Source: Paragordius varius (Eukaryota; Animalia; Nematomorpha). Taken from it: a stretch of DNA of 64,000 bases. The notes below the pieces were generated by a model. That model did not search any database. It had not been told where the DNA came from and saw only the letters and a program-made list of their open reading frames with translations. Positions 1-64,000 of the stretch are shown piece after piece. Location: NCBI GenBank assembly GCA_964247055.1, contig OZ176054.1, positions 8,370,001 through 8,434,000 of the forward strand, read 5' to 3'. The position numbers and the translations under genes are program-made. Positions within the stretch are counted from its first letter, which is position 1. The number at the start of each line of letters is the position of its first letter.

Positions 1-631
1 AGCTATTATTGTTAATATTTTCTTCCTTGTCGCACATTGTTACTGAACTCACAGTGTTCCATAGATACGTAGGTGCATACCATAAAATTGAATATAATAA
101 TGTAAATACTAACGCTATTCGAACATTTCTCAACGTTACCAAACGGTGATATTTTACGGCAAACCGAATGGCAATGTACACATTCAGGAAATACAAAAAA
201 TAAATGAGAAAAGTCCAAGTAAGCAGGGATTTAAAAATCGGGTAATGAATATATGCTATGTAAAATGTCCAATGTCGACCAAACCATAAGTTGGAATGCC
301 TTAAATCAATAAGGTTAACCGATTCCAACAAAGGTGACATTATCAAAGATAGGATGTTAACAACGTTTATCATGTAAAACCAGAACATTAGGTAAAGATG
401 GATATTAATACGCTTGTTTGAGTATGATGTGCTTGAATTAGCATTTAAAATATAATTGATTATGTTACGTTTCAAACCATTAGAATTATGAGCGGATAGC
501 CATATGAAATAAATACCCAATAAATTACCGATTAAACCTAAAATTATTATTGGGCTAGTTAATCCAATGACCCATATGTTTAATTTCTTGTTCTCGGATA
601 TTTCTTCGATAGAATAACATTTATCATTCAT
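1..631 (-). CDS. Divergent class A (FMRFamide/sex-peptide-receptor-like) GPCR, paralog A; 3'-partial, open to window edge
   Basis: Manual translation from ATG at 631: MNDKCYSIEE...LGLIGNLLG (TM1)...MFWFYMINVVN (TM2)...HYPIFKS...FLNVYIAIRFA (TM3)...SILWYAPTYLWN (TM4)...TMCDKE. There is no stop before base 1. Clearly homologous to the ORFs at 923, 6149 and 13324. Not listed in the ORF track, which shows only an out-of-frame 68-aa ORF here. Confidence 0.85.
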   Translation of the reverse strand, partial: MNDKCYSIEEISENKKLNIWVIGLTSPIIILGLIGNLLGIYFIWLSAHNSNGLKRNIINYILNANSSTSYSNKRINIHLYLMFWFYMINVVNILSLIMSPLLESVNLIDLRHSNLWFGRHWTFYIAYIHYPIFKSLLTWTFLIYFLYFLNVYIAIRFAVKYHRLVTLRNVRIALVFTLLYSILWYAPTYLWNTVSSVTMCDKEENINNNS

Positions 632-922
632 TAGAATATTTTAACTAACTCATCACTCTTCTAATGCTTCATTTTTCTAATTATAAGCTATATAGATAAT
701 CCTATGTCATGCAGCCTATAATTAAAAACAAACGGAATTCCATATCTCCTACACGCAAGGTTGGGTGAAAATCCTTTATCTTACAATAATAAAAAAATCA
801 ACTATATTTATAATTAGCTATCCCACATATACAATTAATATGTCTATATTTATCATCCATAAACATATAAAGGTATAATAATGATTTTTTTTAATTTGTG
901 TCTAAAATAAAATTAATTAAAA

Positions 923-2374
923 TCAATAAATAGGGTTATGAGGATGCATCAATATTTGACGTATTTCCTGTCGATAATAGGAGTTGAATATAAAGTTTAT
1001 GTAAAAGGTAGAACTTATATACACAAATTCCATAATGTTAAATATACAATAAATGAACAGTAAATTCTTGAGATCATGATATGGCACCAAAAAATCCATA
1101 ATCATTTGTATAACTGACACTGGCATCATGAGAACCACAAATTCGATTGTTAAAATAACCAAGGTTATTTGTTGACTCCGTGTAATTTTTGTAATTTTTT
1201 TGACACGTCGAAACGACGATGGTTGTAATAAATGCTTTGTTGGTTCATTGCGGTTTGGACTGATTTGTAGGATATTTTTACTATTTCTTCCACCGCCTTC
1301 TTCAATAACTTTTTCACTCATGATACCTGACGTACTCATTCCACTTTCTAGATTTGGAGTGGTGTTGGTACCGATCGGAGGAGTATGATTGGGGTTATTA
1401 GGGAATATTTTAGTGCTTAATTTACTTCTCATAATTATGGTTAATGTTTTGGATATCATAATAATAGTGAAGGGTAATATCTTTGTAAATAATTCACGTA
1501 ATATTTGATAAGCTATCCAAAGTCGTTTGGTAACATCTTTACCAGGCGAGAATATAAAATATCTGTAGTACGTAGGGGCATTTTCCTCCCTTGAAATTAG
1601 AAGAGACTTTGCTGTATTTTGTTTGGATGGGGTTATCATACACTGTTTAAAACTCACCATGTATCTCCATTTGATGGTTGGCATGTACCAAACAAATGAA
1701 TATAACAAAGTTATAAACATAGCTAAGCGTACATGAGGCAAAGTTAACCATTTCTTATATTTGAATGGGTATTTAACAGCAATCAATTGACTTGTAAAGT
1801 ATAGCACGTAGACGAGAAAGCCCCAAATCACGAATGGTTTAAAGATGGGATTATATACATGGGTATTGAAAAAGACCCAATTACGACTATACCATAGATT
1901 AACATGCCTTAAATCTTGGCCCCCAAAATATTCCATGAGTGGACTCAAAATGAGCGAACATGTATTAAATAAATTTATCAGGTAAAACCATTTCAAAAAG
2001 TAATAATTAAAGTTTGTTTTCGTGGTGTATGTAGTATTACGTTTCTCACTAAAACATGGACATATGTATGAGATCATCCATCTATTAGAAGATAAACTAC
2101 TATTTCGTTTGTAATGACTAGTGGTGGATTGTTGGTTTGGCATTGTATTTTCTGTCGTAGTTGTTAGGGCGGGGATATTGCTTCTAGTATTTTGTTTCGA
2201 TTTATCCCTCCTTTCCGATAAAATTATAGTGAAAGCTCCTAATGTATTTCCGGTCAAACCCAAAATCAGGACAATGATTCCAGCAACCCCGTAAATGTGA
2301 GCAAATTCTTGATTCTCATGAGCTATGTCTGACACATTTTGACACGCTAGCAATGTTAAATTGGAATGATTCAT
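923..2374 (-). CDS. Divergent class A GPCR, paralog B (single exon, 7 TM)
   Basis: ORF 923..2383 begins at TTG; first ATG is at 2374 (MNHSNLT). Hydrophobic segments: LGLTGN (TM1), WFYLINLFN, SQLIAVKYP, SFVWYMPT, KILPF, EFVVLMMPVS, TFYINFIFNSYYR (TM7/helix 8). Confidence 0.85.
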   Translation of the reverse strand: MNHSNLTLLACQNVSDIAHENQEFAHIYGVAGIIVLILGLTGNTLGAFTIILSERRDKSKQNTRSNIPALTTTTENTMPNQQSTTSHYKRNSSLSSNRWMISYICPCFSEKRNTTYTTKTNFNYYFLKWFYLINLFNTCSLILSPLMEYFGGQDLRHVNLWYSRNWVFFNTHVYNPIFKPFVIWGFLVYVLYFTSQLIAVKYPFKYKKWLTLPHVRLAMFITLLYSFVWYMPTIKWRYMVSFKQCMITPSKQNTAKSLLISREENAPTYYRYFIFSPGKDVTKRLWIAYQILRELFTKILPFTIIMISKTLTIIMRSKLSTKIFPNNPNHTPPIGTNTTPNLESGMSTSGIMSEKVIEEGGGRNSKNILQISPNRNEPTKHLLQPSSFRRVKKITKITRSQQITLVILTIEFVVLMMPVSVIQMIMDFLVPYHDLKNLLFIYCIFNIMEFVYISSTFYINFIFNSYYRQEIRQILMHPHNPIY

Positions 2375-3859
2375 AAAATTCAACTTTTTATCTTATTTTT
2401 CATATGCAACATAATTAAAAACCGTGGGCCAATTAAAAGAAATGACAAGTTAAACGTTTCTTAAAACATATTAATACATATGTATATATATTATAAACCT
2501 ATTGCTTGGCTTTTTTTGCTATTATACTACGTCTTTAAGATAAATTGATTATTTTGCAAATATATTTATTATATCTCGTATATTTTTTTCATAAATAGAT
2601 TAATCAATTTTAATTAGTAGTTACTTAGCTTAGCAAATAAATAAACAGACACTTTTTAGCACCAATTTGTAAAAATACAATAAAATGTATAGAAAGGAGG
2701 ATAAACAATGTATATTCATTAGGACCTAAAAATATTATTTTTGTTAATTAACAATATGGTTGGTTATGATTTAAATTATAACTATTTCCATTAGTTTTCT
2801 AATGGTAATGGATAAAAGATTTCAAAATTATTTATTTATTATTACTATTATTATTATTTGAAAAACTTTATTTATATTTGATTTATTCAACTCGCAATAT
2901 TTACATTTTTATTACTAAATAACTGTTTTCTTTTCTTACAGCTTTAAAAAATATATTTCATTAAGGTTTTTAGTTGAATTAGATCAAACATATCAGCGAA
3001 TATTTTACCAGGGTCTATCCTAGAAACGATAATATAATGTTAAAAACATATATTTTAGGAGATAAGTTAAAATTAATTGGTGTTAGTTCGATTCTAAATT
3101 TTCACTTGTATAAAAATTAAAACCTTTTTCTTTTAAAAAAAAGTTTAAAATCCATTGAATGCATATTTTTGAAAATGAGATTTAAAAGAAAATAGCGGCG
3201 TTACTTTTTAAGATATCCAAGGGATTTTACATATGTCTATGTTGGGATTTCACATTTGCTTAAAAACTTATTTCATAAGGTCTGAATTATTACTAATGTT
3301 TTTCGCCCCTTTAGCTGCTGTTTAAAAAATATTTTACAGAGAGAATATGAGTTGTTAAATTTAAAACATTTTATGTTTAAATTACTACATGATATAATTT
3401 GCCCTAGAATTCAAAAATATTCTAACATAATTTCAACTTGTATCGGAAATTTTCAATGCAAAAAGGAATCTTTGCATCATTTGGGTTTTTCACTTTTCAA
3501 TTTGACATCTTTTATATATTTTTATATTTTAAATTATAAATGGAAAAAAACAATACTGTAAAAATATTGATTTAAAAATGAAAAGGGGTCAATTTATAAC
3601 TATCTTGAATGAAACTAATTTCATTTTTTTAGAAGCAATTAAAAAGGTCATAATTTGTGTCTATTAGATTTATGCTGTAATTATATCGGAAATGTATTCA
3701 TATCAACACATCTGGGCACCTAATATTTTATTGTATAACGAGCTGTACTATGTCACGCTTCATTGTAACTTAATCCATCATATCATTAGAAATTGAGAAT
3801 ATACTTTTTTCGGCATAAACAGAAAAAATTTGGTCACAAGCAGCACGATTTTTATGTTT

Positions 3860-4715
3860 GGAGGCGTGTTTATCAGGCGGCTCTAACCATACGCTATTTA
3901 TTATAACTTTGAAAACTTTTGCTTTTATTATTATTTAATCCCAATTTCAGAGTTTTCCGTAAAGTGCTTGCAAGCCACTTTATTTGTATATAGCGGCATA
4001 TTCAACATAGGGAGCTGCCCCAACCTTTCCCTAATGAAAAAGCGCTTATTATTTATTCCTTTTATGGAGTTGCATGCAACCATTATTCTGTTGCAAAAAT
4101 TGCTTCAAAACCACGTTATTTTTGTTTTTATAATGGGTTTTAGACAGGGCGGAGGCCTATCTAACGGCTAATTTTATAAAACAAAGATTTTGCTCATTTT
4201 TACATGGTTTCGTGTCATAGAATTGAGCCTTAACCATCAGCTTATTTATAAAAAGCGCTTCACTAAATTTTTGCCTTTATGTGAGACACAGCTAAAACCC
4301 TTTTTCAATCTTTGTGGCATCATAAATTTTTCAAAGATTTCCTTCAAAGCACGTTATATTTATATTGGGGCCATTTTCTATAGGTGGTAGCCTTACCCGG
4401 AGGCTAATTTATAAAGAGCACTGAGCTAAATTGTTGCCCTTATACGGTGAAATCTAAGACTACTTCTGATTAAATAATGCCATTACTTAGCCAAAATCTG
4501 CTTCAAATATTTATTTTTGTAGACTTATTTTGAAAAAAATTGTCATTATACGGGGGAGAGGTTAAATATAGGGAGTAAAATATTAAAGTGAGCCGAGTTT
4601 GTTCGACGCATTGGTAAAAAAAATGAGAAAAATTATTATTTAATTCGAATGGGTCTACACGTTTTCCGAAAAATTGTCTCAAAGCCTACATTCCACATTT
4701 TTATAAATATATAGA
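3860..4715 (-). mobile_element. Degenerate non-autonomous Helitron (5' end intact, internal repeat units decayed, 3' end not found)
   Basis: Minus strand reads A|TCTATATATTTATAAAAATG at 4715, the same 5' terminus as the copies at 12251, 11221 and 15362. 4540-4715 resembles the family core, and 3860-4480 resembles the ~160/325-bp internal repeat. Left boundary approximate. Confidence 0.55.
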
Positions 4716-5498
4716 TTGTGAAATCGCCATAGTAAATGTCTTACATTTTTGCTACAATTAGGGTACTTAGTTAATTTTGTCACAAATCGAAATTTTAAAA
4801 TCCATATTCAAAAGCAACATCTATATCGAAACAGTCGGTTACGCTTTATTATGCAGAGCGGGGTCTTAATATTTCAAAATCCTTCTTAGAAAATTTCTAT
4901 TAAATTAGTGTTTTTATGTAACAAGATTTTTGTTTATCATATTTTAAATATTTAGTATCTCTTGAATATGCTTTAATAATGTAAACGATGTAGAGATCAT
5001 CGTAAAATAAAGTAAAAATAATAATTTATTGGTTCTCAAATTGTCGCAGACATTGATTTTATATTGCAAACATTTATCGTTACCCACTCAATTGATACTT
5101 TAATAATGTTTTACATACAATTATTGTGCATTTACGGATGTTTGACACATTCGATTATAATTTGCATCTTTATTCTTACAACAATAAAATGTTTACTAGT
5201 TGTCTTTGGAGTAAAATAAATGAAGAATATGCTGAAAACAATTTGCTTATAAGCCATCCTTTGTGTATATATATTAATTTTATGGATTTTAGTATTTATC
5301 AGTAAAAATATAATGAAAAGATTTAATACTTGATGTTAAGACATGCAATCTTTTACCTTTTCTTAATGCATTTCTTTTTTCAGAAAACCTAAAAACACTC
5401 ATGGTATTGTTTAACTTTAAAAAATTTTTTTTTATAAACATTGGGACTTAAAACATACAAAATAACATATTAATAATTTTAAAATTTGTCATTTAAAT

Positions 5499-5774
5499 AA
5501 GGGGTGGCCACAACGCGGCTCTTTAAAATATTTCTGTAACCCGCGAGAAATCTTAAATGCAAAATTTTACGAGTTCTAAGTAAAATTAATTTTTTAACAT
5601 ATTTTATGAATAAACGAATTTCGGAACTATCAAAAAATGTTAAAATTAATAATAGTTTTCTTATGGTTAAAAATTAATAAAATATTTGTTAATGCCCATG
5701 TATTTTTATGCAACCCACCGTTTTTTTTTATCTAAAAATACGGTCCACGAAGCCATTTGTATTGGATACCCTTG
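5499..5774. mobile_element. Possible decayed hAT-type MITE
   Basis: Ends AAGGGGTGGCCACAAC / TTGGATACCCTTG resemble the CAGGGGT..CCAAC TIRs of other MITEs in the window. No TSD match. Confidence 0.3.
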
Positions 5775-6148
5775 GCAGAACTCGACATTAAAACTAAATA
5801 TCGCAATCTAGGTGAAGTTTTATTTACAACATTGCAAAAAATCAACCTCGACTGTAGCAATAAACACACACACATTATGTATCCATATATAAAGTGAAAA
5901 CAATTTTAATGAAGTGCTAAAAGGAAAATCACTATACATTGACAAAAGTTTTCCGATTGTTAAATAGGTATTGGTAATATAGATATCTCGTTGTTTGCGT
6001 TGATTTTCGATATAAGCTGCGTACTGTTAAAATCAAGTGCGCATAACCATAAAAACGTCACAAATTATATAGATTTCCCTTGTGAAATTTGATATTTTAA
6101 TATATAAATATAGATATATGGTATATTAACCTAATTTTTTTGGACATA

Positions 6149-7393
6149 CTATTTTTTCCACAGTAATTTAATGTCTCGACGATAATAGCTATTAAAAATG
6201 AAATTAAAATAAAAAGTACAGCTAATGTAAATAAACTCCATAATGTTCATAATGGTATAGAGTTTAAGGAGTACACTATCCGGATAGTGTAAAATTAACA
6301 AATCCATAAATGATTGAATCAAGGAGACAGGGATAATAAGAATGACAAATTCTGTGCTTAGAATTAGTAATGTTCTTTTTTGACATTTAGTTATTTTGGG
6401 CTTTGCGCGTCTAACATGTTTTCTCCCAACAACATTAATGGTAGATGATGTTTTGGAAGAATAATGAGCTTTCGATTTGAAATTTGCTGAAACTGTAATG
6501 CTTGGTACGTCGGTGCGTATTGTGTTATTAACTCGCTGTGATATCTTATTTTTATAGGCGTAAGTTCTCATCCTTAGAACTATGGTAATAAGGAATGGCA
6601 AGATTTTAGTACAAAATTCTCTCGATATTTGATAAACCAACCATAGTGTTTTATGTTTTGGACGATGGATACCTAGCACGTAAAGCTGTTGAAACTTTTT
6701 CTCGTCACAATTTTCATACTGTATTATCTGATTCCATAGATACGTAGGTACATACCAAATAATTGAATATAAAAGCGAAATGGCCAAAGCTAATCTACTT
6801 TTGTTGAGAGTAACCCAAGTCTTATATTTGAAGGCATGGCGGACTGCAATGTACTGATTCAAAAAATAAATGACATAAATTAAAAAGCTCCAAGTTACGA
6901 ATGGCTTGAAAATGGGATTATGCGCGTGTGCCAAATATATTGCCCAGCGCTTTCCATAAGCAAATTTAATTTTTGTTGGATATATTAATCCGACACATTC
7001 GATCAAGGGTGAAATTATCAGTGTGGCCACATTGAGCAAATTTATTAGGTAGAACCATTGTAGAAAATAATGATTGTAATTTATTTTATGGTTTTTATGC
7101 GCGGAAAAGACAAAAAGCGCCAAAATATACTTTTTGAAATATTGTAAAAAATTGTTAGTTGAGAAATGTTTAGCATTATTTGATAAAACATTTTGTGATA
7201 TATCCGTGAATTTAATAATATATATTGCTGTAAAATTTCCAAATAGGCCTAATGGAATAAGTATGCTACAAACAATGATAACTAATGTGCAGACATATTT
7301 GCTTTCTGAAACTAATGTAGAAAGATCAGAACAATTGGGTGATTGTATGGTAATATCCATATAAAAATATCGAAAAATTAAGAATATTGTCAT
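6149..7393 (-). CDS. Divergent class A GPCR, paralog C (single exon, 7 TM)
   Basis: 414-aa ORF; an alternative ATG at 7360 gives MDITIQ. Motifs LGLFGN, WFYLINLLN, HNPIFKPF, NQYIAVRHA, SIIWYVPTYLWN, KILPF, EFVILIIPVS, TFYFNFIFNSYYR. Confidence 0.85.
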   Translation of the reverse strand: MTIFLIFRYFYMDITIQSPNCSDLSTLVSESKYVCTLVIIVCSILIPLGLFGNFTAIYIIKFTDISQNVLSNNAKHFSTNNFLQYFKKYILALFVFSAHKNHKINYNHYFLQWFYLINLLNVATLIISPLIECVGLIYPTKIKFAYGKRWAIYLAHAHNPIFKPFVTWSFLIYVIYFLNQYIAVRHAFKYKTWVTLNKSRLALAISLLYSIIWYVPTYLWNQIIQYENCDEKKFQQLYVLGIHRPKHKTLWLVYQISREFCTKILPFLITIVLRMRTYAYKNKISQRVNNTIRTDVPSITVSANFKSKAHYSSKTSSTINVVGRKHVRRAKPKITKCQKRTLLILSTEFVILIIPVSLIQSFMDLLILHYPDSVLLKLYTIMNIMEFIYISCTFYFNFIFNSYYRRDIKLLWKK

Positions 7394-8169
7394 ACATTAC
7401 TATATATTAAATAATGTATCAAATTTCATGTTTTTAAACCTTATACTATATTACAAATTGCTAAGATATTGCATCAACTTAAATGTTTGGCAGGATTTCA
7501 ATTTATTTATTTATATATTTTGGATATATAATAACCTCTACTAATACTAAAAAAGCAAAATTTTCAAAATATAAATCGAGGAGTCTAGAGAGGAATTTAT
7601 TTGTTTGAATGTATTTAAATACTATTGCTATCAACATTTTGGTATATATTGTATAAAATTTTGACGTATATTGCATATTTGGGATTGGACGTGGAATCTT
7701 ATAAGGGTTAGGCTAGTTTTATTTAAATAACGGCCTTTCTTAAGCGTATCGATCACCCTTCCTAACAATGAAAGTTTTTCCAACAAAGTTCTCATGATGT
7801 GGCAGTATAAAGGCTTGAGGCGGACGAAGTAAATATTACTGGTTTTTTTGGCATCTGCGTTCGCACAATATATAGTAACTGTTTTTGTCAGTTATTGCAC
7901 ACTTTAGTAATTGATGTGTAAATTATATTTGTCTCCTTGCGCTTAATTTTTGCTTCTTTCTGATATTGGAAAGCTCCTTAATAATACCTCATTTTTTGTT
8001 GCATGGTTTGCCGGACAGTATATTCTTATTGGTTCTTGTTCGTATAGATCCATATATTTATGCATGACAATTTAAGGCGTTTGCTTAACTTTTTATCAAC
8101 ATTATCCAGCTTTCTGCGAGGTGTTTAGTTAACCTTTTAAAATAAAACATAATTTTACTTGAAAACATT

Positions 8170-8930
8170 GGAACAGTGGCGCAGTTTTTGGCGGGTACCT
8201 CCTTACCTAGAGGCAGGTAAAAAAAAGCGTTGGGCAAATTTTTTGCCTTTATATGGGGAATACCTGGAATCATCATTCATTCCATATGTTTTTGATAGTT
8301 TTTGGAAGAATGGCTTCAAAACCAAATAATAGTTCAATGGCGGCGCATTTTTCAGGGCCTAAAACTTTACTTAGCCACTCATTGATATAATCTCCTATAA
8401 TAAAATATTTGTTTTTTAAGGGATAATAAATATTTTAAGCCCTTATTGAACTCACATAGTCTCATAGGTTTCCTGAAATTTGGCTCCAAAGGCATGTGTA
8501 TCGATATGGCGACGCAGTTTTGCGCGAGTAGCCCCCTAACCAGAAGCGAAACAAAAAAAACGCTCAATTAAAATTTTTGCCTTAATTCGGGTAATACCTG
8601 GAATCATAATTGATTCCTAATGCTCTATTGGAATTTTTGAGAAATCGCCTCAAAATTAAAAAAGTCATTCTATAGTGGCGCATTTATCAGGTCAAGGGCT
8701 TACTTAATGGGTTATTATATAAAACCGCTCTACTTAAATTTTTGCCCTAGGGATAATTCAAGCCCTTATCGAACTCATATGGCCTGATAAGTTTTCTAAA
8801 ATGTGCCTTTAAAATCATGCTGTATCGATATAGTGGCGCAGATATAAGCGGGTCGCCTACCCAGAGGCCAATATAAAAAAGACGTCCGATAAAAATATTT
8901 CCCTTTATAGGGAAATACTCAAAAAGTTTG
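8170..8930 (-). repeat. ~2.4 copies of the ~325-bp Helitron-internal tandem unit
   Basis: TACCTGGAATC anchors at 8261 and 8595, plus a degenerate one near 8915. This is the reverse complement of the array at 20295-21830. No termini seen. Confidence 0.7.
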
Positions 8931-10529
8931 CTCACTAGCGAAAAATGTCATTTTATATTTTGGATTTAAGCAATTTTTCGACATCATTTAGGACCATTTC
9001 ATTTTTTTAAATACTTAACGGCGGGTTTAAATCACTCCATCTTGTGAGAGCCTGAATTCAGGTTTAAAAAAAACAGTATGCTTAAATCCAAAACTTAGGG
9101 CTGTGCCAAGTTCTGATTCGGCTCTAATAATTTATATTAGTTAAGCTTAAATTTGATGTTAATTTTCTTTGTAATTAATAAAAAAAACATGGATAGTTTT
9201 GATTTATAACAAATATGGGCCATGTCACTTATATCTTTATTATAAGATATATCTTTAAATAAATGTTGTAATAATAAAATTGGACACATTTTGGAAAATA
9301 TTTTATACCAGCCAATCAGTATTTTAATAAATCGAACTATTTACCAGATAACACTTTTATGTATATAAAGCAGAAGATTTATTTTTTAATGGTGTTCACA
9401 AAAATTTATTTTAACACTTAAATACAGACATTCATTTTATTCTTTTCATTCAAATTGGTAACCTTCGGGACCTCTGCTCTGTTTAAAATCAAATATTATA
9501 AACATTATGGAGTTTGAAACCAGTGCAAAAGTTTGCACTTATTTAAAATTAATGCAACAAAATTTAAAAAAATATATAATTCAAAAGATTTTGATTTTAC
9601 TAATTTTCTGGCCCTCAAGGCAAAAATTCAGATAATATGGCATCCGTATTTTCTAAATATAAGTATACAAATAAACCGCTTTAGAAAAAAAATCACGATA
9701 TGTTGAAAAAATATTGCAATAAAAATATGCGTCGAAGTAGATACGCATGGAGCTTTTTTCAAAACTAAGTTTTATTGAGATTTTCACTTATTTCATTAGG
9801 ATAGGAGCATAAATTTAAATTGGTATTCTATATTATCAATTAAAATATGGTCTGAGTCAATAGTTAACCCTATTTAAATCAAAGTGTTGATATGAAAAGC
9901 TTATCATGATTTAATACATCACTTAGATAATTTGGCATTGATTTGTGAATAGGAGTTTAATTTAACTAATTTATTTATAGCCAAAATACTATTTTACAGG
10001 ATTCCCCAGAAATCTCCAAATAATATATTTGGTGTATTTAAAAATTTTTGATTGAGTTTGCGTATTATTAGTTATAATTTAATTTTATTTATAATTTTTT
10101 ATTCCAAAAATATTTACCAAAACTAAAACTTTTTTCAATTAGATTCACGGTATGATTTTTTAGTTGATATGGAAAATTCGATGCTATAATTAAAACCTAA
10201 ACCGTTTTTGTTGAAAAATAAAATAACTGTTTGCAGTCCTGGATTCGTCACCAAACCTGTCGAACGACATGTAAACAGTATTCAAGTCTTTACATAGTTT
10301 GCTATATAATTTAAAAAACTAGTAGAATAATATCCATCAAACTAAAGTCTATGTCTCAATTCTCTTACAACTGTGTTTTGTTAGATAATATTTTTGGCCA
10401 GTATTCTACCCATTGATAGTAGATTTACACCAATATAGCTATCCAACACAAATGGCTTTACGGGCCGCATTTTCGCACAAAATACGACTGAAAATTATTT
10501 TGGTAAAAAATTAATTATTAAACATTGTT

Positions 10530-12500
10530 TTTATGGCTTAGATAAAAAAGCTTATATTTTTTAAAGTTTTGTGACTTCTGGAGTCTAAAATCAAAAATAA
10601 AGTTTTTACTGGTAAAGTGTAGCATGAAAGCTTTTTTAAGTTAACTAGCGTAAATCTCGTCTACGCAGCCCGAGGAAGACCTTCGGACTTCTGGGGGGGC
10701 TATTTGAAATAAGGGACAATAAAATGATCCACATATGTGGATTATTTCGAAACATTATTTAATAGATATGATTTAATAGGAATTTTAAAACGGTGCATTC
10801 ATACTAATATATTGTTTAATTGGGGGAAAAATAAATTTAAAAAATTATTTTTGTGGACTTTGTTTTTTGAAAAAAATGGCATTTTACGGGGGGAGCGGAT
10901 AAAAAGAGGGCCCTTTTTAAAAAAGCGAGACGACTATGTTCGGCGCAATAGAAAATAAGTAAACAAAAATCATATTTGAAATTGAATGGTCCAACACGTT
11001 CTCCGGAAAATTGTCTCAAAGACACGATTTTTGTGGACTTAAAAAACCGTTTTTACACGGGGTGGGCCCGAACTGGGGGCTTATTTCAAAAAAAGGGCGA
11101 AGCTATTGTCGGGGCATTCATTAAAGATTATATTTTTTCGATATTTGGATTTGAATGGGTCTACCGGTTTTCCTGTACCAGATCACAAAGCCAGCATTTT
11201 CCATTTTTATAAATATATAGATTACCATAAATAATGTTTTATTATCCATCTATTTTTTAACATCCTATACATATGATAGATACTCCCTACTCAGCAGCTA
11301 TGATCAAAGAAACGCTTGACTAAAATTTTGCCTTTTAACAGGGAATACGAAAATTCTTTATTGAATTTTTACAGTCTTATACCTTGGGCAAAAAAATACT
11401 ATCAAAAAATTATTTTTGTGGACTTTGTTTTTTAAAAAATGGCATTTTACGGGGGTAGCGGGTAAAAGGAAGGCCTAAATCAAAAAAATGAGTCGACTAT
11501 GTTCAGCGCGATCAAAAATAAGTAAACAAAAATCATATTTGAAATTGAATGGTCCAACACGTTCTCCGGAAAATTGTCTCAACCCGTTTTTCACACGGGG
11601 TGGGCCCGAACTGGGGACCTAATTCCAAAAAAAGGCGAAGCTATTGTCGGGGCATTCATTAATCATTATGTTTTTTCGATATTTGGATTTGATTGGGTTC
11701 ACCGGTTTTCCGGAAACAGATCACAAAGTTATATGAGGAAGTTTTTAGCGGGTAGCTCCTTACCCAACAGCTATCATCAAAGAAACTCTTGACTAAAATT
11801 TTTGACTTTTATCAGGGAATACATGGAATCCATATTGAATTTTTACGGTCTCATACCTAGGGCGAAAAATAGACTTAAAAATTATTTTTGTGGACTTTGT
11901 TTTTTGAAAAAAATGGCATTTTACGGGGGGAGCGGATAAAAAGAGGGCCTAAATTAAAAAAGCGAGACGACTATGTTCGGCGCAATCGAAAATAAGTAAA
12001 CAAAAATCATTTTTGAAATCGAATGGTCCAACACGTTCTCCGGAAAAGTGCTCAAAGACACGATTTTTGTGGACTTAAAAAACCGTTTTACACGGGGTGG
12101 GCCCGAAATGGGGCCCTAATTCAAAAAAAAGGCGAAGCTATTGTCGGGGCATTCATTAATGAATATATTTTTTTGATATTTGGATTTGAATGGGTCTATT
12201 TTCCTGTACCAGATCACAAAGCAAGCATTTTTCATTTTATAAATATATAGATTATCATTTTGTTACCAAAATGTACATTATTTGCCTGTTGCATTAGCTA
12301 TTTAAAAAAATTTATAGAAAAAATGGCGGCAAAAAAGTTTGCGATGAGAATTTTACAATTTTACATTTTTTTAAAAAAAAATTTGTATAATGCCCTAAAA
12401 GGATAGCATATTTTAAATTTATCCTATTACTTTAAATACTTCTTTAGATGTTCAAATTTTAAATAGCTCGGGAATATACAACTATTTCAAAAGATAATAG
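10530..12500 (-). mobile_element. TTAA-family MITE split by the Helitron composite insertion
   Basis: Removing 10645-12251 reconstructs AAAATGATAA|TTAACTTAAAAAAGCTTTC on the minus strand. This matches AAAATGTAAATAATTAACTATAAAAAGCTTTC inside the intact copy at 22957-23465. Outer boundaries approximate. Confidence 0.6.
10645..12251 (-). mobile_element. Composite non-autonomous Helitron: one complete 577-bp unit (10645-11221) plus two ~470-bp head-to-tail units
   Basis: 5' A|TCTATATATTT at 12251 and again at 11221. 3' ...CTCGGGCTGCGTAGACGAGATTTACG-CTAG|T at 10645. A ~340-bp core is repeated three times. Inserted between A and T with no TSD. Confidence 0.8.
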
Positions 12501-13323
12501 AGATTTAATCTATAGCAAATTTACTAAAATTTTGTAACTAGCATTATTTTTAATTAATAATTTTTGCATTTTGATATTTTTTAAAATTTCTTGTGGGCTG
12601 CAAAAATATTTTAGATGGCCGCGTGTAGGACACCATGAAATAAAAATTTTTATGTGCATATGACTAGTATAAATATTTAATTATACCCAAAAATTTAAAA
12701 TTTAAGTATCCTTGGCTAGTTGTTATATATATAAATATTTTATTTATTCTAAAATCATATAGGAAAAATTTTTACACATAAATTTGGCATGACAATGACA
12801 AGTGAAAATTACTAAATTAACACGCAATCTTTAAGATATGTGATGAAAAGTTGGAGTCAAACAATTTGCATGCAGGGAATATTTTTATTTTTAGTATTAA
12901 TTATAGATAAAACAATTAGGCCAAACTTTAAAAATAATTTTATCAGCGTCTGTTATTTATTCGTTGTCAAGTAACAACAATCTGATAAGCACAAAAATGA
13001 TATGTATAATTTATAGTAAAAATAAAATAATTACTTTTGCAATAATATATAGGGATGTATGCACCTTTAATTAATTTTCCTCTAGGATACGCGCTAAAAT
13101 ATATTTTGTGCGATAGCTTTATGATTGTGTAATATCTTTTTGTTATTGATTTCCTACAAAAGTGCTAAGTATTAGAGTCATAATTTGGCTTATGGGGAAC
13201 AACATATAAGTCTCAATATCTTTGCATTTTTTTATGTTAAAAATCGATTTATCCGCCAAGATATATTGATTTGAATAGTTGTTTTGTAGTAAACGCAACT
13301 CAACATTCCCAAGTTTAACAGCT

Positions 13324-14631
13324 ATGGAGGTTGATACACAATCTCCCTTTTATAAAACAAATAACTGTGTGAATTTTAGGGATATCGAAATATTTTCTCC
13401 AGGCATAGTTACATTCTTGGATAAGATATTATCGATTGCACTATTTGCACTCGGAATTTTAGGTAATACACTTGCATTGATTATACTACATGGCACACTT
13501 ATTCGATACAGATCAAAGCGACAAAGAACTAATATGAATCGATATATTTTAACATGGTTTTTCGCCATAAACCTGTTAAATACGCTATTTATGATCCCTT
13601 CACCCATAATCAAACTATTTGGCAAAGGTTACAATTACAAAGTTTGGAACAGTTATGGTTTAATGTTGTACCAAGCTAAAATACATTACCCACTTACAAA
13701 ATCTTTCGTGAGTTTTGGCTTCTTAATTTACGTCTTATATTTTGCCAATCAAAGTATGGCAGTAGCCTTCCCAATATACTATCACCATAATGCGACACGC
13801 ATCAAAATTAATGGTTTTATATTACTTTGTTTTGTTTACAGTGTAATATGGTATGCTCCTACATACCTTTGGTTTAGAGTTACGTCCCATCTTGTGTGCC
13901 CCACATCACCCTCTGGGGAAGGGCAAATATTTTACTTTTACACATCGACAAACCCCATAGGTCCAACCCCTTTGACTGGGTTACTATGGAGAACCTATGA
14001 AATAGCCAGGGAAATGTTGCTCAAAATATTACCCTTTACATCTATCATCGTTTGCAAAGCTTTGATGATACGACGGGGTAGACGAACCGAACTCCGACCA
14101 ACCAATGATACCTTAAATAGTTTGGGCATAACAGCAAATGCCAACGGTCATATGACAGGAGTTACGCAAAAAAGCATGATAAAGGATAACATACCACAAA
14201 TAATAGTTCAAACCTTAAACAGTTCGATCACTAGTATGCAGTATATATCAGATCAAATCACAACGAGTATTGCTAAGGTCAAACCCATAATCAAAAGCAC
14301 GAACGCGACGCAAAATAATGAATTTATATCACAGCTAAATCGAAAATATTTACGAAGGAAATTTGAGACTCGCCAACATTCCAAAACACTTTTTATATTG
14401 ACGATAGAATTTATCATATTTTTGTTGCCTATCTCAATCATGCAAATGATCAAAGATTCAATAGATCATATTTTACCCTTTAAACGCAGAGCCAATATTT
14501 TCATATTTCTGACATTGTTAGAATACGTATATGTAACATGTACTTTTTACATCAATTTCATTTTTAATCAATCATACCGTACGGATGTTATAAGGTACAT
14601 TCGATGTCAAGAAGATCTCCCGTTATCGTAA
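13324..14631 (+). CDS. Divergent class A GPCR, paralog D (single exon, 7 TM), opposite strand to A-C
   Basis: ORF track starts at TTG 13279; first ATG is at 13324 (MEVDTQ). Motifs LGILGN, WFFAINLLN, HYPLTKSF, NQSMAVAFP, SVIWYAPTYLW, KILPF, EFIIFLLPIS, TFYINFIFNQSYR. Confidence 0.85.
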   Translation: MEVDTQSPFYKTNNCVNFRDIEIFSPGIVTFLDKILSIALFALGILGNTLALIILHGTLIRYRSKRQRTNMNRYILTWFFAINLLNTLFMIPSPIIKLFGKGYNYKVWNSYGLMLYQAKIHYPLTKSFVSFGFLIYVLYFANQSMAVAFPIYYHHNATRIKINGFILLCFVYSVIWYAPTYLWFRVTSHLVCPTSPSGEGQIFYFYTSTNPIGPTPLTGLLWRTYEIAREMLLKILPFTSIIVCKALMIRRGRRTELRPTNDTLNSLGITANANGHMTGVTQKSMIKDNIPQIIVQTLNSSITSMQYISDQITTSIAKVKPIIKSTNATQNNEFISQLNRKYLRRKFETRQHSKTLFILTIEFIIFLLPISIMQMIKDSIDHILPFKRRANIFIFLTLLEYVYVTCTFYINFIFNQSYRTDVIRYIRCQEDLPLS

Positions 14632-15361
14632 AGAAAACTATATGATACAAATTAAATATAATGAAAACTACCATTCAACTCAGCAAACTCAATCTTTTTT
14701 GCTTATACTCTACTTAATCTAAATGTCAAAATTTTTTTGTTGTTATTTAAAAAACAGAAATATTAGCTTAAATCTGGCACAAATAAATCTCTTAAATCTT
14801 CCCAAATCTAATTCAATCCCATATAGCTTTGTAACCAAAAGTTTTATTTTCAAATTAAATCAAATATTTTTTGGGCATTTTCATGAGTTTACTTTATAGT
14901 AAACTCATTTTCAGTCTATGAATCTAAAATATGCAAGATATTCAAAAAAAGCACATTGATTTGATAAACTTCACTTGAAAAACAATGGGTTGTATGCCGA
15001 ATTAGTTGTAATAAATAAATTAAACATTCTTATAATCTATAATTCTATTAAACCAAAACAGTGAAGATATATTCAATTTTGTCCCAAAAAATATTTAATT
15101 AAAATATTAAAATGGTAACAAGTTTAGTTTGAGAAATTCAATTTTGTTAAGTTTCGTTAGTCTTTGTGTTGACACACTGATGAAAAGTATTTAATTGTGT
15201 AAGATCGAACCATAAGTTTGTATACAATTTTGCACAATAAACGCTATAATTTGACTTTTTAAAATCCAAATGAATTCAGCCATGGAATACTCGAGTAAAT
15301 CGTGAGCCACTGTAATCACGGGACTTTCAATTTTAATAATCTCTTTAGTTAAATTATAAAA

Positions 15362-15950
15362 TCTATATATTTATAAAAATTGAAAATGCTGGCTTTGTGA
15401 TCTGGTACCGGAAAACCGGTAGACCCATTCAAATCCAAATATCGAAAAATTATAATCAATAATGAATGCCCCGACAATAGCTTCGCCCTTTTTTTGAAAT
15501 AGGCCACCAGTTCGGGCCCACCCCGTGTGAAAAACAGTTTTTTTAAAAACATAAGTCCACAAAAATCGTGTCTTTGACACAATTTTCCGGAGAACGTGTT
15601 GGACCATTCAATTTTAAATATAATTTTTGTTTACTTATTTTCGATTGCGCCGAACATAGTCGTCTCGCTTTTTTAATTTAGGCCCTCTTTTTACCCGCTC
15701 CCCCCCGAAAATGCCATTTTTTCAAAAAACAAAGTCCACAAAAATAATTTTTTGAATCTATTTTTCGCCTAAGTAAACAATATATTAGTATGAATGCACC
15801 GTTTATAAATTCATATAAGATCATAGCTATTAAATAATGTTTCGAAATAATTCACATATGTGGATCATTTTATTGTCCCTTTTTTCAAATAGCCCCCCAG
15901 AAGTTCGAAGGACTTGCTCGGGCTGCGTAGCAGCAGGAGATTTACGTTAG
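15362..15950 (+). mobile_element. Complete short non-autonomous Helitron (589 bp)
   Basis: Begins A|TCTATATATTTATAAAAATTG and ends GCTGC-GTA-GCAGC hairpin...ATTTACG-TTAG|T. Near reverse complement of 10645-11221. Confidence 0.8.
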
Positions 15951-16826
15951 TATACTTTATACTGTTTCACAGATTCAGTATGAATCATTAAAAATGTTTT
16001 ATACTTCGGTCATTTTAGATATTTTTCCAAGTTGTCATGCATCTACTAGATCTTTCTACGCCCCAATATGACCCCATATTCAGAATAACTCTAATTATTT
16101 AAATTTATAAAGAGGCTTTGGTAGAGATAAAGGTATTTGTTTTTATAAATTTATCAGCTCAAGAAATCAGTTTTTCTAAACGGCACTCTATAATTTTCGA
16201 ACCTATTATTATGTTGACTAATTGTTTTTAAACTAAATGAATTATTGTGTTTATCTAATTTTTAGCATATCAGAATATAAAAAACCCAAAAATTGGTTTG
16301 AATGATAGATAGAACTATTAAATCGTGTTTGAAAGCTCGAAAAGGCTATGTCGTGAATATTACATCCATAAATTATATAAAATAAAGCATTTTTAATACA
16401 TCTATAACTGATATTTGACATCATGCAAAGCGTAATGTGCAATTAAGCGGTTATGTCAAGTTAAAATTAACACTTAACACTTTGTCAAATTTCGGGGTAT
16501 TTTATACCCCAGAGTGATTCAAACCTAAGTTAAAAATATCTATTATGTTGGGTCATATTTAATAATTGCTTTCTATGGCTTGCTTGGCGCAATATTAGAA
16601 AAAATATATTTTTAAATGTAAAGTATTCGATAAAAATTTGCCTCCAAAAATATATTTTGGATTTTAACTCCAAATAAAAATTTAATAGCATGATTAACAA
16701 ATGTTAATTTTAAAATTCTTTTGATGACATATTGAGAGCAAATTTTTATTATTCATACACATATATAACTTGCTTAAATTTTTGCCTTAAAAGGAGAAAA
16801 TATTGGCATCTTGATTTAATCTATAT

Positions 16827-19159
16827 CAGTGATATTCAAACGGCCCGCGGGCCGCATGCGGCCCTAAGAGTGCTTTAAAATTGCCCTATGACCATATTGA
16901 TACTAAATTTATTTTTTTATTGACGAATTTTTAAAATACACATAAACGAATTTTGGCTTATTTTGATATTATATTTTCTTTAGATTTAATTTTGGTAATT
17001 TTTATTTTTACTCAATTAATGTGTCTAAACTTTCCTACATTAAAATGATTTCAAAATTTTGGCCCACGTTGTTTCTGTTTCTGCATTCTATTTTCTTTTT
17101 TATTTAAAATTATTGCTTCCTTTTTTGTATTTAAGCAAGCCTTTCACCCAAACTTGCATATACATATTCTTTTCATTGCTATCCTGTATCATTTTTTGTA
17201 ACTCATTCCTACAAAATATTTTTCAAATCAACATCATTAATTTTCGACCTATTTTTTTATAACATAATTCAAATTTTATATATTCCTTATTTTGAAAAAG
17301 ATTACATAATATTTAAACATAAATTTAAAGGATGACATCTAATGTTAAAAAACGTAAAATATCCGTTGAAAGTCGCTTCTTTTAAAAAGAAAAATTTGTC
17401 GTTTTAAATAAAAATGTTGTTATTTGCCTTATATGTAAAGACACCATAATAAATACAATTTTAAAAACATTTTACAATCCTTCATTTTCACAAAAGAAAC
17501 GAAAAAAAAGATCAAGGAATATCAGAAAGGAAAATCTATTATGTTCATACCTTTCTCCCAGAAAAAAGTTGTAACATTAGCTTCGTATTAAATTTGCTAT
17601 ATAGGAAAAAATATGCCGTTTACTGATTCTCAACTAATAAAATGTCTAATAAGTGGTTGCATTTTTTTATTTGATAAATTCAATAATAAAGATCAAATCA
17701 TGAGGCAAATGAAAAAACTTCAACTTTCTGATTCACCATGTGCTCGACGCTTTGAGGATATGTCCAAATATATTTTTAACAATACATTATTGGTTCTGAA
17801 AAACTGCAAATATTTTAATTTTGCTGATTCTAGCACTGATATTAGTTCAACACTTCAATGCGCGCTCTTCGTGAGATTTTGCAAGACAACATAATCAACG
17901 AGGAGTATTAAAAATTTTACCAATGAATAATACCAACGAAAGGATGTGATTTCCTCGAAATAATTAGCACTTTTTTCGATAATAATGGTATATCTATGAA
18001 AAATTGATTTTGATTTGCACATGGTTGTCCCTCTATGATTGGAATAACAAAGATTTATTCCTCTTTTGAAAAACAAATATAATTTGCAAAATATTTTATT
18101 CTACTGCTTTATTAATTAGAAAATTTGGTTTAGCATGTAAAAGATGAATCACTATTCAGTAATTAAAACGTGAATCTAGTTAATAACATAGGTGGCTGGG
18201 AATTCAACCACGTAAATTCACAAACCATCTGAAAGATCCACAGTGAGTTTAATGATATTCTTTTATAAACCGCTGTGAGATGGCTAAGCTTTAGCAAAGT
18301 ATTAAATAGATTTTTTTGTTTTAAGACATGAAATATTATTTATAAATGATAACAGAAAGTTTGACGAGGAAATTAATAGTGACTAATGATGGGTTATAAG
18401 CCTACCTTTGCGAAATTACTTATATTTAGTATTTTTAATACAAGTCAAGGGAGCAAAAAAATAACCCAATTTGCTAATGGAGATTAATTTAATAATAGAC
18501 AATTATTTAATATTTTTATGAGATAAAAGATTTCAAGAATTAAGAAATATCGTAAATTGCTTAAAACTCGTTGATAATCCATGGCATATGGATATATTCA
18601 ATATTAAGAAACTTGAGCATTTCGGTTTTGATCAGGCGCATATCATTGAAGAATTCTTTTATTTTAAAATTCCAATTTGGAGGCTATATTAGGAGAATCG
18701 TAAAGAAGAAAGATATGTGGAATTTTGGCAAGATGTGCCAAATAAATATGAAAATATAAAAAAATGTGTTCAAGTTATCCTAACTGTTTTTCCCTCAACT
18801 TACACGTGTGAGACGGCATATTCAAAATGTCAAGAATACATACGAAATCGCTTAACCGATGAGCATATGGACGACGTATTAAGATTGGCCTGTCATGAGG
18901 CGAAACCAAATTTGTAAAAAACTATTGGTTAATATCAAAATAAATGTTGTTATCAAAATATACTAAATTTTCAACTAAATGGGCAAAACTAGTTTTTAAC
19001 TGGATTTACATGCGATCCGCAAAATATTCATTGTGCTGATTTAGAGTATAAATATGTGCATATGTGAATAGCTATGGAATATTTGCCATTATAAGGTTCA
19101 TGGCCCTTGAAAAAAAAATATATTTTATTTGGCCCGTCAAATTTTGGTGAGTACCACTG
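16827..19159 (+). mobile_element. hAT DNA transposon, Buster/Charlie (SPIN/GTF2IRD2-like) type, full length but dead
   Basis: TIRs CAGTGATATTC / GAGTACCACTG (9/11 match). 8-bp TSD ATCTATAT vs GTCTATAT. Subterminal CGGCCCGCGGGCCGCATGCGGCCC. Contains transposase remnants. Confidence 0.85.
17332..18917 (+). pseudogene. Fragmented hAT transposase
   Basis: KRKISVESRFF*...CLICKD (N-terminal BED-like region); PFTDSQLIK...QLSDSPCARRFEDMS...DSSTDISSTLQCALFVRF (catalytic region); FPSTYTCETAYS...RNRLTDEHMDDVLRLA (dimerization domain). Multiple stops and frameshifts. Confidence 0.85.
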
Positions 19160-19342
19160 GTCTATATGGTCTCAACGATTTTCCGAAAGTTGCTTCGATC
19201 CTAAGATATTTCTATCGATGGCGAGTTTTATGGAGGATGGGGCCCTACCCAGGGGTATATTTTAACAAAGCGTTGGATTTAAATTTGGAAATATCATTTT
19301 CTGAATTTTAGCTTTAAGGCCCAGTTTTTTTTATATGGTGCC

Positions 19343-19522
19343 CAGAGGCGTAGCTTGCATTTCTAGCTCCCTGTACCGACCCCTCTGTGTTTTTTATGTA
19401 TTATTTAAAATAATAACTTTTAAATACCTATTTTTTGACATAAAATTAAAAAAATTTAAATCCGGCGCCCCTTCAAATATGGCGCCCGGTGCATCAGCCC
19501 CCTCCCTCCAGCTACGCCTCTG
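19343..19522. mobile_element. hAT-type MITE (180 bp)
   Basis: Perfect 13-bp TIR CAGAGGCGTAGCT / AGCTACGCCTCTG. 8-bp TSD ATGGTGCC vs ATGATGCC. Confidence 0.8.
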
Positions 19523-19960
19523 ATGATGCCATGATTCAACGGTTCATTTAAAATAAGCACTCTTGAAATAAATCTACTTATATATCCATTGGTCCATTGT
19601 TTTTAAATTTAGTTTCAAAGCCATGTTACTTTTATATAGTGGCCTATTTTATAGAAGTTGCTCTGCCCAGAAATTAATCGAAAAATCACTGGACCATCAG
19701 TGGAAATCAAACGGCGGCCTTAAAATTGTTTTTTATGGCCCTGAATTATATTATAAAATTTTTGATGTGCTCAATTGGCGTGTAAATATCTGCAAATGTG
19801 TCAAACAGTTATGAAATGCGGTATTATACCTTGTACGGCCCTTAAGACAAGAAAAATATTTTATTTTGCCTTTAAACATTTTTTGAGTACTATCTTAAAG
19901 CCAACATTTATTTTAAGCGTCTGCACAATGTGTATTATTCCTATAAATTTTTAACATGTA

Positions 19961-21896
19961 ATCTAAATGTCGAAAAATATAATCATTAAATAGCCAGACA
20001 ATAGCTTAGTCCTTTTTTTGAATTAGGCCTCCAATTCGGTCTCACCCCGTGTAAAAATGGGTTTTTTTGAAAACAGAAATTCACAAAAATCGTGTCTTTG
20101 AGACGATTTTCCGGAAAATGATTTTAATTTACTTTTTTTTGATTGCGCCGAACATAGTCATCTTGCTTTTTTGATTTAGGCCCTTATTTTACCCACTCCC
20201 CCCTTAAAATGCCATTTTTTGCAAAAATTAAGTCCGCAAAAATAATTTGAAAATATTTTTCGCCCAAGGTATGAGACCGTAAAAATTTACTGAGGATTCC
20301 AGGTATCCCCTGTTAAGGCAAAAATTTTAGTCGTGATTTTTTTTTATATTGGCTGCTAGGTAAACAGATACCGTTAAAAACTGCCCCATATCGAAATAGC
20401 ATAATTTTGGGGCTAAATTTCAGAAAACCTATCAGGTCATATGATTCAATAGGTGTTTAAATACAACCCGTAACAAGGCAAAAAATTAGGTGGTGCGGTT
20501 TTTTAAAATTGGCCGTTAATTAGGCCCTTCACGCCCTGAAAAATACTTCACCATAGAATAATTTTTAAGCTTTGAGGCGATTTCGAAAACTAATGAGAGC
20601 ATATGGAATCAAACATGATTCCAGGTATTCTTCGTAAAAAGGCAAATATTTTAATCAAGCGCTCTTTTGTATCAGCCTCTGGGCAGGTTGCCTAAAACTG
20701 CGCCACCATATCAAAATTGCCTTGTTTAGGAGTTAATTTTTAGAAAACTTATCAGGCCATATAGTAAGGGCCTGAGTCGGCGATTTTTTTAAAATAGCCG
20801 TTAATTAGGCCCTGTACGCCCTAAAAAATGCGCTATTATTTAACTATTATTTAGTTCTAAGGCCATTCCTCCAAAAACTAATAAGAACATATAGATTGAA
20901 TGATGATTCCAGGTATTCCCCTATAAAGACAAAATTTTGATCGAACATCTTTTTTATATTGCCCCCTGGGTAAAAGGCTGCCCGCCTACAACTGCGCCAC
21001 CATATCGATACAGCGTGACTTTGGAGGCAAATTTTAGAAAGCTAATCGAGAATAAGGGCTTGGAATATTACCCCTAAAAAGGCAAATTTAAATAAAGCGG
21101 TTTTATTAAATTACCGGTTATTTCAATGAATCGCTAAGTAAAGTTTTACGCCCTGAAAAATGCACCGCCACAGAACAATTTTTTGGTTTTGAAGCAATAA
21201 TTCCAAGAACTTATATGAACATATGGAATCCATGATAATTCCTGATATTCACCCATATAAAGGCAAAAATTTTGCCCAACGCTCTTTATACCTGCCCCTG
21301 TGTAAGATTCTCGCCAAACTGCGCCACTATATAGAAATTGCGTTGTTTTGAAGCTAATTTACAGAAAATATATAAAGCCATATGAGCTCATAAAAAACTC
21401 AAAATATTACCCGTAACTAAATAAATTTAAGGTCAGGGGTTTTTATTAGCCGTTAATTTGGGGCTTTTATGCCCTAAAATTACGCCATCATATGACGATA
21501 ATTTAATGTTGAGGTATTTTTTCGAATACCCCATGAGGCGATGATATCAAGAATGATTCCAAATATTTGCCCTCTAAAGGCAAAAAATTTAACTCAGCGC
21601 TTTTTCCATATAGGTCTATGGGTAGGGGTCTATCGGTTTAATACTGAGATGCTATACAAAAATGGCGTGGTTTTGGTGCTAATTTTCAAAAAACTTAAGA
21701 AGCCATACGAGTTCAATAACGGCTTTAAATAATACCCATAAAAAGGTAAAAACTATAGTATAGCGGTTTTCCGTTAGCCGTCAATTTGGGACCTTCACAC
21801 TAGGCTACGCGTATAAAGGCAAAAAATTTGCCCCCTGCCCCCTTAAGAAGTCAGGAGGATTCCTCGGGCTGCTATGCAGCCCGATATTTACGCTAG
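19961..21896 (+). mobile_element. Long non-autonomous Helitron carrying a five-unit ~325-bp tandem array
   Basis: 5'-truncated family core at 19961-20280. GATTCCAGGTA-like anchors at 20295, 20617, 20905, 21237 and 21555. Perfect 9-bp-stem hairpin TCGGGCTGC-TAT-GCAGCCCGA (21864-21884) lies 8 nt before CTAG (21893-21896), followed by T. Confidence 0.85.
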
Positions 21897-22956
21897 TATA
21901 GTATAAATATGTTACAGTGTGACCTCAAATTGATGAATCAATCAATAAAAATTTAAAAATACAGCAATAAAAAATGATAGCTTGTAATGGACTTTATTGC
22001 ATATATATAAAATAAAAATATTTAGTAAAACATATTACTAAGATGATATAGTATGCAAATATGGAATCTTTGGTGCACATACCATTAAATCTTTTTTTAC
22101 ACAAAGCAAAAAAATTTCACACGATGGTATGAATTGTTTAAGGCTTATAAAAGTGATTGATTTGTAGTAGTAAAAAAATTAACATATTTCCTTTAGTAAT
22201 CCCGGTACTCGTAAAATAGAAAGCGAGACAGACATATTGGTAAAGTTATAAAGTTCAAAGATGGTCTTTCTTACAGTAATTAATACATAATATATAAATC
22301 AAACGTGTATAAAACATACAATAATTTTATTGTAAAAAAATCAATCAAATGCCGCATTTTATTTAATACTTCTCTTTATGGTGGTTAATTTTTATTAGGG
22401 ATTTTTTACTTATTTTTTTATTTTTATATTTTCAGTAGCGTATGGTAACAAACAACAAATGATCAAAATTAATCACTTTTTCCTATATTTTAACAATAAT
22501 TTGGTTTATTTAATCATAGATAAACTTTTTTATGCCATACGCTACTGTATACACATCACATCAATCGGAACTTTAACTTTTGTGTTGCTTGTCATCGTCC
22601 ATATTCAATCTTTCTAATTAAGGTGTAATAAAAAAATTATTGCGTCGGCTTCGATATTAAAACAAACAAATAAAAATATACATATAATTGATGAATGAAT
22701 ATGGTAAGAGGTAAATTATTTAATCTTTGTATATATGTGTACATAAAAACTGCCACCATATTCTTTGGATCATGTAAAAAACATAAAAATATATTTATAC
22801 ATACAAATAATTAGGTTAAATGTGTATTTGGGAATAGATATTGAATCACAAAATTAAATGTAAATATATTCGAGCAATGACTATTGTGAAAATTATAATG
22901 TATTACACAGGGATGGATTTTAATCTTTTTAAATTGTTAAAATAGAAGTATTTTAA

Positions 22957-23465
22957 CACCCAATTCCTTTTGGGGTAGTTTTATATCCCAAAGCGATTCA
23001 TAATTAGAATATCAAGAGTTTTTGAGCTATTAAGCCTTGATTTCTTTAGTCTTTTGGCCGCATTATACATTTTTATTAAAAAAAATGTAATAGTGTAAAA
23101 AAATCCTCATCTTAAACTTTTTCGCCGCATTTTTTATATAATTTTTTTTAACTCTCTAATGGAACAGACAAATAAATATATTTATGAAAATGTAAATAAT
23201 TAACTATAAAAAGCTTTCGGGCTCCATTTTAAAAAACTTGATATATTTTAAGTTTAATATCAGCTGTTGGTTTCAATCGGGTTTGGAGCGTTCCCAATGA
23301 CTCTAGTAGTCACAAAACTGAAAAAAATATAAGCTTTTTTATCTAATAAATGAGAACAATGTTTGATAGTTATATTATAACTAAAAAATCTTTCAAAACT
23401 GTAGTTTATTTATAAATATTTCTGGGATATAAAACTACCCCAAAAAGTAAAAAGGTAATGAAGTG
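22957..23465. mobile_element. TTAA-flanked (piggyBac-like) MITE
   Basis: TTAA on both sides. Inverted ends CAC...CTTTTGGGGTAGTTTTATATCCCA / TGGGATATAAAACTACCCCAAAA...GGTAATGAAGTG. Confidence 0.7.
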
Positions 23466-23895
23466 TTAAACAACTATAAGTCTGTTAAAATGTGTTGTTT
23501 ATTCTGGCGTTTAAATAAATGAAACAGGCCTTTTGCATAATTATTGTCCCTTTAGCAGGAAAATCCTATTCGAAAAATACTTTGGAAAAACTATAATTCT
23601 TGACAAATTATATCCAAAATGATCTTTTGCGAAACATCTCCGATTTTTATAAACCAAGATTTTATTTTTCATCTGTAGCGTTTCGAATCTACAGCTCTAT
23701 ATTTTTAAAAATTTGTTCAACACATCTAGTTGGATAATATTTTTAGCCACTTAAATTGTCGGTATTTAATTAGATAATGTTTTTAAAAGTACTAATTTCT
23801 TATTACTAACTTACAGCTTGCCTTAAGAATTACTAAAAAAACTCAAAGTTAATGAACATTTCATATAAGAAATAAGGAATAAATTACATGCCTAA

Positions 23896-24346
23896 CACTT
23901 CATTACCTTTTGGGGTAGTTTTATATGCCAGAGCAATTTTAAACTTGAATGTCAAAGTGTTAAAAAAACATACTTTCTTTGACCTTTGAGAGGCCTAATA
24001 CGAAAATTTTCGAAAAATAAATTTTAACAAACCAACTCAAACTTTTTCTCCGCCATTTTCGTATGTTATGTAATTACCTTAGTAAGCTTTCAGGTTGCAT
24101 TTTACCAGCAAAAACTTGATATTTATTGATTTTTAAATTAGCTGTTAGATTCCCGTTTTGGAGGTGTCCCAATTTTAAACTCTAGAAGTTACAAAACTGT
24201 AAAAAATATAAGTTTTTATTATCCAATATGTTTATAATTAAATTTTATATAAATAATTTTTAAAACAGTAACATATCTACAAGATTGAGTGGAATATAAA
24301 ACTACCCCAATATGTCACGGACAAAAAAGTGAAAAGGGTATTAAGT
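23896..24346. mobile_element. TTAA-flanked (piggyBac-like) MITE, second copy
   Basis: CTAA|CACTTCATTACCTTTTGGGGTAGTTTTATA ... TATAAAACTACCCCAA...GGGTATTAAGT|TTAA. Internal similarity to 22957-23465. Confidence 0.65.
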
Positions 24347-27109
24347 TTAAATAAGTTTGGTATAAAACAAAATATTTTTAACCCAGATTATGATAATATC
24401 TATCATTTATAAAATAATTAATGACATTGTCCATTTTTATCAAAATTTGTAAAATTTTATGAACGCTTCCTAAATCCTCGAAAATTTGTGTAAGCTATTT
24501 CACACAGATAATTTTCAGTTTAAAGTGGCGTTGTATCTAATATTATGATAATACAGAAAATTTACACCATAATGGTAACGATTAATATTTTAACAAAATA
24601 GATATAATATTGATTAAAGGCCTCTTGCTGGGGCTTAGTTTTAGTGTAAATATTCATGGCTAATTGCTATTTTCAATGAGCTCTGAATATTTAAAATATG
24701 GGTTCAATTGATGCTGTATTGGAAAAAATATTTTAACGCATAAACCATAACAGACTCTAAATATTTTTACAGATATGTCTTCCAAAAACTATTATATTTA
24801 TATAAATATATACGTTTAACACATTTCGCGATACCAAATTAGTATGATACAAACGAGATTATAACTAATGACAAAGTTGAAGAATTGTGTCGCCAACTTA
24901 ACAAGACAAATTACGTTAATATTATAAAATACTGAACCCATATTACTGAAATAATGTTGGACATTATTTTAACAATTTGCCCAATTTTTTATTATATTTT
25001 CATAGACAATACTTTGAAAACAACAGCCTTACAAAAAAACGTCGTTCGTTGTTCTTGAAAACCTATAAACTTGAAAAGCTCGCAAGTGTTTTGTTATGCT
25101 TTAAAATAACATTAATCAGGGTTGATTGCGTTTTAGATATGAGTTATTTCGAAATCTCTGTAAATTTATAGTTAATAGATACTTATCATATCGTAATTGA
25201 AAGACAGTGGGGGGGGGGGACCTTTCGAGATTTACACGTATATAGTCTAAAAGTCTGACGTGTTTAATCAAATGGAAAAAATGAATGCTTGTTGTTTCAA
25301 ATAACGTATACAGTTTAATATAATGTGATATCACAAAACATTGTTTAAACATTAATAATACAATATTATTTATAACTTAAAATAATATGATAATTAAGAT
25401 AAAATTGTTGTAAATGAGACTTGTTAGTAAACTATTGTGTTGGTTAGGGTAAGTAAGCTGTTCAAAATATCTATCCATCTGTTATGTTTTACGTACGAGA
25501 TTTTATTTTATTCGAGATTATGCATAAAATAAATGCCATTTTTAAGCTTTACATTTAGGGAAAAATTTGTCATTTTACTGAAGTTATTTCGTTATTTATT
25601 GACGCTGACATAATTTGACAGAGGGAAAGCTATTTTTTGCGTTTTTTAGAGTGGTTAGTTAGTAGAGTGTTCTCAACGCCACTTACATATTTTATATATG
25701 GGTAAAAGATAACAATAACTTTAAATCCTTTTATTAGCATATATAATTAGGATACAATATATAAATTTAAATATGATAATCCTATTTATTAAAAAAGTAT
25801 TTAACATTATTAATACTCCATTTTGTTAATTAATTAAAATTTATTATTCCGTTTTGACAACTCTAGAAATCAAATCAGATATATTAATTTATGTACAGGA
25901 TAACCTTTCCAAAAAAACGTAAAATAAGATATAAAAATGATTTTGAAAAATAAATAATGGGATTTACATAAAATTATTTTTTAAAAAAACTCTACAATAA
26001 TAAATATGCAAAATTCATCAAACAGGTAGTCGATATTTTCAATCGATTGTTTTTTACTTAGAATTTCCCGCATTTAAGATTATAATTAGTAAAAGATAAA
26101 ATAAATTTATACTAGATTTATGATAACGTAAAAATCAGTCGACCAAAATTATCCGGAAAAATATTTTTGAATTAATATATATATAAAAGATTTATTCTCT
26201 TAGTAAATAATCACCATTTATTTGCAAGAAATGAGTTTGCCAAAGACTCTTGCACTTAACATTTAATTTTATAAATTGTTGAGTCTATATTCAAGGGTTA
26301 GGTCTCACAATAGTTTTGCGCGTGTGATTTTTTAAGTAATAAACCTCAAATTTATAGATATATAAATGTATTTTTGAAAAATGTTTTTTGTGTATTTTGG
26401 CTATCTTTTGCTATTAGCAAATATCAATTATAGTGATTTGACAAAATTAAACCTTATTGAATTAAAGTTCACTAATAAAATCTACAGAAACCAAAATTTA
26501 ATACATACCATGTCTAATTAAATAAAACTTTTAAAATTAAAATTTTTAAAAAGTAATTTTTAGGATCATGTTAACAAATAAAAATAAGTTTAAGGTAATT
26601 TTAACTTTTATAATTAAGAATATTACATTAAGATTATATTTTTTTATTGCAACAAAACTGACATTTAGTATACATGTACATCAAAGTTTATGTGGACTTA
26701 AAAAAGTATAGGAAATACCATTTACACTTACCTATTATACTTTTATGTGTCTTTATTGATTCGCAGATAAATAGTAGATATATAATGTGTATGTTTGTCG
26801 CATTAAAATAAAAAAATCCGACTTAAACTTGTAATAATTGTATGTTTTACACAAATATAAAATACATATATATAATTCATTAAGTCAAAATTAAATTGTA
26901 TAAATACCCCGTACTTTTAGCAATAATGTTCTTTCTGTGAAATTTTCATCATCCTTTTTATTTACAAATACATTGATCACCTCGCTGCTTGTGTGCAAGC
27001 AAACCTTACACAACGCAAATAATTTGTCACTAAAAAATTTTTTTATTTAAAATCATTTAATTAAGATAATTTTGCATTTTTTTGTCGTTTCCTCATTGAT
27101 TTGTGATAT

Positions 27110-28651
27110 ATGTCTGATACCCTTAATTTTTCCGGGGACGTAACATCTTCGCTGTTATCATTTAACAAAATGGCAAACGCTAATGATTGTTCTTCAACGT
27201 ATACTGAATCCGATGAATACTCCACTTCTTTTTTAGATCAAGGTTCTTCATCTTTTGAAATTTTTGGGAATCTGGGGACAACAGAACCAAGTATCATTAA
27301 AAATAATTCATCCGGGAAACCAGAAATATCAAAATGCTCAGAGTCCGAAACGTTGGATAACTACAAAATTGGAAGGAAAGTGGTGTCAACAACATCTTCT
27401 CAATCTTCGCAACCAAAAAAATTTGTTACAAACTCTAGTCGGTACTTCAAGTGTGGCCGCAAATTGAACGATGACGAAATGAATCGCATCCGTATGAAAG
27501 TTAATTCTCGTGAGCGCAAACGTATGCATGATTTGAATTCGGCCCTGGACGGATTGCGGGAAGTTATGATGCCATATTATCTGCATAATGTTTTACATGT
27601 GGATGGCACAAATCATCCTAATTTAGCAAACGTCATGTCTGATACCCTGTCCGAAGATAGTTACGTTAATAATGGGCGCGAAAAAAATCACCCCAATTCC
27701 GTAATGCTCAATCCGAAACATGGGACATCAGTTAGAAGTATTACACCAACGTCAACCATATTGAATGGTGAGTTACAAAGCGCAAACGGTAGCAAAAAGT
27801 TATCTAAAATAGCAACTTTACTCCTAGCCCGAAATTATATTTTGGCCCTGACATCCACGCTTAAAGAGATACAAACGAAATTGGATGGAACGTCCAATAC
27901 TGAGGTAATTACAAAAATTTTGCAAGAAAACCATGTTATGGATTCTGATTTAGTTTCTCTGCCTAATGTTCATAAACCATCTACATCTCCAGAAAGTCCT
28001 AAATTTCCACATAAGAACAAAGCTTCCACAAAAAAGACATTAACTGCCCCCTTTTCATTACAAAATATTACTGAAAACCCCTATCCTAAAAATGACTTAA
28101 TCAAACATTCAAACAACAATAATGTCGATACTGCCACTAAACGAAAAGATTATTCGATATCGGCTCTGATATCACCTAATGGGACAAACTCCAGCTTATT
28201 CTCAGCAAACCCATCAAATAAACATTGCAATGAAAAGGATGTGGTAACGCGAAAACGAATTAAAACTTTCGAAAACTTTTTACCAAACACAATGTTAAAT
28301 GATACTTCCAAGGGAGGAAACCACCGCTTAAACAACCTTAGCTCAAACAGTGTCATTAAAGAAAATTTGACGAGAAATACTAAACAACATTCCCTATCAA
28401 ATATTAATAATCATCACAGATCCAATAATAACCAATTATCAACTCATAAATATAATATAAATTACCCATTTTTACCTACAGATTCAGGTGCTATGTATGC
28501 AAGTCATATGCAATATTGGCTCCAACAATACGCATATATGAATGGTGCAACTCTCCCTAACTCAAATCAAAATACGAAAAAACCATTCAATTTCGCAAAT
28601 TTTATAAATCCCAGCTCTAATCCCATGCCAACCGATTTGAAAATAAATTGA
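27110..28651 (+). CDS. Olig: Olig-family bHLH transcription factor (single exon, expanded HLH loop)
   Basis: [29 protein letters not shown] ... [18 protein letters not shown] is nearly identical to the Olig2/3 bHLH as I recall it ([28 protein letters not shown]...[18 protein letters not shown]). Confidence 0.9.
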   Translation: [513 protein letters not shown]

Positions 28652-30444
28652 AACTTTAACATTTATTTTTGTATTGCACACAATCAGTTTTTCAGATTTT
28701 TAAATTTATACCGCCAATTACAATATGCATTTAATTAGTTTTTTTTATATTTGGTTGTATTTTATTCATTTTATTTAGTGGAATATATAATAATCATTTA
28801 TGATTTGTATGTATATGAAATTTATAAAAATAAATCATAAAATTTATGCGTACTTTGAAATAAATTTGCTGTAAAATCAACTTCAGAGATTAATATTATT
28901 TAATTATAGGCAAGGTGCTACTTACTTAAAATTTTATCTTGTCAATCTTACATAAGAATTTTGCAAACTGTCTATTGCAACATAATTATTAAAAGAAGAA
29001 AAAATTCAGACGACCACTTGACTGAGTGTTTAGGTTACTATGATATAAATTGACAATCATATTTACTGAAAATTATAATTAGACCAACAATCGATTTTTA
29101 ACCAAAAATCAGAAGACTTTAGTTAAAAATCTAACATTTGATGTTGCTTTTAACTTTTAAAAAATATTTTATGAAATAAAAATAATTAATCAAAGATCTA
29201 TCACAGACAAATTATATAATTAATTTCAACCTCGTTTTCACTTATTAACGTAGACCTAACATATATTATTAATTTAACATAAGGTGGTGGTCAGATTTTA
29301 CTAATATTTTTACTAATTATCATCAATTTTGTCCATTTTTTCTTATTTAAAAGATGTGTTAATAATGACTCTTTTTTATTCTGTATCATATTAAATTTCT
29401 TACCTAAGAAAATATATAAATTTAAAACTAACATATTTAAGGCAAAATATGATCATTACAAAATATATGATTGATCGATTTATTAATTTGTAATATTAAT
29501 AATATTAAATTACCTACGTATGTCAGGGTTAAAGTAACATTTCGCGTGCCTTTATATACCATAAAATGGTGTTTTTTCTTAAAAAAACTTTTTTGGTATT
29601 TCTTAGGCTTAAGGGCGGTTAGATTTCAAAAGGAAGATTAATTATTCTTTTATAAACATAAATTGTTACTTACAAGTCTTTTTGACTTTAACAAGTATTA
29701 TTTTCAAATAATTAACCTTTGTTTATAAGATAAGATAATATAAATCAATACTACCTCATTGTAAAATTAATTGTTATTATAAAGATCTCTCAAGTATTAT
29801 TACCCTTTTATGGCAATATTAATATGTAATCTTTATAATCGTTTAGTATTAATTATATGTAAATATTAAATTAAATCATTAATTTTAGATATCTTTGTTA
29901 CCTAAAAACTGCAAATTTAATTTTTGTTACTTTTCATCTTGAAAAACTTTGTGATTATATATTAAATACTTTAAAAAAGATTTTAAGCCATTTTTCAAGA
30001 CAACAGGGCTATTTTATTTACATAAGCTGGAACATAATATATCTCTCAGGTTATTCGCAATCTTAAAAGGGCTTTAAAAATAAATTTTCCAAATTGTGTT
30101 TTAGAGGGAAAAAGCGACCATAATTTAAAAACATTGTTGCGAAAAACGTTTAAGCCCATTTAAATTTAATTACGACCATATACAAATAATATTTTTTGTA
30201 AATGGCATCCTTTTTTAAAAAATGGCAAAATTTTGTTGCATAATTCACACTATTTTATGGAAACGGTATAAATACATTTTATCTATATTTAATCATGCTG
30301 ACCATTTCTATCATCAGAAACTTTAAAAATATTGGTTTTTCATTAAATTAATTTTACAAAAATTACTAAAATTTAAAAGCAAATGAACCTTTAAATTTAA
30401 AATTTTGAGAAATAATTAGCTTAATTGAAAAGATAATTTCTTAA

Positions 30445-30950
30445 AATTTCGTGACTTTTTGGGGTTATACATTCCAGAGTTATTTGAAATTTGAATATCT
30501 TAAAAAGTATTTAAGGTATTAAGCTAAATTTAAAAATATAGTTTCTTTAAACTTTTAGGCGCATTAAAATTTTTTCAAAAAATGTAAAAATTCTTATCTC
30601 AAACATTTGCCGCCATTTTTTATCGCTAATCTGGCAAATAACTGTATATTATGGTTAAAATGTAATTAATTGACTATTCAGGTTACATTTTATCAGCAAA
30701 AACTTGATATATTTTGATTTTAATATCAGCTGTTTGTTTAGATCGCGTTTTGGAGCTGTCCAAAATTTAGTCTTTAGAACACCTAAATTGCAAATAAATG
30801 AGCTTTTCTATCTAATATAGGAGAACAATCATAATTAAATGTCATTTAAAATAACTTTCAAAACTGTAGTTTATTTACGAAATTGAGCTCTGAGATATAA
30901 ATTACCCCAAAATGTAAACCAGGACAAAAAAGTAAAAAGGTAATGAAGTG
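30445..30950. mobile_element. TTAA-family MITE, third copy (followed by a duplicated right end at ~31000-31142)
   Basis: TTAA|AATTTCGTGACTTTTTGGGGTTATAC ... ATAAAATTACCCCAAAA...AAGGTAATGAAGTG|TCAA. Internal similarity to the other copies. Confidence 0.6.
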
Positions 30951-33711
30951 TCAAAGAGCCGCATGTCGAACACCTTTGCTCCAAAACTTACAAAACGTAA
31001 AAAAATAATCAAAATAGGAGAACAATGTATGATAAATAAATTTTATCTAAAATAACTTTTAAAACAGTCGTCTATTTACAAGATTGGGCTCTGGGATATA
31101 AAACTACCTGATCGTCGCTGTCAAGTGAAAAGGTTATTAAGTCGTAAAGATTTTTTATACAGTTTCCATATGCCAAATAGTATGAAGAGGCTATGACAAA
31201 ATTTTGCTGAAAACTAAATATAACAATGTGCAATTTTTAATATATTAAGTTAATTTTAGTTATCAAATATTTTAAATTTTTATCGCTCCCCAGTAATTTG
31301 CGTATATTTTTTCAATTAGCCCAATTAGGAGAGCAAAAATATTTGAGCTTTCTAAGGAGCTCACTAAAGAATAATATTGTTAAATATATTTTTTGCTATT
31401 TATAAGTGGTTTCTAATATATTTTAGTCATCTTTTAGAAGCTCTCACCAGATAAAATATTGCGCAAATTTCGCCATTTTATAATATGGAGGAGTTACTAC
31501 AAAAGTAATAAAAACTCTCTTATCACTTGGACACAACACAATTTTAGTCCTTCGATTTAAATTGGGTAGTTGGATACTCCCGGCCTGTTTAAAATTAAAT
31601 AATTTAAAAATTATGGAAGGAATAGAAACCATGGGAAAATTTTGCACTTATATAAAATTAATAAACCGGAATATATATAAAACTTTTTTCAAAAATATAT
31701 ATTACTTATTTTAAGGTAATACCCAATAAAAATTTAGTCAACGTGACATGTGTGCAATGGCTAAATCGAAAAATAATACAAAGGCCACTTTTTCTATTTA
31801 TATCAATGTTAGATGTGATTTAAATATAAAATTAGATTTAATTTTACCCTTAAAGTTAAATGAGGACGATATTTTGCGAAAATTTTGTAAAATAAAAAAG
31901 TAGTTTGACATGGAACTTTTTTTTCAAACCATTTTTTTTGGATATTTTAGTGTATTTCTATAATTTTTATTAGGATAGAATCATAAATTTACTCCCTTCA
32001 GTCGTTTTCTTAAAATTTTATTTAATTTGGTCTGGGTATTTAGCCCAAAATGAATCAAAGTGTTATACCAAAGAGTCATAACCGAAAACATCAAGATAAT
32101 CCTGATAAATTTTCTTATCAGAATATATATATTTTGTCAGCATATTCGTTTTATGCCCCATTATATCCTGTACCAAAAATTTTTTATCACTATTTAACGC
32201 ATTTTCATATATTTATACCAAAAAAAATACATAATAAATTTAATAAATAATTCAGGGCTTTAAAACACTACCTTTTGGAGCCGGATACGACCCGTAGCGG
32301 TTGAGTACCACTGTAATAATTATCATTATATACTTAATTTTATATTATTTTGAAAAATAGTTATTATTGGGAATATTCATTTAGTTACTGATTATCATAA
32401 GTTTACATTTAAAGGTAAAATCACGCATGTCAAAATTAGACCCTTATGAATATTTTTCAACTATATACCAAAAAGAATTTTTACATGTTATAGAAACAGT
32501 TAGATTTGAATTATTTTAGTTTGATGGGTTAAAAGATATTGTTATTGAGAAAGAGTTGATAAAACCTCTAGATTTGATCCTCTCCATTAACACCTTAAAA
32601 CACCATAATGTGATTAAAATATTTCGCTTGGAAGATCACAATGTTAAAATATCTTCAGAAACGTATTCATTCAATTGAACTTTAGATGTATTTTCATAAT
32701 ATCACCCAGTAAAAAATCTTTTCAGCTTCTTCTCAACCATTTAAACCACATTTCTCTCTATGGTTCCAGCGCTTCATTAGGGCTAGTTTTCATACCAAAA
32801 TTTGTAATAATATTTTTAAATACGTTTTATTTATAGCGACACTTAGTAGTTAAAATATAATTCTAGATTTGAATTTTTTTAAGAAATTTTATCATAGCCA
32901 AACTGGGTTTTGTAAATAAAGATCAAATTTTATAAAACGGCTCTCATTATTTTAACACCTGAGGGCACCATATATTTTAAAAGCTAATGTTGGTAATATA
33001 TACTTGCGTCAGTAGGCACTTATTTCTTAAAATTAACTTGGTTTAATATTTAAAAAATAATATAAATTCGACTGTTCGGATATATAGTCATTATATATTT
33101 TTTTTAAAAAAGCGGATTTCGATTAAATACTGCGATTCAGAAATCATATAAGAATTATTAAATTTAATTATATAAGGTTGATACTGCAACCTATGACTTT
33201 ATATTATCTCTATCAATCGCAAAATATTGATAATTATATAAGCTTTACACTGGTACTTATCAAAAAATTTAAAGGGCTGCAGAAAAATTTTTTGCTTAAG
33301 GGCAATGCATCATTTAATATCGATAACTTCTGCTTTTTTAAATTAGTACATTAAATTTAATAAATAATTAAGGGTCAGAAAAAAGCACTTAAAGGAGGGG
33401 TGCGGTTTGAGTACTCATGTTTTAAATCATCCATAAACTATATATGATAACAGCCAATTTTATTTTAAAAAACGCATCGCATTATTACCAAATTATAATT
33501 GTACAATTTAGATCAAGAATATACTTGATATTTTTCATTATTACCCTACCCATCAATTATTAATTTGGCTATTTTTATTGTTTTTGTTTTCATATTTTGA
33601 TTAGTTATACACATCCGCTTGTATTTCAGTCTACTCGATGCTTTCATTTGAAACTAATTAAAAACTCTGTAAAAATTGTATATATACAAACTTTTAACAA
33701 CGGTGTTTACC

Positions 33712-33776
33712 CGTGCTCATTATGTGTGGCTGATGAGTCCACAATAAGGACGAAACGCGTCTCATACTATGACACG
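33712..33776 (+). ncRNA. Type I hammerhead ribozyme, minimal palindromic-stem-III (Penelope-like element/retrozyme) form
   Basis: CTGATGA 33730-33736; stem II GTCC/GGAC with loop ACAATAA; GAAA 33752-33755; palindromic stem III ACGCGT; GTC cleavage triplet (cut after C33761). Stem I is GTGTGG/TCATAC, extended by CGTG(C)TCAT/ATGACACG. Confidence 0.85.
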
Positions 33777-34583
33777 TAGTAAACACTGTCCCCTTTAAAT
33801 TTTCGTTTCATAAAGCCACCTAGTGCTTGATAGGAAGTACTATAACTTCTAATTGCAAAGGTAGGCTAAGAAAAATAATCTCCATAATATGTTTAATATT
33901 TACTATAAATGGCGTTTTCCGCTATAAAATTTGTGATTTTCTAGTTATATTTATATTGTTATAAAAAAATCGTTTTATGCCTAATGATGGGTATAAAAGA
34001 TAATATCGCACAAATTAGATATTTATTTTTACCAAACGAAGTAAAAAATGATCCTACGCACAAAAATATTGACCACCTATGTAAGCATTTAAATTATGAG
34101 AGAAACACAAAAAATTATCTACATCATAACCCTTTTCAAATAATAAAAATAAACCCTTTGTAAAAAATTAATTTTATTTTCACTTTGTGCCTCAGTATGA
34201 TTACTTAAAATATTCACAATCGCAAACTGTCTAACTGATAAAAGTTTACGCAACTCTTATAAACTAGATCTTTTTCGGAAAAATGCATTGCAATCAGGTA
34301 AAGGAATTGGTTTATTGTCAACGTTTTTCTAAACTAGTTTAATATGAAGGGGGGGATGGCTATCTATATAGAAATGATCTCAAACGTGGCCTTATAGGTG
34401 CATTTTTATGACCCTAAATTTTTATAAACTTTTTGAGTATATATCCGCAAATGTGGCAAACAGCTTATGAAATTTTTATCGGTTTTATATGGTGCACGGC
34501 CCTTGAGACAAGAGATATATTAGTGAGTTCACTGGTATATGGTATAAACATATTCCAATTTGCTATATTTATTTTATGGTTAG

Positions 34584-36163
34584 ACGTATGACTGTCAACT
34601 AAGCTTAGAAGCGTGTGGTGTTTGGGAATGTTTCCAACAAATTTTGCATTTTCCCTACTTATTACAACCGATTGATCGAGATTTATTTTGTATGGGTTTA
34701 CCAAACATAAGGACACACCCATCAAAGTTGAGTGTAGATAATAATTACGCCCTTATGTCTCAAATGTTAAATAGTATTCAAGATACTTTTGGACCATTTA
34801 AGGATATAAGTGTGCTAGGAACGGCCTCCAAAGTTATTTTTTAGTTTATGCAAAGTGCGAAAGTTTTATGGAAAATTAATTTCAATATTATAAAAATTTA
34901 AAAAATATTTTATCATTGGCAGCAATTATTTGATATCTGGCTAACCGGTAATGGTGGGAAAAGCTATTCCACAGACGTTTATAACGAAGAGAATACTGCG
35001 TCATCGGAGATTCCAAATTTGATAATTTTTGATAGAGGTATTTTTTTGATTAGACTTTTTTTTCGTTTAATATTTGTTTTATTTTATAAATTTAATATAA
35101 TTAACACTATACTGTTTATATACTCGCACAAAATTAACAATTAACGTTTCCATCATTTATTTAAATGGGCCATCTTTTCAAATTTTTTAAATTATATTTT
35201 AATTTATCAATAGGTGATAATCACTTTTTTCGTTATTTTTTTCAATATTACAATCAAAATTAGTTTTTATCTGCTGTATCCCATTATAATAATATTTTAA
35301 TGTTACTATTTCCCCGTATCCTCTAAATTAATTTTCTGGGGCATTAAAATAATTGTTATTAATTATAAATATAAACTTTTATTTGCATTAGAAATGGACA
35401 AAATAACCCCCTTTGTGACTTCATTGGATTACACGAATTTGATAAACCAGGTTTTTGGTATAAATGCAGGTTGTGTCGAAGTCGCCTCATCTGTACTGTC
35501 TCAAAGCATTACATCCAATTTTAAGACAGATATGAAATTGATTGAGGTAATAAATTTATACTTTTCAGTTTAGTTATTTTTAACACAATTTTATAACTTC
35601 ATCGCTAGTTTAAATTTTAATATTGCTTTTAACAAACCTATGTATATTAAAATTTATATTCGCACAATACAAATAGGTGGAAAAATTGCCAGCCAATAAC
35701 CTTAAAATCAAATTATCAAGCGATACGGTATTTTTTAATATTTAAGGATTTTGTTATAACTATTAATCTGCCAATTAACTAAAATATGTTAAGCGATACT
35801 TTTTAATTATGTTATTATATTCAAATTGCAGATATATCAAGATATAAAATCGACCCATTTTTCCGTAGTCTCCGAACATCTCAAAGAATTAAGCAAGAAT
35901 TTGCAATCACAATATGATGTATATCCATAATTTTTATTTTATTATCAAAAATATTGGATAATGTATAGAAATAAAAATGTTGCATTTTTTATACAATACA
36001 AATACTAGAATGCACAAAAAAGCATCGAAGGAATGAAATCATACGTTACTCAACATTTGAAGGATGTTAAAATACAACAAAAATCTCTAGCCTTACGTAA
36101 TTTATCTTTTTATTCACCATATTAAATTGAAAATTTAAGCGTATCCGACGGTTAATAACTAAT

Positions 36164-36199
<36 letters not shown>

Positions 36200-37834
36200 T
36201 GTAATTGCATTTACAATTATCTAAAACGTACATATGTAAGGTAAAGTAAGTTTTACTGTTTAAAGTAGGTTAACTTATTATAGTTTGCACGGTTGATGGT
36301 CGATATTATGATTGATGGTGTTTGTACTATTTATATACAAGATATCTCTTTTGATTCATATAGGAGTTGTATAGCTTTCCGGAGCTTTTCTAATTTTAAA
36401 AGTATGGGGTCTAATCTCTAGCGCTATCTCAGCTTTTTAGGGTTGTTCTATCGCGTTATCGCTGTTTTAGTTATTTGATTCCTTATAGTAATAATATTGC
36501 GGTTAGTAACACCAATATAGGGGGTGACTAGAGTATTATCATCATTTTATTCGTAAATCCCGTTTCGATTCCTACATGTCGATATTTTTAATATCTTCTG
36601 GCATCGGTTCTTAAAATGGTTTCTATTTGGCACTATTTTTATTATTTAAATATTAAAATGCTAAACGAGTCTCACACAATATGTGAACGTCAGACCGAAA
36701 ATTGCCAAGTGTCACGTGAAATCCTGCTTTAGGCAAATAGAAATTATTTTGCATCTAATTGTGATAGCTGATTAAATATGGCTATATTTTGAATTCCAAA
36801 TTGTGGCTTCCACCTTAAATCAAATCAAATTTATTAGTAAAATATAATAGTTATATGGGGGATGAATTGGTACTAAGGTGATTAAATCATTATCAAAGCT
36901 GTTGATCTTCAGAGTTGAAGGTAGCTGATTTGAGATAAGTTTTTATTGCTGTTTTCCAATTGTTTCTATTTTCCGCTTCTTCTAATTTTAGTTTGGCCTC
37001 AGTAAGATCATCATATATAGTACGAATCCAGCTTTTGAAGGGTCTGCCAGGCTTTGAGCTAGATTTGGAGTAGGACATCATTATATGTATATAATTATCT
37101 GGTGGTCTACGATGGATGTGACCAGCCCCTCTCAGTCTTTTAGCCCTTAGAAAGCGATCAAAAGCAGTGATATTAAGGATTTTATACGGATCAAATTGAT
37201 TATTAAAGTTAGAGAGTTTAGGATTATGTACTAAAAGGATCGTTTTGAGTATTTTGGATTCTGTTTTTTGGAATTTACCAAGGTTTGACTTTGTCATGGG
37301 CCAACATTCCGTGCCGTAGGTTAGTGCAGGACGGATAATGGTAGAATATAACTGCGATTTCGTTTAAAGTTTGATGTATTTATTATTAATTATGTGTTTT
37401 AGTCCATGGTATTTTTTCCATGCTTCAGATGATCTGTGTTTGAGGCCATCACTGATACCTACTTTGGAGGATATTTCGTCACCCAAATATTTAAAGTGAG
37501 TAACAGTTTCGTAATTGTAGTTATTAGAGATTGCAATTTGGCTAGTATGGGTAGGTTGTCGATGCAACTTGAGCAAGTAAAGGTTCAACCCTAAGTAATT
37601 TTAGGTTGGACCATTTTTTATGTATCCAGAAATTACATTTAGTACACAATATAGAATTTGCCTTTACAGCTAGGCTGCAAATTCTACATGGCTACTTAAT
37701 GGGCTTCATTATATTATCGTGCATTAGTTTTGTTTTGCTGGGATTGATTTTGAGGCCATGACTTTCCAAGCAATTTTTCCATTTGTATCAATTATTACGA
37801 TAATACATTCGCAGGAGCTTACCCTGGGAACTGC

Positions 37835-37878
<44 letters not shown>

Positions 37879-40800
37879 TTTTTACGAAATTTTTTAAATA
37901 AAAATATTGCATTAAGTAATTTCATTGCCTAACTCTCTTAAATTTCAAACTAAAAATAAATAAAAGTTTTTTTAAACAGATACCTAACCTATATATTATA
38001 AAAAACTAACGTTATAATACGGCCATAATAATATTTGCCAATTAACATAAAGGGTAAGTAGTTTCCATATTTACCCACGTTTCTAGTATATTTATTTGTC
38101 ATATTTATAGATGGTTTAATGAAATTAAGACTATTATTTTTACTTTTTTTTGGCGGAGATATATAAATACTCCGCAATATTCTTAATCACAAAAGTATTA
38201 ACATTTCCTTTATTAATACGTTTTGTATAGCATGAGTAAATGGCAGCGAGACATATTATTCTTTTTTTCCAAAACTTATTATCATCATTCATTTGTATGG
38301 GGATTTGCCTTTGAATGACGGTAAACCTGTTTTTTCCAGTCTTTTCTTGATCTGGCTAATTATAGATTTAAATTAAGCGATTCTAGGTCTCTTGTTATTA
38401 GTTAATTTTATATCGCTCGTCTTTAAACTCAGCGGCACAAACAACAACATTCTTAAAGTATTGTTCATTTCTTTTTGTGCCTATAGGTAACAAATATAAG
38501 CTACCTTAAACAATGCAAAAAAACCTTTTTTGTCTTAAAATCCCTTTTCCAAAAACATATGGGAACTTAACTACCTCATGAACTATGTAACAATCTCTTA
38601 AATAACCCAACGGGTTCTTGCTAATATTCTAGGAGCCCACATTATATATTTTTAAACAACCCTAACACAAATTTTGCAATTTTGGTTAAAATTATATGTT
38701 CATTCTCTTTTTTCATATTAGTTCATTATAATTTAACTTACTTTTACGCTATATGTGGATTTAATTTGTAATAATAAATTAAATATTATATGATCTTTTA
38801 ATTTGGATATAATGTGAATCAAATTTGATAAAAATTTAATATTTTTAATTATACAAATTTTAGCAATTTATAAAATACAATAATATTTTTTTATTTTTTG
38901 TATAGATATTGGGTTGTGTGAAAACATAATTAAAATGAAAGATGACTTGGTCATTGACTTTCCCGCTCAACTTGACATTGAACAAAGTAATGATTATATA
39001 TATATATATATATATATGAATCATATTTCCGAATATAATATATACTTAATTTGATTACAAAATAATATTTTATTCATAATTATGTTTTTTTGACGGAAAT
39101 GCGCTTTCTTCTATTTTAATAAATTTTAAAAAAATCCTGTTAGCGCTTTTTTAGCGTTTTATCCATTATTATCTATTGTTTACGATATGGCTTTATTAAT
39201 ATAAACATTATCAATTAAAATTAATCATATACCATATTTTAAAGAAGTGAATATCCGAGTTTAGAATATCCTATGTTTAGGTATTGCAGAAACTTAAATG
39301 AGCCTTTTGGAATCGGTTAAATTTAGATTACGCGCTATTTTTTTATTTGTTATATTCCGTTACACGTTAATTTAATGGCAACGGTCAGTTGTTAAAAATA
39401 TAAAAAATTTAAGTATATTTGATTAACAATATTATTATTATTATTCTTATAATTTAAAACTCAGAGAATCTTTCCACATTTAATAACATCAGTGTGCGAG
39501 CTAATAAAAATAATAAAACAATTTACTAACAATAAAACATAATTTATAAGGTATTTTACGGCAAGGGGATTTGAAAACGATAGTGACAGCACTTCAAGAA
39601 CTCATGTATAAGGAGGTATTTGTTTTATGCAAAAATTCTTAAATATTATTTTTGTTGCGTAAATTTCGTTTTTTTAATTATATAATATTTTAAATTATAG
39701 TGTCCACCATACACAATTTTGGCATTGCTATGCCTGATTTGTCAAATCTATGGGGTAGATGCAAAAACATTGGACAGCTTAATTCAAGATTTTTACCACG
39801 TAAATAAAAATTTTATTCTGCAATTGGTTGTTAAAATCATTTTATTATGTATACAATATAAAAAATTTGAGTTGATACTTATTACTTGTTGTGTATGCAA
39901 TCATTATAAAAGTAATTATATTGATTGATATATATCTAATTTGTGTAAAATATTTAACAAATATCATTTATAATTTCAAACATATTAGAGAAGAAAAAGT
40001 ATTACAGAACAAAATTTTATATTTTACAGATTTTTAACTTAATAAATAACGGTTAGATGCATGGATTTGAGTATATTCCCGTTGTTGAAGAACTTAAATC
40101 TATCAACTTAATACAACACCGGAAATTGACAACAGGAGGGTCTAATTTAAGCAATTTTTTGCACGAATCGCCCTTAAGTAATTTGACAGGCGTTACACAC
40201 ACAACAAACCAATGGTATACAACTGTTACCAAAAAAATGTTTGAAATGGTATGTATTTTATTAATTAAAGCGACTTCTAATTGGTCAGATTTTAATTTTT
40301 TTATGGATATTATGCTTTTTTCTAGGAAGTCCCAAGTGAAACTGTTGATTTCCGAAAACCTAATGATATAACATATGTCTACAATGGCGTTTACATTCCG
40401 ATTTCGATTGGATTAATTAAACAGGTATTTGAATTTCTTATAAAGTAACTTAATTGTGTAAACTTTTTTGATTACAGTATGCACATGTTGACCAATTGTT
40501 AATACAGTAGATAGTATAAAATAATTTTTTTTGTCCGTAATTAAATAAATGACCAACAAAGTCCTATAGCCATCTCCCTGTGGTGTTTCCTAGGCCAGTT
40601 TATAATGATTTGTAAAATCATTATTTGCACCTCTTTTACGTAAAAAATCGCCTTAGAATATCACGAAGTATAAATATACTGAATATGAATTACTTCGTAG
40701 CACGAAAACTCCAAATTCGGAGTCCTTCCCTTTATAATATAAATTAAATAAACAAAGATAGAAAAAAATGGTCAATTTCAACCATTTGTTGTTTTTTTAC

Positions 40801-43455
40801 TCATATACTATATTGCCAATTGGTCATTAATGTGAATTGGCCAACATAAATGTGCATACTGTGTAAATCCTTAAAAATCTCTGGTTTATAGCGGGTTTTA
40901 TATAATTAAGATCACTTATAAATATAATATAATGGGTTTAATTAATAAAATATTTTTCATTGATTTTATTAAATTTTTGATGCATATATTATATTGCTGT
41001 CAGTCATAATTAACTGGATGTTTACTAATACTTTATAATATGAAATACTTCTAATGGTAAAAATTCAAATTTTTAAGACAAAATATATTCAATGATTAAT
41101 GATTTTTCCGATATTTGATTTTTCTAGATAATTTAAGACTACAACCGTGAAATATATATAGTGTGGTATATCTCTATTCCTTATTTTGCAACCCAAAACA
41201 ATAGTTTATAATAAATAATAAGCAGTTTTAAACCGTCAAACATTGATATAAACGAAAATCAAACTGTTTATGAAAATTAAATTTTACAATGAAAATTCTA
41301 AATGATATGTAAAACCTTTTGTGCTTAGCACTCAACATAACGACATAACTATTACATTTACAATTCAAATTCACCTTTAAACAATACAAATTCAAATTTA
41401 CTGTTAAACAATTCAAATTCACCCTCATATATGTTTTTTAAGATTAAAAAATACCTAAATTTTAAAAAATAAAATTTTGTTTTAAATTAAAATGATACTG
41501 AAAAAATATTAAACTATGCCATAAAGATATATTTTATATTAATAATGAGTTATATTAGTTCGAAAACACATAATTTATTTTTAGGGTGAATTGGTATATT
41601 TGACTTTATATTATAGAGTTGTTTGAATAGTATCTGAAAAAACAATGTATTAGAATTTTATAAAATTAATATTTTTTAATACCAAAGTGATCATTAAATT
41701 TCATTGATAATTTTTTCCAAAATGGTTCTTATGATTTATTTACCATATTTATAGTTTATTACTAATCAATACTTGAATTTTGATGAATTGCTTAAAGTTT
41801 TACCCGAAAACACCTTTCATTCACACCAAAATTCCAAGATTAAAACAGGTTTGAATATACAAATGTAAATTATTTTACAAAATATCGTTTATTCTTATTA
41901 TAGTTAATATTTAACCCTTAAATATTAAGAAATTTTTGACTAATATGAAATTATACATTAGTAAACATTTAATATGATGATAAAATTTGGCTATACAATA
42001 TCGTATGGTGTTACCTTCCAATGATTAACAGTATGACCGGTTAAAATTTTTTGCAAAAATATTTACTCCGTAAATTTTTTTTACAAAATGTAAAAAATAG
42101 CCTTAATTTTTACATTACAATATAATACATAATTTATACAAAAAATTATAAATCAATCCTACAATCCAAAATTGCATTAATATACAAAAACGATATTTTT
42201 TGTATCCATTAATCTACATTAGATCACTCCTTATAATGAGTTATCCTTATAAGGAGTGTCTAATAACTAATTTTATGCTGATATCATACATTTTTCCAAT
42301 TCAACAACGTCTTAATAACATAAAGCCGTTAATCATTCAAAATGAGATTTTTTACATTATTAAATGAAATTTGGTTTAATTCATTTTTATAAAAAAAATT
42401 TAAATAATGATGCGTATAATGAGCCATATTTTTTCCCTTATTCGGGATTATGGATATCTACTGGCTGTTAAATTAGACTTTGAAAAATGACCCATTATCC
42501 AAATACAATTTCTCAAATTATTGCAAATGTGGGCGTGATATAAAAGGATATGTATTTAGCTATTTCCGAGAAATATTTATAAAACACTCACTATTGAGTA
42601 CTTTGATCAGAAGAATAATAATAACATGATACATATACCATTTACAATTCAATTTGACCCTTAAACAATTCAAATTCACCCTCGAACAATTCAAATTCAC
42701 CCTCAAATAAAATATATGTTTTTTAAGATTAAAAATTAACTATATATTATATATTTTTCAAAAATAAAAATTTTTCTTTAAATTAAAATAATACTGAAAA
42801 AATAATAAACTATACCTAAACATATGTTTCTATTAATAATGAGTTATATTAGTTCGAAAACTCATATTATTTTAAGGGTGGATTTGAATTGTTCAAGGTG
42901 GATTTGAATTGTTTGAGGGTGAATTTGAATTGTTCAAGGGTGAATTTGAATTGTTCAAGGGTGAATTTGAATTGTTCAAGGGTGAATTTGAACTGTAAAT
43001 GGTATATATTATGGGGTCGATAGGATAAAACAATATTTATTTCCTTGTCTGAACCAATAAATTCCACTAAAATTTTTACTTATTTTAATGAAAATTATTA
43101 TTTTACAAAAAATATTTCACGGCATTATAAAGTCTTATTTAAAAATATAGATTTAGATGTATGCTAAATAGTATTTATTTTCGCAAAAGTCGTCGAAATT
43201 GACCATAAGCAACACAAACTCCTACAAAATATAACATTTAGTATTTTATTTTTGCATGATTTATTTAGAATCTAATGATACACATATGATTTTATTTTAC
43301 GGTGGATGCACTTATGGAGAAATTGCTACCACACGGTTCCTAGCCAAAAAATTAAGTATAAAATTTTAACCATAATTATTTTAGACAAAACCATTTATAT
43401 TGTAACAACTAGCATATTCAATGGACCATGCTATGTAAAAAATCAAACTAATTAA
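34584..43455 (+). CDS. VPS33B: Sec1/Munc18-family vacuolar sorting protein VPS33 (closer to VPS33B); 5' exons not resolved
   Basis: Hand-assembled GT-AG exons that stay in frame: 34584-34832, 34923-35037, 35392-35546, 35677-35727, 35832-35918, 36009-36096, 38906-38986, 39551-39615, 39701-39799, 40057-40248, 40326-40424, 41755-41848, 43269-43355, 43385-43455. Motifs LQPIDRDLF, IIFDREMDKITP, PNDITYVYNGVYIPIS, FYGGCTYGEI, IVTTSIFNG. N-terminal exons probably lie in 33900-34530. Confidence 0.8.
36167..36196. repeat. (AT)n microsatellite
   Basis: Direct reading. Confidence 0.95.
36893..37588 (-). mobile_element. 5'-truncated RTE-like LINE remnant inside a VPS33 intron
   Basis: One frame with a single stop at 37364-37366: FKYLGDEI...SQLYSTIIRPALTYGTECWPMTK...RLRGAGHIHR...GRPFKSW...NRNNWK. 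These motifs are typical of the post-RT C-terminus of RTE/BovB-like elements. Confidence 0.8.
37838..37875. repeat. (TA)n microsatellite
   Basis: Direct reading. Confidence 0.95.
40475..40861. mobile_element. Tc1/mariner(pogo)-type MITE in a VPS33 intron
   Basis: TA|CAGTATGCACAT ... ATGTGCATACTG|TG, with inner inverted GTTGACCAATT/AATTGGCCAAC. Confidence 0.6.
41353..41597. mobile_element. Internally deleted copy of the 21-bp-repeat foldback MITE
   Basis: Left arm TACATTTACAATTCAAATTCACC plus repeats; right arm reduced to AGGGTGAATTGGTATA; central spacer similar to 42636-43004. Confidence 0.6.
42636..43004. mobile_element. TA-flanked foldback MITE with TIRs built of 21-bp tandem repeats
   Basis: TA|TACCATTTACA ... 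TGTAAATGGTA|TA. Arms are arrays of AACAATTCAAATTCACCCTTG and its reverse complement (about 3 units left, about 6 right). Confidence 0.8.
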
Positions 43456-43514
43456 TATATTCCTGTATATAAAAATTATATTTATATTGTAGTCAAATAA
43501 ATATATAATATTTA

Positions 43515-44666
43515 TTAAATAATGCCAACTGAGCGATATGATTTGTCGATACTGTGATTTCGTTTTATCTGTAAACGTATTTTGGCTGCTTTTTCTTGCC
43601 TAAATAAAAAATGTAAATATATTATAATATTAGAAATAAAAAAATCCCAGCACGTCGAGCAACTATAAGTCGCAAAAAATTTTTTTTGAAAAATAATAAT
43701 ATTTAATGTAAAACTCATATGTGAATTGTTTAGTTTTTTCCAATTATAAACCTATAATTTAGCCTTTTAAAAAAATATTTGTATTATTTTTTCCCTTATA
43801 TATTTATGTTATATATCAAAATAATCAAGAGTATTCAAAAATGAAACGAAAATCTAAACCATAAAATTAAACCATTTCTCCGCAAACCGAGGAAAAAAAT
43901 ATTTTCACGAAACCAAAAATGATTTTATAATCACCAATAAATAGCAACCTTGATTTTATGAGTTCATCCTTTTCCATCTGCTGTTCTAAATCGATTTCAG
44001 GATCCTCTAAACTCCATATTATATTTCGAATTTTAGTAATACATTCGGCTTGATTTAATGCCTGATATCTTGTGCTGTCCGAAGTAACTTGTAAAGACCC
44101 ATCATGAGTAATTTTGTGGGCAAACTAAAATCATTATATAATTTTTTTAAGAAAAATTTAAGTTATAAAGACAAAACGTAAAAACTAAAACAAAGATATT
44201 TATTTAAATACACCCATATTTTTTAATGATTATGCATCCTTATAACCTAATTAAATAAAATTGAGATTGTTACCAACTTACATTTTATTTCTATTTTAGT
44301 AACCAAAAGGATAGGCTATATTTTAAAAAGCATGGTAAGGTTTACAAAAATATCTGAATGTTAATTTAGTTTTAAAATAATTTTAAACACAAATTTTTAG
44401 TCTAATATGGAGTCTACTTTGGTTAATAATTTTTGTTTGTATTCTGATGGAATCCAATCGGCATTTTGTACATTAAATCGTATTTGAACTTTAGTTTTTC
44501 CTAAAATAAATATAAGACCAACTGGCATTAACATTGGATCCGCCGGGCGCACTACTGTTCATATAATTAATATTAAGTTGATCTGAATGTTAAAAAAATA
44601 AAAACTTATCGGAATATATCCATTAAACTTTTGATTAAATGAAGCGTAAAACCGCCGTAAAAGCAT
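43515..44666 (-). CDS. MRPL58: Mitochondrial ribosomal protein mL62 / ICT1 (peptidyl-tRNA hydrolase family) with GGS in place of GGQ
   Basis: Exons 44666-44605, 44582-44523, 44500-44418, 44124-43949, 43599-43515 give MLLRRFYAS...FNGYIPI-NQLNINYMNSSAPGGSNVNARKTKVQIRF...DWIP...KITHDGSLQVTSDSTRYQALNQAECITKIR...RLQIKRNHSIDKSYR. Exon 1 as assembled has one extra base in an A5 run. Confidence 0.8.
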
Positions 44667-44700
44667 GTTGATCAAATTGTTTTCTGAATGAACACCACAA

Positions 44701-47700
44701 ATGGTAAATGTTTTTTAAAGTTTTAGATCCGAAGAAATATTAGGCTTAGAAGAGAATATCTTTACAAGAAATCGATAGAATCCAAAGTAAATGCGATCAA
44801 AGACAAAAAAGATAGATTAAAACGATGTCTTGAAAATAATCATCCACTTGATACTGATTTAAAATCTGAAGCTCTTAATTTAGAAAAATCCATTGAATGG
44901 GAAAACGAAAATAGTCAAGGTAAAAGAGTTAATTAATATATAAGCAAATGATATTGATGATGAATATAGGTTTGCTGGGCTTGAAGCACCAAAAATTATG
45001 ATTACAACATCGCGTAACCCTAGTTCCAAGTTGAAACAATTTACTAAAGTTAACTCAACAGTAATTTTAGGAATTAAAACTTTTATTTCCAAATTCTCAA
45101 CGAATGAACCGTGGACATTACGAAATTAAAATGTTGTTAGAATCATGTAAAGAAAACAAAGTCACTGATTTTATTATAGTGCACGAGCATCGTGGGCAAC
45201 CGGGTAAATCGAATCTATACTAAAACCTTTTTGAATAATGTAGATAATTTTAAAGAGTTTGTTTTCTAAAATATACATTACCTCAATATTTATAATTTTT
45301 TTGTGATAATTTAAACAAATACAGTGTGAGTAAATATAGAATGCTATTCATCAAATATTGCCAGTTATCAAATATAGCGAAGAGATTAATTATTGGTTCT
45401 TAGTATTGAAAAACGAAAAAAATAATTACAAACAATCACTCCTTTGCTGTATATGCTATCTGGCAATGATTAATGAAAAAATAGCAATGTATATACTCAT
45501 ATACTCTATATTACTTTCAACATAAATTGATAGGAAACTTAAAGTATAAAATGTCTATTCTTCTTTTATGTTTGTTAATGCTAAAAATATCTTACCGTCC
45601 TCACAAGTTAATTGCCGGTGTCTTTTGTGAACTTTATAAGTATTCTTTTGCCTCCGACTTTGCTAAATATAAAACCATTTTAATATTACGCGAATCACTT
45701 ATACAATGTTAGGAATAACTTGGAGTGGTAGAAAAAATTTATTTATTACGCTGGTTTGACCAAGAAATAATTAAATAAATAATAAATGACCATTTATTTA
45801 CTCCAAAAATTATGACCTTTTAAAGTTATAATTTTACACGTTTCGTATAAAGAGAAAATATTAAAAATGTTATTTAACATAATTTAATGGTGTATTAAAT
45901 GTGATTTTTAACATAATAATTAATAACACAAATTTTTCTTGTGAAAATTCTTAAATTTTACGATTAATAAAAAGTTTGGTTAGTACCTATGTATAAAAAG
46001 TTTTGAAATAAATTAATATGAAAGTTTTTAAATACTACAAAAAAGTCATTTATTATATTTTGATGTAAAACTGTTTTGATTGATTAATTTTCGGGAAAAC
46101 CATTGTTTTGAAAATAACCAAAAAACGGGCTTCTTAAACTGTTCTGAAACCGTCTTTGAAAACAGAATTTTATTGTTGAAGTTTATATGTTTCTATTTTC
46201 CTGGTAATTATTTAGAGTGTTTCTAAATAAGGCTTGTGTAAATATGAATAATAGAACTGGTTATTTTTTAAAATATTTTCTAAAACCGATGTTTTGTTTA
46301 AAATATGCGGAACTAATACCCAAAAAATGATTTGCAGGCCTATTCCTGACATATATTACCACTGAACCTAATTTAATGACATTTTATAATAGATTGGCAC
46401 AAACACTATATTGTTAAATTCAAATCAGAATATATAATAAATGGTAAGAAGTTAACAAATAATTTGGCTTTAGCTAATTAAACATATATTTTTAGCGGAA
46501 TTTGGAGGTTTAGAACCGGTGTATTAAACATAAATGGTCTCGAGGGCCGCATTTTAGACTCAAATTTGACAAGCTGCATTCGAAAAATATATGGTCATCT
46601 AGAAAAATTTATTAGATAAAATAAAGCTTGCAAAAAATTACGAACATTATAACTGCTATTTATTTGAACACTCCTTCTCTGCCAAATTTTATTTGAGAAA
46701 TATAATTTTTACCAAGATTTTGTCATTTTTTTAATGATAAATTTTTGTATTTGGTATTTTTTAAAAGTTTTCACTGGCTGCTGAAATACTATTGATAACC
46801 ACATGCGGCCGGTGGACGCTATTGGTTTAGATTTTAGAATATAGCAAATGTTACGTTTTTCTGAAATTTACAAAATACTTAAACGCAAATATAATAAAAC
46901 TTTGTAAATGTTAATATAACTTTCTTGTTTGGTGACACATATAGTTAACTTACAAGTTTGTCATTTACCATTTGGACCAACGGCTTTTTTTACGTTGACC
47001 AATGTGGTTACACGCCATGATATACCCCACGATGAGATTGGTGCCATGTCTCAAGCTTATCCGAATCTAATTTTTCACAATTTCACAACGAATTTGGGAA
47101 AACGTGTCACTAAAATATTGCAACACCTATTCCCTGTCCCCAATAGGGATGATAGCAAACGTATAATTACGTTTTACAACCAAAGCGATATTATATCGTT
47201 TAGGTAAAATCATATATGATATATATATATTTATATATACATCTGCTAATTTAGAGTTTTTGTAAATAGGTTTATTATGGTTTTTTTATATACATAGAAA
47301 ATAAAATTAGTTTATTTTACAGTCGCATTATAATAATTTTTATGGGATAAGATTGAAAGAATGATGTTTCTTCACAAATATTTTGTGGTGGTTTCTAACT
47401 CATTATTAAAATTTTCTTATTGAAATTTTTAATTTATGTGCCAAATTTTTGTGTCCATAAAATTAAGTATATTATAAATTTATCATTAAAATTTTTATTT
47501 TGTATACAGACATCACATGTATAAAATGGAAGAGGGACATATCAAACTTACGGAAATCGGGCCAAGATTCGAAATGAAACGTATATTTTTAGATATTTTT
47601 ACATTATTAAACTGAAAAGGTGTTTATAGAAATTTTGTTGTATAATAAATTTATATGTTTCTCAAATAAATAGTATATGAACTAAAGCTGGGAACTCTGG

Positions 47701-47786
47701 ATACATTGGCAATATCCGAATCTGAATGGAGCCTTAAACCTTACATGAATACGGCTAACAAACGTTTTTTCTTAAGCAATGAATAA
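44701..47786 (+). CDS. IMP4: U3 snoRNP protein IMP4 (Brix domain)
   Basis: Exons 44701-44703 (ATG), 44727-44919, 44945-45048, 45071-45203, 46945-47203, 47510-47580, 47674-47786 give [16 protein letters not shown]...DDEYRFAG...ITTSRNPSS...HEHRGQP...HLPFGPTA...EIGPRFEMK...KRFFLSNE*. An alternative ATG|GTAAGG exists at 44332-44334. Confidence 0.9.
46516..46824. mobile_element. hAT-type MITE in an IMP4 intron
   Basis: Degenerate CAGGGGT..CAAC-type ends, GGGCCGCATTTT subterminal motif, and 8-bp TSD GTTTAGAA vs GTTTAGAT. Related to 60319-60649. Confidence 0.6.
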
Positions 47787-48369
47787 TAAATAAATATTGT
47801 ATAAATGCCTTATTCAATCAATTTTACAATTCATTAGCATAATAAATCTTAAATAATAAATAAACTTCTCCAAATATTAAAATAAAACATCTACTATCCA
47901 TAAGTTTTTTGAAAAAGAAAACAACAGTAATAAAATTTATTATCAATTTATACAAAACGATAGGAATAAGATAATCACATATGTATATTTACGATTCCAT
48001 TCATATTTATATATATAGAATGTGTTGTTTACCAAATTGGTTAATGCATCTATATGAGAGGTTTTAATCATATTTGGAAAGAATGTATATCAATCAATAT
48101 TTAATTTCCACATATCTCCCACGTTTATTGTTTACTGTCTATATATACATAAAAATACAAATGGTTTGGATATGATCAGTCAGTTATAAATGCGTTAATT
48201 TTATTGATGACCGTATTAATCGCTTTTATAAAAAATATATGTCAAAATAATTGCTATAAATAGTTTTTTCTCAATTATTATTCATTGCTTTTATAACTAT
48301 TTTTGATTTGTTTTCTTTTTTTTAATCTGATACCATTAAGTATATTGATCAGACACCCGTAATTATTTT

Positions 48370-49865
48370 TTAAACGGTCAAAGACCCACAGCTCTAATTA
48401 TTAATAAACAATATTTTTCATAAATATAAATTATATTACATATGTAATGTATACCTTTTTTGACACGACTTTGGTTAACTTGGTTTTCAGTTTGTTTTTT
48501 GGGATACGTTTTGTAGCAGTCAACTTTTTAACCTTGTATATCCGGGTTAACCAATGTTGCGTAGTGTAAGCCTCCTCCAAATAATGTAAGCTAAAATGTT
48601 TGTTACCAATTTCTGTGTCCCGCGTTCGATCATAACCATAAGGCATACGCGGATCAAACTATACAAATATTAATAGGTTGAAATATTTTTGAAATACTGC
48701 GATATAGACAAGCCCCCTTTTTTAAAAAATAGTAATCGAACTTTTTTGAAATTAATATTTTTTATATAAAATATTTTGTAAATATATTTATTTTAATGTT
48801 TGGTTAGCTCAATACCCATTGGCTTTAAATTTAAAATTATCACTTACATTATACAAATTCGAAAATATTAGTATTATCTAATCAATTTTATTTTAAAAAG
48901 GCTTATTATGAGGAAAACCTACTGTAAAATAATATAGTGTAATATAACATACTTTTAACTTCCCAAAATCGTAATAGGATAATTTGTACATGAGGCAATT
49001 AAGGAGGGTTGGAGAACCTTCATGATCAACGCGAAATTCCCCGTTTTGCGTAAAATAATCTTGTTCCTAAACAATATTTTACAAAAAAATAAAAAAATGG
49101 ATAAAAATATATGATTAATATTACAAATAATAATTTTAATATTTTATAAAAATTACATTATAAAATAAACTTATTCTATATCAGTATTTCCAATTTAAAT
49201 AAAGAATTATTACAAAAACATAGGTTTTCAAACAAATAAATTTAAAATATTTGATCAAATGAAAAAAAAAACATTACTCGTATTTCATTTGGATGTTCCC
49301 CTTCAGCAATTCGTACCATCCATAAAAATTTGTTAATATCATCGCCGGAGAAACCAATAACTCCCCCAAAAATAACCAAGACATAATCAACGCCTAATTC
49401 CTGCATAATTTTATATGCGGCCGTTTCGTTTGAGGACATAGCTTTACCAACCTAGGATTCGCGACAATAAAGATAAAAATGAATAAAAATATTCACCAAA
49501 TATTTTTATCATAGCTTAAATCTATAAGTTTATTGGCTATCATATGATTATGGTTCAAAGTTTTTTTATTTGTTTTGAAAGATACGTGTTTTTACACTTT
49601 CAATTTTATGTTCAATTCAAAGGAAACTATAAGAGCATGGATGAAAAATCAAAAAAACGAACAATAAACATCATTTTTTGAGATAATCTTATAGATTTAT
49701 GATATTACATTTAACCTACATTATTACAATTTATAGAATGAAGTTTGTTAAACATTTCACATTTCATGTTTATTCAAACAATGGGTTCTGTTGAATAACG
49801 AATGACAAAAAAATCTTTTGATATTTATAATCTATCTTTAAGTAATTGCTTAATTGTTTGAAATC

Positions 49866-49898
<33 letters not shown>

Positions 49899-52800
49899 TA
49901 AGATTATTACTAAAGCTATATGACTATTGTTCCAAGTATTATTATCCACTAAAGTTGTTCTGTTAGCCATACCTGCTATTTGATACCTGTTTATTTATAT
50001 TGGATTAATATAAATTTTTTGAATATCTTTTTCATATAAAGAGTAAATTATGTAAAAAATATATATTTTATAGTTAAACAAAAATCAAATACCCATAATC
50101 CCACCAAGACATCACAGTCGCATCTTCAGGCGTATTTTGTCTAAGCCAATAATATGCTTCACGGAAATCATCAATAATAAATCGATTGCTAAATTTTGTA
50201 GAATAGATAGAAGATATACCATTTACAGTTCAAATTCACCCTTGAACAATTCAAATTCACCCTCGAACAATTCAAAATCACCCTTAAACAATTCAAATTC
50301 ACCTTTGAACAATTCAAATTCACCCTAAAAATAGATTATCGAACTAATATAACTCATTATTAATATGTAATATATGTTTATGTTATAGTTTATTATTTTT
50401 TCAGTATTATTTTAATTTAAAACAAAATTTTTATTTTTTAAAAATATATAAAAATATTGGTAATTTTTAATCTTAAAAAACATATATTATATTTGAGGGT
50501 GAATTTGAATTGTTCGAGGGTGAATTTGAATTGTTCAAGGGTGAATTTGAATTGTTCAAGGGTGAATTTGAATTGTTTAAGGGCGAAATTGAATTGTAAA
50601 TGGTATATTAGTCATGCTTAATACATAAACTAACCCTAATATAATGACTTTCTATAAAACCTTTAAGTCATACATCCACTTTTTCAAATTTTTATGTCTG
50701 GAAACCCATAAAGTTTATCATAATTAATCATTTATATCTAAGCATAACATTTTGGAATAATGAAAACAAGGAATAAAATAAATGGATTTATCGTTTTGAT
50801 AATATTTTATCAGAATTTTAACAAAAAGGAGAAGTGGGAGCTAAACATATCTCTCTTAACATTTATAAAAAATATAAAACTAAAAACATTTCTATATTTT
50901 TTGTAAAAATTTAGTATTCAAACCCTTCTCCATCATAGGACGATAAAACAACGGATGGACTTGAATAAGCGTTAGATGTGACCCATGTGCAATGTACAGC
51001 AAACATAAGCAACAATAATATGCATACTAAAACTGTTACTCCTAAAAATATGAGTTTTTTATGGATATATAGTTTCTTTAAACATTTCCTCTGAGAAATC
51101 CTAATATATTTCATTTATCTTTAGGTGATGCATAATATAAAATTTTAGATATCTTTATAATTTACCATTTTCAATATTTAATGTTAAAAAAATTATTAAA
51201 TATAAAGTTTTGTTAAAAAGCACAAAAAATGAAGACTTTATACATAAATTAGATTTTATATGTTTAATACAAATTGTACATAATTAAAGTAATAGGTAAA
51301 CCTTTTAGGCTTGATCCTACACCAGTTTCTTCTTTGGTCGTTGATTGGGTAAAAGATGGGGAATATTTGGAAGTCAGTTTACCAGCCTTAAGATTGGGAT
51401 CAATAAAATTGATTAAAAATTTAAATGAAAATAAAAACAGAACATAATTTGTGTTCTTAAACAGAAATATACAACACAAAGGGCTTCGCAGGCATAGAAA
51501 ATTTTAGCCTTTAAAATACATTTTAATAAAAAAAATTATTTGGAATTCGAAATTTTTTGTTATTTTACATTCGCTGTAGAATACTTTTACAGGACGCACA
51601 AAAGATCTTGAAAAGCTGCTTGTTGGGCACCCTTTCTGTAACTAAAAAAAAATTGCAAAAAAACCTTATCATACAAGGCACGTTTCTCCTTTGTGGCACC
51701 GTATTGAGGTGCCAATGTTTCTTTCATACTGTCATTCAATGTGGCTAAAATGTCACCCGCATTTCCCTCATCATCGTCCTCTTCTAACGTTAAAATGTCC
51801 TTTGATAATCGATGTTTACCCTTTGAAAAAAACAATTTAATGTTTAAATATTCATAAAAAAGTTATATTTACGCGTTTATTTTTATTAAAAACTAAATAA
51901 AACTCACTTTTTCGACCACTGATTCAGAAGACTACAAGGATATGATATATAAAATTGATGTGACAAAATACAAGAAATGACTTCTTATAGAAAAAGTATA
52001 CAAAAGTGTATCAGGTAAAAATTAAGGGATAAATATCAATAATGATGCTACCAACCTTTGCATATATACCATTTGCAGTTAAATCCCTAAACGCTTCAAA
52101 ATGGTCCTTGAACATTACAAGTTGGTCCTTAAACTTATAGAGTTTGGATTTAACCATAAATTTTGCATGTATTTATTAGTTTCTGACCTAATTTTCTTGA
52201 TTTATTATATATATTATTTCAAATTAATATTTTTCATCTAAGAAAACAATTTTTAGTTTCGAACCATTTTTTTCCAATTCAATAATATGATTAAACTATA
52301 AATGTTTTTAACGAAAAATTGTAATTAATAACCTAAAAAACTTATATATTTTTTTCAATTACATGTTAAAATCTTATTAACAATATTTCTTAACAACTTA
52401 AAAAAGATATATGGTTTTTGAATGATCACAAGTTGATTTTGATTTAATAGTTGGGTTGAATCAATAGAACAAATTAAAAATAATAAAATATATTAATGGT
52501 ACACGGTTTGATTGATAAAAGTCAAACGCAATTTAAAAAATTTTAAGGACCAACTTGGGTTCAAGAACACTCTTAGTGCAAATGGTATATTACCAATAAA
52601 TACCAAAATGTCGACTGAAAATTTTAATCACATTTTTGCAATGATTATGAGTTTTACATGCAATCATCCAATATTTGCATCTAAAATGATGCAATAAAAT
52701 TAATTGATTAATTCCGATTTAATTAAACAAATTTTTGTAGATTTGACTTTTAATTAAAAAAAGATGTGATTACGTCTTCAGATTCATCATCGTTTTTGAG

Positions 52801-55800
52801 GTAGGATTCAAATAGGGTTGAAAAAGCTATACTGGCAAGAACACATATAACAGGCGTAAGGGTTAACATAAGACGTACCATTACACCAGCAAAGTATACG
52901 GCACTCATTGCAAAGAGAATGACTAAAAAAGATGAATTATTAAACTATATTTTTTTTATTTTATAAAATCCCTCAAATGTCGGATTTATTCCAGATAAAT
53001 ATTTAGATTTTAATCCCATAAAAGTAAAAATAGTATATGTTATACAAAAAAACTTAATATCGAAAAATAAATTATACAAAATCGTTCCAATGCCAATTTA
53101 AATGTCTCAGTAATTAATAACAATAAATTGTTTATGTTTAATATAGTTAATTAATAGTAAACAATAAACTTACGTATTTTTTAAATTTCAAAAACAACAC
53201 TCAGTAATTCTCCAATTTTTTATGGCATTAGATATTATATAACCTCAACTTAAGTGTATTGCTTCACAAATCTTACTGTTTGTTCGTTAAATAACCTCAG
53301 ATTAGTTTTTTATAATTTTAAATAGCCATTACTATATGTTAGCTAATCTTACTGAAAACACGCGTTTCATTCAGCTTTCCAAAAACGAACCAAAGACCAG
53401 CGGGAAACATGCAAAGCAGGACATGATTATCAAAGAAAAATGAACACCAAGTTGTGGGTTGATGTTCAGAAACACTTACTATGATAGGGATATGGATTTT
53501 AGCGTAACCCGTATCCCACAAGCTATAAAATCGTCCACTCCAGGGTGCAATATAACCTATTTATATAAACCAAAACAGGTAAAAAGTTAAAAATGTAATG
53601 CGTAATTTAGAGATAGTCTCTTTTCAAAAAAATATGTGGCATACTTTTTGTTTTAAGTTAAATATATTTCAAAAGCCATATTTTATACATAACATACTGA
53701 AATTTCAATATATTTAAAATTGGGTATAAAACGGTTACAACACCAACTCCATATACTCTTAAAACCTACCTTAAAAACAGATATTTAGTTTACAAAAAAT
53801 ACTACTATTTTATTATTATTATTACGCCTCACTATTCAAATTTATTAACAATTAATAAAAACTAAATTAAAGTACGCGAGAGGTAAAGAATGATGAAGGA
53901 TTTCAGCAAAATATATATATTTATACAGTTTTTAGTCTATTATATAAATATTACCAAAAATTATATGAAAAAACAATATAATAAATAAGTATTTATTTTT
54001 TTTAAAAAAATATTCAATCCTTTTATATGTATAAATTACCCAAATAGGTAAGAAGGACAACACTGGCAAATACTGCGACTGCGCCCACAATGATTGATGC
54101 AATAAATAGGCGTTTAAATATTTGTTTGGGTATGAAATCACGCAAAAATCTCACAAAGTTATATAAGTGCAATAGGGCAAACACGCCTAATAATAAAATC
54201 AAAGTAATTAAATAATATATATATTTGATTAATAATATAGAAAAATTAAGGTTCCATAATTTCTGTAAAAAATCATATATTTAACCTTGATTTTATTAAA
54301 ATAATCTATTTTTTTAAGTTTTTGCAACCATGATAGAATATAGAGCTAAAATAAGATTTAAAAAAATTGGAGTTTTTCATAAGTTTTTCTATAAATTTAA
54401 ATTATTACTAAAATTAAAACAAACCTGCGGCCGCCATGTGTTCGCTTGTTCTTAGGGGTTGAAACCCAACAAAAGGGATTTCCATTGAAAGAATGAGTCC
54501 AACAATGTAAAAAGTAGTGTAACCTAAAAAATAATTAAAAATAAATAGTATTCGCATGGTTATTAAAAAATCGCTATGTTGTATAGCTAAAATGGCATAT
54601 CGTTTTTGTAAAAACCGATAAAATGGTTATAGATTGTTTTACTTCAAAAAAATCAATTTAGACAGAATTTATCGTATGTAAACTAGAAACGTTACAGCAT
54701 AATAATTAACATCTAAATATATCTATATTCAATTAAAACTTAAATTTTCAAAACTTAACTTAAATAATAATTTTATGTTAAAAAAACATAAATTTAAAAC
54801 ATATTACTTACTTATATATAATTTTTGACTAAATCTTCCCATGATTAGGAGAACAAAAACGTGGAGAGGTATGAGATTTATAATGTACACGTAACCACCC
54901 CAAGCTGAAACCTGTACAAATATTAAATACAGAATCCGTTGATATAAGAAATAATAATACAAGATCTAATACTGTTTAAAGGAAAAAAATATTCGTGAAA
55001 TATTGTAACTCAAACACAATTTTAATATAAACACGTTTTTTCCCATTATAATTTTCCAAAAAAGTCACTTAAAAAGATAAATGTAATCAGAGATTTTTAA
55101 CAATTTATAATGAGGGTATGATAATATTTCAAAATTTGGATATTTTGCGTATCAAAAATAATTTATTACCATGTAAAAATATGAAATTGCAGTCAAACAT
55201 GACCAGTATATAGTTCCAGTTTTGACGGACTTTATCTAAATAGCAAAAATACACTAAAATATTAGACCAAATTTTGTAATTTCAATATATATTAAGTTGA
55301 ACAAAAACGATGAAATTATAATAATTATATTAAAAACAAAATTTACCCAAAGATAATATGTAAACATTAAGGCAAAAATAGCGATTCCCTCGTTGTCATA
55401 GCTACCTGCGACTGATCGGCTTATATAACCGGGAACTAAATGCGAAAATTATATTAAATAAATAATATTAGAAAAATGATAGATAAAAACAAAATCAAAC
55501 CGATCGATATGAAACAAGCGGCAAATAGACCAGCTCCCGTATTCCATAGTTCCTTGGTTAATAAATAGGTAGCTATCGCCGTGAGTCCGCTAAATAAATG
55601 TAAAAAGGTTTTTGAGTTATTATATTCGGAAAAAACAATCTTAGATGTTAATATATCCATAAAAATCGTTTAATATGTGACTAAATAATTACCTAAACAC
55701 AGGAGCTAAAAAGACGCATATATCTTGTATATGAACTGGAATATGTAAAAGATGCAATATATAATGAATCGTTCCGGATGTTATCATTAAACCAGGATAA

Positions 55801-56125
55801 ACCTATTTATTATTTTAATATTATGTAATACAGTGCCTCCAACAATTCTACCAAGCGGATTCCAGGCTCTTTCATCAAACCAGTTTAAAAAATTGTAAAA
55901 ACCGTTTTTAACCATGTAATGAGTTGCGCGATAATTAAACCTATAATATGATAAAAAATAGTACCATGGATCAAATTCGTGAATTATGCTTTCGTAACGG
56001 ATTACGGCAAAGAGTCTTGAACTAAATCCCAAAACCCAAGCAAGAATTAGAACTACACAAGGTATGATGCTCAACCATGCTTGTGGTTTTGAAACAACGC
56101 TTCTAATCGTAGTCGTACTTGACAT
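48370..56125 (-). CDS. STT3B: Oligosaccharyltransferase catalytic subunit STT3B
   Basis: Multi-exon. [20 protein letters not shown]|[66 protein letters not shown]-type residues (SKPxxW, DERAW, IVGG, LYDK-AGK). Last exon either 48393-48370 or read-through to the stop at 48431. Confidence 0.92.
50217..50605. mobile_element. TA-flanked 21-bp-repeat foldback MITE in an STT3B intron
   Basis: TA|TACCATTTACAG ... TGTAAATGGTA|TA with about 5 and 4 repeat units per arm. Lies about 27 nt from the STT3B acceptor at 50189-50190. Confidence 0.8.
52067..52587. mobile_element. Diverged relative of the foldback MITE in an STT3B intron
   Basis: TA|TACCATTTGCA ... TGCAAATGGTA|TA, with inverted TTTAAGGACCAACTTG segments. 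Confidence 0.6.
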
Positions 56126-57009
56126 TTATGCGTAGTGGTCCGACTAAAAAAACACTTTATTTAATGAATGGAGCAATCTGCCACGCTAGTTTTATCAATA
56201 CATCAATACACCAAGTTTTTTAAATATGAATTTTTGTAACAATGGCTTATATAACTTATTATAAATATTAAAACTATTTTTTATTTAGGAGTTCAAATTA
56301 TTTGTGATTTCTTTAGGGAATTAAATATAGCATATAATACATAATATTAATTTAATATTCACGCGTTTTTATTGTAGTTTCAGACTCTAAAATAAAGATA
56401 GCCATCAAATCCTATTAAATATCTGATCAGCATAAAAGTTAACGAATATTTTCTGTCGATTTTGATCTCTTAATTTTTGTGTCCCAGTTGTATTGGGTAG
56501 TTTTATATCCCATATTTGAGTTGATGTTTGTTTCACTAACTAAAATCACACCAAAATAGTTAAGGAGTCAAAGAAAAAAATATCAATAAATATCAGTATA
56601 TTATGTGTAAATATAATTTAATAATAAAAATTTAGTTGTACGTGCTATATTTTTAGATTTTTTTAGTTGATCTTAAAATTTAACATATATTTAAAAATTT
56701 TGTCGGCTAATCGTGCATTTTTTTATATTAAGAGTACTGCTCATGAAAAGCAATAATATTTGGGATTTTTGAAGTCCACATCTAAAAATTAGTTTTATAA
56801 AATATCATTTGCTTTTTATTTGTGATATGTTTTAGTGATTATTTTTCTAAAGAAGCCTCTAGCTTTCACCAAAAAAATTTAATTAAAAAAATATGCGCAA
56901 CCATAATAATCCTGATACATTTTCTTATCAGAATAATATTTCATCAGGTTAAACTTGAAACCCCATGATTTCGGACGCCGTGTTATATTTTTTTATTTAG
57001 GTTTTTTAA

Positions 57010-58700
57010 GAAATTCTTAGCTGCTAACCACCTTTTTTCCCTGTTTCTCGGTCCAAGACCAACTCGTATTTTTACTAGTTAAATCATGTAAGGGACCGAC
57101 TATCATTTCCAATTTTGGTATAAAACGTTTATGAAACGTCAAACAACGTAAAAGACTACGTGACTTTTTATCCACCGGCCTTTTTAGTTTCTTAATTGAC
57201 TTGATTTTGCTTTTACATGGGCTTATACCCTTTTTTGATATTTGAAACCCTAAATAGTTTACTATCATTATTTTATCTTGATTTAAATTTGGCCTTATCG
57301 AGACGACTTAATACGTTATTCAAATTTTTTATGTGTTCACTTTACGTCCTACCAGTCACTAGAACGTCTTCTAAATACTCGCAAGTTCCCGTACTTTCAG
57401 CCAGCATGTTCCATCACCCGTTGAAAGATAATGGGTACCGTGGCGACTCCAAACGGCATGCGTTTGTATCTAAAAACCTTTGTGTGTTGAGATAGTTAAT
57501 AATTATTGACAATCCTATGCAACTGGCATGTGTAGGTATGCATCTTTTAAATCAATTTTTGTGAATGTAAGACATTCGCCTATTTTTGACACCAACTCAT
57601 CAAACGTGGGGATTACATAAGAATCTTCTTGCAACCACTTATTAATCGTTGCTCTAGAGGCACTGCATATTCTTAAGCCATTTGGTTTAAGTACATTAAC
57701 CGTAGGCGTGGCCTATGTCGCAGGTGTAATGTTAGGATCAACCAAATCTAAGATGCCTAACATTTGGAGCCTCGTCAGCTCTTTCTCAACCTTTTATCTC
57801 AATAAAAACGGCACCCTGTGACATGGCCATACTTCTGGGATCGCATTAGTTGCAATGCGAATTACTGGGTCTTTATAGCACCTAACTTATTTTCGAATAA
57901 GTTTTTAAAATTTTTGTAAATCTCTTTTAATATAAATAATTTTAATCTGTGCCATCTCAATCTGAAACTTGGCCATCCAGTCAAGTCAACAGATAAGTGG
58001 TGCTCTCCCCATAGTTTTGCTCAGGACACATATGTCCCCCATCATTTGCCGTTTATCTCCACATTTACGCTTGTGATGCCAATCATTGGAACCGTGTTGT
58101 TGTATGATTTTACCGGCGGCGTCGGTCGCAGTTTTGGCTTGCCTATTTGTTCCCAAGTTGCAAAATTCATTACACATCTCCCCGGTGGTTTCGTTTGTTG
58201 CACGCTCGTCTTCACACAGGACACTTTTTGGATGGGTGCGTGGTGCTGCAATGTTTGCATGCAGTAGGCGATTAATTATTGGTTGTCGGTAGTTCTTATT
58301 TGGTTGTAAACGATTGATATTATTATTGTTGTTACTATATTGTCGATTGCTATTATTATTGTATTTTTTCTGGATAAATTGGCAATGGCTAAAAGGCATC
58401 TTTTTTTAAATCAAATTATTTCAGGGTTATTTTTATCTTTTCACTATTTCTCTTCTCCCGAACAAGCTTTTACTCTTATTTTGTCTATTGAAGATAAAAG
58501 TAATAAAAACACAAAAAGTGGTAAATAGGAGTGTTATTGTTGGTATTAAGTCTTTATTTAAAATTCTATCTAAACTGCTTTTCAGAATGCTTCTTTCATT
58601 TTTAAGGATAACTTACTCAGAGGGCGTTTTTATTTTACTTATTCATATAATTGTCGCGCCAACTCCAATAGAAAGGAACATAAGCAAAACCACACATTTA
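57010..58700 (-). mobile_element. Decayed Ty3/Gypsy (Mag-clade-like) LTR retrotransposon fragment: gag knuckles, partial protease, RT
   Basis: CKHCSTTHPSKKC (CX2CX3HX4C) plus a second knuckle-like CNKRNHRGDVC; WEQIGKPKL..SY..IGIT.V (protease C-half); WATPTVNVLKPNGLRIC, FTKIDLKDAY, RMPFGVA..IFQRVM, YLGFQIS..GISP (RT). Many stops; no integrase or LTR recognised; boundaries approximate. Confidence 0.8.
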
Positions 58701-59959
58701 AAAACTAAAACCTAGCTAAAAATATTGATGGAGTGTCACATATTACTTAGTATTTTCAGTTTAAATTTTATATTAATGTTATTTTCGGTTCAATCGATAA
58801 CACTGGACAACAAATTTTTCTGCCACTCGATATTTTGCATTTCTGATTTTTAGTATCATTTAAACAGTAAATCTGAAATAATAATAACAACTTGTTGGAA
58901 GAATTTTGTATAATTTGATTTCTTTGATTATGCGCCCTCTTTATCAAAATTTTACTAAAAAAATGTTTTTCTTTCAAAATATACAAGTAATGCCCATTCG
59001 TAATATATCATTCGAAAGAGTAATAAAAACTCTATAAAATGCATACTAATATGTATTACATCGACAGTTAATATTGGACACAAAGAGCGACAAACGCGCG
59101 AAGCGACATTTTTTTAATTATTATATTTTAAAAACTAATGGGTGAAAATAGCTTAAACTTTGTTTAGATGGTGAATGTCCAAAAAAGATAACACAAGAAA
59201 GTTTTTTTGATTAAAACATTTTTTTATTGCTTTTATGTCACTCAAAACAGCCATTTTTATGTTTTTTGTTTTTTAAAAAGTACTATCTCATCAATATTAA
59301 TTTATTTTCTTTAGGCTGATAATTTCGAAATTTTAAAGATAAAAACCAAATTTAAGGTATTTTTGATCTTTTATAGCCATTATGTAATAAATTTACAGTA
59401 ACTATGCATTTTTGTATCCACTAGGTAAAATATTTATGATAATAATAATTTTTATTAAAAAAGCAAACAGGAAGCTTTTTCAAACATTTTTTTTAAATTA
59501 AATACTAATATAACCCTAATAATTATAAAATAATTTATATGATTTTCAAATTAGTTTGTCTATGAAAATTCTTGAATTATTTAAGGATTGAAAATTTCGA
59601 CCATTTAAATCCAAAAATTTTTACATCCGATTGATTTAAATGTCTTACTACCATTTAAAAGATGCAGTTTTTTGCGCTCTTTCGAATGATATAAAATACA
59701 TGGCTTCATAACATCAAACTTTTAATTATCGAAATTACGAGTTTAATGTTAAATCGGGGCCAAAAATTATCGATACATTCTAATATAAAAAAATTCTTGA
59801 ATGCTAGACCAATTTTCTTTTCAGATATACTAATTATGTACTTTAATGAAATAAATTTTAAATTTACAAGAATGGCAGTTAAAAAAAGTTTAAATTTGTT
59901 GTCTAGTGTAATACAAATCAGTAATAGTTAAATCAAATTTATCTGCTTCTGCTAGAGCT

Positions 59960-60207
59960 TAAAGGCGTGGCTGGAGGAATGGGGGCGTGGCATCAGGCAC
60001 CATAGTTGAAAGGGTGCGGATTTTAAAAAATTTTAATTTTATTTCAAAAATGTGAATTAAAAAAACGATCAGTTCTTAATTATAATAAATGGGTGGTCAT
60101 GACCACGGTTTGAATTTAATTTTTTTCAAAAATTACAAGGGGTGGCGTGGAGGGGGCGCCATCACGGATTAATGCACCGGGCGCCAGAAATGAAAATTAC
60201 GCCTCAG
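59960..60207. mobile_element. Diverged relative of the 19343-19522 MITE (reverse orientation)
   Basis: AAAGGCGTGGCTGGAGG...GGCACCATAGTTGAAGGG matches the reverse complement of 19343-19522; right end ATTACGCCTCAG. Confidence 0.55.
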
Positions 60208-60318
60208 TGAAGGCTAACAAGTCCAAAACTAGTATACGATAACTATTGGATCATATAAAATCTGCGTTTTATAAAAAACATCTGTTTGTTTTTAATTTAA
60301 AAATATCATAGTTTAATA

Positions 60319-60649
60319 CGGGATTCAACACAATTGGTTTTGCGGCCGCATTTTTAGCTCGAAAAATCCGACGGGCCCCATTCGCAAAATATATGGACAT
60401 TAATAAATATTGTATTAGATTTTAAACATAAAACTGAAAAATCTAACACGATATAACTACCATTTATTTTATAACAGTTCCTGCTAACTCATTCCCAAAA
60501 TTCGGAAAGAGTTATTCAGAAATCAATTTTATTTAGATTTTGTAACGAAAAATATTTTATAAAAATATTTCATATATTTCGCAAACAAATTTGTCGCGGG
60601 CTGCAGAAATATTTCGGAGAGTATGCGGCTTGCGTGTTAAATACCCCTG
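60319..60649. mobile_element. hAT-type MITE (331 bp)
   Basis: CGGGATTCAACAC / GTGTTAAATACCCCTG ends; 8-bp TSD GTTTAATA vs GTTTAATG. Confidence 0.7.
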
Positions 60650-61187
60650 GTTTAATGTATTATTATCATATATGTATATTTTAGTATTTTTTTATGTTTA
60701 ACTTATGTTGGTTACGTGATTAATTACCCTTCATTTACTTAGAATTCGTAAAATACATAAAGCCACATATATCTTAGTATGACAATTTATAAGTTCAAAA
60801 TGGGCTAAAAAACAAAATTCATAGTTAAATATTTAAGTTAATTTTGGTATTTTTTGTAAATAGCCAAAAAACATATAATATTTTACAAAATTAATCGATA
60901 GATAATTTGCTATCGACGATAACTCTGAATATTAACGCCTCTTACGTCGCACAATGTAATATACTATTAGTGTTGCACAAGCGATATAAGTTCATTTTTA
61001 AAAATTATTTTAAACTAACAAGTAAAAATATTTAGAAAAATAATGATTGAATGGCAAAAATAGTAAATCAACAAAAAAATGTGGTAATTTGATAATAATA
61101 ATCAACATATGAGCATAAATAAATTTATTTCGTTTTTCCATAATTAGCAGTGATAATATTAATAATAATTATATGATAAAGGTATTA

Positions 61188-63548
61188 TCATTTGTCATCA
61201 AAACGTTTGATTATGGGTTGAGTATGCATTAAATTTTCCGAAAACGCCAATATTTTTTCTTTGCCCCTAACTTCATTATCCATAAGTGGCAGTTTTGTTA
61301 TGTAAAAACCATCGTATAGATCTTCAATCTATGAAATCAAAATTTTAAATATGGAAATAAAAATGGTTCATAATAATTGGAATTCACAAATTTTTTGGCG
61401 GAAAACGCCATCTTTAAAAAATTGTTTGATTAGTAATATTTTCAAAAATAAATCAAAATATCATGTACCTAAAAATTATGAATCAAAAATTGAATACAGA
61501 AAAACAAATTGGTTTTTGGTTAGAACACAATTTTATTTGTAAAAATGTATAATAAATCTATAAAAAAGTTATTCTCTAGAAAATTATTTACAAAAATTAC
61601 ACCATAATAGTTAATGGATTCAAAAAAAATAATGACAAGAAATATAAGTATATATGTATGTAAAAACATAATTTAAAAATTAACATTTTCTTTTATGAGC
61701 AAAAAAATTCTCTTTATATTTAAAAATCCACTAAAATTTTAACATTTTTAAAATAGTAGATTATATCTATACATTACCTGATCAAGATATTTTTTCTGAA
61801 GCTTAAGCCGTGGTTTACATAGCGTACAAGCCTCATTATTATCATCCGGTAATAAAAGTTGATTTACAATTATGTTGTGAGAATCTATGTGGCATTTAGC
61901 CAATTCCTGAATCAATCTTTCTGTTTCGTAAATCGAAAGGAATTCGGCTATGCAAACACAAACAAATGTAGTTTGTTCCTATGAAATCAAGTTTTAATAC
62001 ATATTAATAAGTAAATAATTTAATATATTTTTGTAAAGAAAAAGATATTTTTGATCCTTATTTTTTTTAAAATAGTTACAATAGCAAAATATATAATTAA
62101 GTGTAATATTAACATATTTATCCCTTATTTCGCCACCCAAACGACAAAGTATGTTAAAAAATAAGTTCCCGTCTAAAAAATATTTGTTCAACCTTTTGCC
62201 AATAAAATTTTGATTTTACTGTAATTCATACATTGTTAAAGAGTACAAACTGAAATATGGGTTATGGATTGTTGGTTTTCAAACCTTATTTAAACAAATA
62301 AATTTTACAAATAGAGTAAAATAATTACCGGATTTTTGAATTGGCTATTAACGAATTTGATTGTGTCTAAAGTTGATTCGAGTTTGGATGCCATTGAATT
62401 GACATTTAAATCACGCTCACCAATCAGACCAGCTATCTAAATATACATTATGACTTATGAGAAGAGATATTGCAATTTTTGTTTAAATTGTATCCAATTT
62501 TTAACGTTTTAAGTATAAATGCCAATATGTATTTGCTATTTAATTATTTACATAATAATAAAATACTTATCAATAAAATATTGAATTTAATTTAACTTAA
62601 CCAAACTGTTAAAAACTAATTTACTTATTCCGGTTATAAAAAAATCGATGAAAGAAATTTTCTAAAACCTGAATGTCTTGCATATATTAAAACTAAGAAC
62701 CATTTACTAAAAATAATCGTTGCAATCCTTTAATAATCTTGGTTTTTATGAACTAAATTGGGACCTGATATGTTCATTAAAAATTTTATATTTTTAAAAA
62801 CTCGTCCTACATTCGGATTATATAACAAAAATGTATACATAAAATTTTGGCAAAAGAAAATTTTTTTTCATCGCAATACATTTAGCGAAAATATATTTGA
62901 TAAAAAAATAAGGGGAATTAGGAATAGATTACCTGAGACACAAAACCCCCAAGACTAGATTTGAGTTGCAATAATTTACCCAACCCTTTTTCAATCACGG
63001 TTGGAAAGAAAAGAAGTCTGAGCGTATGACCAGTAGGTGCTGTGTCAAAAACAACGACAGAAAAATCCATACCCTTTACTAATCTGAATATTAAATTGAA
63101 AAAAAAACTTCATAACTTCTGCATAACTCATGGCTTCGTCTATACCAGGAAAAGCTCCTACTAATTCCTTAATTACAGATTTTCCCATAGACCAACTATC
63201 TAAGATTTAGTTAATATTAAACCATTGTCGGAGAAGTAATCATCAGGCAATTCGTTAATTCCTAAGTTCGGATCTATTTCCTGAATTTTACAAGACTAAT
63301 ACCATAGCAAATAAATTATCAAATCCATTGACCTTTGTTGGAACTTTAGAAAATTTTTGATCAAAGGCATCTGATATATTATGGGCAGGATCGGTAGATA
63401 TAATCAAAACATTTTCTCTAACTTTAGCTAGTTGAACAGCTAAACTGCAACTACAAGTAGTTTTGCCAACACCACCCTTTCCACCCACAAAAATCCACCT
63501 TAATGATTTTTGCTCAATAATATTTTTGCAGGTCGTCAGATCTCCCAT
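61188..63548 (-). CDS. ASNA1: ATPase GET3/ASNA1 (TRC40), tail-anchored protein insertion
   Basis: [71 protein letters not shown] (CXXC), IEDLY..KLPL...EVRG. Introns 63281-63302, 63200-63222 and 63084-63108 plus three longer ones; stop TGA at 61188-61190. Confidence 0.92.
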
Positions 63549-64000
63549 TCAAAAGTATATCATATGGTTTAACATTTAAGGCGTTGATATTTAGTTTCAC
63601 GATATCAGTGGCATATTAGTGTTTAAAAGATTATCCTGTAAAAACTCTTAAAAATTATTTTTATTATTATCTAGTTTAAAATTTTACCAACTAAAAAATT
63701 TAGTCAAAAGTGATTATCGTCACAGAGTTATTATGAAATATTTGTCGCTCGACCAGAAAGTAAAAAATATATTTTCAAAGAATGTTATCATAATAATAGT
63801 TATTTCTAGAAAATAAAATCTTTGTTATTCAGATAAGGCGCTAAAAGATGGTTCGCAATATTTTCTACATCATACGAAAGGTAGAGTCTAAATTAGCTGA
63901 TTCTAATTGACTTTGTAAGGTATTATATTTGAAAGTACTAACGTTATAGCTGTGTATTTTTGGTTGGGGTTCAACTGTAATAACTTTTTTTTGATACGTC

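Follow-up and report, generated by a model that had tools for sequence, protein, structure and literature searches.

The locus examined here, a 64-kb stretch of Paragordius varius DNA (the window), raises the question of whether four single-exon reading frames that resemble class A receptors and lack their canonical microswitch residues are real genes, from which branch of the receptors they descended and how their products may work. A sequence-only reading had claimed four open single-exon seven-transmembrane genes, and all of the frames were found:

1..631, minus strand: gene 1, N-terminal 210 codons, with Met at 631, from TM1 to the start of ECL2; frame open at the window edge
G000:C5:8369447-8370000: remainder of gene 1, left of the window; TM7 lies in this part, outside the window
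L003:1492-2676, minus strand: full copy of gene 1, 395 aa; N2.50, NVY at E/DRY, TFYFN at NPxxY
923..2374, minus strand: gene 2, single exon, 483 aa; SQL at E/DRY, TFYIN at NPxxY
6149..7393, minus strand: gene 3, single exon, 414 aa from the ATG at 7393; NQY at E/DRY, TFYFN at NPxxY
13324..14631, plus strand: gene 4, single exon, 435 aa; NQS at E/DRY, TFYIN at NPxxY

A family of single-exon receptor genes

The frame of gene 2 covers 923-2383 on the minus strand (486 aa from a TTG, 483 aa from the ATG at 2374) and that of gene 4 covers 13279/13324-14631 on the plus strand (450/435 aa). For gene 3, Met12 (position 7360) is a more probable start than the ATG at 7393, as is indicated by the paralog alignment and a 1-nt insertion polymorphism at 7372. 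Only four ORFs of at least 150 aa were found in the window, three of which are receptor genes. Because stop codons account for approximately 8% of random codons at a GC content of approximately 28%, the calculated probability that a 414-codon frame is open by chance is approximately 1e-15. All four are genuine genes with intact frames and belong to a single-exon rhodopsin-type receptor family.

This family of approximately 60 receptors was detected at approximately 65 loci on seven contigs at E<=1e-5 (40 at E<=1e-50) and is about as numerous as all of the remaining rhodopsin-type receptor loci in the genome combined. Most of the loci have an uninterrupted single frame, and stops or fragments were found in a few. 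The proposed cluster of four was correct as to the existence of the paralogs, but the genome-wide count showed that they are not isolated and are part of a family of approximately 65 loci. The array was also thought to continue past the left edge, which was not the case: leftwards there is only the C-terminal half of gene 1 itself, and the nearest family locus is approximately 134 kb away.

A search of 1.84 billion representatives revealed that all 26 of the traced matches among the 32 best came from the horsehair worm Gordionus, while the first match from outside the hairworms (E 1.6e-14) was a canonical receptor with ERY/NFYIY. Judging from these matches, the family looks specific to Nematomorpha, which aligns well with the lineage-specific origin that had been suggested. 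Gene 2 is orthologous to a Gordionus tandem pair (CAK9289990, i.e., P0001, and its neighbour) with 48-53% identity over the pairwise-aligned residues. The Gordionus members are annotated only as 'unnamed protein product', without a functional name.

Descent from class A receptors

A multi-pass membrane family that has no relation to class A receptors and merely shares their composition could be considered since the four window proteins did not match Pfam 7tm_1, even at E<=10, and a word-index protein search with them returned no match. However, 7tm_1 was matched by 11 of 24 paralogs (best E 4.3e-10), and the PDB matches to the profile of these 24 were all class A receptors (H1R E 1.8e-6; A2A, 5-HT1B, NPY2R). 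Moreover, when the family profile (A1) was compared by hhalign with 24 canonical Srw/FMRFamide-receptor-like receptors (A2), the probability was 99.7% (E 1.5e-26), with a helix-by-helix register. The AF2 model of gene 3 (pLDDT 79.8, pTM 0.78) has seven long helices, helix 8 and an ECL2 beta-hairpin, and Foldseek assigned it a probability of 1.00 for hundreds of class A structures; the best matches were peptide receptors (SSTR1, MCHR1, NTSR1, opioid) with E values of approximately 1e-7 to 1e-6 and a target TM-score of at most 0.80. The profile, fold and Pfam results refute the reading as a non-receptor family, which we regard as having virtually no chance of being correct.

The Srw/FMRFamide-receptor-like branch is understood here as the receptors that are covered by Pfam 7TM_GPCR_Srw or named 'probable G-protein coupled receptor B0563.6' or 'AH9.1' in RefSeq. 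The Pfam comparison was only partly positive: the 7tm_1 matches of the paralogs stood, but neither the window proteins alone nor the Srw model gave a match, with no 7TM_GPCR_Srw match among the 24 paralogs at E<=1. An Srw HMM search of the genome found five other loci, none of which belong to the family. P0030, the nearest outside relative, does match Srw (E 1.4e-9), the language-model neighbours of the family are Srw-type clusters, and the best of the distant profile matches carry E/DRY or E/DRF together with N-F-x-x-Y. The phylogeny that had been suggested as a check was computed by a quick search and has long branches; in it, the family is one clade (SH-aLRT 100), and the family together with the NFxxY receptors is split from the NPxxY outgroup (SH-aLRT 100). 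Its nearest neighbours are DRY/NFxxY receptors of both hairworms, and it is nested inside the NFxxY group. The clade contains several cross-species orthogroups as well as species-specific expansions, and gene 4 belongs to a different subclade from genes 1-3. At least one intron is present in the genes of the closest canonical relatives. As judged from its sequences, the family arose within the Srw/FMRFamide-receptor-like branch of the class A GPCRs; profiles, fold, tree and language-model neighbours agree with the scaffold that had been recognised by eye. The microswitch residues are typical of class A, but they are not what defines descent from it.

Exchange of the microswitch residues under constraint

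The residue register was obtained in three ways, i.e., by an HMM alignment to the histamine H1 receptor, in which its D-R-Y is aligned with the N-Q-x of the family, by hhalign and by a per-position table from MAFFT L-INS-i. All three reproduced the substitutions that had been read by eye: in the four genes, D/E2.50 is replaced by N (the invariant N118 in the gene 3 numbering), the E/DRY motif by the triplets listed above and N-P/F-x-x-Y by T-F-Y-x-N. An intact DRY or NPxxY elsewhere had been named as evidence that would speak against this; no E/DR[YFHCW] or [ND]PxxY/F was found anywhere in the four proteins. The retention of GN1.50, W4.50, P5.50 and P6.50 was confirmed in the alignment, and among 46 members N1.50 was found in 44, W4.50 in 41, P5.50 in 43 and P6.50 in all.

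Across the same 46 members, D2.50 is absent from 45 and R3.50 from 44, being present in only two, while no member has Tyr at 7.53. The family-specific changes (D2.50N, R3.50Q, N7.45Y, N7.49T, Y7.53N and N3.33K) are each themselves conserved, with N2.50 in 42/46, Q3.50 in 33/46, K3.33 in 38/46 and Y7.45, T/S7.49 and N7.53 in 39/46 each; F-N at 7.56-7.57 was gained and is part of the same conserved replacement set. The canonical residues were exchanged for a new conserved set, not lost at random. The supposed loss of microswitches holds for D2.50, R3.50, N7.49 and Y7.53, but F7.50 (46/46) and the missing W6.48 were inherited from the parent branch. The family also has in common with that branch R5.42-E5.43, E7.42 and the Y/F-R of helix 8, but differs from it in the replacement of D2.50, R3.50, N7.45, N7.49 and Y7.53, the gain of K3.33 and of F-N at 7.56-7.57 and a longer ICL1. 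The distance from N1.50 to 2.50 is 34-113 residues in the family compared to approximately 30 in canonical receptors. The charged residues of the upper bundle, R5.42, E5.43 and E7.42 (38/46) together with the family-specific K3.33, are conserved; a Cys is invariant in the extracellular N-terminus and another is near-invariant in ECL2. Intermediates were found as well: Gordionus P0032 combines N2.50 and T7.49 and yet has kept DRF, and P0025 and P0028 retain R3.50. These living intermediates make the order and the consequences of the changes directly testable.

Purifying selection, which had been proposed earlier, was borne out by dN/dS values of 0.15 (L026/L021), 0.13 (L017/L019) and 0.19-0.28 (the Gordionus tandem pair), which are reported for pairs without saturated synonymous sites. 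In the window genes, these sites are saturated, and for this reason constraint on the four was deduced from the conservation pattern and the open frames; the same derived residues have been kept in two genera between which synonymous sites are likewise saturated. The youngest duplicate pair, L009/L010, had a dN/dS of 0.78 with very few changes. The mean pairwise identity was 0.30-0.40 in the helices, 0.40 in ICL2 and 0.34 in helix 8 compared to 0.12-0.15 in ICL1, ECL2 and ICL3, and the N-terminus and ECL2 were the most variable parts (0.14-0.23). The polymorphisms in gene 3 (11 non-synonymous and 5 synonymous) correspond to a rough pN/pS of approximately 0.6; ICL1 contains six of the non-synonymous ones, ECL2 four and ICL2 one, a hint that the loops are weakly constrained.

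These data bear on the view that the genes derive from peptide-receptor genes as dead retrocopies or decaying pseudogenes whose frames are open by chance. Their single exons, when set against the introns of the closest canonical relatives, and the few damaged loci would agree with it, as would the RNA data, in which nothing of genes 2 and 3 was found in the sole candidate runs of the species, all of which are tiny. It is contradicted, however, by frames of 395-483 codons that are open at a stop-codon frequency of approximately 8%, by the low dN/dS, by derived residues shared between two genera and by helices that are far more conserved than loops, and we consider it very improbable.

Possible modes of action and comparison with known systems

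We slightly favour the view that the family members are ligand-binding receptors, most likely coupled to G proteins through the ICL2/helix-8 face and a family-specific polar network. The genes would have spread by duplication, both tandem and dispersed, and expanded in a species-specific manner, similar to chemoreceptor and neuropeptide-receptor repertoires, and their ligands may be environmental or pheromonal cues or RFamide-like peptides. N2.50, Q3.50, Y7.45, T7.49, N7.53 and F-N at 7.56-7.57 would replace the sodium-site, DRY and NPxxY network, this family-specific polar network standing in for the canonical one. The signal would pass through the conserved ICL2 and helix 8, which form the surface that usually faces the transducer, and would most likely reach one of the few heterotrimeric G proteins of the worm; approximately five G-alpha loci and one arrestin-like locus were found in the genome. 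Retained coupling is an assumption because, in the class A receptors that have been studied, G-protein activation is severely impaired by D2.50N and likewise when R3.50 or Y7.53 is lost. The non-canonical mode (chemosensory, G-protein-independent or decoy) put forward in the sequence-only reading is plausible and follows from the role that the canonical residues play in other receptors; the exchange for another conserved set, the conserved ICL2 and helix 8, the G-alpha and arrestin-like loci and the inheritance of F7.50 and of the missing W6.48 temper it. The conserved pocket charges, most of which were already present in the parent branch, speak against a repertoire of broadly tuned odorant receptors. 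More tentatively, the family may work altogether without D2.50, R3.50 and Y7.53, either with a new N2.50-Y7.45-T7.49-N7.53-Q3.50 network driving a G protein or with a transducer other than a G protein, and may be the main chemosensory repertoire of the phylum. If so, the family would show, as a natural experiment, that class A receptors can dispense with their canonical microswitches.

It is rather unlikely that the members are atypical or decoy receptors that bind a ligand without activating a G protein and serve arrestin-type recruitment, scavenging or scaffolding, comparable to the vertebrate atypical chemokine receptors (ACKRs) and C5aR2. Loss of R3.50, D2.50 and Tyr7.53 marks known G-protein-silent class A receptors, and all three are missing here (44/46, 45/46 and 46/46); the arrestin-like locus would also fit. 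However, approximately 60 diverging copies are an unusual number for scavengers, the conserved ICL2 and helix 8 are compatible with any transducer, and chemoreceptor families without DRY can still use G proteins, as does nematode ODR-10, which signals via ODR-3. ACKRs and C5aR2 resemble the family in a naturally altered DRY in an otherwise intact class A fold, but they occur as single genes, have close canonical paralogs and keep D2.50 and NPxxY intact, whereas in hairworms all three sites are replaced across a whole family of approximately 60 genes.

Still less probable are ligand-independent seven-transmembrane proteins such as constitutively locked receptors, co-receptors, chaperones or trafficking partners. 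The family-specific K3.33 lies opposite the conserved E7.42, these pocket charges are conserved across very divergent paralogs, and the pair might fill the pocket through a putative salt bridge. Against it, the N-terminus and ECL2 vary most, as if the paralogs recognised different extracellular ligands, and approximately 60 members are hard to square with a housekeeping partner role.

To return to the favoured ligand-binding receptors, the nematodes, the sister phylum of the hairworms, offer a comparison. Their chemoreceptor superfamilies (Str, Sra, Srg) are large, fast-evolving and tandemly duplicating, lack the canonical class A motifs, use G proteins where tested and typically have intron-rich genes. 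The hairworm family differs in being class A-derived and single-exon. Models of nematode Str and of insect-type gustatory receptors (7tm_7) had no match in the genome; therefore, no competing chemoreceptor repertoire of these types is apparent. Little work has been done on horsehair worms, a phylum that is known for steering insect hosts to water, and no description of their receptor repertoire or of a chemoreceptor or GPCR family was found in the searched literature. Because it about matches all of the other rhodopsin-type loci in number, the family is a prime candidate for the sensing of hosts, water or mates. For receptor biology, it also supplies dozens of naturally occurring, conserved variants that have other residues in place of all three: the sodium-site Asp, the DRY Arg and the NPxxY Tyr.

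Flatworm PROF1/Srfb and related rhodopsin-like orphan families have been described (Zamanian 2011, PMC3261222; Saberi 2016, PMC4862687; McVeigh 2018, PMC6114109). They and the hairworm family are alike in being phylum-restricted, intronless, large, highly diverged and class A-like, with mere remnants of the TM2/TM3/TM7 motifs, and both are orphan and have been overlooked by gene models and BLAST. In PROF1-II, too, the TM2 Asp is replaced by H/N, and the residue that follows the TM7 Asn is F. However, the PROF1 groups belong to another phylum and have the motif pattern D-R/K-x in TM3 and N/D-F-x-x-Y/F in TM7, with N/D retained at 7.49 (Table 3, PMC3261222); the hairworm family lacks both the TM3 motif and N/D7.49. 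No direct match supported homology to PROF1, all of the traced strong matches (26 of the 32 best) being nematomorph, and one flatworm cluster among the language-model neighbours is a lead only. The parallel suggests that intronless, motif-degenerate class A expansions recur in parasitic worm lineages.

An interspersed repeat of approximately 500 nt, which is context and separate from the receptor genes, lies in the same region:

10694..12250, no strand assigned: three tandem copies, upstream of gene 4
15353..15898, no strand assigned: inverted copy, downstream of gene 4
4528-4724: partial copy

In the DNA run X1, a depth spike at 4600-4799 is in line with the partial copy.

Open frames and replaced motifs of the four receptors

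The GC content of the window lies between 24 and 36% in 2-kb bins, and only four open reading frames (ORFs) of at least 150 aa are found in its 64 kb, three of which are receptor genes and the fourth a bHLH gene. The frame of the remaining receptor gene, gene 1, runs into the window edge.

1-631, minus strand, gene 1, frame open up to the window edge
923-2383, minus strand, gene 2, ORF of at least 150 aa
6149-7393, minus strand, gene 3, ORF of at least 150 aa
13279-14631, plus strand, gene 4, ORF of at least 150 aa
27110-28651, plus strand, HLH protein, single-exon ORF of 513 aa (Pfam HLH, E 8.3e-12)

The complete copy of gene 1 was found in the same genome (L003:1492-2676, minus strand, 395 aa). 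The coding region of each of the four genes is one unbroken frame, which agrees with the sequence-only reading, in which they had been described as intronless and open. These frames, of 395-483 codons, are far longer than would be expected by chance; about 8% of random codons are stops and, by our own arithmetic, the chance is about 1e-15 for 414 codons. In gene 3, no paralog has an equivalent of the initial 11 codons of the 414-aa frame, and contigs from the DNA run X1 carry a 1-nt insertion at 7372, so the true start is probably Met12 (7360).

The register of the motifs was established using an alignment of 24 full-length paralogs, which was compared with an alignment of 24 canonical receptors chosen among the distant matches of the exhaustive search. 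All of the latter have E/DR-Y/F/C, and 23 of the 24 have N-F-x-x-Y (T-F-x-x-Y in one). In hhalign the two alignments matched from TM1 through helix 8, a span of 330 columns (probability 99.7%, E 1.5e-26). In this register, G-N1.50 corresponds to G-N, E/D-R-Y to N-Q-x, N7.45 to Tyr, N7.49-F7.50-x-x-Y7.53 to T-F-Y-x-N and F8.50-R to Y-R, and both P5.50 and P6.50 are retained. HMMER aligned the N-Q-l of the family to the D-R-Y of the histamine H1 receptor, and in both sequence alignments D/E2.50 fell on the invariant Asn118 (gene-3 numbering). Since a conserved Asn also stands three residues further (N121), TM2 lacks an acid under either choice of 2.50. When 46 family members were aligned with 12 canonical or intermediate relatives in MAFFT L-INS-i, the columns agreed with those of hhalign; the alignment made by eye in the sequence-only reading was thus correct. 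Residues 3.49-3.51 of genes 1-4 are NVY, SQL, NQY and NQS, their TM7 motifs are TFYFN, TFYIN, TFYFN and TFYIN, and neither E/DR[YFHCW] nor [ND]PxxY/F occurs anywhere in the four proteins, which confirms that the microswitches are replaced. What is new relative to that reading is the family-wide extent of the pattern, the intermediates and the inherited state of F7.50 and W6.48.

Among the 46 aligned family members, D2.50N was found in 42, R3.50Q in 33 (Arg in two), N3.33K in 38, and N7.45Y, N7.49T/S and Y7.53N in 39 each, while F-N at 7.56-7.57 is near-invariant. F7.50 and the missing Trp6.48 are already present in the canonical relatives in both the hhalign and the MAFFT alignments and are therefore not losses of the family. 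As read from these columns, the activation network is exchanged for another conserved set and not eroded. The first intracellular loop usually has few residues. Across the family the distance from N1.50 to 2.50 is 34-113 residues, i.e., ICL1 is much enlarged and variable (genes 2 and 3 included), and that from P5.50 to P6.50 is 73-217 residues.

Class A descent and taxonomic range

Scanned singly against Pfam, the four window proteins gave no match even at E<=10, whereas 11 of the 24 paralogs matched 7tm_1 singly (best E 4.3e-10). Searched against the solved structures, the paralog alignment matched class A receptors only, with histamine H1 the best (E 1.8e-6), followed by A2A, 5-HT1B, alpha-1A, NPY2R and others. 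The AlphaFold2 model of gene 3, which was built on the same alignment, shows seven long helices together with helix 8 and a beta-hairpin in ECL2 (mean pLDDT 79.8, pTM 0.78). Foldseek matched this model to hundreds of class A structures at a probability of 1.00, the top ones being peptide receptors (SSTR1, MCHR1, apelin, NTSR1 and delta-opioid) with target TM-scores of at most 0.80. The proposed origin from an Srw/FMRFaR-like branch was supported as well; the branch was named from the NFxxY signature, the Srw HMM matches of the nearest outside relatives and RefSeq and Atlas cluster names.

A word-index protein search with gene 3 yielded no match; an exhaustive search of 1.84 billion representatives with the profile later recovered 35 proteins at E<=1e-10, of which 21 had E<=1e-30. 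All 26 of the proteins traced among the 32 best belong to the horsehair worm Gordionus sp. m RMFG-2023, where they are labelled 'unnamed protein product' or 'uncharacterized'. The first match from another source is P0030 (E 1.6e-14), a receptor of canonical type (ERY/NFYIY) with matches to both 7tm_1 and Srw. The core members traced in Gordionus are solely 'unnamed protein product' CAK entries, so the family core, among those traced, looks absent from RefSeq and UniRef; RefSeq XP or UniRef entries were seen for peripheral relatives only (P0022, P0029, P0032 and P0063). A weak match, a 206-aa fragment from a JGI metagenome contig (P0082, E 4.3e-7), has T-F-F-I-N at the NPxxY site; it may come from a relative not yet sampled, or the TM7 change may have arisen there independently.

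Gene 2 and a tandem pair in Gordionus form the best ortholog pairing; their identity is 41% in BLAST, 52% in the tree columns and 48-53% when pairwise-aligned residues are counted. This identity and the saturated synonymous sites indicate that P. varius is a distant relative of Gordionus, whose genome has a GC content of 26.9%, close to that of the window (10.1101/2023.06.26.546503).

Both hairworm genomes also hold relatives with complete DRY and NFxIY, L033 in P. varius and P0031 in Gordionus, and intermediates were found in the latter. P0032 combines N2.50, T7.49 and the F-N pair with a retained D-R-F and with F at 7.53, and R3.50 is still present in the basal members P0025 and P0028 (N-R-F). 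The nearest canonical-type neighbours of the family in the P. varius genome are L033 (C5:10.04 Mb; DRY and NFYIY, 633 aa, one loop of more than 300 aa) and L032 (G000:C5:8473500-8476500), about 40 kb to the right of the window, which keeps DRY and whose 263-aa ORF extends from late TM2 to past TM5 and stops short of TM6. The closest canonical relatives in P. varius start mid-TM2, which implies at least one intron. In Gordionus, P0001 too is single-exon, and so is its tandem paralog, which lies 3.7 kb upstream. A single-exon family with intron-bearing relatives would be compatible with a retrocopy founder.

In the literature searched, no GPCR or chemoreceptor families described for Nematomorpha were found; the nearest published counterparts are those of flatworms, namely PROF1 (PMC3261222), Srf/Rho-L/Rho-R (PMC4862687) and fwRhods (PMC6114109). 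PROF1 is likewise intronless, phylum-specific and left with motif remnants, but it retains D-R/K-x and N/D at 7.49 (PMC3261222), both of which the hairworm family lacks. The hairworm family is therefore more derived at the switches, and it has no detectable homology to PROF1. Membership in the planarian/flatworm PROF1 family, which AT-richness and micro-introns had suggested, was rejected, as the relatives traced are all from Gordionus and the motif pattern differs.

Family size and genomic arrangement

A search of the P. varius genome gave 81 matches, and one with the family profile 83; the latter, merged by eye, amount to about 65 loci spread over contigs C1-C7 (40 at E<=1e-50). Most of them consist of a single open frame of 400-600 codons; a handful contain stops or are fragments. 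The family is about as large as all of the other 7tm_1-type loci in the genome (85 exon-level matches). The four genes are part of this family and not an isolated cluster. Nor does the array continue beyond the left edge as had been supposed: only the C-terminal half of gene 1 itself lies there, the next family locus to the left (C5:8235546) being about 134 kb off, and the four genes are the only family matches in the window region. A 306-aa hydrophobic ORF about 3 Mb away on the contig (L035:2078-2998, G000:C5:11447577 region) neither matched the family profile nor showed family motifs by eye and would, as a receptor, represent another family.

In the tree, genes 1 and 3 cluster with L002, 0.48 Mb distant, gene 2 pairs with the Gordionus protein P0001 and gene 4 sits in a separate subclade. 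This scatter indicates that the cluster is a mixture of old lineages with no recent tandem burst. Species-specific expansions are represented by a nine-member Gordionus-only clade and a ten-member P. varius clade. Two P. varius loci 3.1 Mb apart, L009 (G000:C3:2939902-2941215) and L010 (C3:6086356-6087678), encode proteins 95% identical (dS 0.026) and stem from a very recent dispersed duplication.

Gene 4 is flanked by inverted repeats: an interspersed element of about 500 nt is present three times in tandem on its upstream side (10694-12250) and once, inverted, downstream (15353-15898). A partial copy (4528-4724) lies between genes 2 and 3. Depth spikes of X1 at 4600-4799 and 5600-5799 indicate that the repeats are high-copy elements.

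Selection and signalling

For the window genes, dN is 0.42-0.61 and dS is saturated (NG86/YN00), and the informative dN/dS values come from closer paralog pairs elsewhere in the family. These were 0.15 for L026/L021 (83% aa identity), 0.13 for L017/L019 (dS about 2), 0.19 (NG86) or 0.28 (YN00) for the Gordionus tandem pair, and 0.78 for L009/L010, a pair with few events (dS 0.026). In pairwise comparisons of the 24 paralogs, the seven helices have a mean identity of 0.30-0.40, ICL2 of 0.40 and helix 8 of 0.34, compared with 0.12-0.15 for ICL1, ECL2 and ICL3. Between the reference and the X1 contigs, gene 3 has five synonymous and 11 non-synonymous differences, all 11 in loops (ICL1 6, ECL2 4, ICL2 1), and the partly covered gene 2 has three and one, both being small samples. 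Decaying pseudogenes are ruled out by the dN/dS of the closer pairs, the contrast between helices and loops and the polymorphism pattern. The purifying selection that had been proposed is upheld by the values of 0.13-0.28 in the measurable pairs and by helices far more conserved than loops. On the conservation profile, selection is shown to keep the 7TM bundle and the cytosolic face of ICL2 and helix 8. A lineage-specific, selected, class A-derived, Srw/FMRFaR-like family is supported.

Expression was looked up in sequencing runs. Five DNA-type runs from two studies contain the sequence; five small runs labelled as the same species, and presumed to be RNA, had no sampled words in common with the query. 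Three candidate RNA runs, X6-X8 (tiny, at 19-29 million letters, RNA status guessed), gave no contig on 1400-7393, an absence that carries little weight at this size; X1 covers this stretch.

The non-canonical signalling that had been suggested is a plausible reading of these proteins. Canonical transducers exist in P. varius, whose genome carries about five G-alpha loci and a single arrestin-like locus. Mutagenesis of other class A receptors has established that G-protein activation is weakened by D2.50N and likewise by the loss of R3.50 or of Y7.53. Entire chemoreceptor families without these motifs, however, do signal by G proteins. Our first preference is that the hairworm proteins would be functional ligand receptors that still couple via a rewired core; arrestin-type or decoy signalling ranks second and a ligand-independent role third.

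The evolutionary style of the family resembles chemoreceptor and nematode neuropeptide-receptor repertoires, given its large size, tandem and dispersed copies, species-specific expansions and variable N-terminus and ECL2. Models of the nematode Str type and the insect gustatory type (7tm_7) had no match in the genome, which is weak as an absence for exon-split genes, and the Srw model found five loci, canonical and outside the family. Among the pocket charges, R5.42, E5.43 and E7.42 are common to the parent branch and K3.33 is new in the family; their conservation suggests shared ligand chemistry or an internal charge pair.

Follow-up and report, generated by a model that had tools for sequence, protein, structure and literature searches.

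An intronic hammerhead motif at the Paragordius varius VPS33 locus and the small ORF-less repeat family to which it belongs

The type I hammerheads of animal retrozymes and amphibian satellites combine a 6-bp helix I and a 4-bp helix II with a helix III of only one or two pairs and a palindromic loop, and canonical metazoan ribozymes with such a 1- to 2-bp helix III and palindromic loop cleave inefficiently as monomers but well in dimeric form (PMC4209133, PMC7229834). Insertions of Penelope-like elements (PLEs) show strong 5' truncation, partial tandems that form pLTRs, an adjacent inverted and 5'-truncated copy, and a tail of 30 to 40 bp (PMC8557442). It has further been argued that non-LTR retrozymes derive from PLEs and are non-autonomous (bioRxiv 10.64898/2026.07.22.740005).

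Here we describe a hammerhead motif of this kind in the nematomorph Paragordius varius. The window, i.e., the whole stretch of DNA that was analyzed, comprises 64,000 nucleotides (GenBank assembly GCA_964247055.1, contig OZ176054.1, positions 8,370,001 to 8,434,000 of the forward strand). In all probability the motif is the ribozyme of a small, ORF-less, non-autonomous retroelement (referred to here as family A) that was probably copied by PLE machinery, and the copy in the window would be a neutral passenger of a VPS33 intron. In the literature searched, no paper combining Nematomorpha with hammerhead, retrozyme or Penelope was found, and the nematomorph lineage may thus represent a previously unrecorded host of a known class of element.

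The hammerhead motif and its fold

The motif lies at the apex of a long hairpin (positions are those of the window unless a genomic locus is named; family B is the second hammerhead family of the genome, described below).

33700-33790, plus strand: interrupted hairpin of ~29 bp, an extension of helix I into a rod, topped by the hammerhead (from folding; arms read in the sequence)
33724-33767, plus strand: type I hammerhead motif (RF00163 match; core same in 33 genomic copies; covariation in comparison with family B)

All three elements that define a type I hammerhead core (CUGANGA, GAAA, and an NUH cleavage triplet) are present in the letters, as CUGAUGA at 33730-33736, GAAA at 33752-33755, and GUC at 33759-33761, with cleavage predicted 3' of C33761. 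Helix II has 4 bp (GUCC/GGAC, 33737-33740 with 33748-33751) and a 7-nt loop, while helix I has 6 bp (33724-33729 with 33762-33767: G-C, U-A, G-U, U-A, G-C, G-U) and forms the open end; these two helices flank the core, and every pair in them is standard. Helix III consists of the self-complementary ACGCGU at 33755-33760, that is, one A-U pair and the palindromic CGCG. Beyond helix I, the rod continues for eight more pairs (33712-33715 and 33717-33720 with 33769-33776), interrupted by a bulged C and a small internal loop, and then for a further 11 pairs (33700-33710 with 33779-33789). The first-pass annotation of this DNA had described the complete core, the 4-bp helix II, the 6-bp helix I with its eight extra pairs, and the ACGCGU palindrome, all of which read as described, the rod being 11 pairs longer than was noticed at the time.

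The 91-nt hairpin (33700-33790) has an MFE of -34.1 kcal/mol (z = -3.86, 200 shuffles), and a generic hammerhead core pattern matched the window a single time and none of 100 shuffled windows. In an E-value search of 501 nt, the motif matched the Rfam model Hammerhead_1 (RF00163) over model positions 1-45 of 45 with 30.3 bits (E = 1.4e-5). The gathering score of this model is 34 bits, and a scan of the window at the gathering threshold gave no match. Even the best-scoring family A copy reached only 33.2 bits, also below 34, the missing bits being attributable to a helix III loop of zero length and a loop 2 of 7 nt. The Rfam comparison that had been proposed as a check thus returned the expected family, albeit under its gathering score; the earlier assignment to the short-helix-III type I form of the retrozyme or Penelope kind was borne out. 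At the level of sequence, we regard it as confirmed that the hammerhead motif is real and its core intact.

The VPS33 gene around the motif

Searching for VPS33 homology exon by exon, we obtained a gene model that begins well before the motif.

32427-32498, plus strand: VPS33 coding exon 1, from the start ATG at 32427 (frames and GT..AG borders; splice sites inferred)
32520-32662, plus strand: VPS33 coding exon 2 (same basis)
32686-32823, plus strand: VPS33 coding exon 3 (same basis)
32824-34603, plus strand: VPS33 intron 3, 1,780 nt, 28% GC; donor AC/GT at 32824, acceptor AG/C at 34603, phase kept (borders inferred from frame and homology)
34604-43366, plus strand: later VPS33 exons, for example 34604-34841, 35394-35570, 35793-35927 and 43235-43366 (PDB and Pfam matches)

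The start codon was read from the plus-strand translation. In PDB, exon 2 (32520-32660) matched Vps33 chains only, with Chaetomium Vps33 (4jc8) aligned over residues 31-72 (E = 0.0078) and human VPS33A over residues 32-70, and it also matched Pfam Sec1 at profile positions 1-37 (E = 0.0069). Two downstream pieces likewise hit only Vps33 chains in PDB, 35394-35570 at residues 243-276 and 43235-43366 at residues 605-628, and downstream pieces matched Sec1 positions 260-288 and 528-553. Taken singly, these downstream matches are weak (E values between 0.002 and 1.7), no Vps33 match was obtained with exon 4 by itself (34599-34841), and a whole-genome Pfam Sec1 scan did not flag the gene in the window. 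The model is nevertheless convincing, since the weak matches hit Vps33 exclusively and do so collinearly.

On this model, the element that carries the motif lies within intron 3 on the sense strand, 1.3 kb downstream of the VPS33 start codon; 854 nt separate its start from the donor, and 653 nt its end from the acceptor. The motif had initially been placed upstream of VPS33, a position that is incompatible with the start ATG at 32427 and the three exons that precede it. The related proposal that it could define the 5' end of the VPS33 RNA fails as well, since the motif is preceded by three coding exons. The finding is mainly one of annotation: it corrects the VPS33 gene model and identifies the ribozyme as a repeat copy rather than a gene-specific device.

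Several other features of the locus were observed. Introns 1 and 2 appear to be frame-preserving micro-introns with GT..AG borders, of 21 nt (32499-32519) and 23 nt (32663-32685). Inside a later VPS33 intron, the minus strand of 36893-37588 contains ORFs of 134 and 74 amino acids (e.g., ...GRPFKSWIRTIYDDL...NRNNWK...), which gave no significant Pfam match and which we take to resemble the tail at the C-terminus of ORF2 proteins from non-LTR retrotransposons. In the downstream part of the locus, 41228-41428 and 42560-43067 are minisatellite-like arrays with a 21-bp period that translate as "RVNLNC" and "NSNSPLN" heptads on both strands.

Two hammerhead repeat families in the genome

The motif is part of an ORF-less repeat of ~480 bp, with, as judged by similarity, ~100 copies in the genome. 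BLAST with a 111-bp query (33690-33800) returned at least 44 scored matches of 88 to 97% identity in the 110.6-Mb assembly, and at least 72 family A cores were found genome-wide within 2 mismatches over 25 specified bases, 33 of them exact; the reversed-pattern control had no match in the genome. In a metagenome scan, the exact core of family A was absent (0 matches). The genome-wide search that had been proposed as a check did find related copies, and the description of the motif as solo holds for the window, where there is neither a Penelope ORF nor a second copy, though not for the genome with its 72 or more related cores. Many of the inexact cores carry substitutions at catalytic positions, and individual copies thus decay neutrally.

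For comparison, 30 family A loci were fetched and the longest copy (L002, reverse strand) was used as a ruler. The family occupies positions 133-613 of this ruler, or ~480 bp. In full-length copies, positions 133-192 are repeated at 549-606 with 90% identity, so that a unit of 416 bp and a terminal redundancy of 60 bp make up such a copy. The 5' ends of the copies are scattered between ruler positions 133 and 521, while the 3' ends fall into two clusters ~50 bp apart, at ~555-565 and ~605-613. Among first-look genome candidates, the 3' part (151) was commoner than the ribozyme part (113) and the 5' part (61), as expected for 5' truncation. None of the 30 loci showed an ORF-bearing extension. 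The boundaries of the family are asymmetric around the hairpin, extending ~250 bp upstream and ~190 bp downstream. One copy (in L009) is ~1.3 units long and, together with the 60-bp redundancy, points to family A templates longer than one unit.

All 12 close pairs among the 72 family A cores are arranged head to head (minus then plus), 100 to 580 bp apart, and no direct tandem or tail-to-tail pair was detected among these cores. The paired arms are each 5' truncated at a different point and abut within 0 to 40 bp.

Five matches of ~84% identity to one 130-bp stretch from within the 5' region of family A were also located on contig 7 (G000:C7:2806150, 2856375, 2914215, 2964189 and 4786837). Four of these are ~50 to 58 kb apart, which suggests a segmentally duplicated block containing an element fragment.

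The copy in the window is a fragment of the family A element.

33678-33950, plus strand: 5'-truncated family A copy, ~273 bp, 34% GC, corresponding to about positions 207-475 of the ~480-bp full-length element

Its homology to 25 or more other genomic copies sets in abruptly at 33678 and stops between 33893 and 33970. The start corresponds to ruler position 339, and other copies reach ~200 bp further upstream. From the family majority it differs at 10 of 241 sites (4.1%), and one of these differences merely exchanges a helix I G-C pair for G-U. The copy carries one ribozyme only, has no inverted partner, and shows no clear target-site duplication (6-mers only, in AT-rich flanks). Earlier, the motif had been interpreted as a solo pLTR or retrozyme remnant. 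It is indeed a lone retroelement remnant, although it represents a 5'-truncated copy of the ORF-less ~480-bp family and no solo pLTR from an autonomous element.

That the genome contains a single hammerhead family was ruled out by a plain pattern scan, which found 174 exact hammerhead cores in the genome and none in the control and thereby revealed a second family, family B. The RF00163 scan of the genome covered 73 scored candidates out of 8,881, and among those only family A-type matches were seen. About three-quarters of the listed pattern matches belong to family B, which occurs at ~130 places genome-wide and is more abundant than family A. Its core is CTGATGAGTGCTAACAAGCACGAAACTAGTC, with ACUAGU as helix III. 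The family forms direct tandem arrays with a period of 444 to 446 bp as well as inverted pairs, and, like family A, it has its ribozyme at the tip of a long hairpin. Two example loci are given here.

G000:C4:11695915-11697058 (L053): family B locus
G000:C1:4310819-4311295 (L054): family B locus

No sequence shared by families A and B was detected outside the core. The genome thus carries two sequence-unrelated, ORF-less hammerhead families with Penelope-type insertion footprints. When the ribozymes of both were aligned, 13 of 13 helix pairs were standard in every sequence, and 5 of the 13 differed between the families by double-sided changes (one each in helices II and III, the other three in helix I); in slid-register controls of the same alignment, pairing fell to 15 to 54%. 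This covariation, which compares two independent lineages, is supportive of the fold rather than statistical proof of it. The helix III palindrome is itself preserved through a double change, from ACGCGU in family A to ACUAGU in family B. Self-complementarity of helix III in both families is what the double-hammerhead model expects, and its retention would lend that model modest additional support.

About 150 to 240 nt downstream of the family B ribozyme, a piece of 85 bp within the unit matches with 80 to 88% identity repeats around PLE ORFs that have RT and GIY-YIG. These repeats are numerous and alternate in orientation (3250-7030 of L042 and 2890-5930 of L046, within G000:C6:298000-317000). 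Since they surround a pair of Penelope-like ORFs on contig 6, a link of family B to an autonomous element is possible.

Mode of copying, effect on VPS33, and known relatives

The 5' truncation, partial tandem, and inverted arms of family A match the published anatomy of PLE insertions and thus indicate a PLE insertion pattern. The genome does encode PLE-type proteins, including a 544-amino-acid ORF that combines RVT_1 (E = 4e-9) with a GIY-YIG domain C-terminal to it, and it contains 20 GIY-YIG matches, several of which are in inverted pairs. Family A gave no BLAST match to 18 PLE-containing loci, and in four ~19-kb PLE regions examined in depth neither family A sequence nor a hammerhead was detected. 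No autonomous PLE relative of family A was detected at these loci, and we infer the partner from insertion anatomy alone.

In the explanation that we consider most probable, a PLE reverse transcriptase and GIY-YIG endonuclease would be the likely machinery that inserts family A at new sites. Target-primed reverse transcription would often stop early and leave 5'-truncated copies, and insertion would often leave a second, inverted 5'-truncated arm positioned head to head with the first. The two classes of family A 3' ends may correspond to the 30- to 40-bp tail of PLEs. The family A ribozyme presumably processes multimeric transcripts of the element and not host RNA. On this account the window copy would be a dead-end product, cut off at 33678 with the first ~200 bp of the unit missing and with no partner arm; having landed in sense orientation in VPS33 intron 3, it would presumably be transcribed in the pre-mRNA and removed with the intron.

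Alternatively, family A could be a retrozyme in the strict sense, in which a pair of ribozymes cuts unit-length circular RNAs out of tandems for reverse transcription, and the window copy would be a partial cDNA. The 416-bp unit with its low GC content, lack of an ORF, and canonical type I hammerhead would fit metazoan non-LTR retrozymes (PMC7229834), templates longer than one unit are indicated by the 60-bp redundancy and the ~1.3-unit copy, and the sister family B forms direct tandem arrays of 444 to 446 bp. Against this, no two-ribozyme direct tandem exists among the 72 family A cores, and the ends of the copies miss the cleavage site, the 5' ends being scattered with only one at position 424. 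We therefore consider the strict retrozyme unlikely for family A, although it is compatible with copying by PLE machinery and differs from it only in the form of the template.

That the hammerhead is a working cis ribozyme of VPS33, which would cut the pre-mRNA in the intron and thereby tune or terminate expression or make an alternative 5' end, is very unlikely; this reading transfers the earlier regulatory idea to the actual position of the motif. Its core is intact and on the sense strand of VPS33, and roles in mRNA biogenesis have been proposed for conserved intronic hammerheads of amniotes, in work that PMC7229834 cites; however, the motif is one of ~100 near-identical dispersed copies, many of them with broken cores, and nothing about it is specific to the locus. 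With three coding exons upstream, cleavage would give no functional 5' end. Moreover, poor cleavage is expected of a lone ribozyme with a 1-bp helix III (PMC4209133), and co-transcriptional splicing tolerates hammerhead cleavage within introns (Dye et al. 2006, as reported via PMC2995048).

The same considerations apply to the copy within the framework of the PLE-copied element. The window hammerhead is probably transcribed within the VPS33 intron, and as a lone ribozyme in its transcript with a 1-bp helix III it is expected to cleave slowly or not at all, since in this class efficient cutting depends on the pairing of two ribozymes into a double hammerhead. By nearest-neighbor energies that ignore tertiary contacts, the hammerhead-competent fold of the monomer is 4.8 kcal/mol above the MFE, and the homodimer is marginally favored (-71.8 versus 2 x -34.1 kcal/mol). 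We expect no effect on VPS33, or a negligible one, because the monomer has a 1-bp helix III and an unfavored fold, cleavage in an intron is tolerated, and locus-specific features are lacking. It is highly improbable that the window hammerhead is active in vivo, e.g., paired in trans with abundant transcripts of the family and cutting a fraction of the VPS33 pre-mRNA. If this were true, double hammerheads formed in trans would couple a housekeeping trafficking gene, VPS33, to how strongly a family of ribozyme-bearing retroelements is expressed.

A match by chance, or a hairpin without a ribozyme such as the terminal inverted repeat of a MITE, might be read from the Rfam score below the gathering threshold and from the position of the motif within a long inverted repeat, yet this reading was rejected on family anatomy and covariation and has next to no chance of being correct, given the absence of the pattern from all shuffled windows, the 174 genomic matches compared with none in the control, the invariant core and covariation in all three helices of two unrelated families, and the asymmetric boundaries and 5' truncation, which are unlike those of a MITE.

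Among known systems, PLEs with pLTR hammerheads (Cervera and de la Pena 2014, PMC4209133; Craig et al. 2021, PMC8557442) resemble family A in their 5' truncation, pseudo-LTR-like repeat, and inverted copy, as well as in the ribozyme on the sense strand with its palindromic helix III. Unlike PLEs, family A has no RT/GIY-YIG ORF, measures only ~480 bp at full length, and shows no similarity to the PLE ORF loci examined. In addition, metazoan pLTRs typically carry a min-HHR with a long helix II and no helix III, whereas the family A ribozyme has the canonical 6/4-bp form. Like the window motif, conserved intronic hammerheads occupy introns of protein-coding genes in sense orientation; they are, however, single-copy, deeply conserved, and equipped with a stable helix III, whereas the motif described here belongs to a recent repeat copy (4% diverged) and has a 1-bp helix III. 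Schistosoma Sm-alpha (Ferbeyre et al. 1998, cited in PMC4209133), as far as its description there allows comparison, is like family A a short (a few hundred bp), dispersed, non-coding retroposon of an invertebrate parasite with one canonical type I hammerhead per copy, although its sequence is unrelated and its copies, according to the same description, number thousands rather than the ~100 seen here.

A close likeness is also seen to metazoan non-LTR retrozymes and their type I hammerhead repeats in amphibians, schistosomes, and cnidarians (Cervera and de la Pena 2020, PMC7229834). Unlike these, family A has one ribozyme per copy and no two-ribozyme direct tandems among 72 cores, its copies are mostly 5' truncated, with many head-to-head inverted pairs, and the window copy is a single fragment; the head-to-tail tandems typical of retrozymes are seen in family B and not in family A. 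The 6/4/1-bp helices and palindromic tetraloop are the same, however, and in both cases many dispersed copies, each a few hundred bp long, are ORF-less and AT-rich, with no LTR, PBS, or PPT. The ~416-bp unit of family A and the 34% GC of the window copy agree with the 150 to 450 bp, lack of an ORF, and low GC content by which retrozymes are defined. The element in the window is thus an ordinary example of an already known kind.

What the first reader, a model, noticed from the sequence alone, without database searches (positions are those of the whole stretch)
43356..63302. Pervasive 22-29-nt spliceosomal micro-introns coexisting with kilobase introns
Seen: GT-AG introns needed to restore conserved reading frames: VPS33 43356-43384 (29 nt); MRPL58 44501-44522 and 44583-44604 (22, 22); IMP4 44704-44726, 44920-44944, 45049-45070 (23, 25, 22); STT3B 55803-55831, 55941-55964 (29, 24); ASNA1 63084-63108, 63200-63222, 63281-63302 (25, 23, 22). 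The same genes carry introns of 1741 nt (IMP4) and 2809 nt (VPS33) full of TEs. Most micro-introns lack a recognisable branch point or pyrimidine tract, and only one of eleven is a multiple of 3. Established: most animals have a minimal intron size well above 30 nt; comparably tiny introns are known mainly from ciliates, nucleomorphs, microsporidia and dicyemids, and ciliates deplete stop-free 3n introns. Inference: a modified spliceosome with a bimodal intron-definition regime in a repeat-rich animal genome; standard gene predictors would mis-annotate these genes.
Basis: partly seen in the sequence, partly recalled or inferred. Interest (0 to 1): 0.78.

Follow-up and report, generated by a model that had tools for sequence, protein, structure and literature searches.

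The report
Tiny 22-29-base introns, mostly front-loaded
Five ordinary housekeeping genes of this AT-rich animal genome (earlier scan notes call it a horsehair-worm relative) can only be read if eleven segments of 22-29 bases are cut out as introns. That is about the shortest size known in animals. The layout, tiny introns bunched at gene fronts with long repeat-filled introns behind, is already published for flatworms.

Summary
All eleven micro-introns are GT..AG in gene orientation, and removing them restores frames that run collinear with homologues. One coordinate is off by one base: ICT1 is 44583-44605, 23 nt.

A splice-aware aligner I wrote recovered the three ASNA1/GET3 introns exactly with five of six full-length homologues. 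Two of them sit at the same codon and phase as 70-1490-nt introns in a fish and two other animal contigs.

The size distribution has three classes, not two: about 22-31 nt, about 46-111 nt, and 0.2-3 kb.
- In four window genes, ten micro-introns are the first introns and all start within 440 nt of the ATG (chance about 3.5e-6). VPS33's is its last intron.
- Genome-wide, about a third of inferred introns in Ras-family genes are 19-31 nt. Almost none are that short in chaperonin gene bodies.

I found no sign of a modified spliceosome. U1, U2, U4, U5 and U6 are canonical, and SF1, SF3B1 and a U2AF65-like gene are present.

Micro-introns have weaker 5' sites and an A-rich patch at -9 to -7 followed by a short T run. 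Depletion of lengths divisible by three is not established.

This scan reported the same phenomenon on more than ten other pieces of this genome. The closest published analogue is trematode microintrons. No RNA could be examined.

The parts
63281..63302 (-). ASNA1/GET3 intron 1, 22 nt, phase 0
   Evidence: Recovered by my spliced aligner with 5 of 6 homologues. Same codon and phase as introns of 529 nt (fish L009), 1490 nt (L010) and 70 nt (L033).
63200..63222 (-). ASNA1/GET3 intron 2, 23 nt, phase 1
   Evidence: Spliced aligner. It is the only frame-restoring solution at this site. No intron at this position in the three other animals compared.
63084..63108 (-). ASNA1/GET3 intron 3, 25 nt, phase 2
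   Evidence: Spliced aligner. Pfam positions 117 to 120 across it. Same codon and phase as introns of 242 nt (fish L009) and 76 nt (L033), and about 198 nt in L010 at the looser setting only.
61329..62932 (-). ASNA1/GET3 introns 4-6: 62437-62932 (496 nt), 61979-62328 (350 nt), 61329-61777 (449 nt), with the exons between them
   Evidence: Spliced aligner. Positions 203/0 and 239/0 (codon/phase in P0020 numbering) are shared with fish and L033; 305/0 is shared with L033.
44704..44726 (+). IMP4 intron 1, 23 nt, directly after the ATG (44701-44703)
   Evidence: Exon 2 aligns to human IMP4 from residue 2, has no Met, and is preceded by an in-frame stop.
44920..44944 (+). IMP4 intron 2, 25 nt
   Evidence: Flanking exons align to human IMP4 residues 2-62 and 70-102. 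Read-through stops after 5 codons.
45049..45070 (+). IMP4 intron 3, 22 nt
   Evidence: Human IMP4 residue 102 to 103 exactly across it. Single solution.
45204..46944 (+). IMP4 intron 4, 1741 nt, carrying dispersed repeats
   Evidence: Spliced aligner with P0154, P0156 and P0160. Segments at about 115-310 and 1301-1585 of the intron have at least 40 copies on many contigs at 70-85% identity.
47204..47673 (+). IMP4 introns 5 and 6: 47204-47509 (306 nt) and 47581-47673 (93 nt)
   Evidence: Spliced aligner with P0152 and P0160.
44583..44605 (-).
   Evidence: Only this GT..AG closes the frame. The downstream exon aligns to mouse ICT1 from residue 20/21.
44501..44522 (-). ICT1/mL62 intron 2, 22 nt
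   Evidence: Mouse ICT1 coordinates 39/40 to 41 across it.
44125..44417 (-). ICT1 intron 3, 293 nt. A probable fourth intron lies at 43600-43948 (349 nt).
   Evidence: Single frame-consistent GT-AG solution. Mouse ICT1 residue 67 to 68 across it.
55941..55964 (-). STT3B intron 1, 24 nt. The only 3n micro-intron, and it has no in-frame stop.
   Evidence: Pfam STT3 positions 34 to 36 across it. The eight in-frame codons have no counterpart in the profile.
55803..55831 (-). STT3B intron 2, 29 nt
   Evidence: Pfam STT3 positions 73 to 74 across it. Read-through stops after 14 codons.
48659..55692 (-). STT3B introns 3-16: about 103, 65, 111, 258, 288, 238, 483, 430, ~1683, 735, 106, 459, 211 and 294 nt
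   Evidence: Frame-consistent GT-AG enumeration between Pfam-anchored exons. Lengths above 100 nt are approximate where several solutions exist. Introns 13 (106 nt) and 14 (459 nt) were picked by eye. One search found no solution for the first and only a 348-nt one for the second. The ~1683-nt interval may hide a small exon.
43356..43384 (+). VPS33 last intron, 29 nt (probable)
   Evidence: Single frame-restoring solution. The upstream exon matches Sec1 profile positions 532-553 of 575 and only Vps33 chains in the PDB. The downstream 22-residue exon has no hit of its own.
40425..43268 (+). VPS33 gap of about 2.8 kb before the penultimate exon, holding 21-nt tandem/foldback repeats
   Evidence: Repeat family shared with the STT3B 735-nt intron. 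No in-frame single GT-AG intron was found.

Best explanation
These are ordinary U2-type GT-AG spliceosomal introns, several at ancient conserved positions, that have shrunk to about 22-29 nt in this lineage. They are the genome's minimal-intron class.

The class is concentrated in roughly the first 450 nt after the start codon and occurs in adjacent clusters. Short genes can carry them throughout, and they occasionally occur near the 3' end. Introns further downstream are about 50-110 nt or have been inflated to 0.2-3 kb by interspersed repeats.

Inferred mechanism: they are removed by intron definition by a standard spliceosome. The 3' module is compressed, with candidate branch adenosines about 7-9 nt upstream of the 3' splice site, a T run of about 4 nt, and YAG. 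Base-pairing of the 5' site with U1 is relaxed. Retention of 10 of the 11 shifts the frame and hits a stop within 1-26 codons, so mis-spliced mRNAs would be exposed to nonsense-mediated decay.

Shown here: the termini, frame restoration, collinearity with homologues, position and phase conservation, positional bias, and presence of the splicing machinery. Inferred: actual excision from RNA, branch-site use, intron definition, and the reason for the 5' bias.
For: - GT..AG termini at 11 of 11 sites after one 1-nt correction.
- Homologue or profile coordinates are contiguous across 10 of 11 sites.
- Unconstrained spliced alignment recovers the three GET3 introns exactly.
- GET3 introns 1 and 3 share codon and phase with introns of 70-1490 nt in a cyprinid fish (L009), L010 and L033.
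- Only 1-3 frame-restoring solutions per site, all 49 nt or shorter.
- Intron series from 5' to 3':
  - GET3: 22, 23, 25, 496, 350, 449
  - IMP4: 23, 25, 22, 1741, 306, 93
  - ICT1: 23, 22, 293, (349)
  - STT3B: 24, 29, 103, 65, 111 ... up to ~1683
- The chance that the micro-introns occupy the first ranks in all four genes is about 3.5e-6 (method, counting the probable fourth ICT1 intron).
- The pattern occurs elsewhere in the genome. A 29-nt intron lies near the start of a chaperonin gene on contig C1. Eleven of 33 inferred Ras-family introns are 19-31 nt, in six genes on three contigs.
- Machinery: canonical U1, U2, U4, U5 and U6, plus SF1, SF3B1 and a U2AF65-like gene.
- Sequence features:
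  - A at positions -9 to -7 in 22 of 33 micro-intron cells against 17 of 57 in larger introns (P = 0.0009).
  - GTAA at the 5' site in 2 of 11 against 13 of 19 (P = 0.02).
  - AT content 82% against 65% in flanking exons.
Against: - No RNA evidence of any kind was available.
- The VPS33 intron rests on frame logic plus a weak one-sided match.
- GET3 intron 2 has no counterpart in the three animals compared.
- The motif statistics rest on 11 introns.
- One micro-intron (STT3B, 24 nt) is 3n and stop-free, so it could in principle be a coding insertion. Against that, the profile skips it exactly.
- Two micro-introns lie far from the gene start, so the 5' rule is a bias and not a law. These are the VPS33 last intron and an estimated 31-nt intron downstream of a 1.4-kb intron in a Ras-family gene.
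Confidence: 0.85

Rival explanations
1. One reading: the lineage has a modified spliceosome with a dedicated second regime for micro-introns, for example altered U2/SF3b/U2AF, or U1-independent, cap- or promoter-coupled recognition.
For: - At 22-25 nt, U1 and U2 snRNPs cannot sit on the intron together as they do in textbook E/A complexes (established structural knowledge; this step is inference).
- Micro-introns have weaker GTAA 5' sites than larger introns in the same genes.
- They are strongly biased to the first ~440 nt after the ATG.
Against: - All five major snRNAs are full-length with high scores, and the U2 branch-site recognition box is unchanged.
- SF1, SF3B1 and a U2AF65-like gene are present.
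- Dicyemids, ciliates and flatworms splice comparably small introns without any reported special machinery (PMC6543705, PMC5014332, PMC6530080).
- Micro-introns also occur far from the gene start (VPS33).
- Protein-level changes were not examined.
Confidence: 0.12
2. The segments are spliced, but the real junctions differ. Either a nearby alternative GT-AG pair is used, or larger introns skip the small exons.
For: Six of the eleven sites have one or two alternative frame-preserving GT-AG pairs of 16-49 nt.
Against: The alternatives delete or add residues at conserved positions, and homologue coordinates are contiguous only with the stated junctions. Every alternative is itself a micro-intron, so the phenomenon would stand.
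Confidence: 0.05
3. The segments are not introns. They could be assembly indels, pseudogene frameshifts, programmed frameshifting, or DNA-level excised elements like ciliate internal eliminated sequences.
For: No RNA was examined. One segment is 3n and stop-free.
Against: - Eleven of eleven are bounded by GT..AG, fall in a narrow size band, and are AT-rich (82%) against 65% in exons.
- Two coincide in codon and phase with introns of a fish and other animals.
- The same pattern appears in six Ras-family genes on three contigs and in many other windows of this scan.
- The exons are otherwise intact and highly conserved.
Confidence: 0.03

Closest known systems
Flatworm 'microintrons' (Opisthorchis felineus and other trematodes, cestodes, Macrostomum; Ershov et al. 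2019, PMC6530080)
   Same: - A discrete class of very short introns coexists with a ~90-nt class and a kilobase class.
- Microintrons sit next to each other in clusters and prefer the 5' end of genes.
- The polypyrimidine tract is reduced.
- Gene finders with default minimum intron length miss them.
- Intron definition is proposed as the mechanism.
   Different: - The peak here is about 22-25 nt, against 37 nt in O. felineus.
- This lineage appears to be ecdysozoan, not flatworm. That rests on earlier notes and I did not verify it.
- Here micro-introns have weaker 5' splice sites than long introns. In O. felineus they are closer to consensus.
Dicyemid mesozoan intron miniaturisation (Ogino 2010; Zverkov 2019, PMC6543705)
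   Same: GT-AG introns of about 20-30 nt in an animal, at conserved positions. The median is 27 bp.
   Different: In Dicyema about two thirds of all introns are under 30 bp and the genome is compact. Here the micro class is a minority: 11 of at least 40 introns in the window genes, and about none inside chaperonin gene bodies. It coexists with repeat-filled kilobase introns.
Ciliate ultra-short introns (Paramecium ~25 nt; PMC5014332)
   Same: Similar absolute size. Frame-shifting or stop-containing introns make retention detectable by nonsense-mediated decay.
   Different: In Paramecium all introns are tiny, and 3n introns are clearly depleted and stop-rich. Here 3n depletion is not demonstrated, and the one 3n intron has no stop.
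Nematode short introns with a UUUUCAG 3' site and no branch consensus (C. elegans; cited from my own knowledge)
   Same: AT-rich short introns, a T-run plus YAG 3' site, and no strong branch-point consensus.
   Different: The C. elegans minimal class peaks near 47 nt. This genome also has a U6atac gene, which C. elegans lacks as far as I recall.

Membership tests
U2-type GT-AG spliceosomal intron | GT at the 5' end and AG at the 3' end in gene orientation | tested here: met
   11 of 11 after shifting one boundary by 1 nt.
U2-type GT-AG spliceosomal intron | Removal restores a reading frame collinear with homologues | tested here: met
   Contiguous profile or homologue coordinates across 10 of 11 sites. 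VPS33 is supported on one side only.
U2-type GT-AG spliceosomal intron | Position and phase shared with introns of orthologues | tested here: met
   GET3 introns 1 and 3 match introns in fish L009, L010 and L033, and introns 4-5 also match. Not tested for the other four genes because no homologue loci were available.
U2-type GT-AG spliceosomal intron | Excised from RNA (cDNA junctions, lariats) | not testable with these tools
   No transcript data for this genome were reachable.
U2-type GT-AG spliceosomal intron | Branch point and pyrimidine tract upstream of the 3' splice site | tested here: inconclusive
   A enrichment at -9 to -7 (P = 0.0009 against larger introns) and a T run at -6 to -3, but only 11 introns and no consensus motif.
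U2-type GT-AG spliceosomal intron | Major spliceosome present in the genome | tested here: met
   U1, U2, U4, U5 and U6 are full-length and above cut-off. SF1, SF3B1 and a U2AF65-like gene are present.
Flatworm-type microintron architecture (PMC6530080) | Separate very short peak plus ~90-nt and kilobase classes | tested here: met
   Window genes: 22-29, then 65-111, then 211-1741 nt. Ras family estimates: 19-31, then 46-86, then 251-3214 nt. The samples are small.
Flatworm-type microintron architecture (PMC6530080) | Microintrons adjacent to each other and biased to the 5' end | tested here: met
   The first 2-3 introns in four genes. All ten start within 440 nt of the ATG. Chance about 3.5e-6. 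Exceptions are the VPS33 last intron and one Ras-family case.
Flatworm-type microintron architecture (PMC6530080) | Microintron splice sites closer to consensus than those of long introns | tested here: not met
   GTAA at 2 of 11 micro-introns against 13 of 19 larger introns.
Dicyemid-type global intron miniaturisation | Most introns under 30 nt | tested here: not met
   11 of at least 40 introns in the window genes. About 45 inferred chaperonin introns are nearly all 200-1500 nt. 11 of 33 in the Ras family.
Ciliate-type tiny introns under NMD surveillance | Depletion of 3n introns, and in-frame stops in those that remain | tested here: inconclusive
   1 of 11 is 3n (P = 0.075), and it has no stop. 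Lengths quoted in earlier notes add four 3n introns among six (not checked by me). The Ras table cannot see stop-free 3n introns.
U12-type (minor) intron | AT-AC, or GT-AG with a rigid 5' site and branch consensus | tested here: not met
   The 5' sites are GT followed by variable A/T bases. A U6atac gene exists, but that does not bear on these introns.

The most novel reading that the evidence does not exclude
This lineage splices the shortest introns known in any animal (mode 22-25 nt, below dicyemids). It does so mainly in a zone about 450 nt from the gene start, at sites with poor U1 complementarity. That would point to a promoter- or cap-proximal, largely U1-independent mode of intron recognition. 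It would have evolved independently of the similar 5'-clustered microintrons of flatworms, making the pair a natural system for asking what sets minimal intron length.
Probability: 0.2. Interest if true: 0.75.

Novelty: new member of a known kind. Interest (0 to 1): 0.6.

Why it matters
If RNA data confirm them, these are among the shortest spliceosomal introns in Metazoa, in a lineage where I found no published mention of intron size. Two hairworm genome papers do not contain the word 'intron'.

They show that the flatworm layout has arisen at least twice: micro-introns clustered at gene fronts with repeat-inflated introns behind. That makes the cause of the 5' bias and the physical lower limit of intron length testable by comparison.

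In practice, any annotation of this genome made with a default minimum intron length will truncate or frameshift the 5' ends of many genes. That could inflate apparent gene loss in this group.

Tried and rejected
1. Genome-sample scans for GT..AG segments bridging two open frames of at least 40 codons, run on the window plus 200 kb from contigs C1 and C2. They showed no excess over control dinucleotide pairs. The exons between micro-introns are too short, and long repeat ORFs swamp the signal. I dropped this approach in favour of profile-coordinate tables.

2. Identifying the organism myself.
   - A word search with the receptor-like ORF 6152-7393 found nothing.
   - IMP4 and GET3 exon searches gave no obviously close relative.
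   - Run accessions of the AT-rich contigs L031/L032 could not be traced in the literature.
   - Only L009 could be named: a Sinocyclocheilus cavefish, by assembly accession.
   - The 'hairworm / Gordionus relative' label therefore rests on earlier notes. It is consistent with base composition: the window is about 24-36% GC, and Gordionus is 26.9%.

3. Fetching more DNA from the window's genome.

4. Pfam on eight ORFs inside or next to long introns found no transposon domains.

5. The schistosome and tapeworm genome papers are not held in the library.

I redid the step from coordinates.

Exons were searched one by one by reference. Joins were made only inside local scripts, over windows of about 17 residues, to count frame-restoring solutions.

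Full report
**What is there.** The window is G000 contig C5, 8,370,001-8,434,000, from a 110.6-Mb assembly in 44 contigs with about 24-36% GC across the window. In gene orientation, ten of the eleven claimed segments start GT and end AG at exactly the stated coordinates. The ICT1/MRPL58 segment 44583-44604 starts TT. Only 44583-44605 (23 nt) is GT..AG and closes the frame. The corrected lengths are 29, 23, 22, 23, 25, 22, 24, 29, 22, 23 and 25 nt. One (STT3B, 24 nt) is a multiple of three, and it has no in-frame stop.

**Are they needed?** I searched every exon separately by reference.
- **ASNA1/GET3.** The exons hit ArsA_ATPase profile positions 1-65, 91-117, 120-168 and later 205-275. The 19-residue exon 2 fills the 66-90 gap.
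- **STT3B.** Profile positions run 4-34, 36-73, 74-103 and onward. The eight in-frame codons of the 24-nt segment have no counterpart in the profile.
- **IMP4.** Exons 2, 3 and 4 align to human IMP4 residues 2-62, 70-102 and 103-146. Exon 2 has no methionine and is preceded by a stop, so the ATG at 44701 must be joined to it across the 23-nt intron.
- **ICT1.** Three consecutive pieces align to mouse ICT1 at 20-40, 41/42-64 and 68-109. Each E-value is marginal, but ICT1/mL62 chains fill all top ranks in each of the three searches, and the coordinates are contiguous.
- **VPS33.** The upstream exon matches the end of the Sec1 profile and only Vps33 chains. The final 22-residue exon gave no hit, so this intron is probable rather than shown.

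Around each site there are only one to three GT-AG pairs that restore the frame without a stop, and all are 49 nt or shorter. Unspliced read-through hits a stop within 1-26 codons at ten sites.

**Independent recovery and conserved positions.** I wrote a protein-to-genome aligner that allows GT-AG introns only, with a minimum of 15 nt and any position. I ran it with six full-length GET3 homologues found by searching exon 1. Five of the six recovered exactly 63281-63302, 63200-63222 and 63084-63108, followed by introns of 496, 350 and 449 nt.

The same aligner was run on GET3 loci from other animals: L009, a Sinocyclocheilus cavefish identified by its assembly accession; L010; and L033. It places introns at the same codon and phase as this gene's introns 1 and 3 to 5, and in L033 also intron 6. 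Micro-intron 1 corresponds to introns of 529, 1490 and 70 nt. Micro-intron 3 corresponds to introns of 242 and 76 nt, and about 198 nt in L010 at the looser setting only. Intron 2 is private to this genome. So at least two of the micro-introns are old introns that have become tiny. This also argues against assembly error, frameshifting or DNA-level excision.

**The whole intron spectrum.** From 5' to 3' the series are:

| Gene | Intron lengths (nt), 5' to 3' |
|---|---|
| GET3 | 22, 23, 25, 496, 350, 449 |
| IMP4 | 23, 25, 22, 1741, 306, 93 |
| ICT1 | 23, 22, 293, probably 349 |
| STT3B | 24, 29, 103, 65, 111, 258, 288, 238, 483, 430, ~1683, 735, 106, 459, 211, 294 |

Two STT3B values (106 and 459) I picked by eye where one search's enumeration failed. 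All ten micro-introns in these four genes start within 440 nt of the ATG. No intron starting further downstream is under 65 nt. If sizes were placed at random, the micro-introns would take the first ranks in all four genes with probability about 3.5e-6. VPS33 is the exception, because its 29-nt intron is the last one. There is also a clear intermediate class (65-111 nt), so the distribution has three classes and not two.

**Beyond the window.** I therefore used match tables, in which a gene appears exon by exon with profile coordinates.
- In nine chaperonin (Cpn60_TCP1) genes, about 45 inferred introns are almost all 200-1500 nt. In the one such gene inside my sample, a 29-nt GT..AG segment (L018:2519-2547) lies just before profile position 14, upstream of where the table can see.
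- In Ras-family genes, 33 cleanly inferred introns fall into three groups: 19-31 nt (11, in six genes on three contigs), 46-86 nt (8) and 251-3214 nt (14). These lengths are estimates, good to a few bases. Stop-free 3n introns are invisible to this method.

So the micro class is common genome-wide but is not the majority. It is tied mainly to the front of genes, and short genes can carry it throughout.

**Long introns and repeats.**
- The 1741-nt IMP4 intron is confirmed. It contains two dispersed repeat segments, one with at least 40 copies at 70-85% identity.
- The VPS33 gap and the 735-nt STT3B intron share a foldback element built on 21-nt tandem units.
- ORFs I tested there have no Pfam transposon domain.
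- I could not reproduce a single in-frame 2809-nt VPS33 intron. A small exon may lie inside the ~2.8-kb gap.

**Sequence features.** Micro-introns are 82% AT, against 65% for the neighbouring exons. Their 5' sites are GT followed by variable A/T bases. GTAA occurs in 2 of 11, against 13 of 19 larger introns from the same genes (P = 0.02). At the 3' end they show A at positions -9 to -7 in 22 of 33 cells, against 17 of 57 in larger introns (P = 0.0009). This is followed by a T run at -6 to -3 and YAG. With eleven introns this is suggestive only. It fits a compressed module of branch site, short T tract and 3' site, and not an absence of signals.

**Machinery.** U1 (124 bits), U2 (178 bits, branch-site box unchanged), U4 (107), U5 (91) and U6 (114) are full-length. 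SF1, SF3B1 and collinear exons of a U2AF65-like gene are present. U6atac is present and U12 was not found, but that search scored only 42 of about 10,000 candidates. Nothing here points to a remodelled spliceosome. Protein-level differences were not examined.

**3n question.** One of eleven gives P = 0.075. The intron lengths quoted in two earlier notes on other pieces (24, 27, 23 and 24, 23, 21, not checked by me) would make it 5 of 17, which is no depletion.

**Comparison with what is known.**
- **Dicyemids.** Median 27 bp, with two thirds of all introns under 30 bp (PMC6543705). That global miniaturisation is not met here.
- **Paramecium.** Introns are uniformly about 25 nt with strong 3n depletion (PMC5014332). 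That is also not met here.
- **Flatworms.** This is the closest published system. In Opisthorchis felineus, intron lengths peak at 37, 90 and about 3000 bp. Microintrons lie next to each other, prefer the 5' end and often lack a pyrimidine tract, and the authors suggest intron definition (PMC6530080). The present genome shows the same architecture with the first peak near 22-25 nt. It has weaker rather than stronger 5' sites, apparently in a different phylum.

**Organism.** My own attempts to name it failed. Earlier notes of this scan name Gordionus (a horsehair worm) as the closest relative and report 40-50-nt introns at orthologous sites there. The base composition agrees with the published Gordionus value of 26.9%. 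An AT-rich Logan contig (L031) carries a GET3 gene with a 48-nt intron. Two hairworm genome papers in the library never use the word 'intron'.

**Verdict.** The 'modified spliceosome' inference is not supported. The architecture is a new instance, and the shortest so far among animals, of a known kind. This scan has already reported the same phenomenon on more than ten other pieces of this genome.
- the conserved-position test against a vertebrate;
- the rank and distance statistics;
- the three-class spectrum;
- the family-wide estimates;
- the snRNA and splicing-factor inventory;
- the link to flatworm microintrons.

Noticed in passing
window 44536-44544 (- strand): The ICT1/mL62 exon reads GGS where mouse and human ICT1 have the GGQ release-factor motif. 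This is visible in the alignment and was also flagged by another note (s1-248967).
   Followed up: partly
window 44664-44703: The ICT1 (- strand, ATG at 44666-44664) and IMP4 (+ strand, ATG at 44701-44703) start codons are head to head, only about 35 nt apart. Their 5' UTRs must overlap, be extremely short, or be supplied in some other way.
   Followed up: no
window 43452-43600: VPS33 (+) and ICT1 (-) end tail to tail. The stop codons are about 66 nt apart if the probable last ICT1 exon (ending near 43518) is right, so their 3' UTRs probably overlap.
   Followed up: no
window 42644-43049 and 50211-50650: A foldback element built on 21-nt tandem units occurs in the VPS33 gap and in the 735-nt STT3B intron. 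Its arms are 86-94% complementary.
   Followed up: partly
window 45318-45513 (inside IMP4 intron 4): A dispersed repeat of about 190 nt has at least 40 copies on many contigs at 70-85% identity. Several loci match on both strands, which suggests a palindromic MITE-like unit.
   Followed up: partly
G000:C2:4857045-4857187: A U6atac gene scores 66 bits against a cut-off of 33, while U12 was not detected. A minor spliceosome is probably present. The U12 search was filter-limited.
   Followed up: no
G000:C3:257-528 kb, C2:11.95-11.99 Mb, C6:565-633 kb: U2 genes (46 matches) and U1 genes (17 matches) lie in clusters with many degenerate copies.
   Followed up: no
window 27110-28651 (+): A 513-residue single-exon ORF carries a helix-loop-helix domain.
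   Followed up: no
window 6149-7393 (-): A 414-residue ORF from the receptor-like cluster has no Pfam hit and no word-search relative at E <= 0.001.
   Followed up: partly
L031:1592-1639 and L033:345-413: Public automated gene calls (P0232, P0240) translate straight through in-frame 48- and 69-nt introns of GET3 in other genomes. This is a concrete example of how short introns corrupt protein databases.
   Followed up: partly
G000:C2:9616675-9617196: A Ras-family match spans 522 nt for 159 profile positions and has three stops inside. This is compatible with 3n micro-introns read through in frame. The DNA could not be fetched.
   Followed up: no
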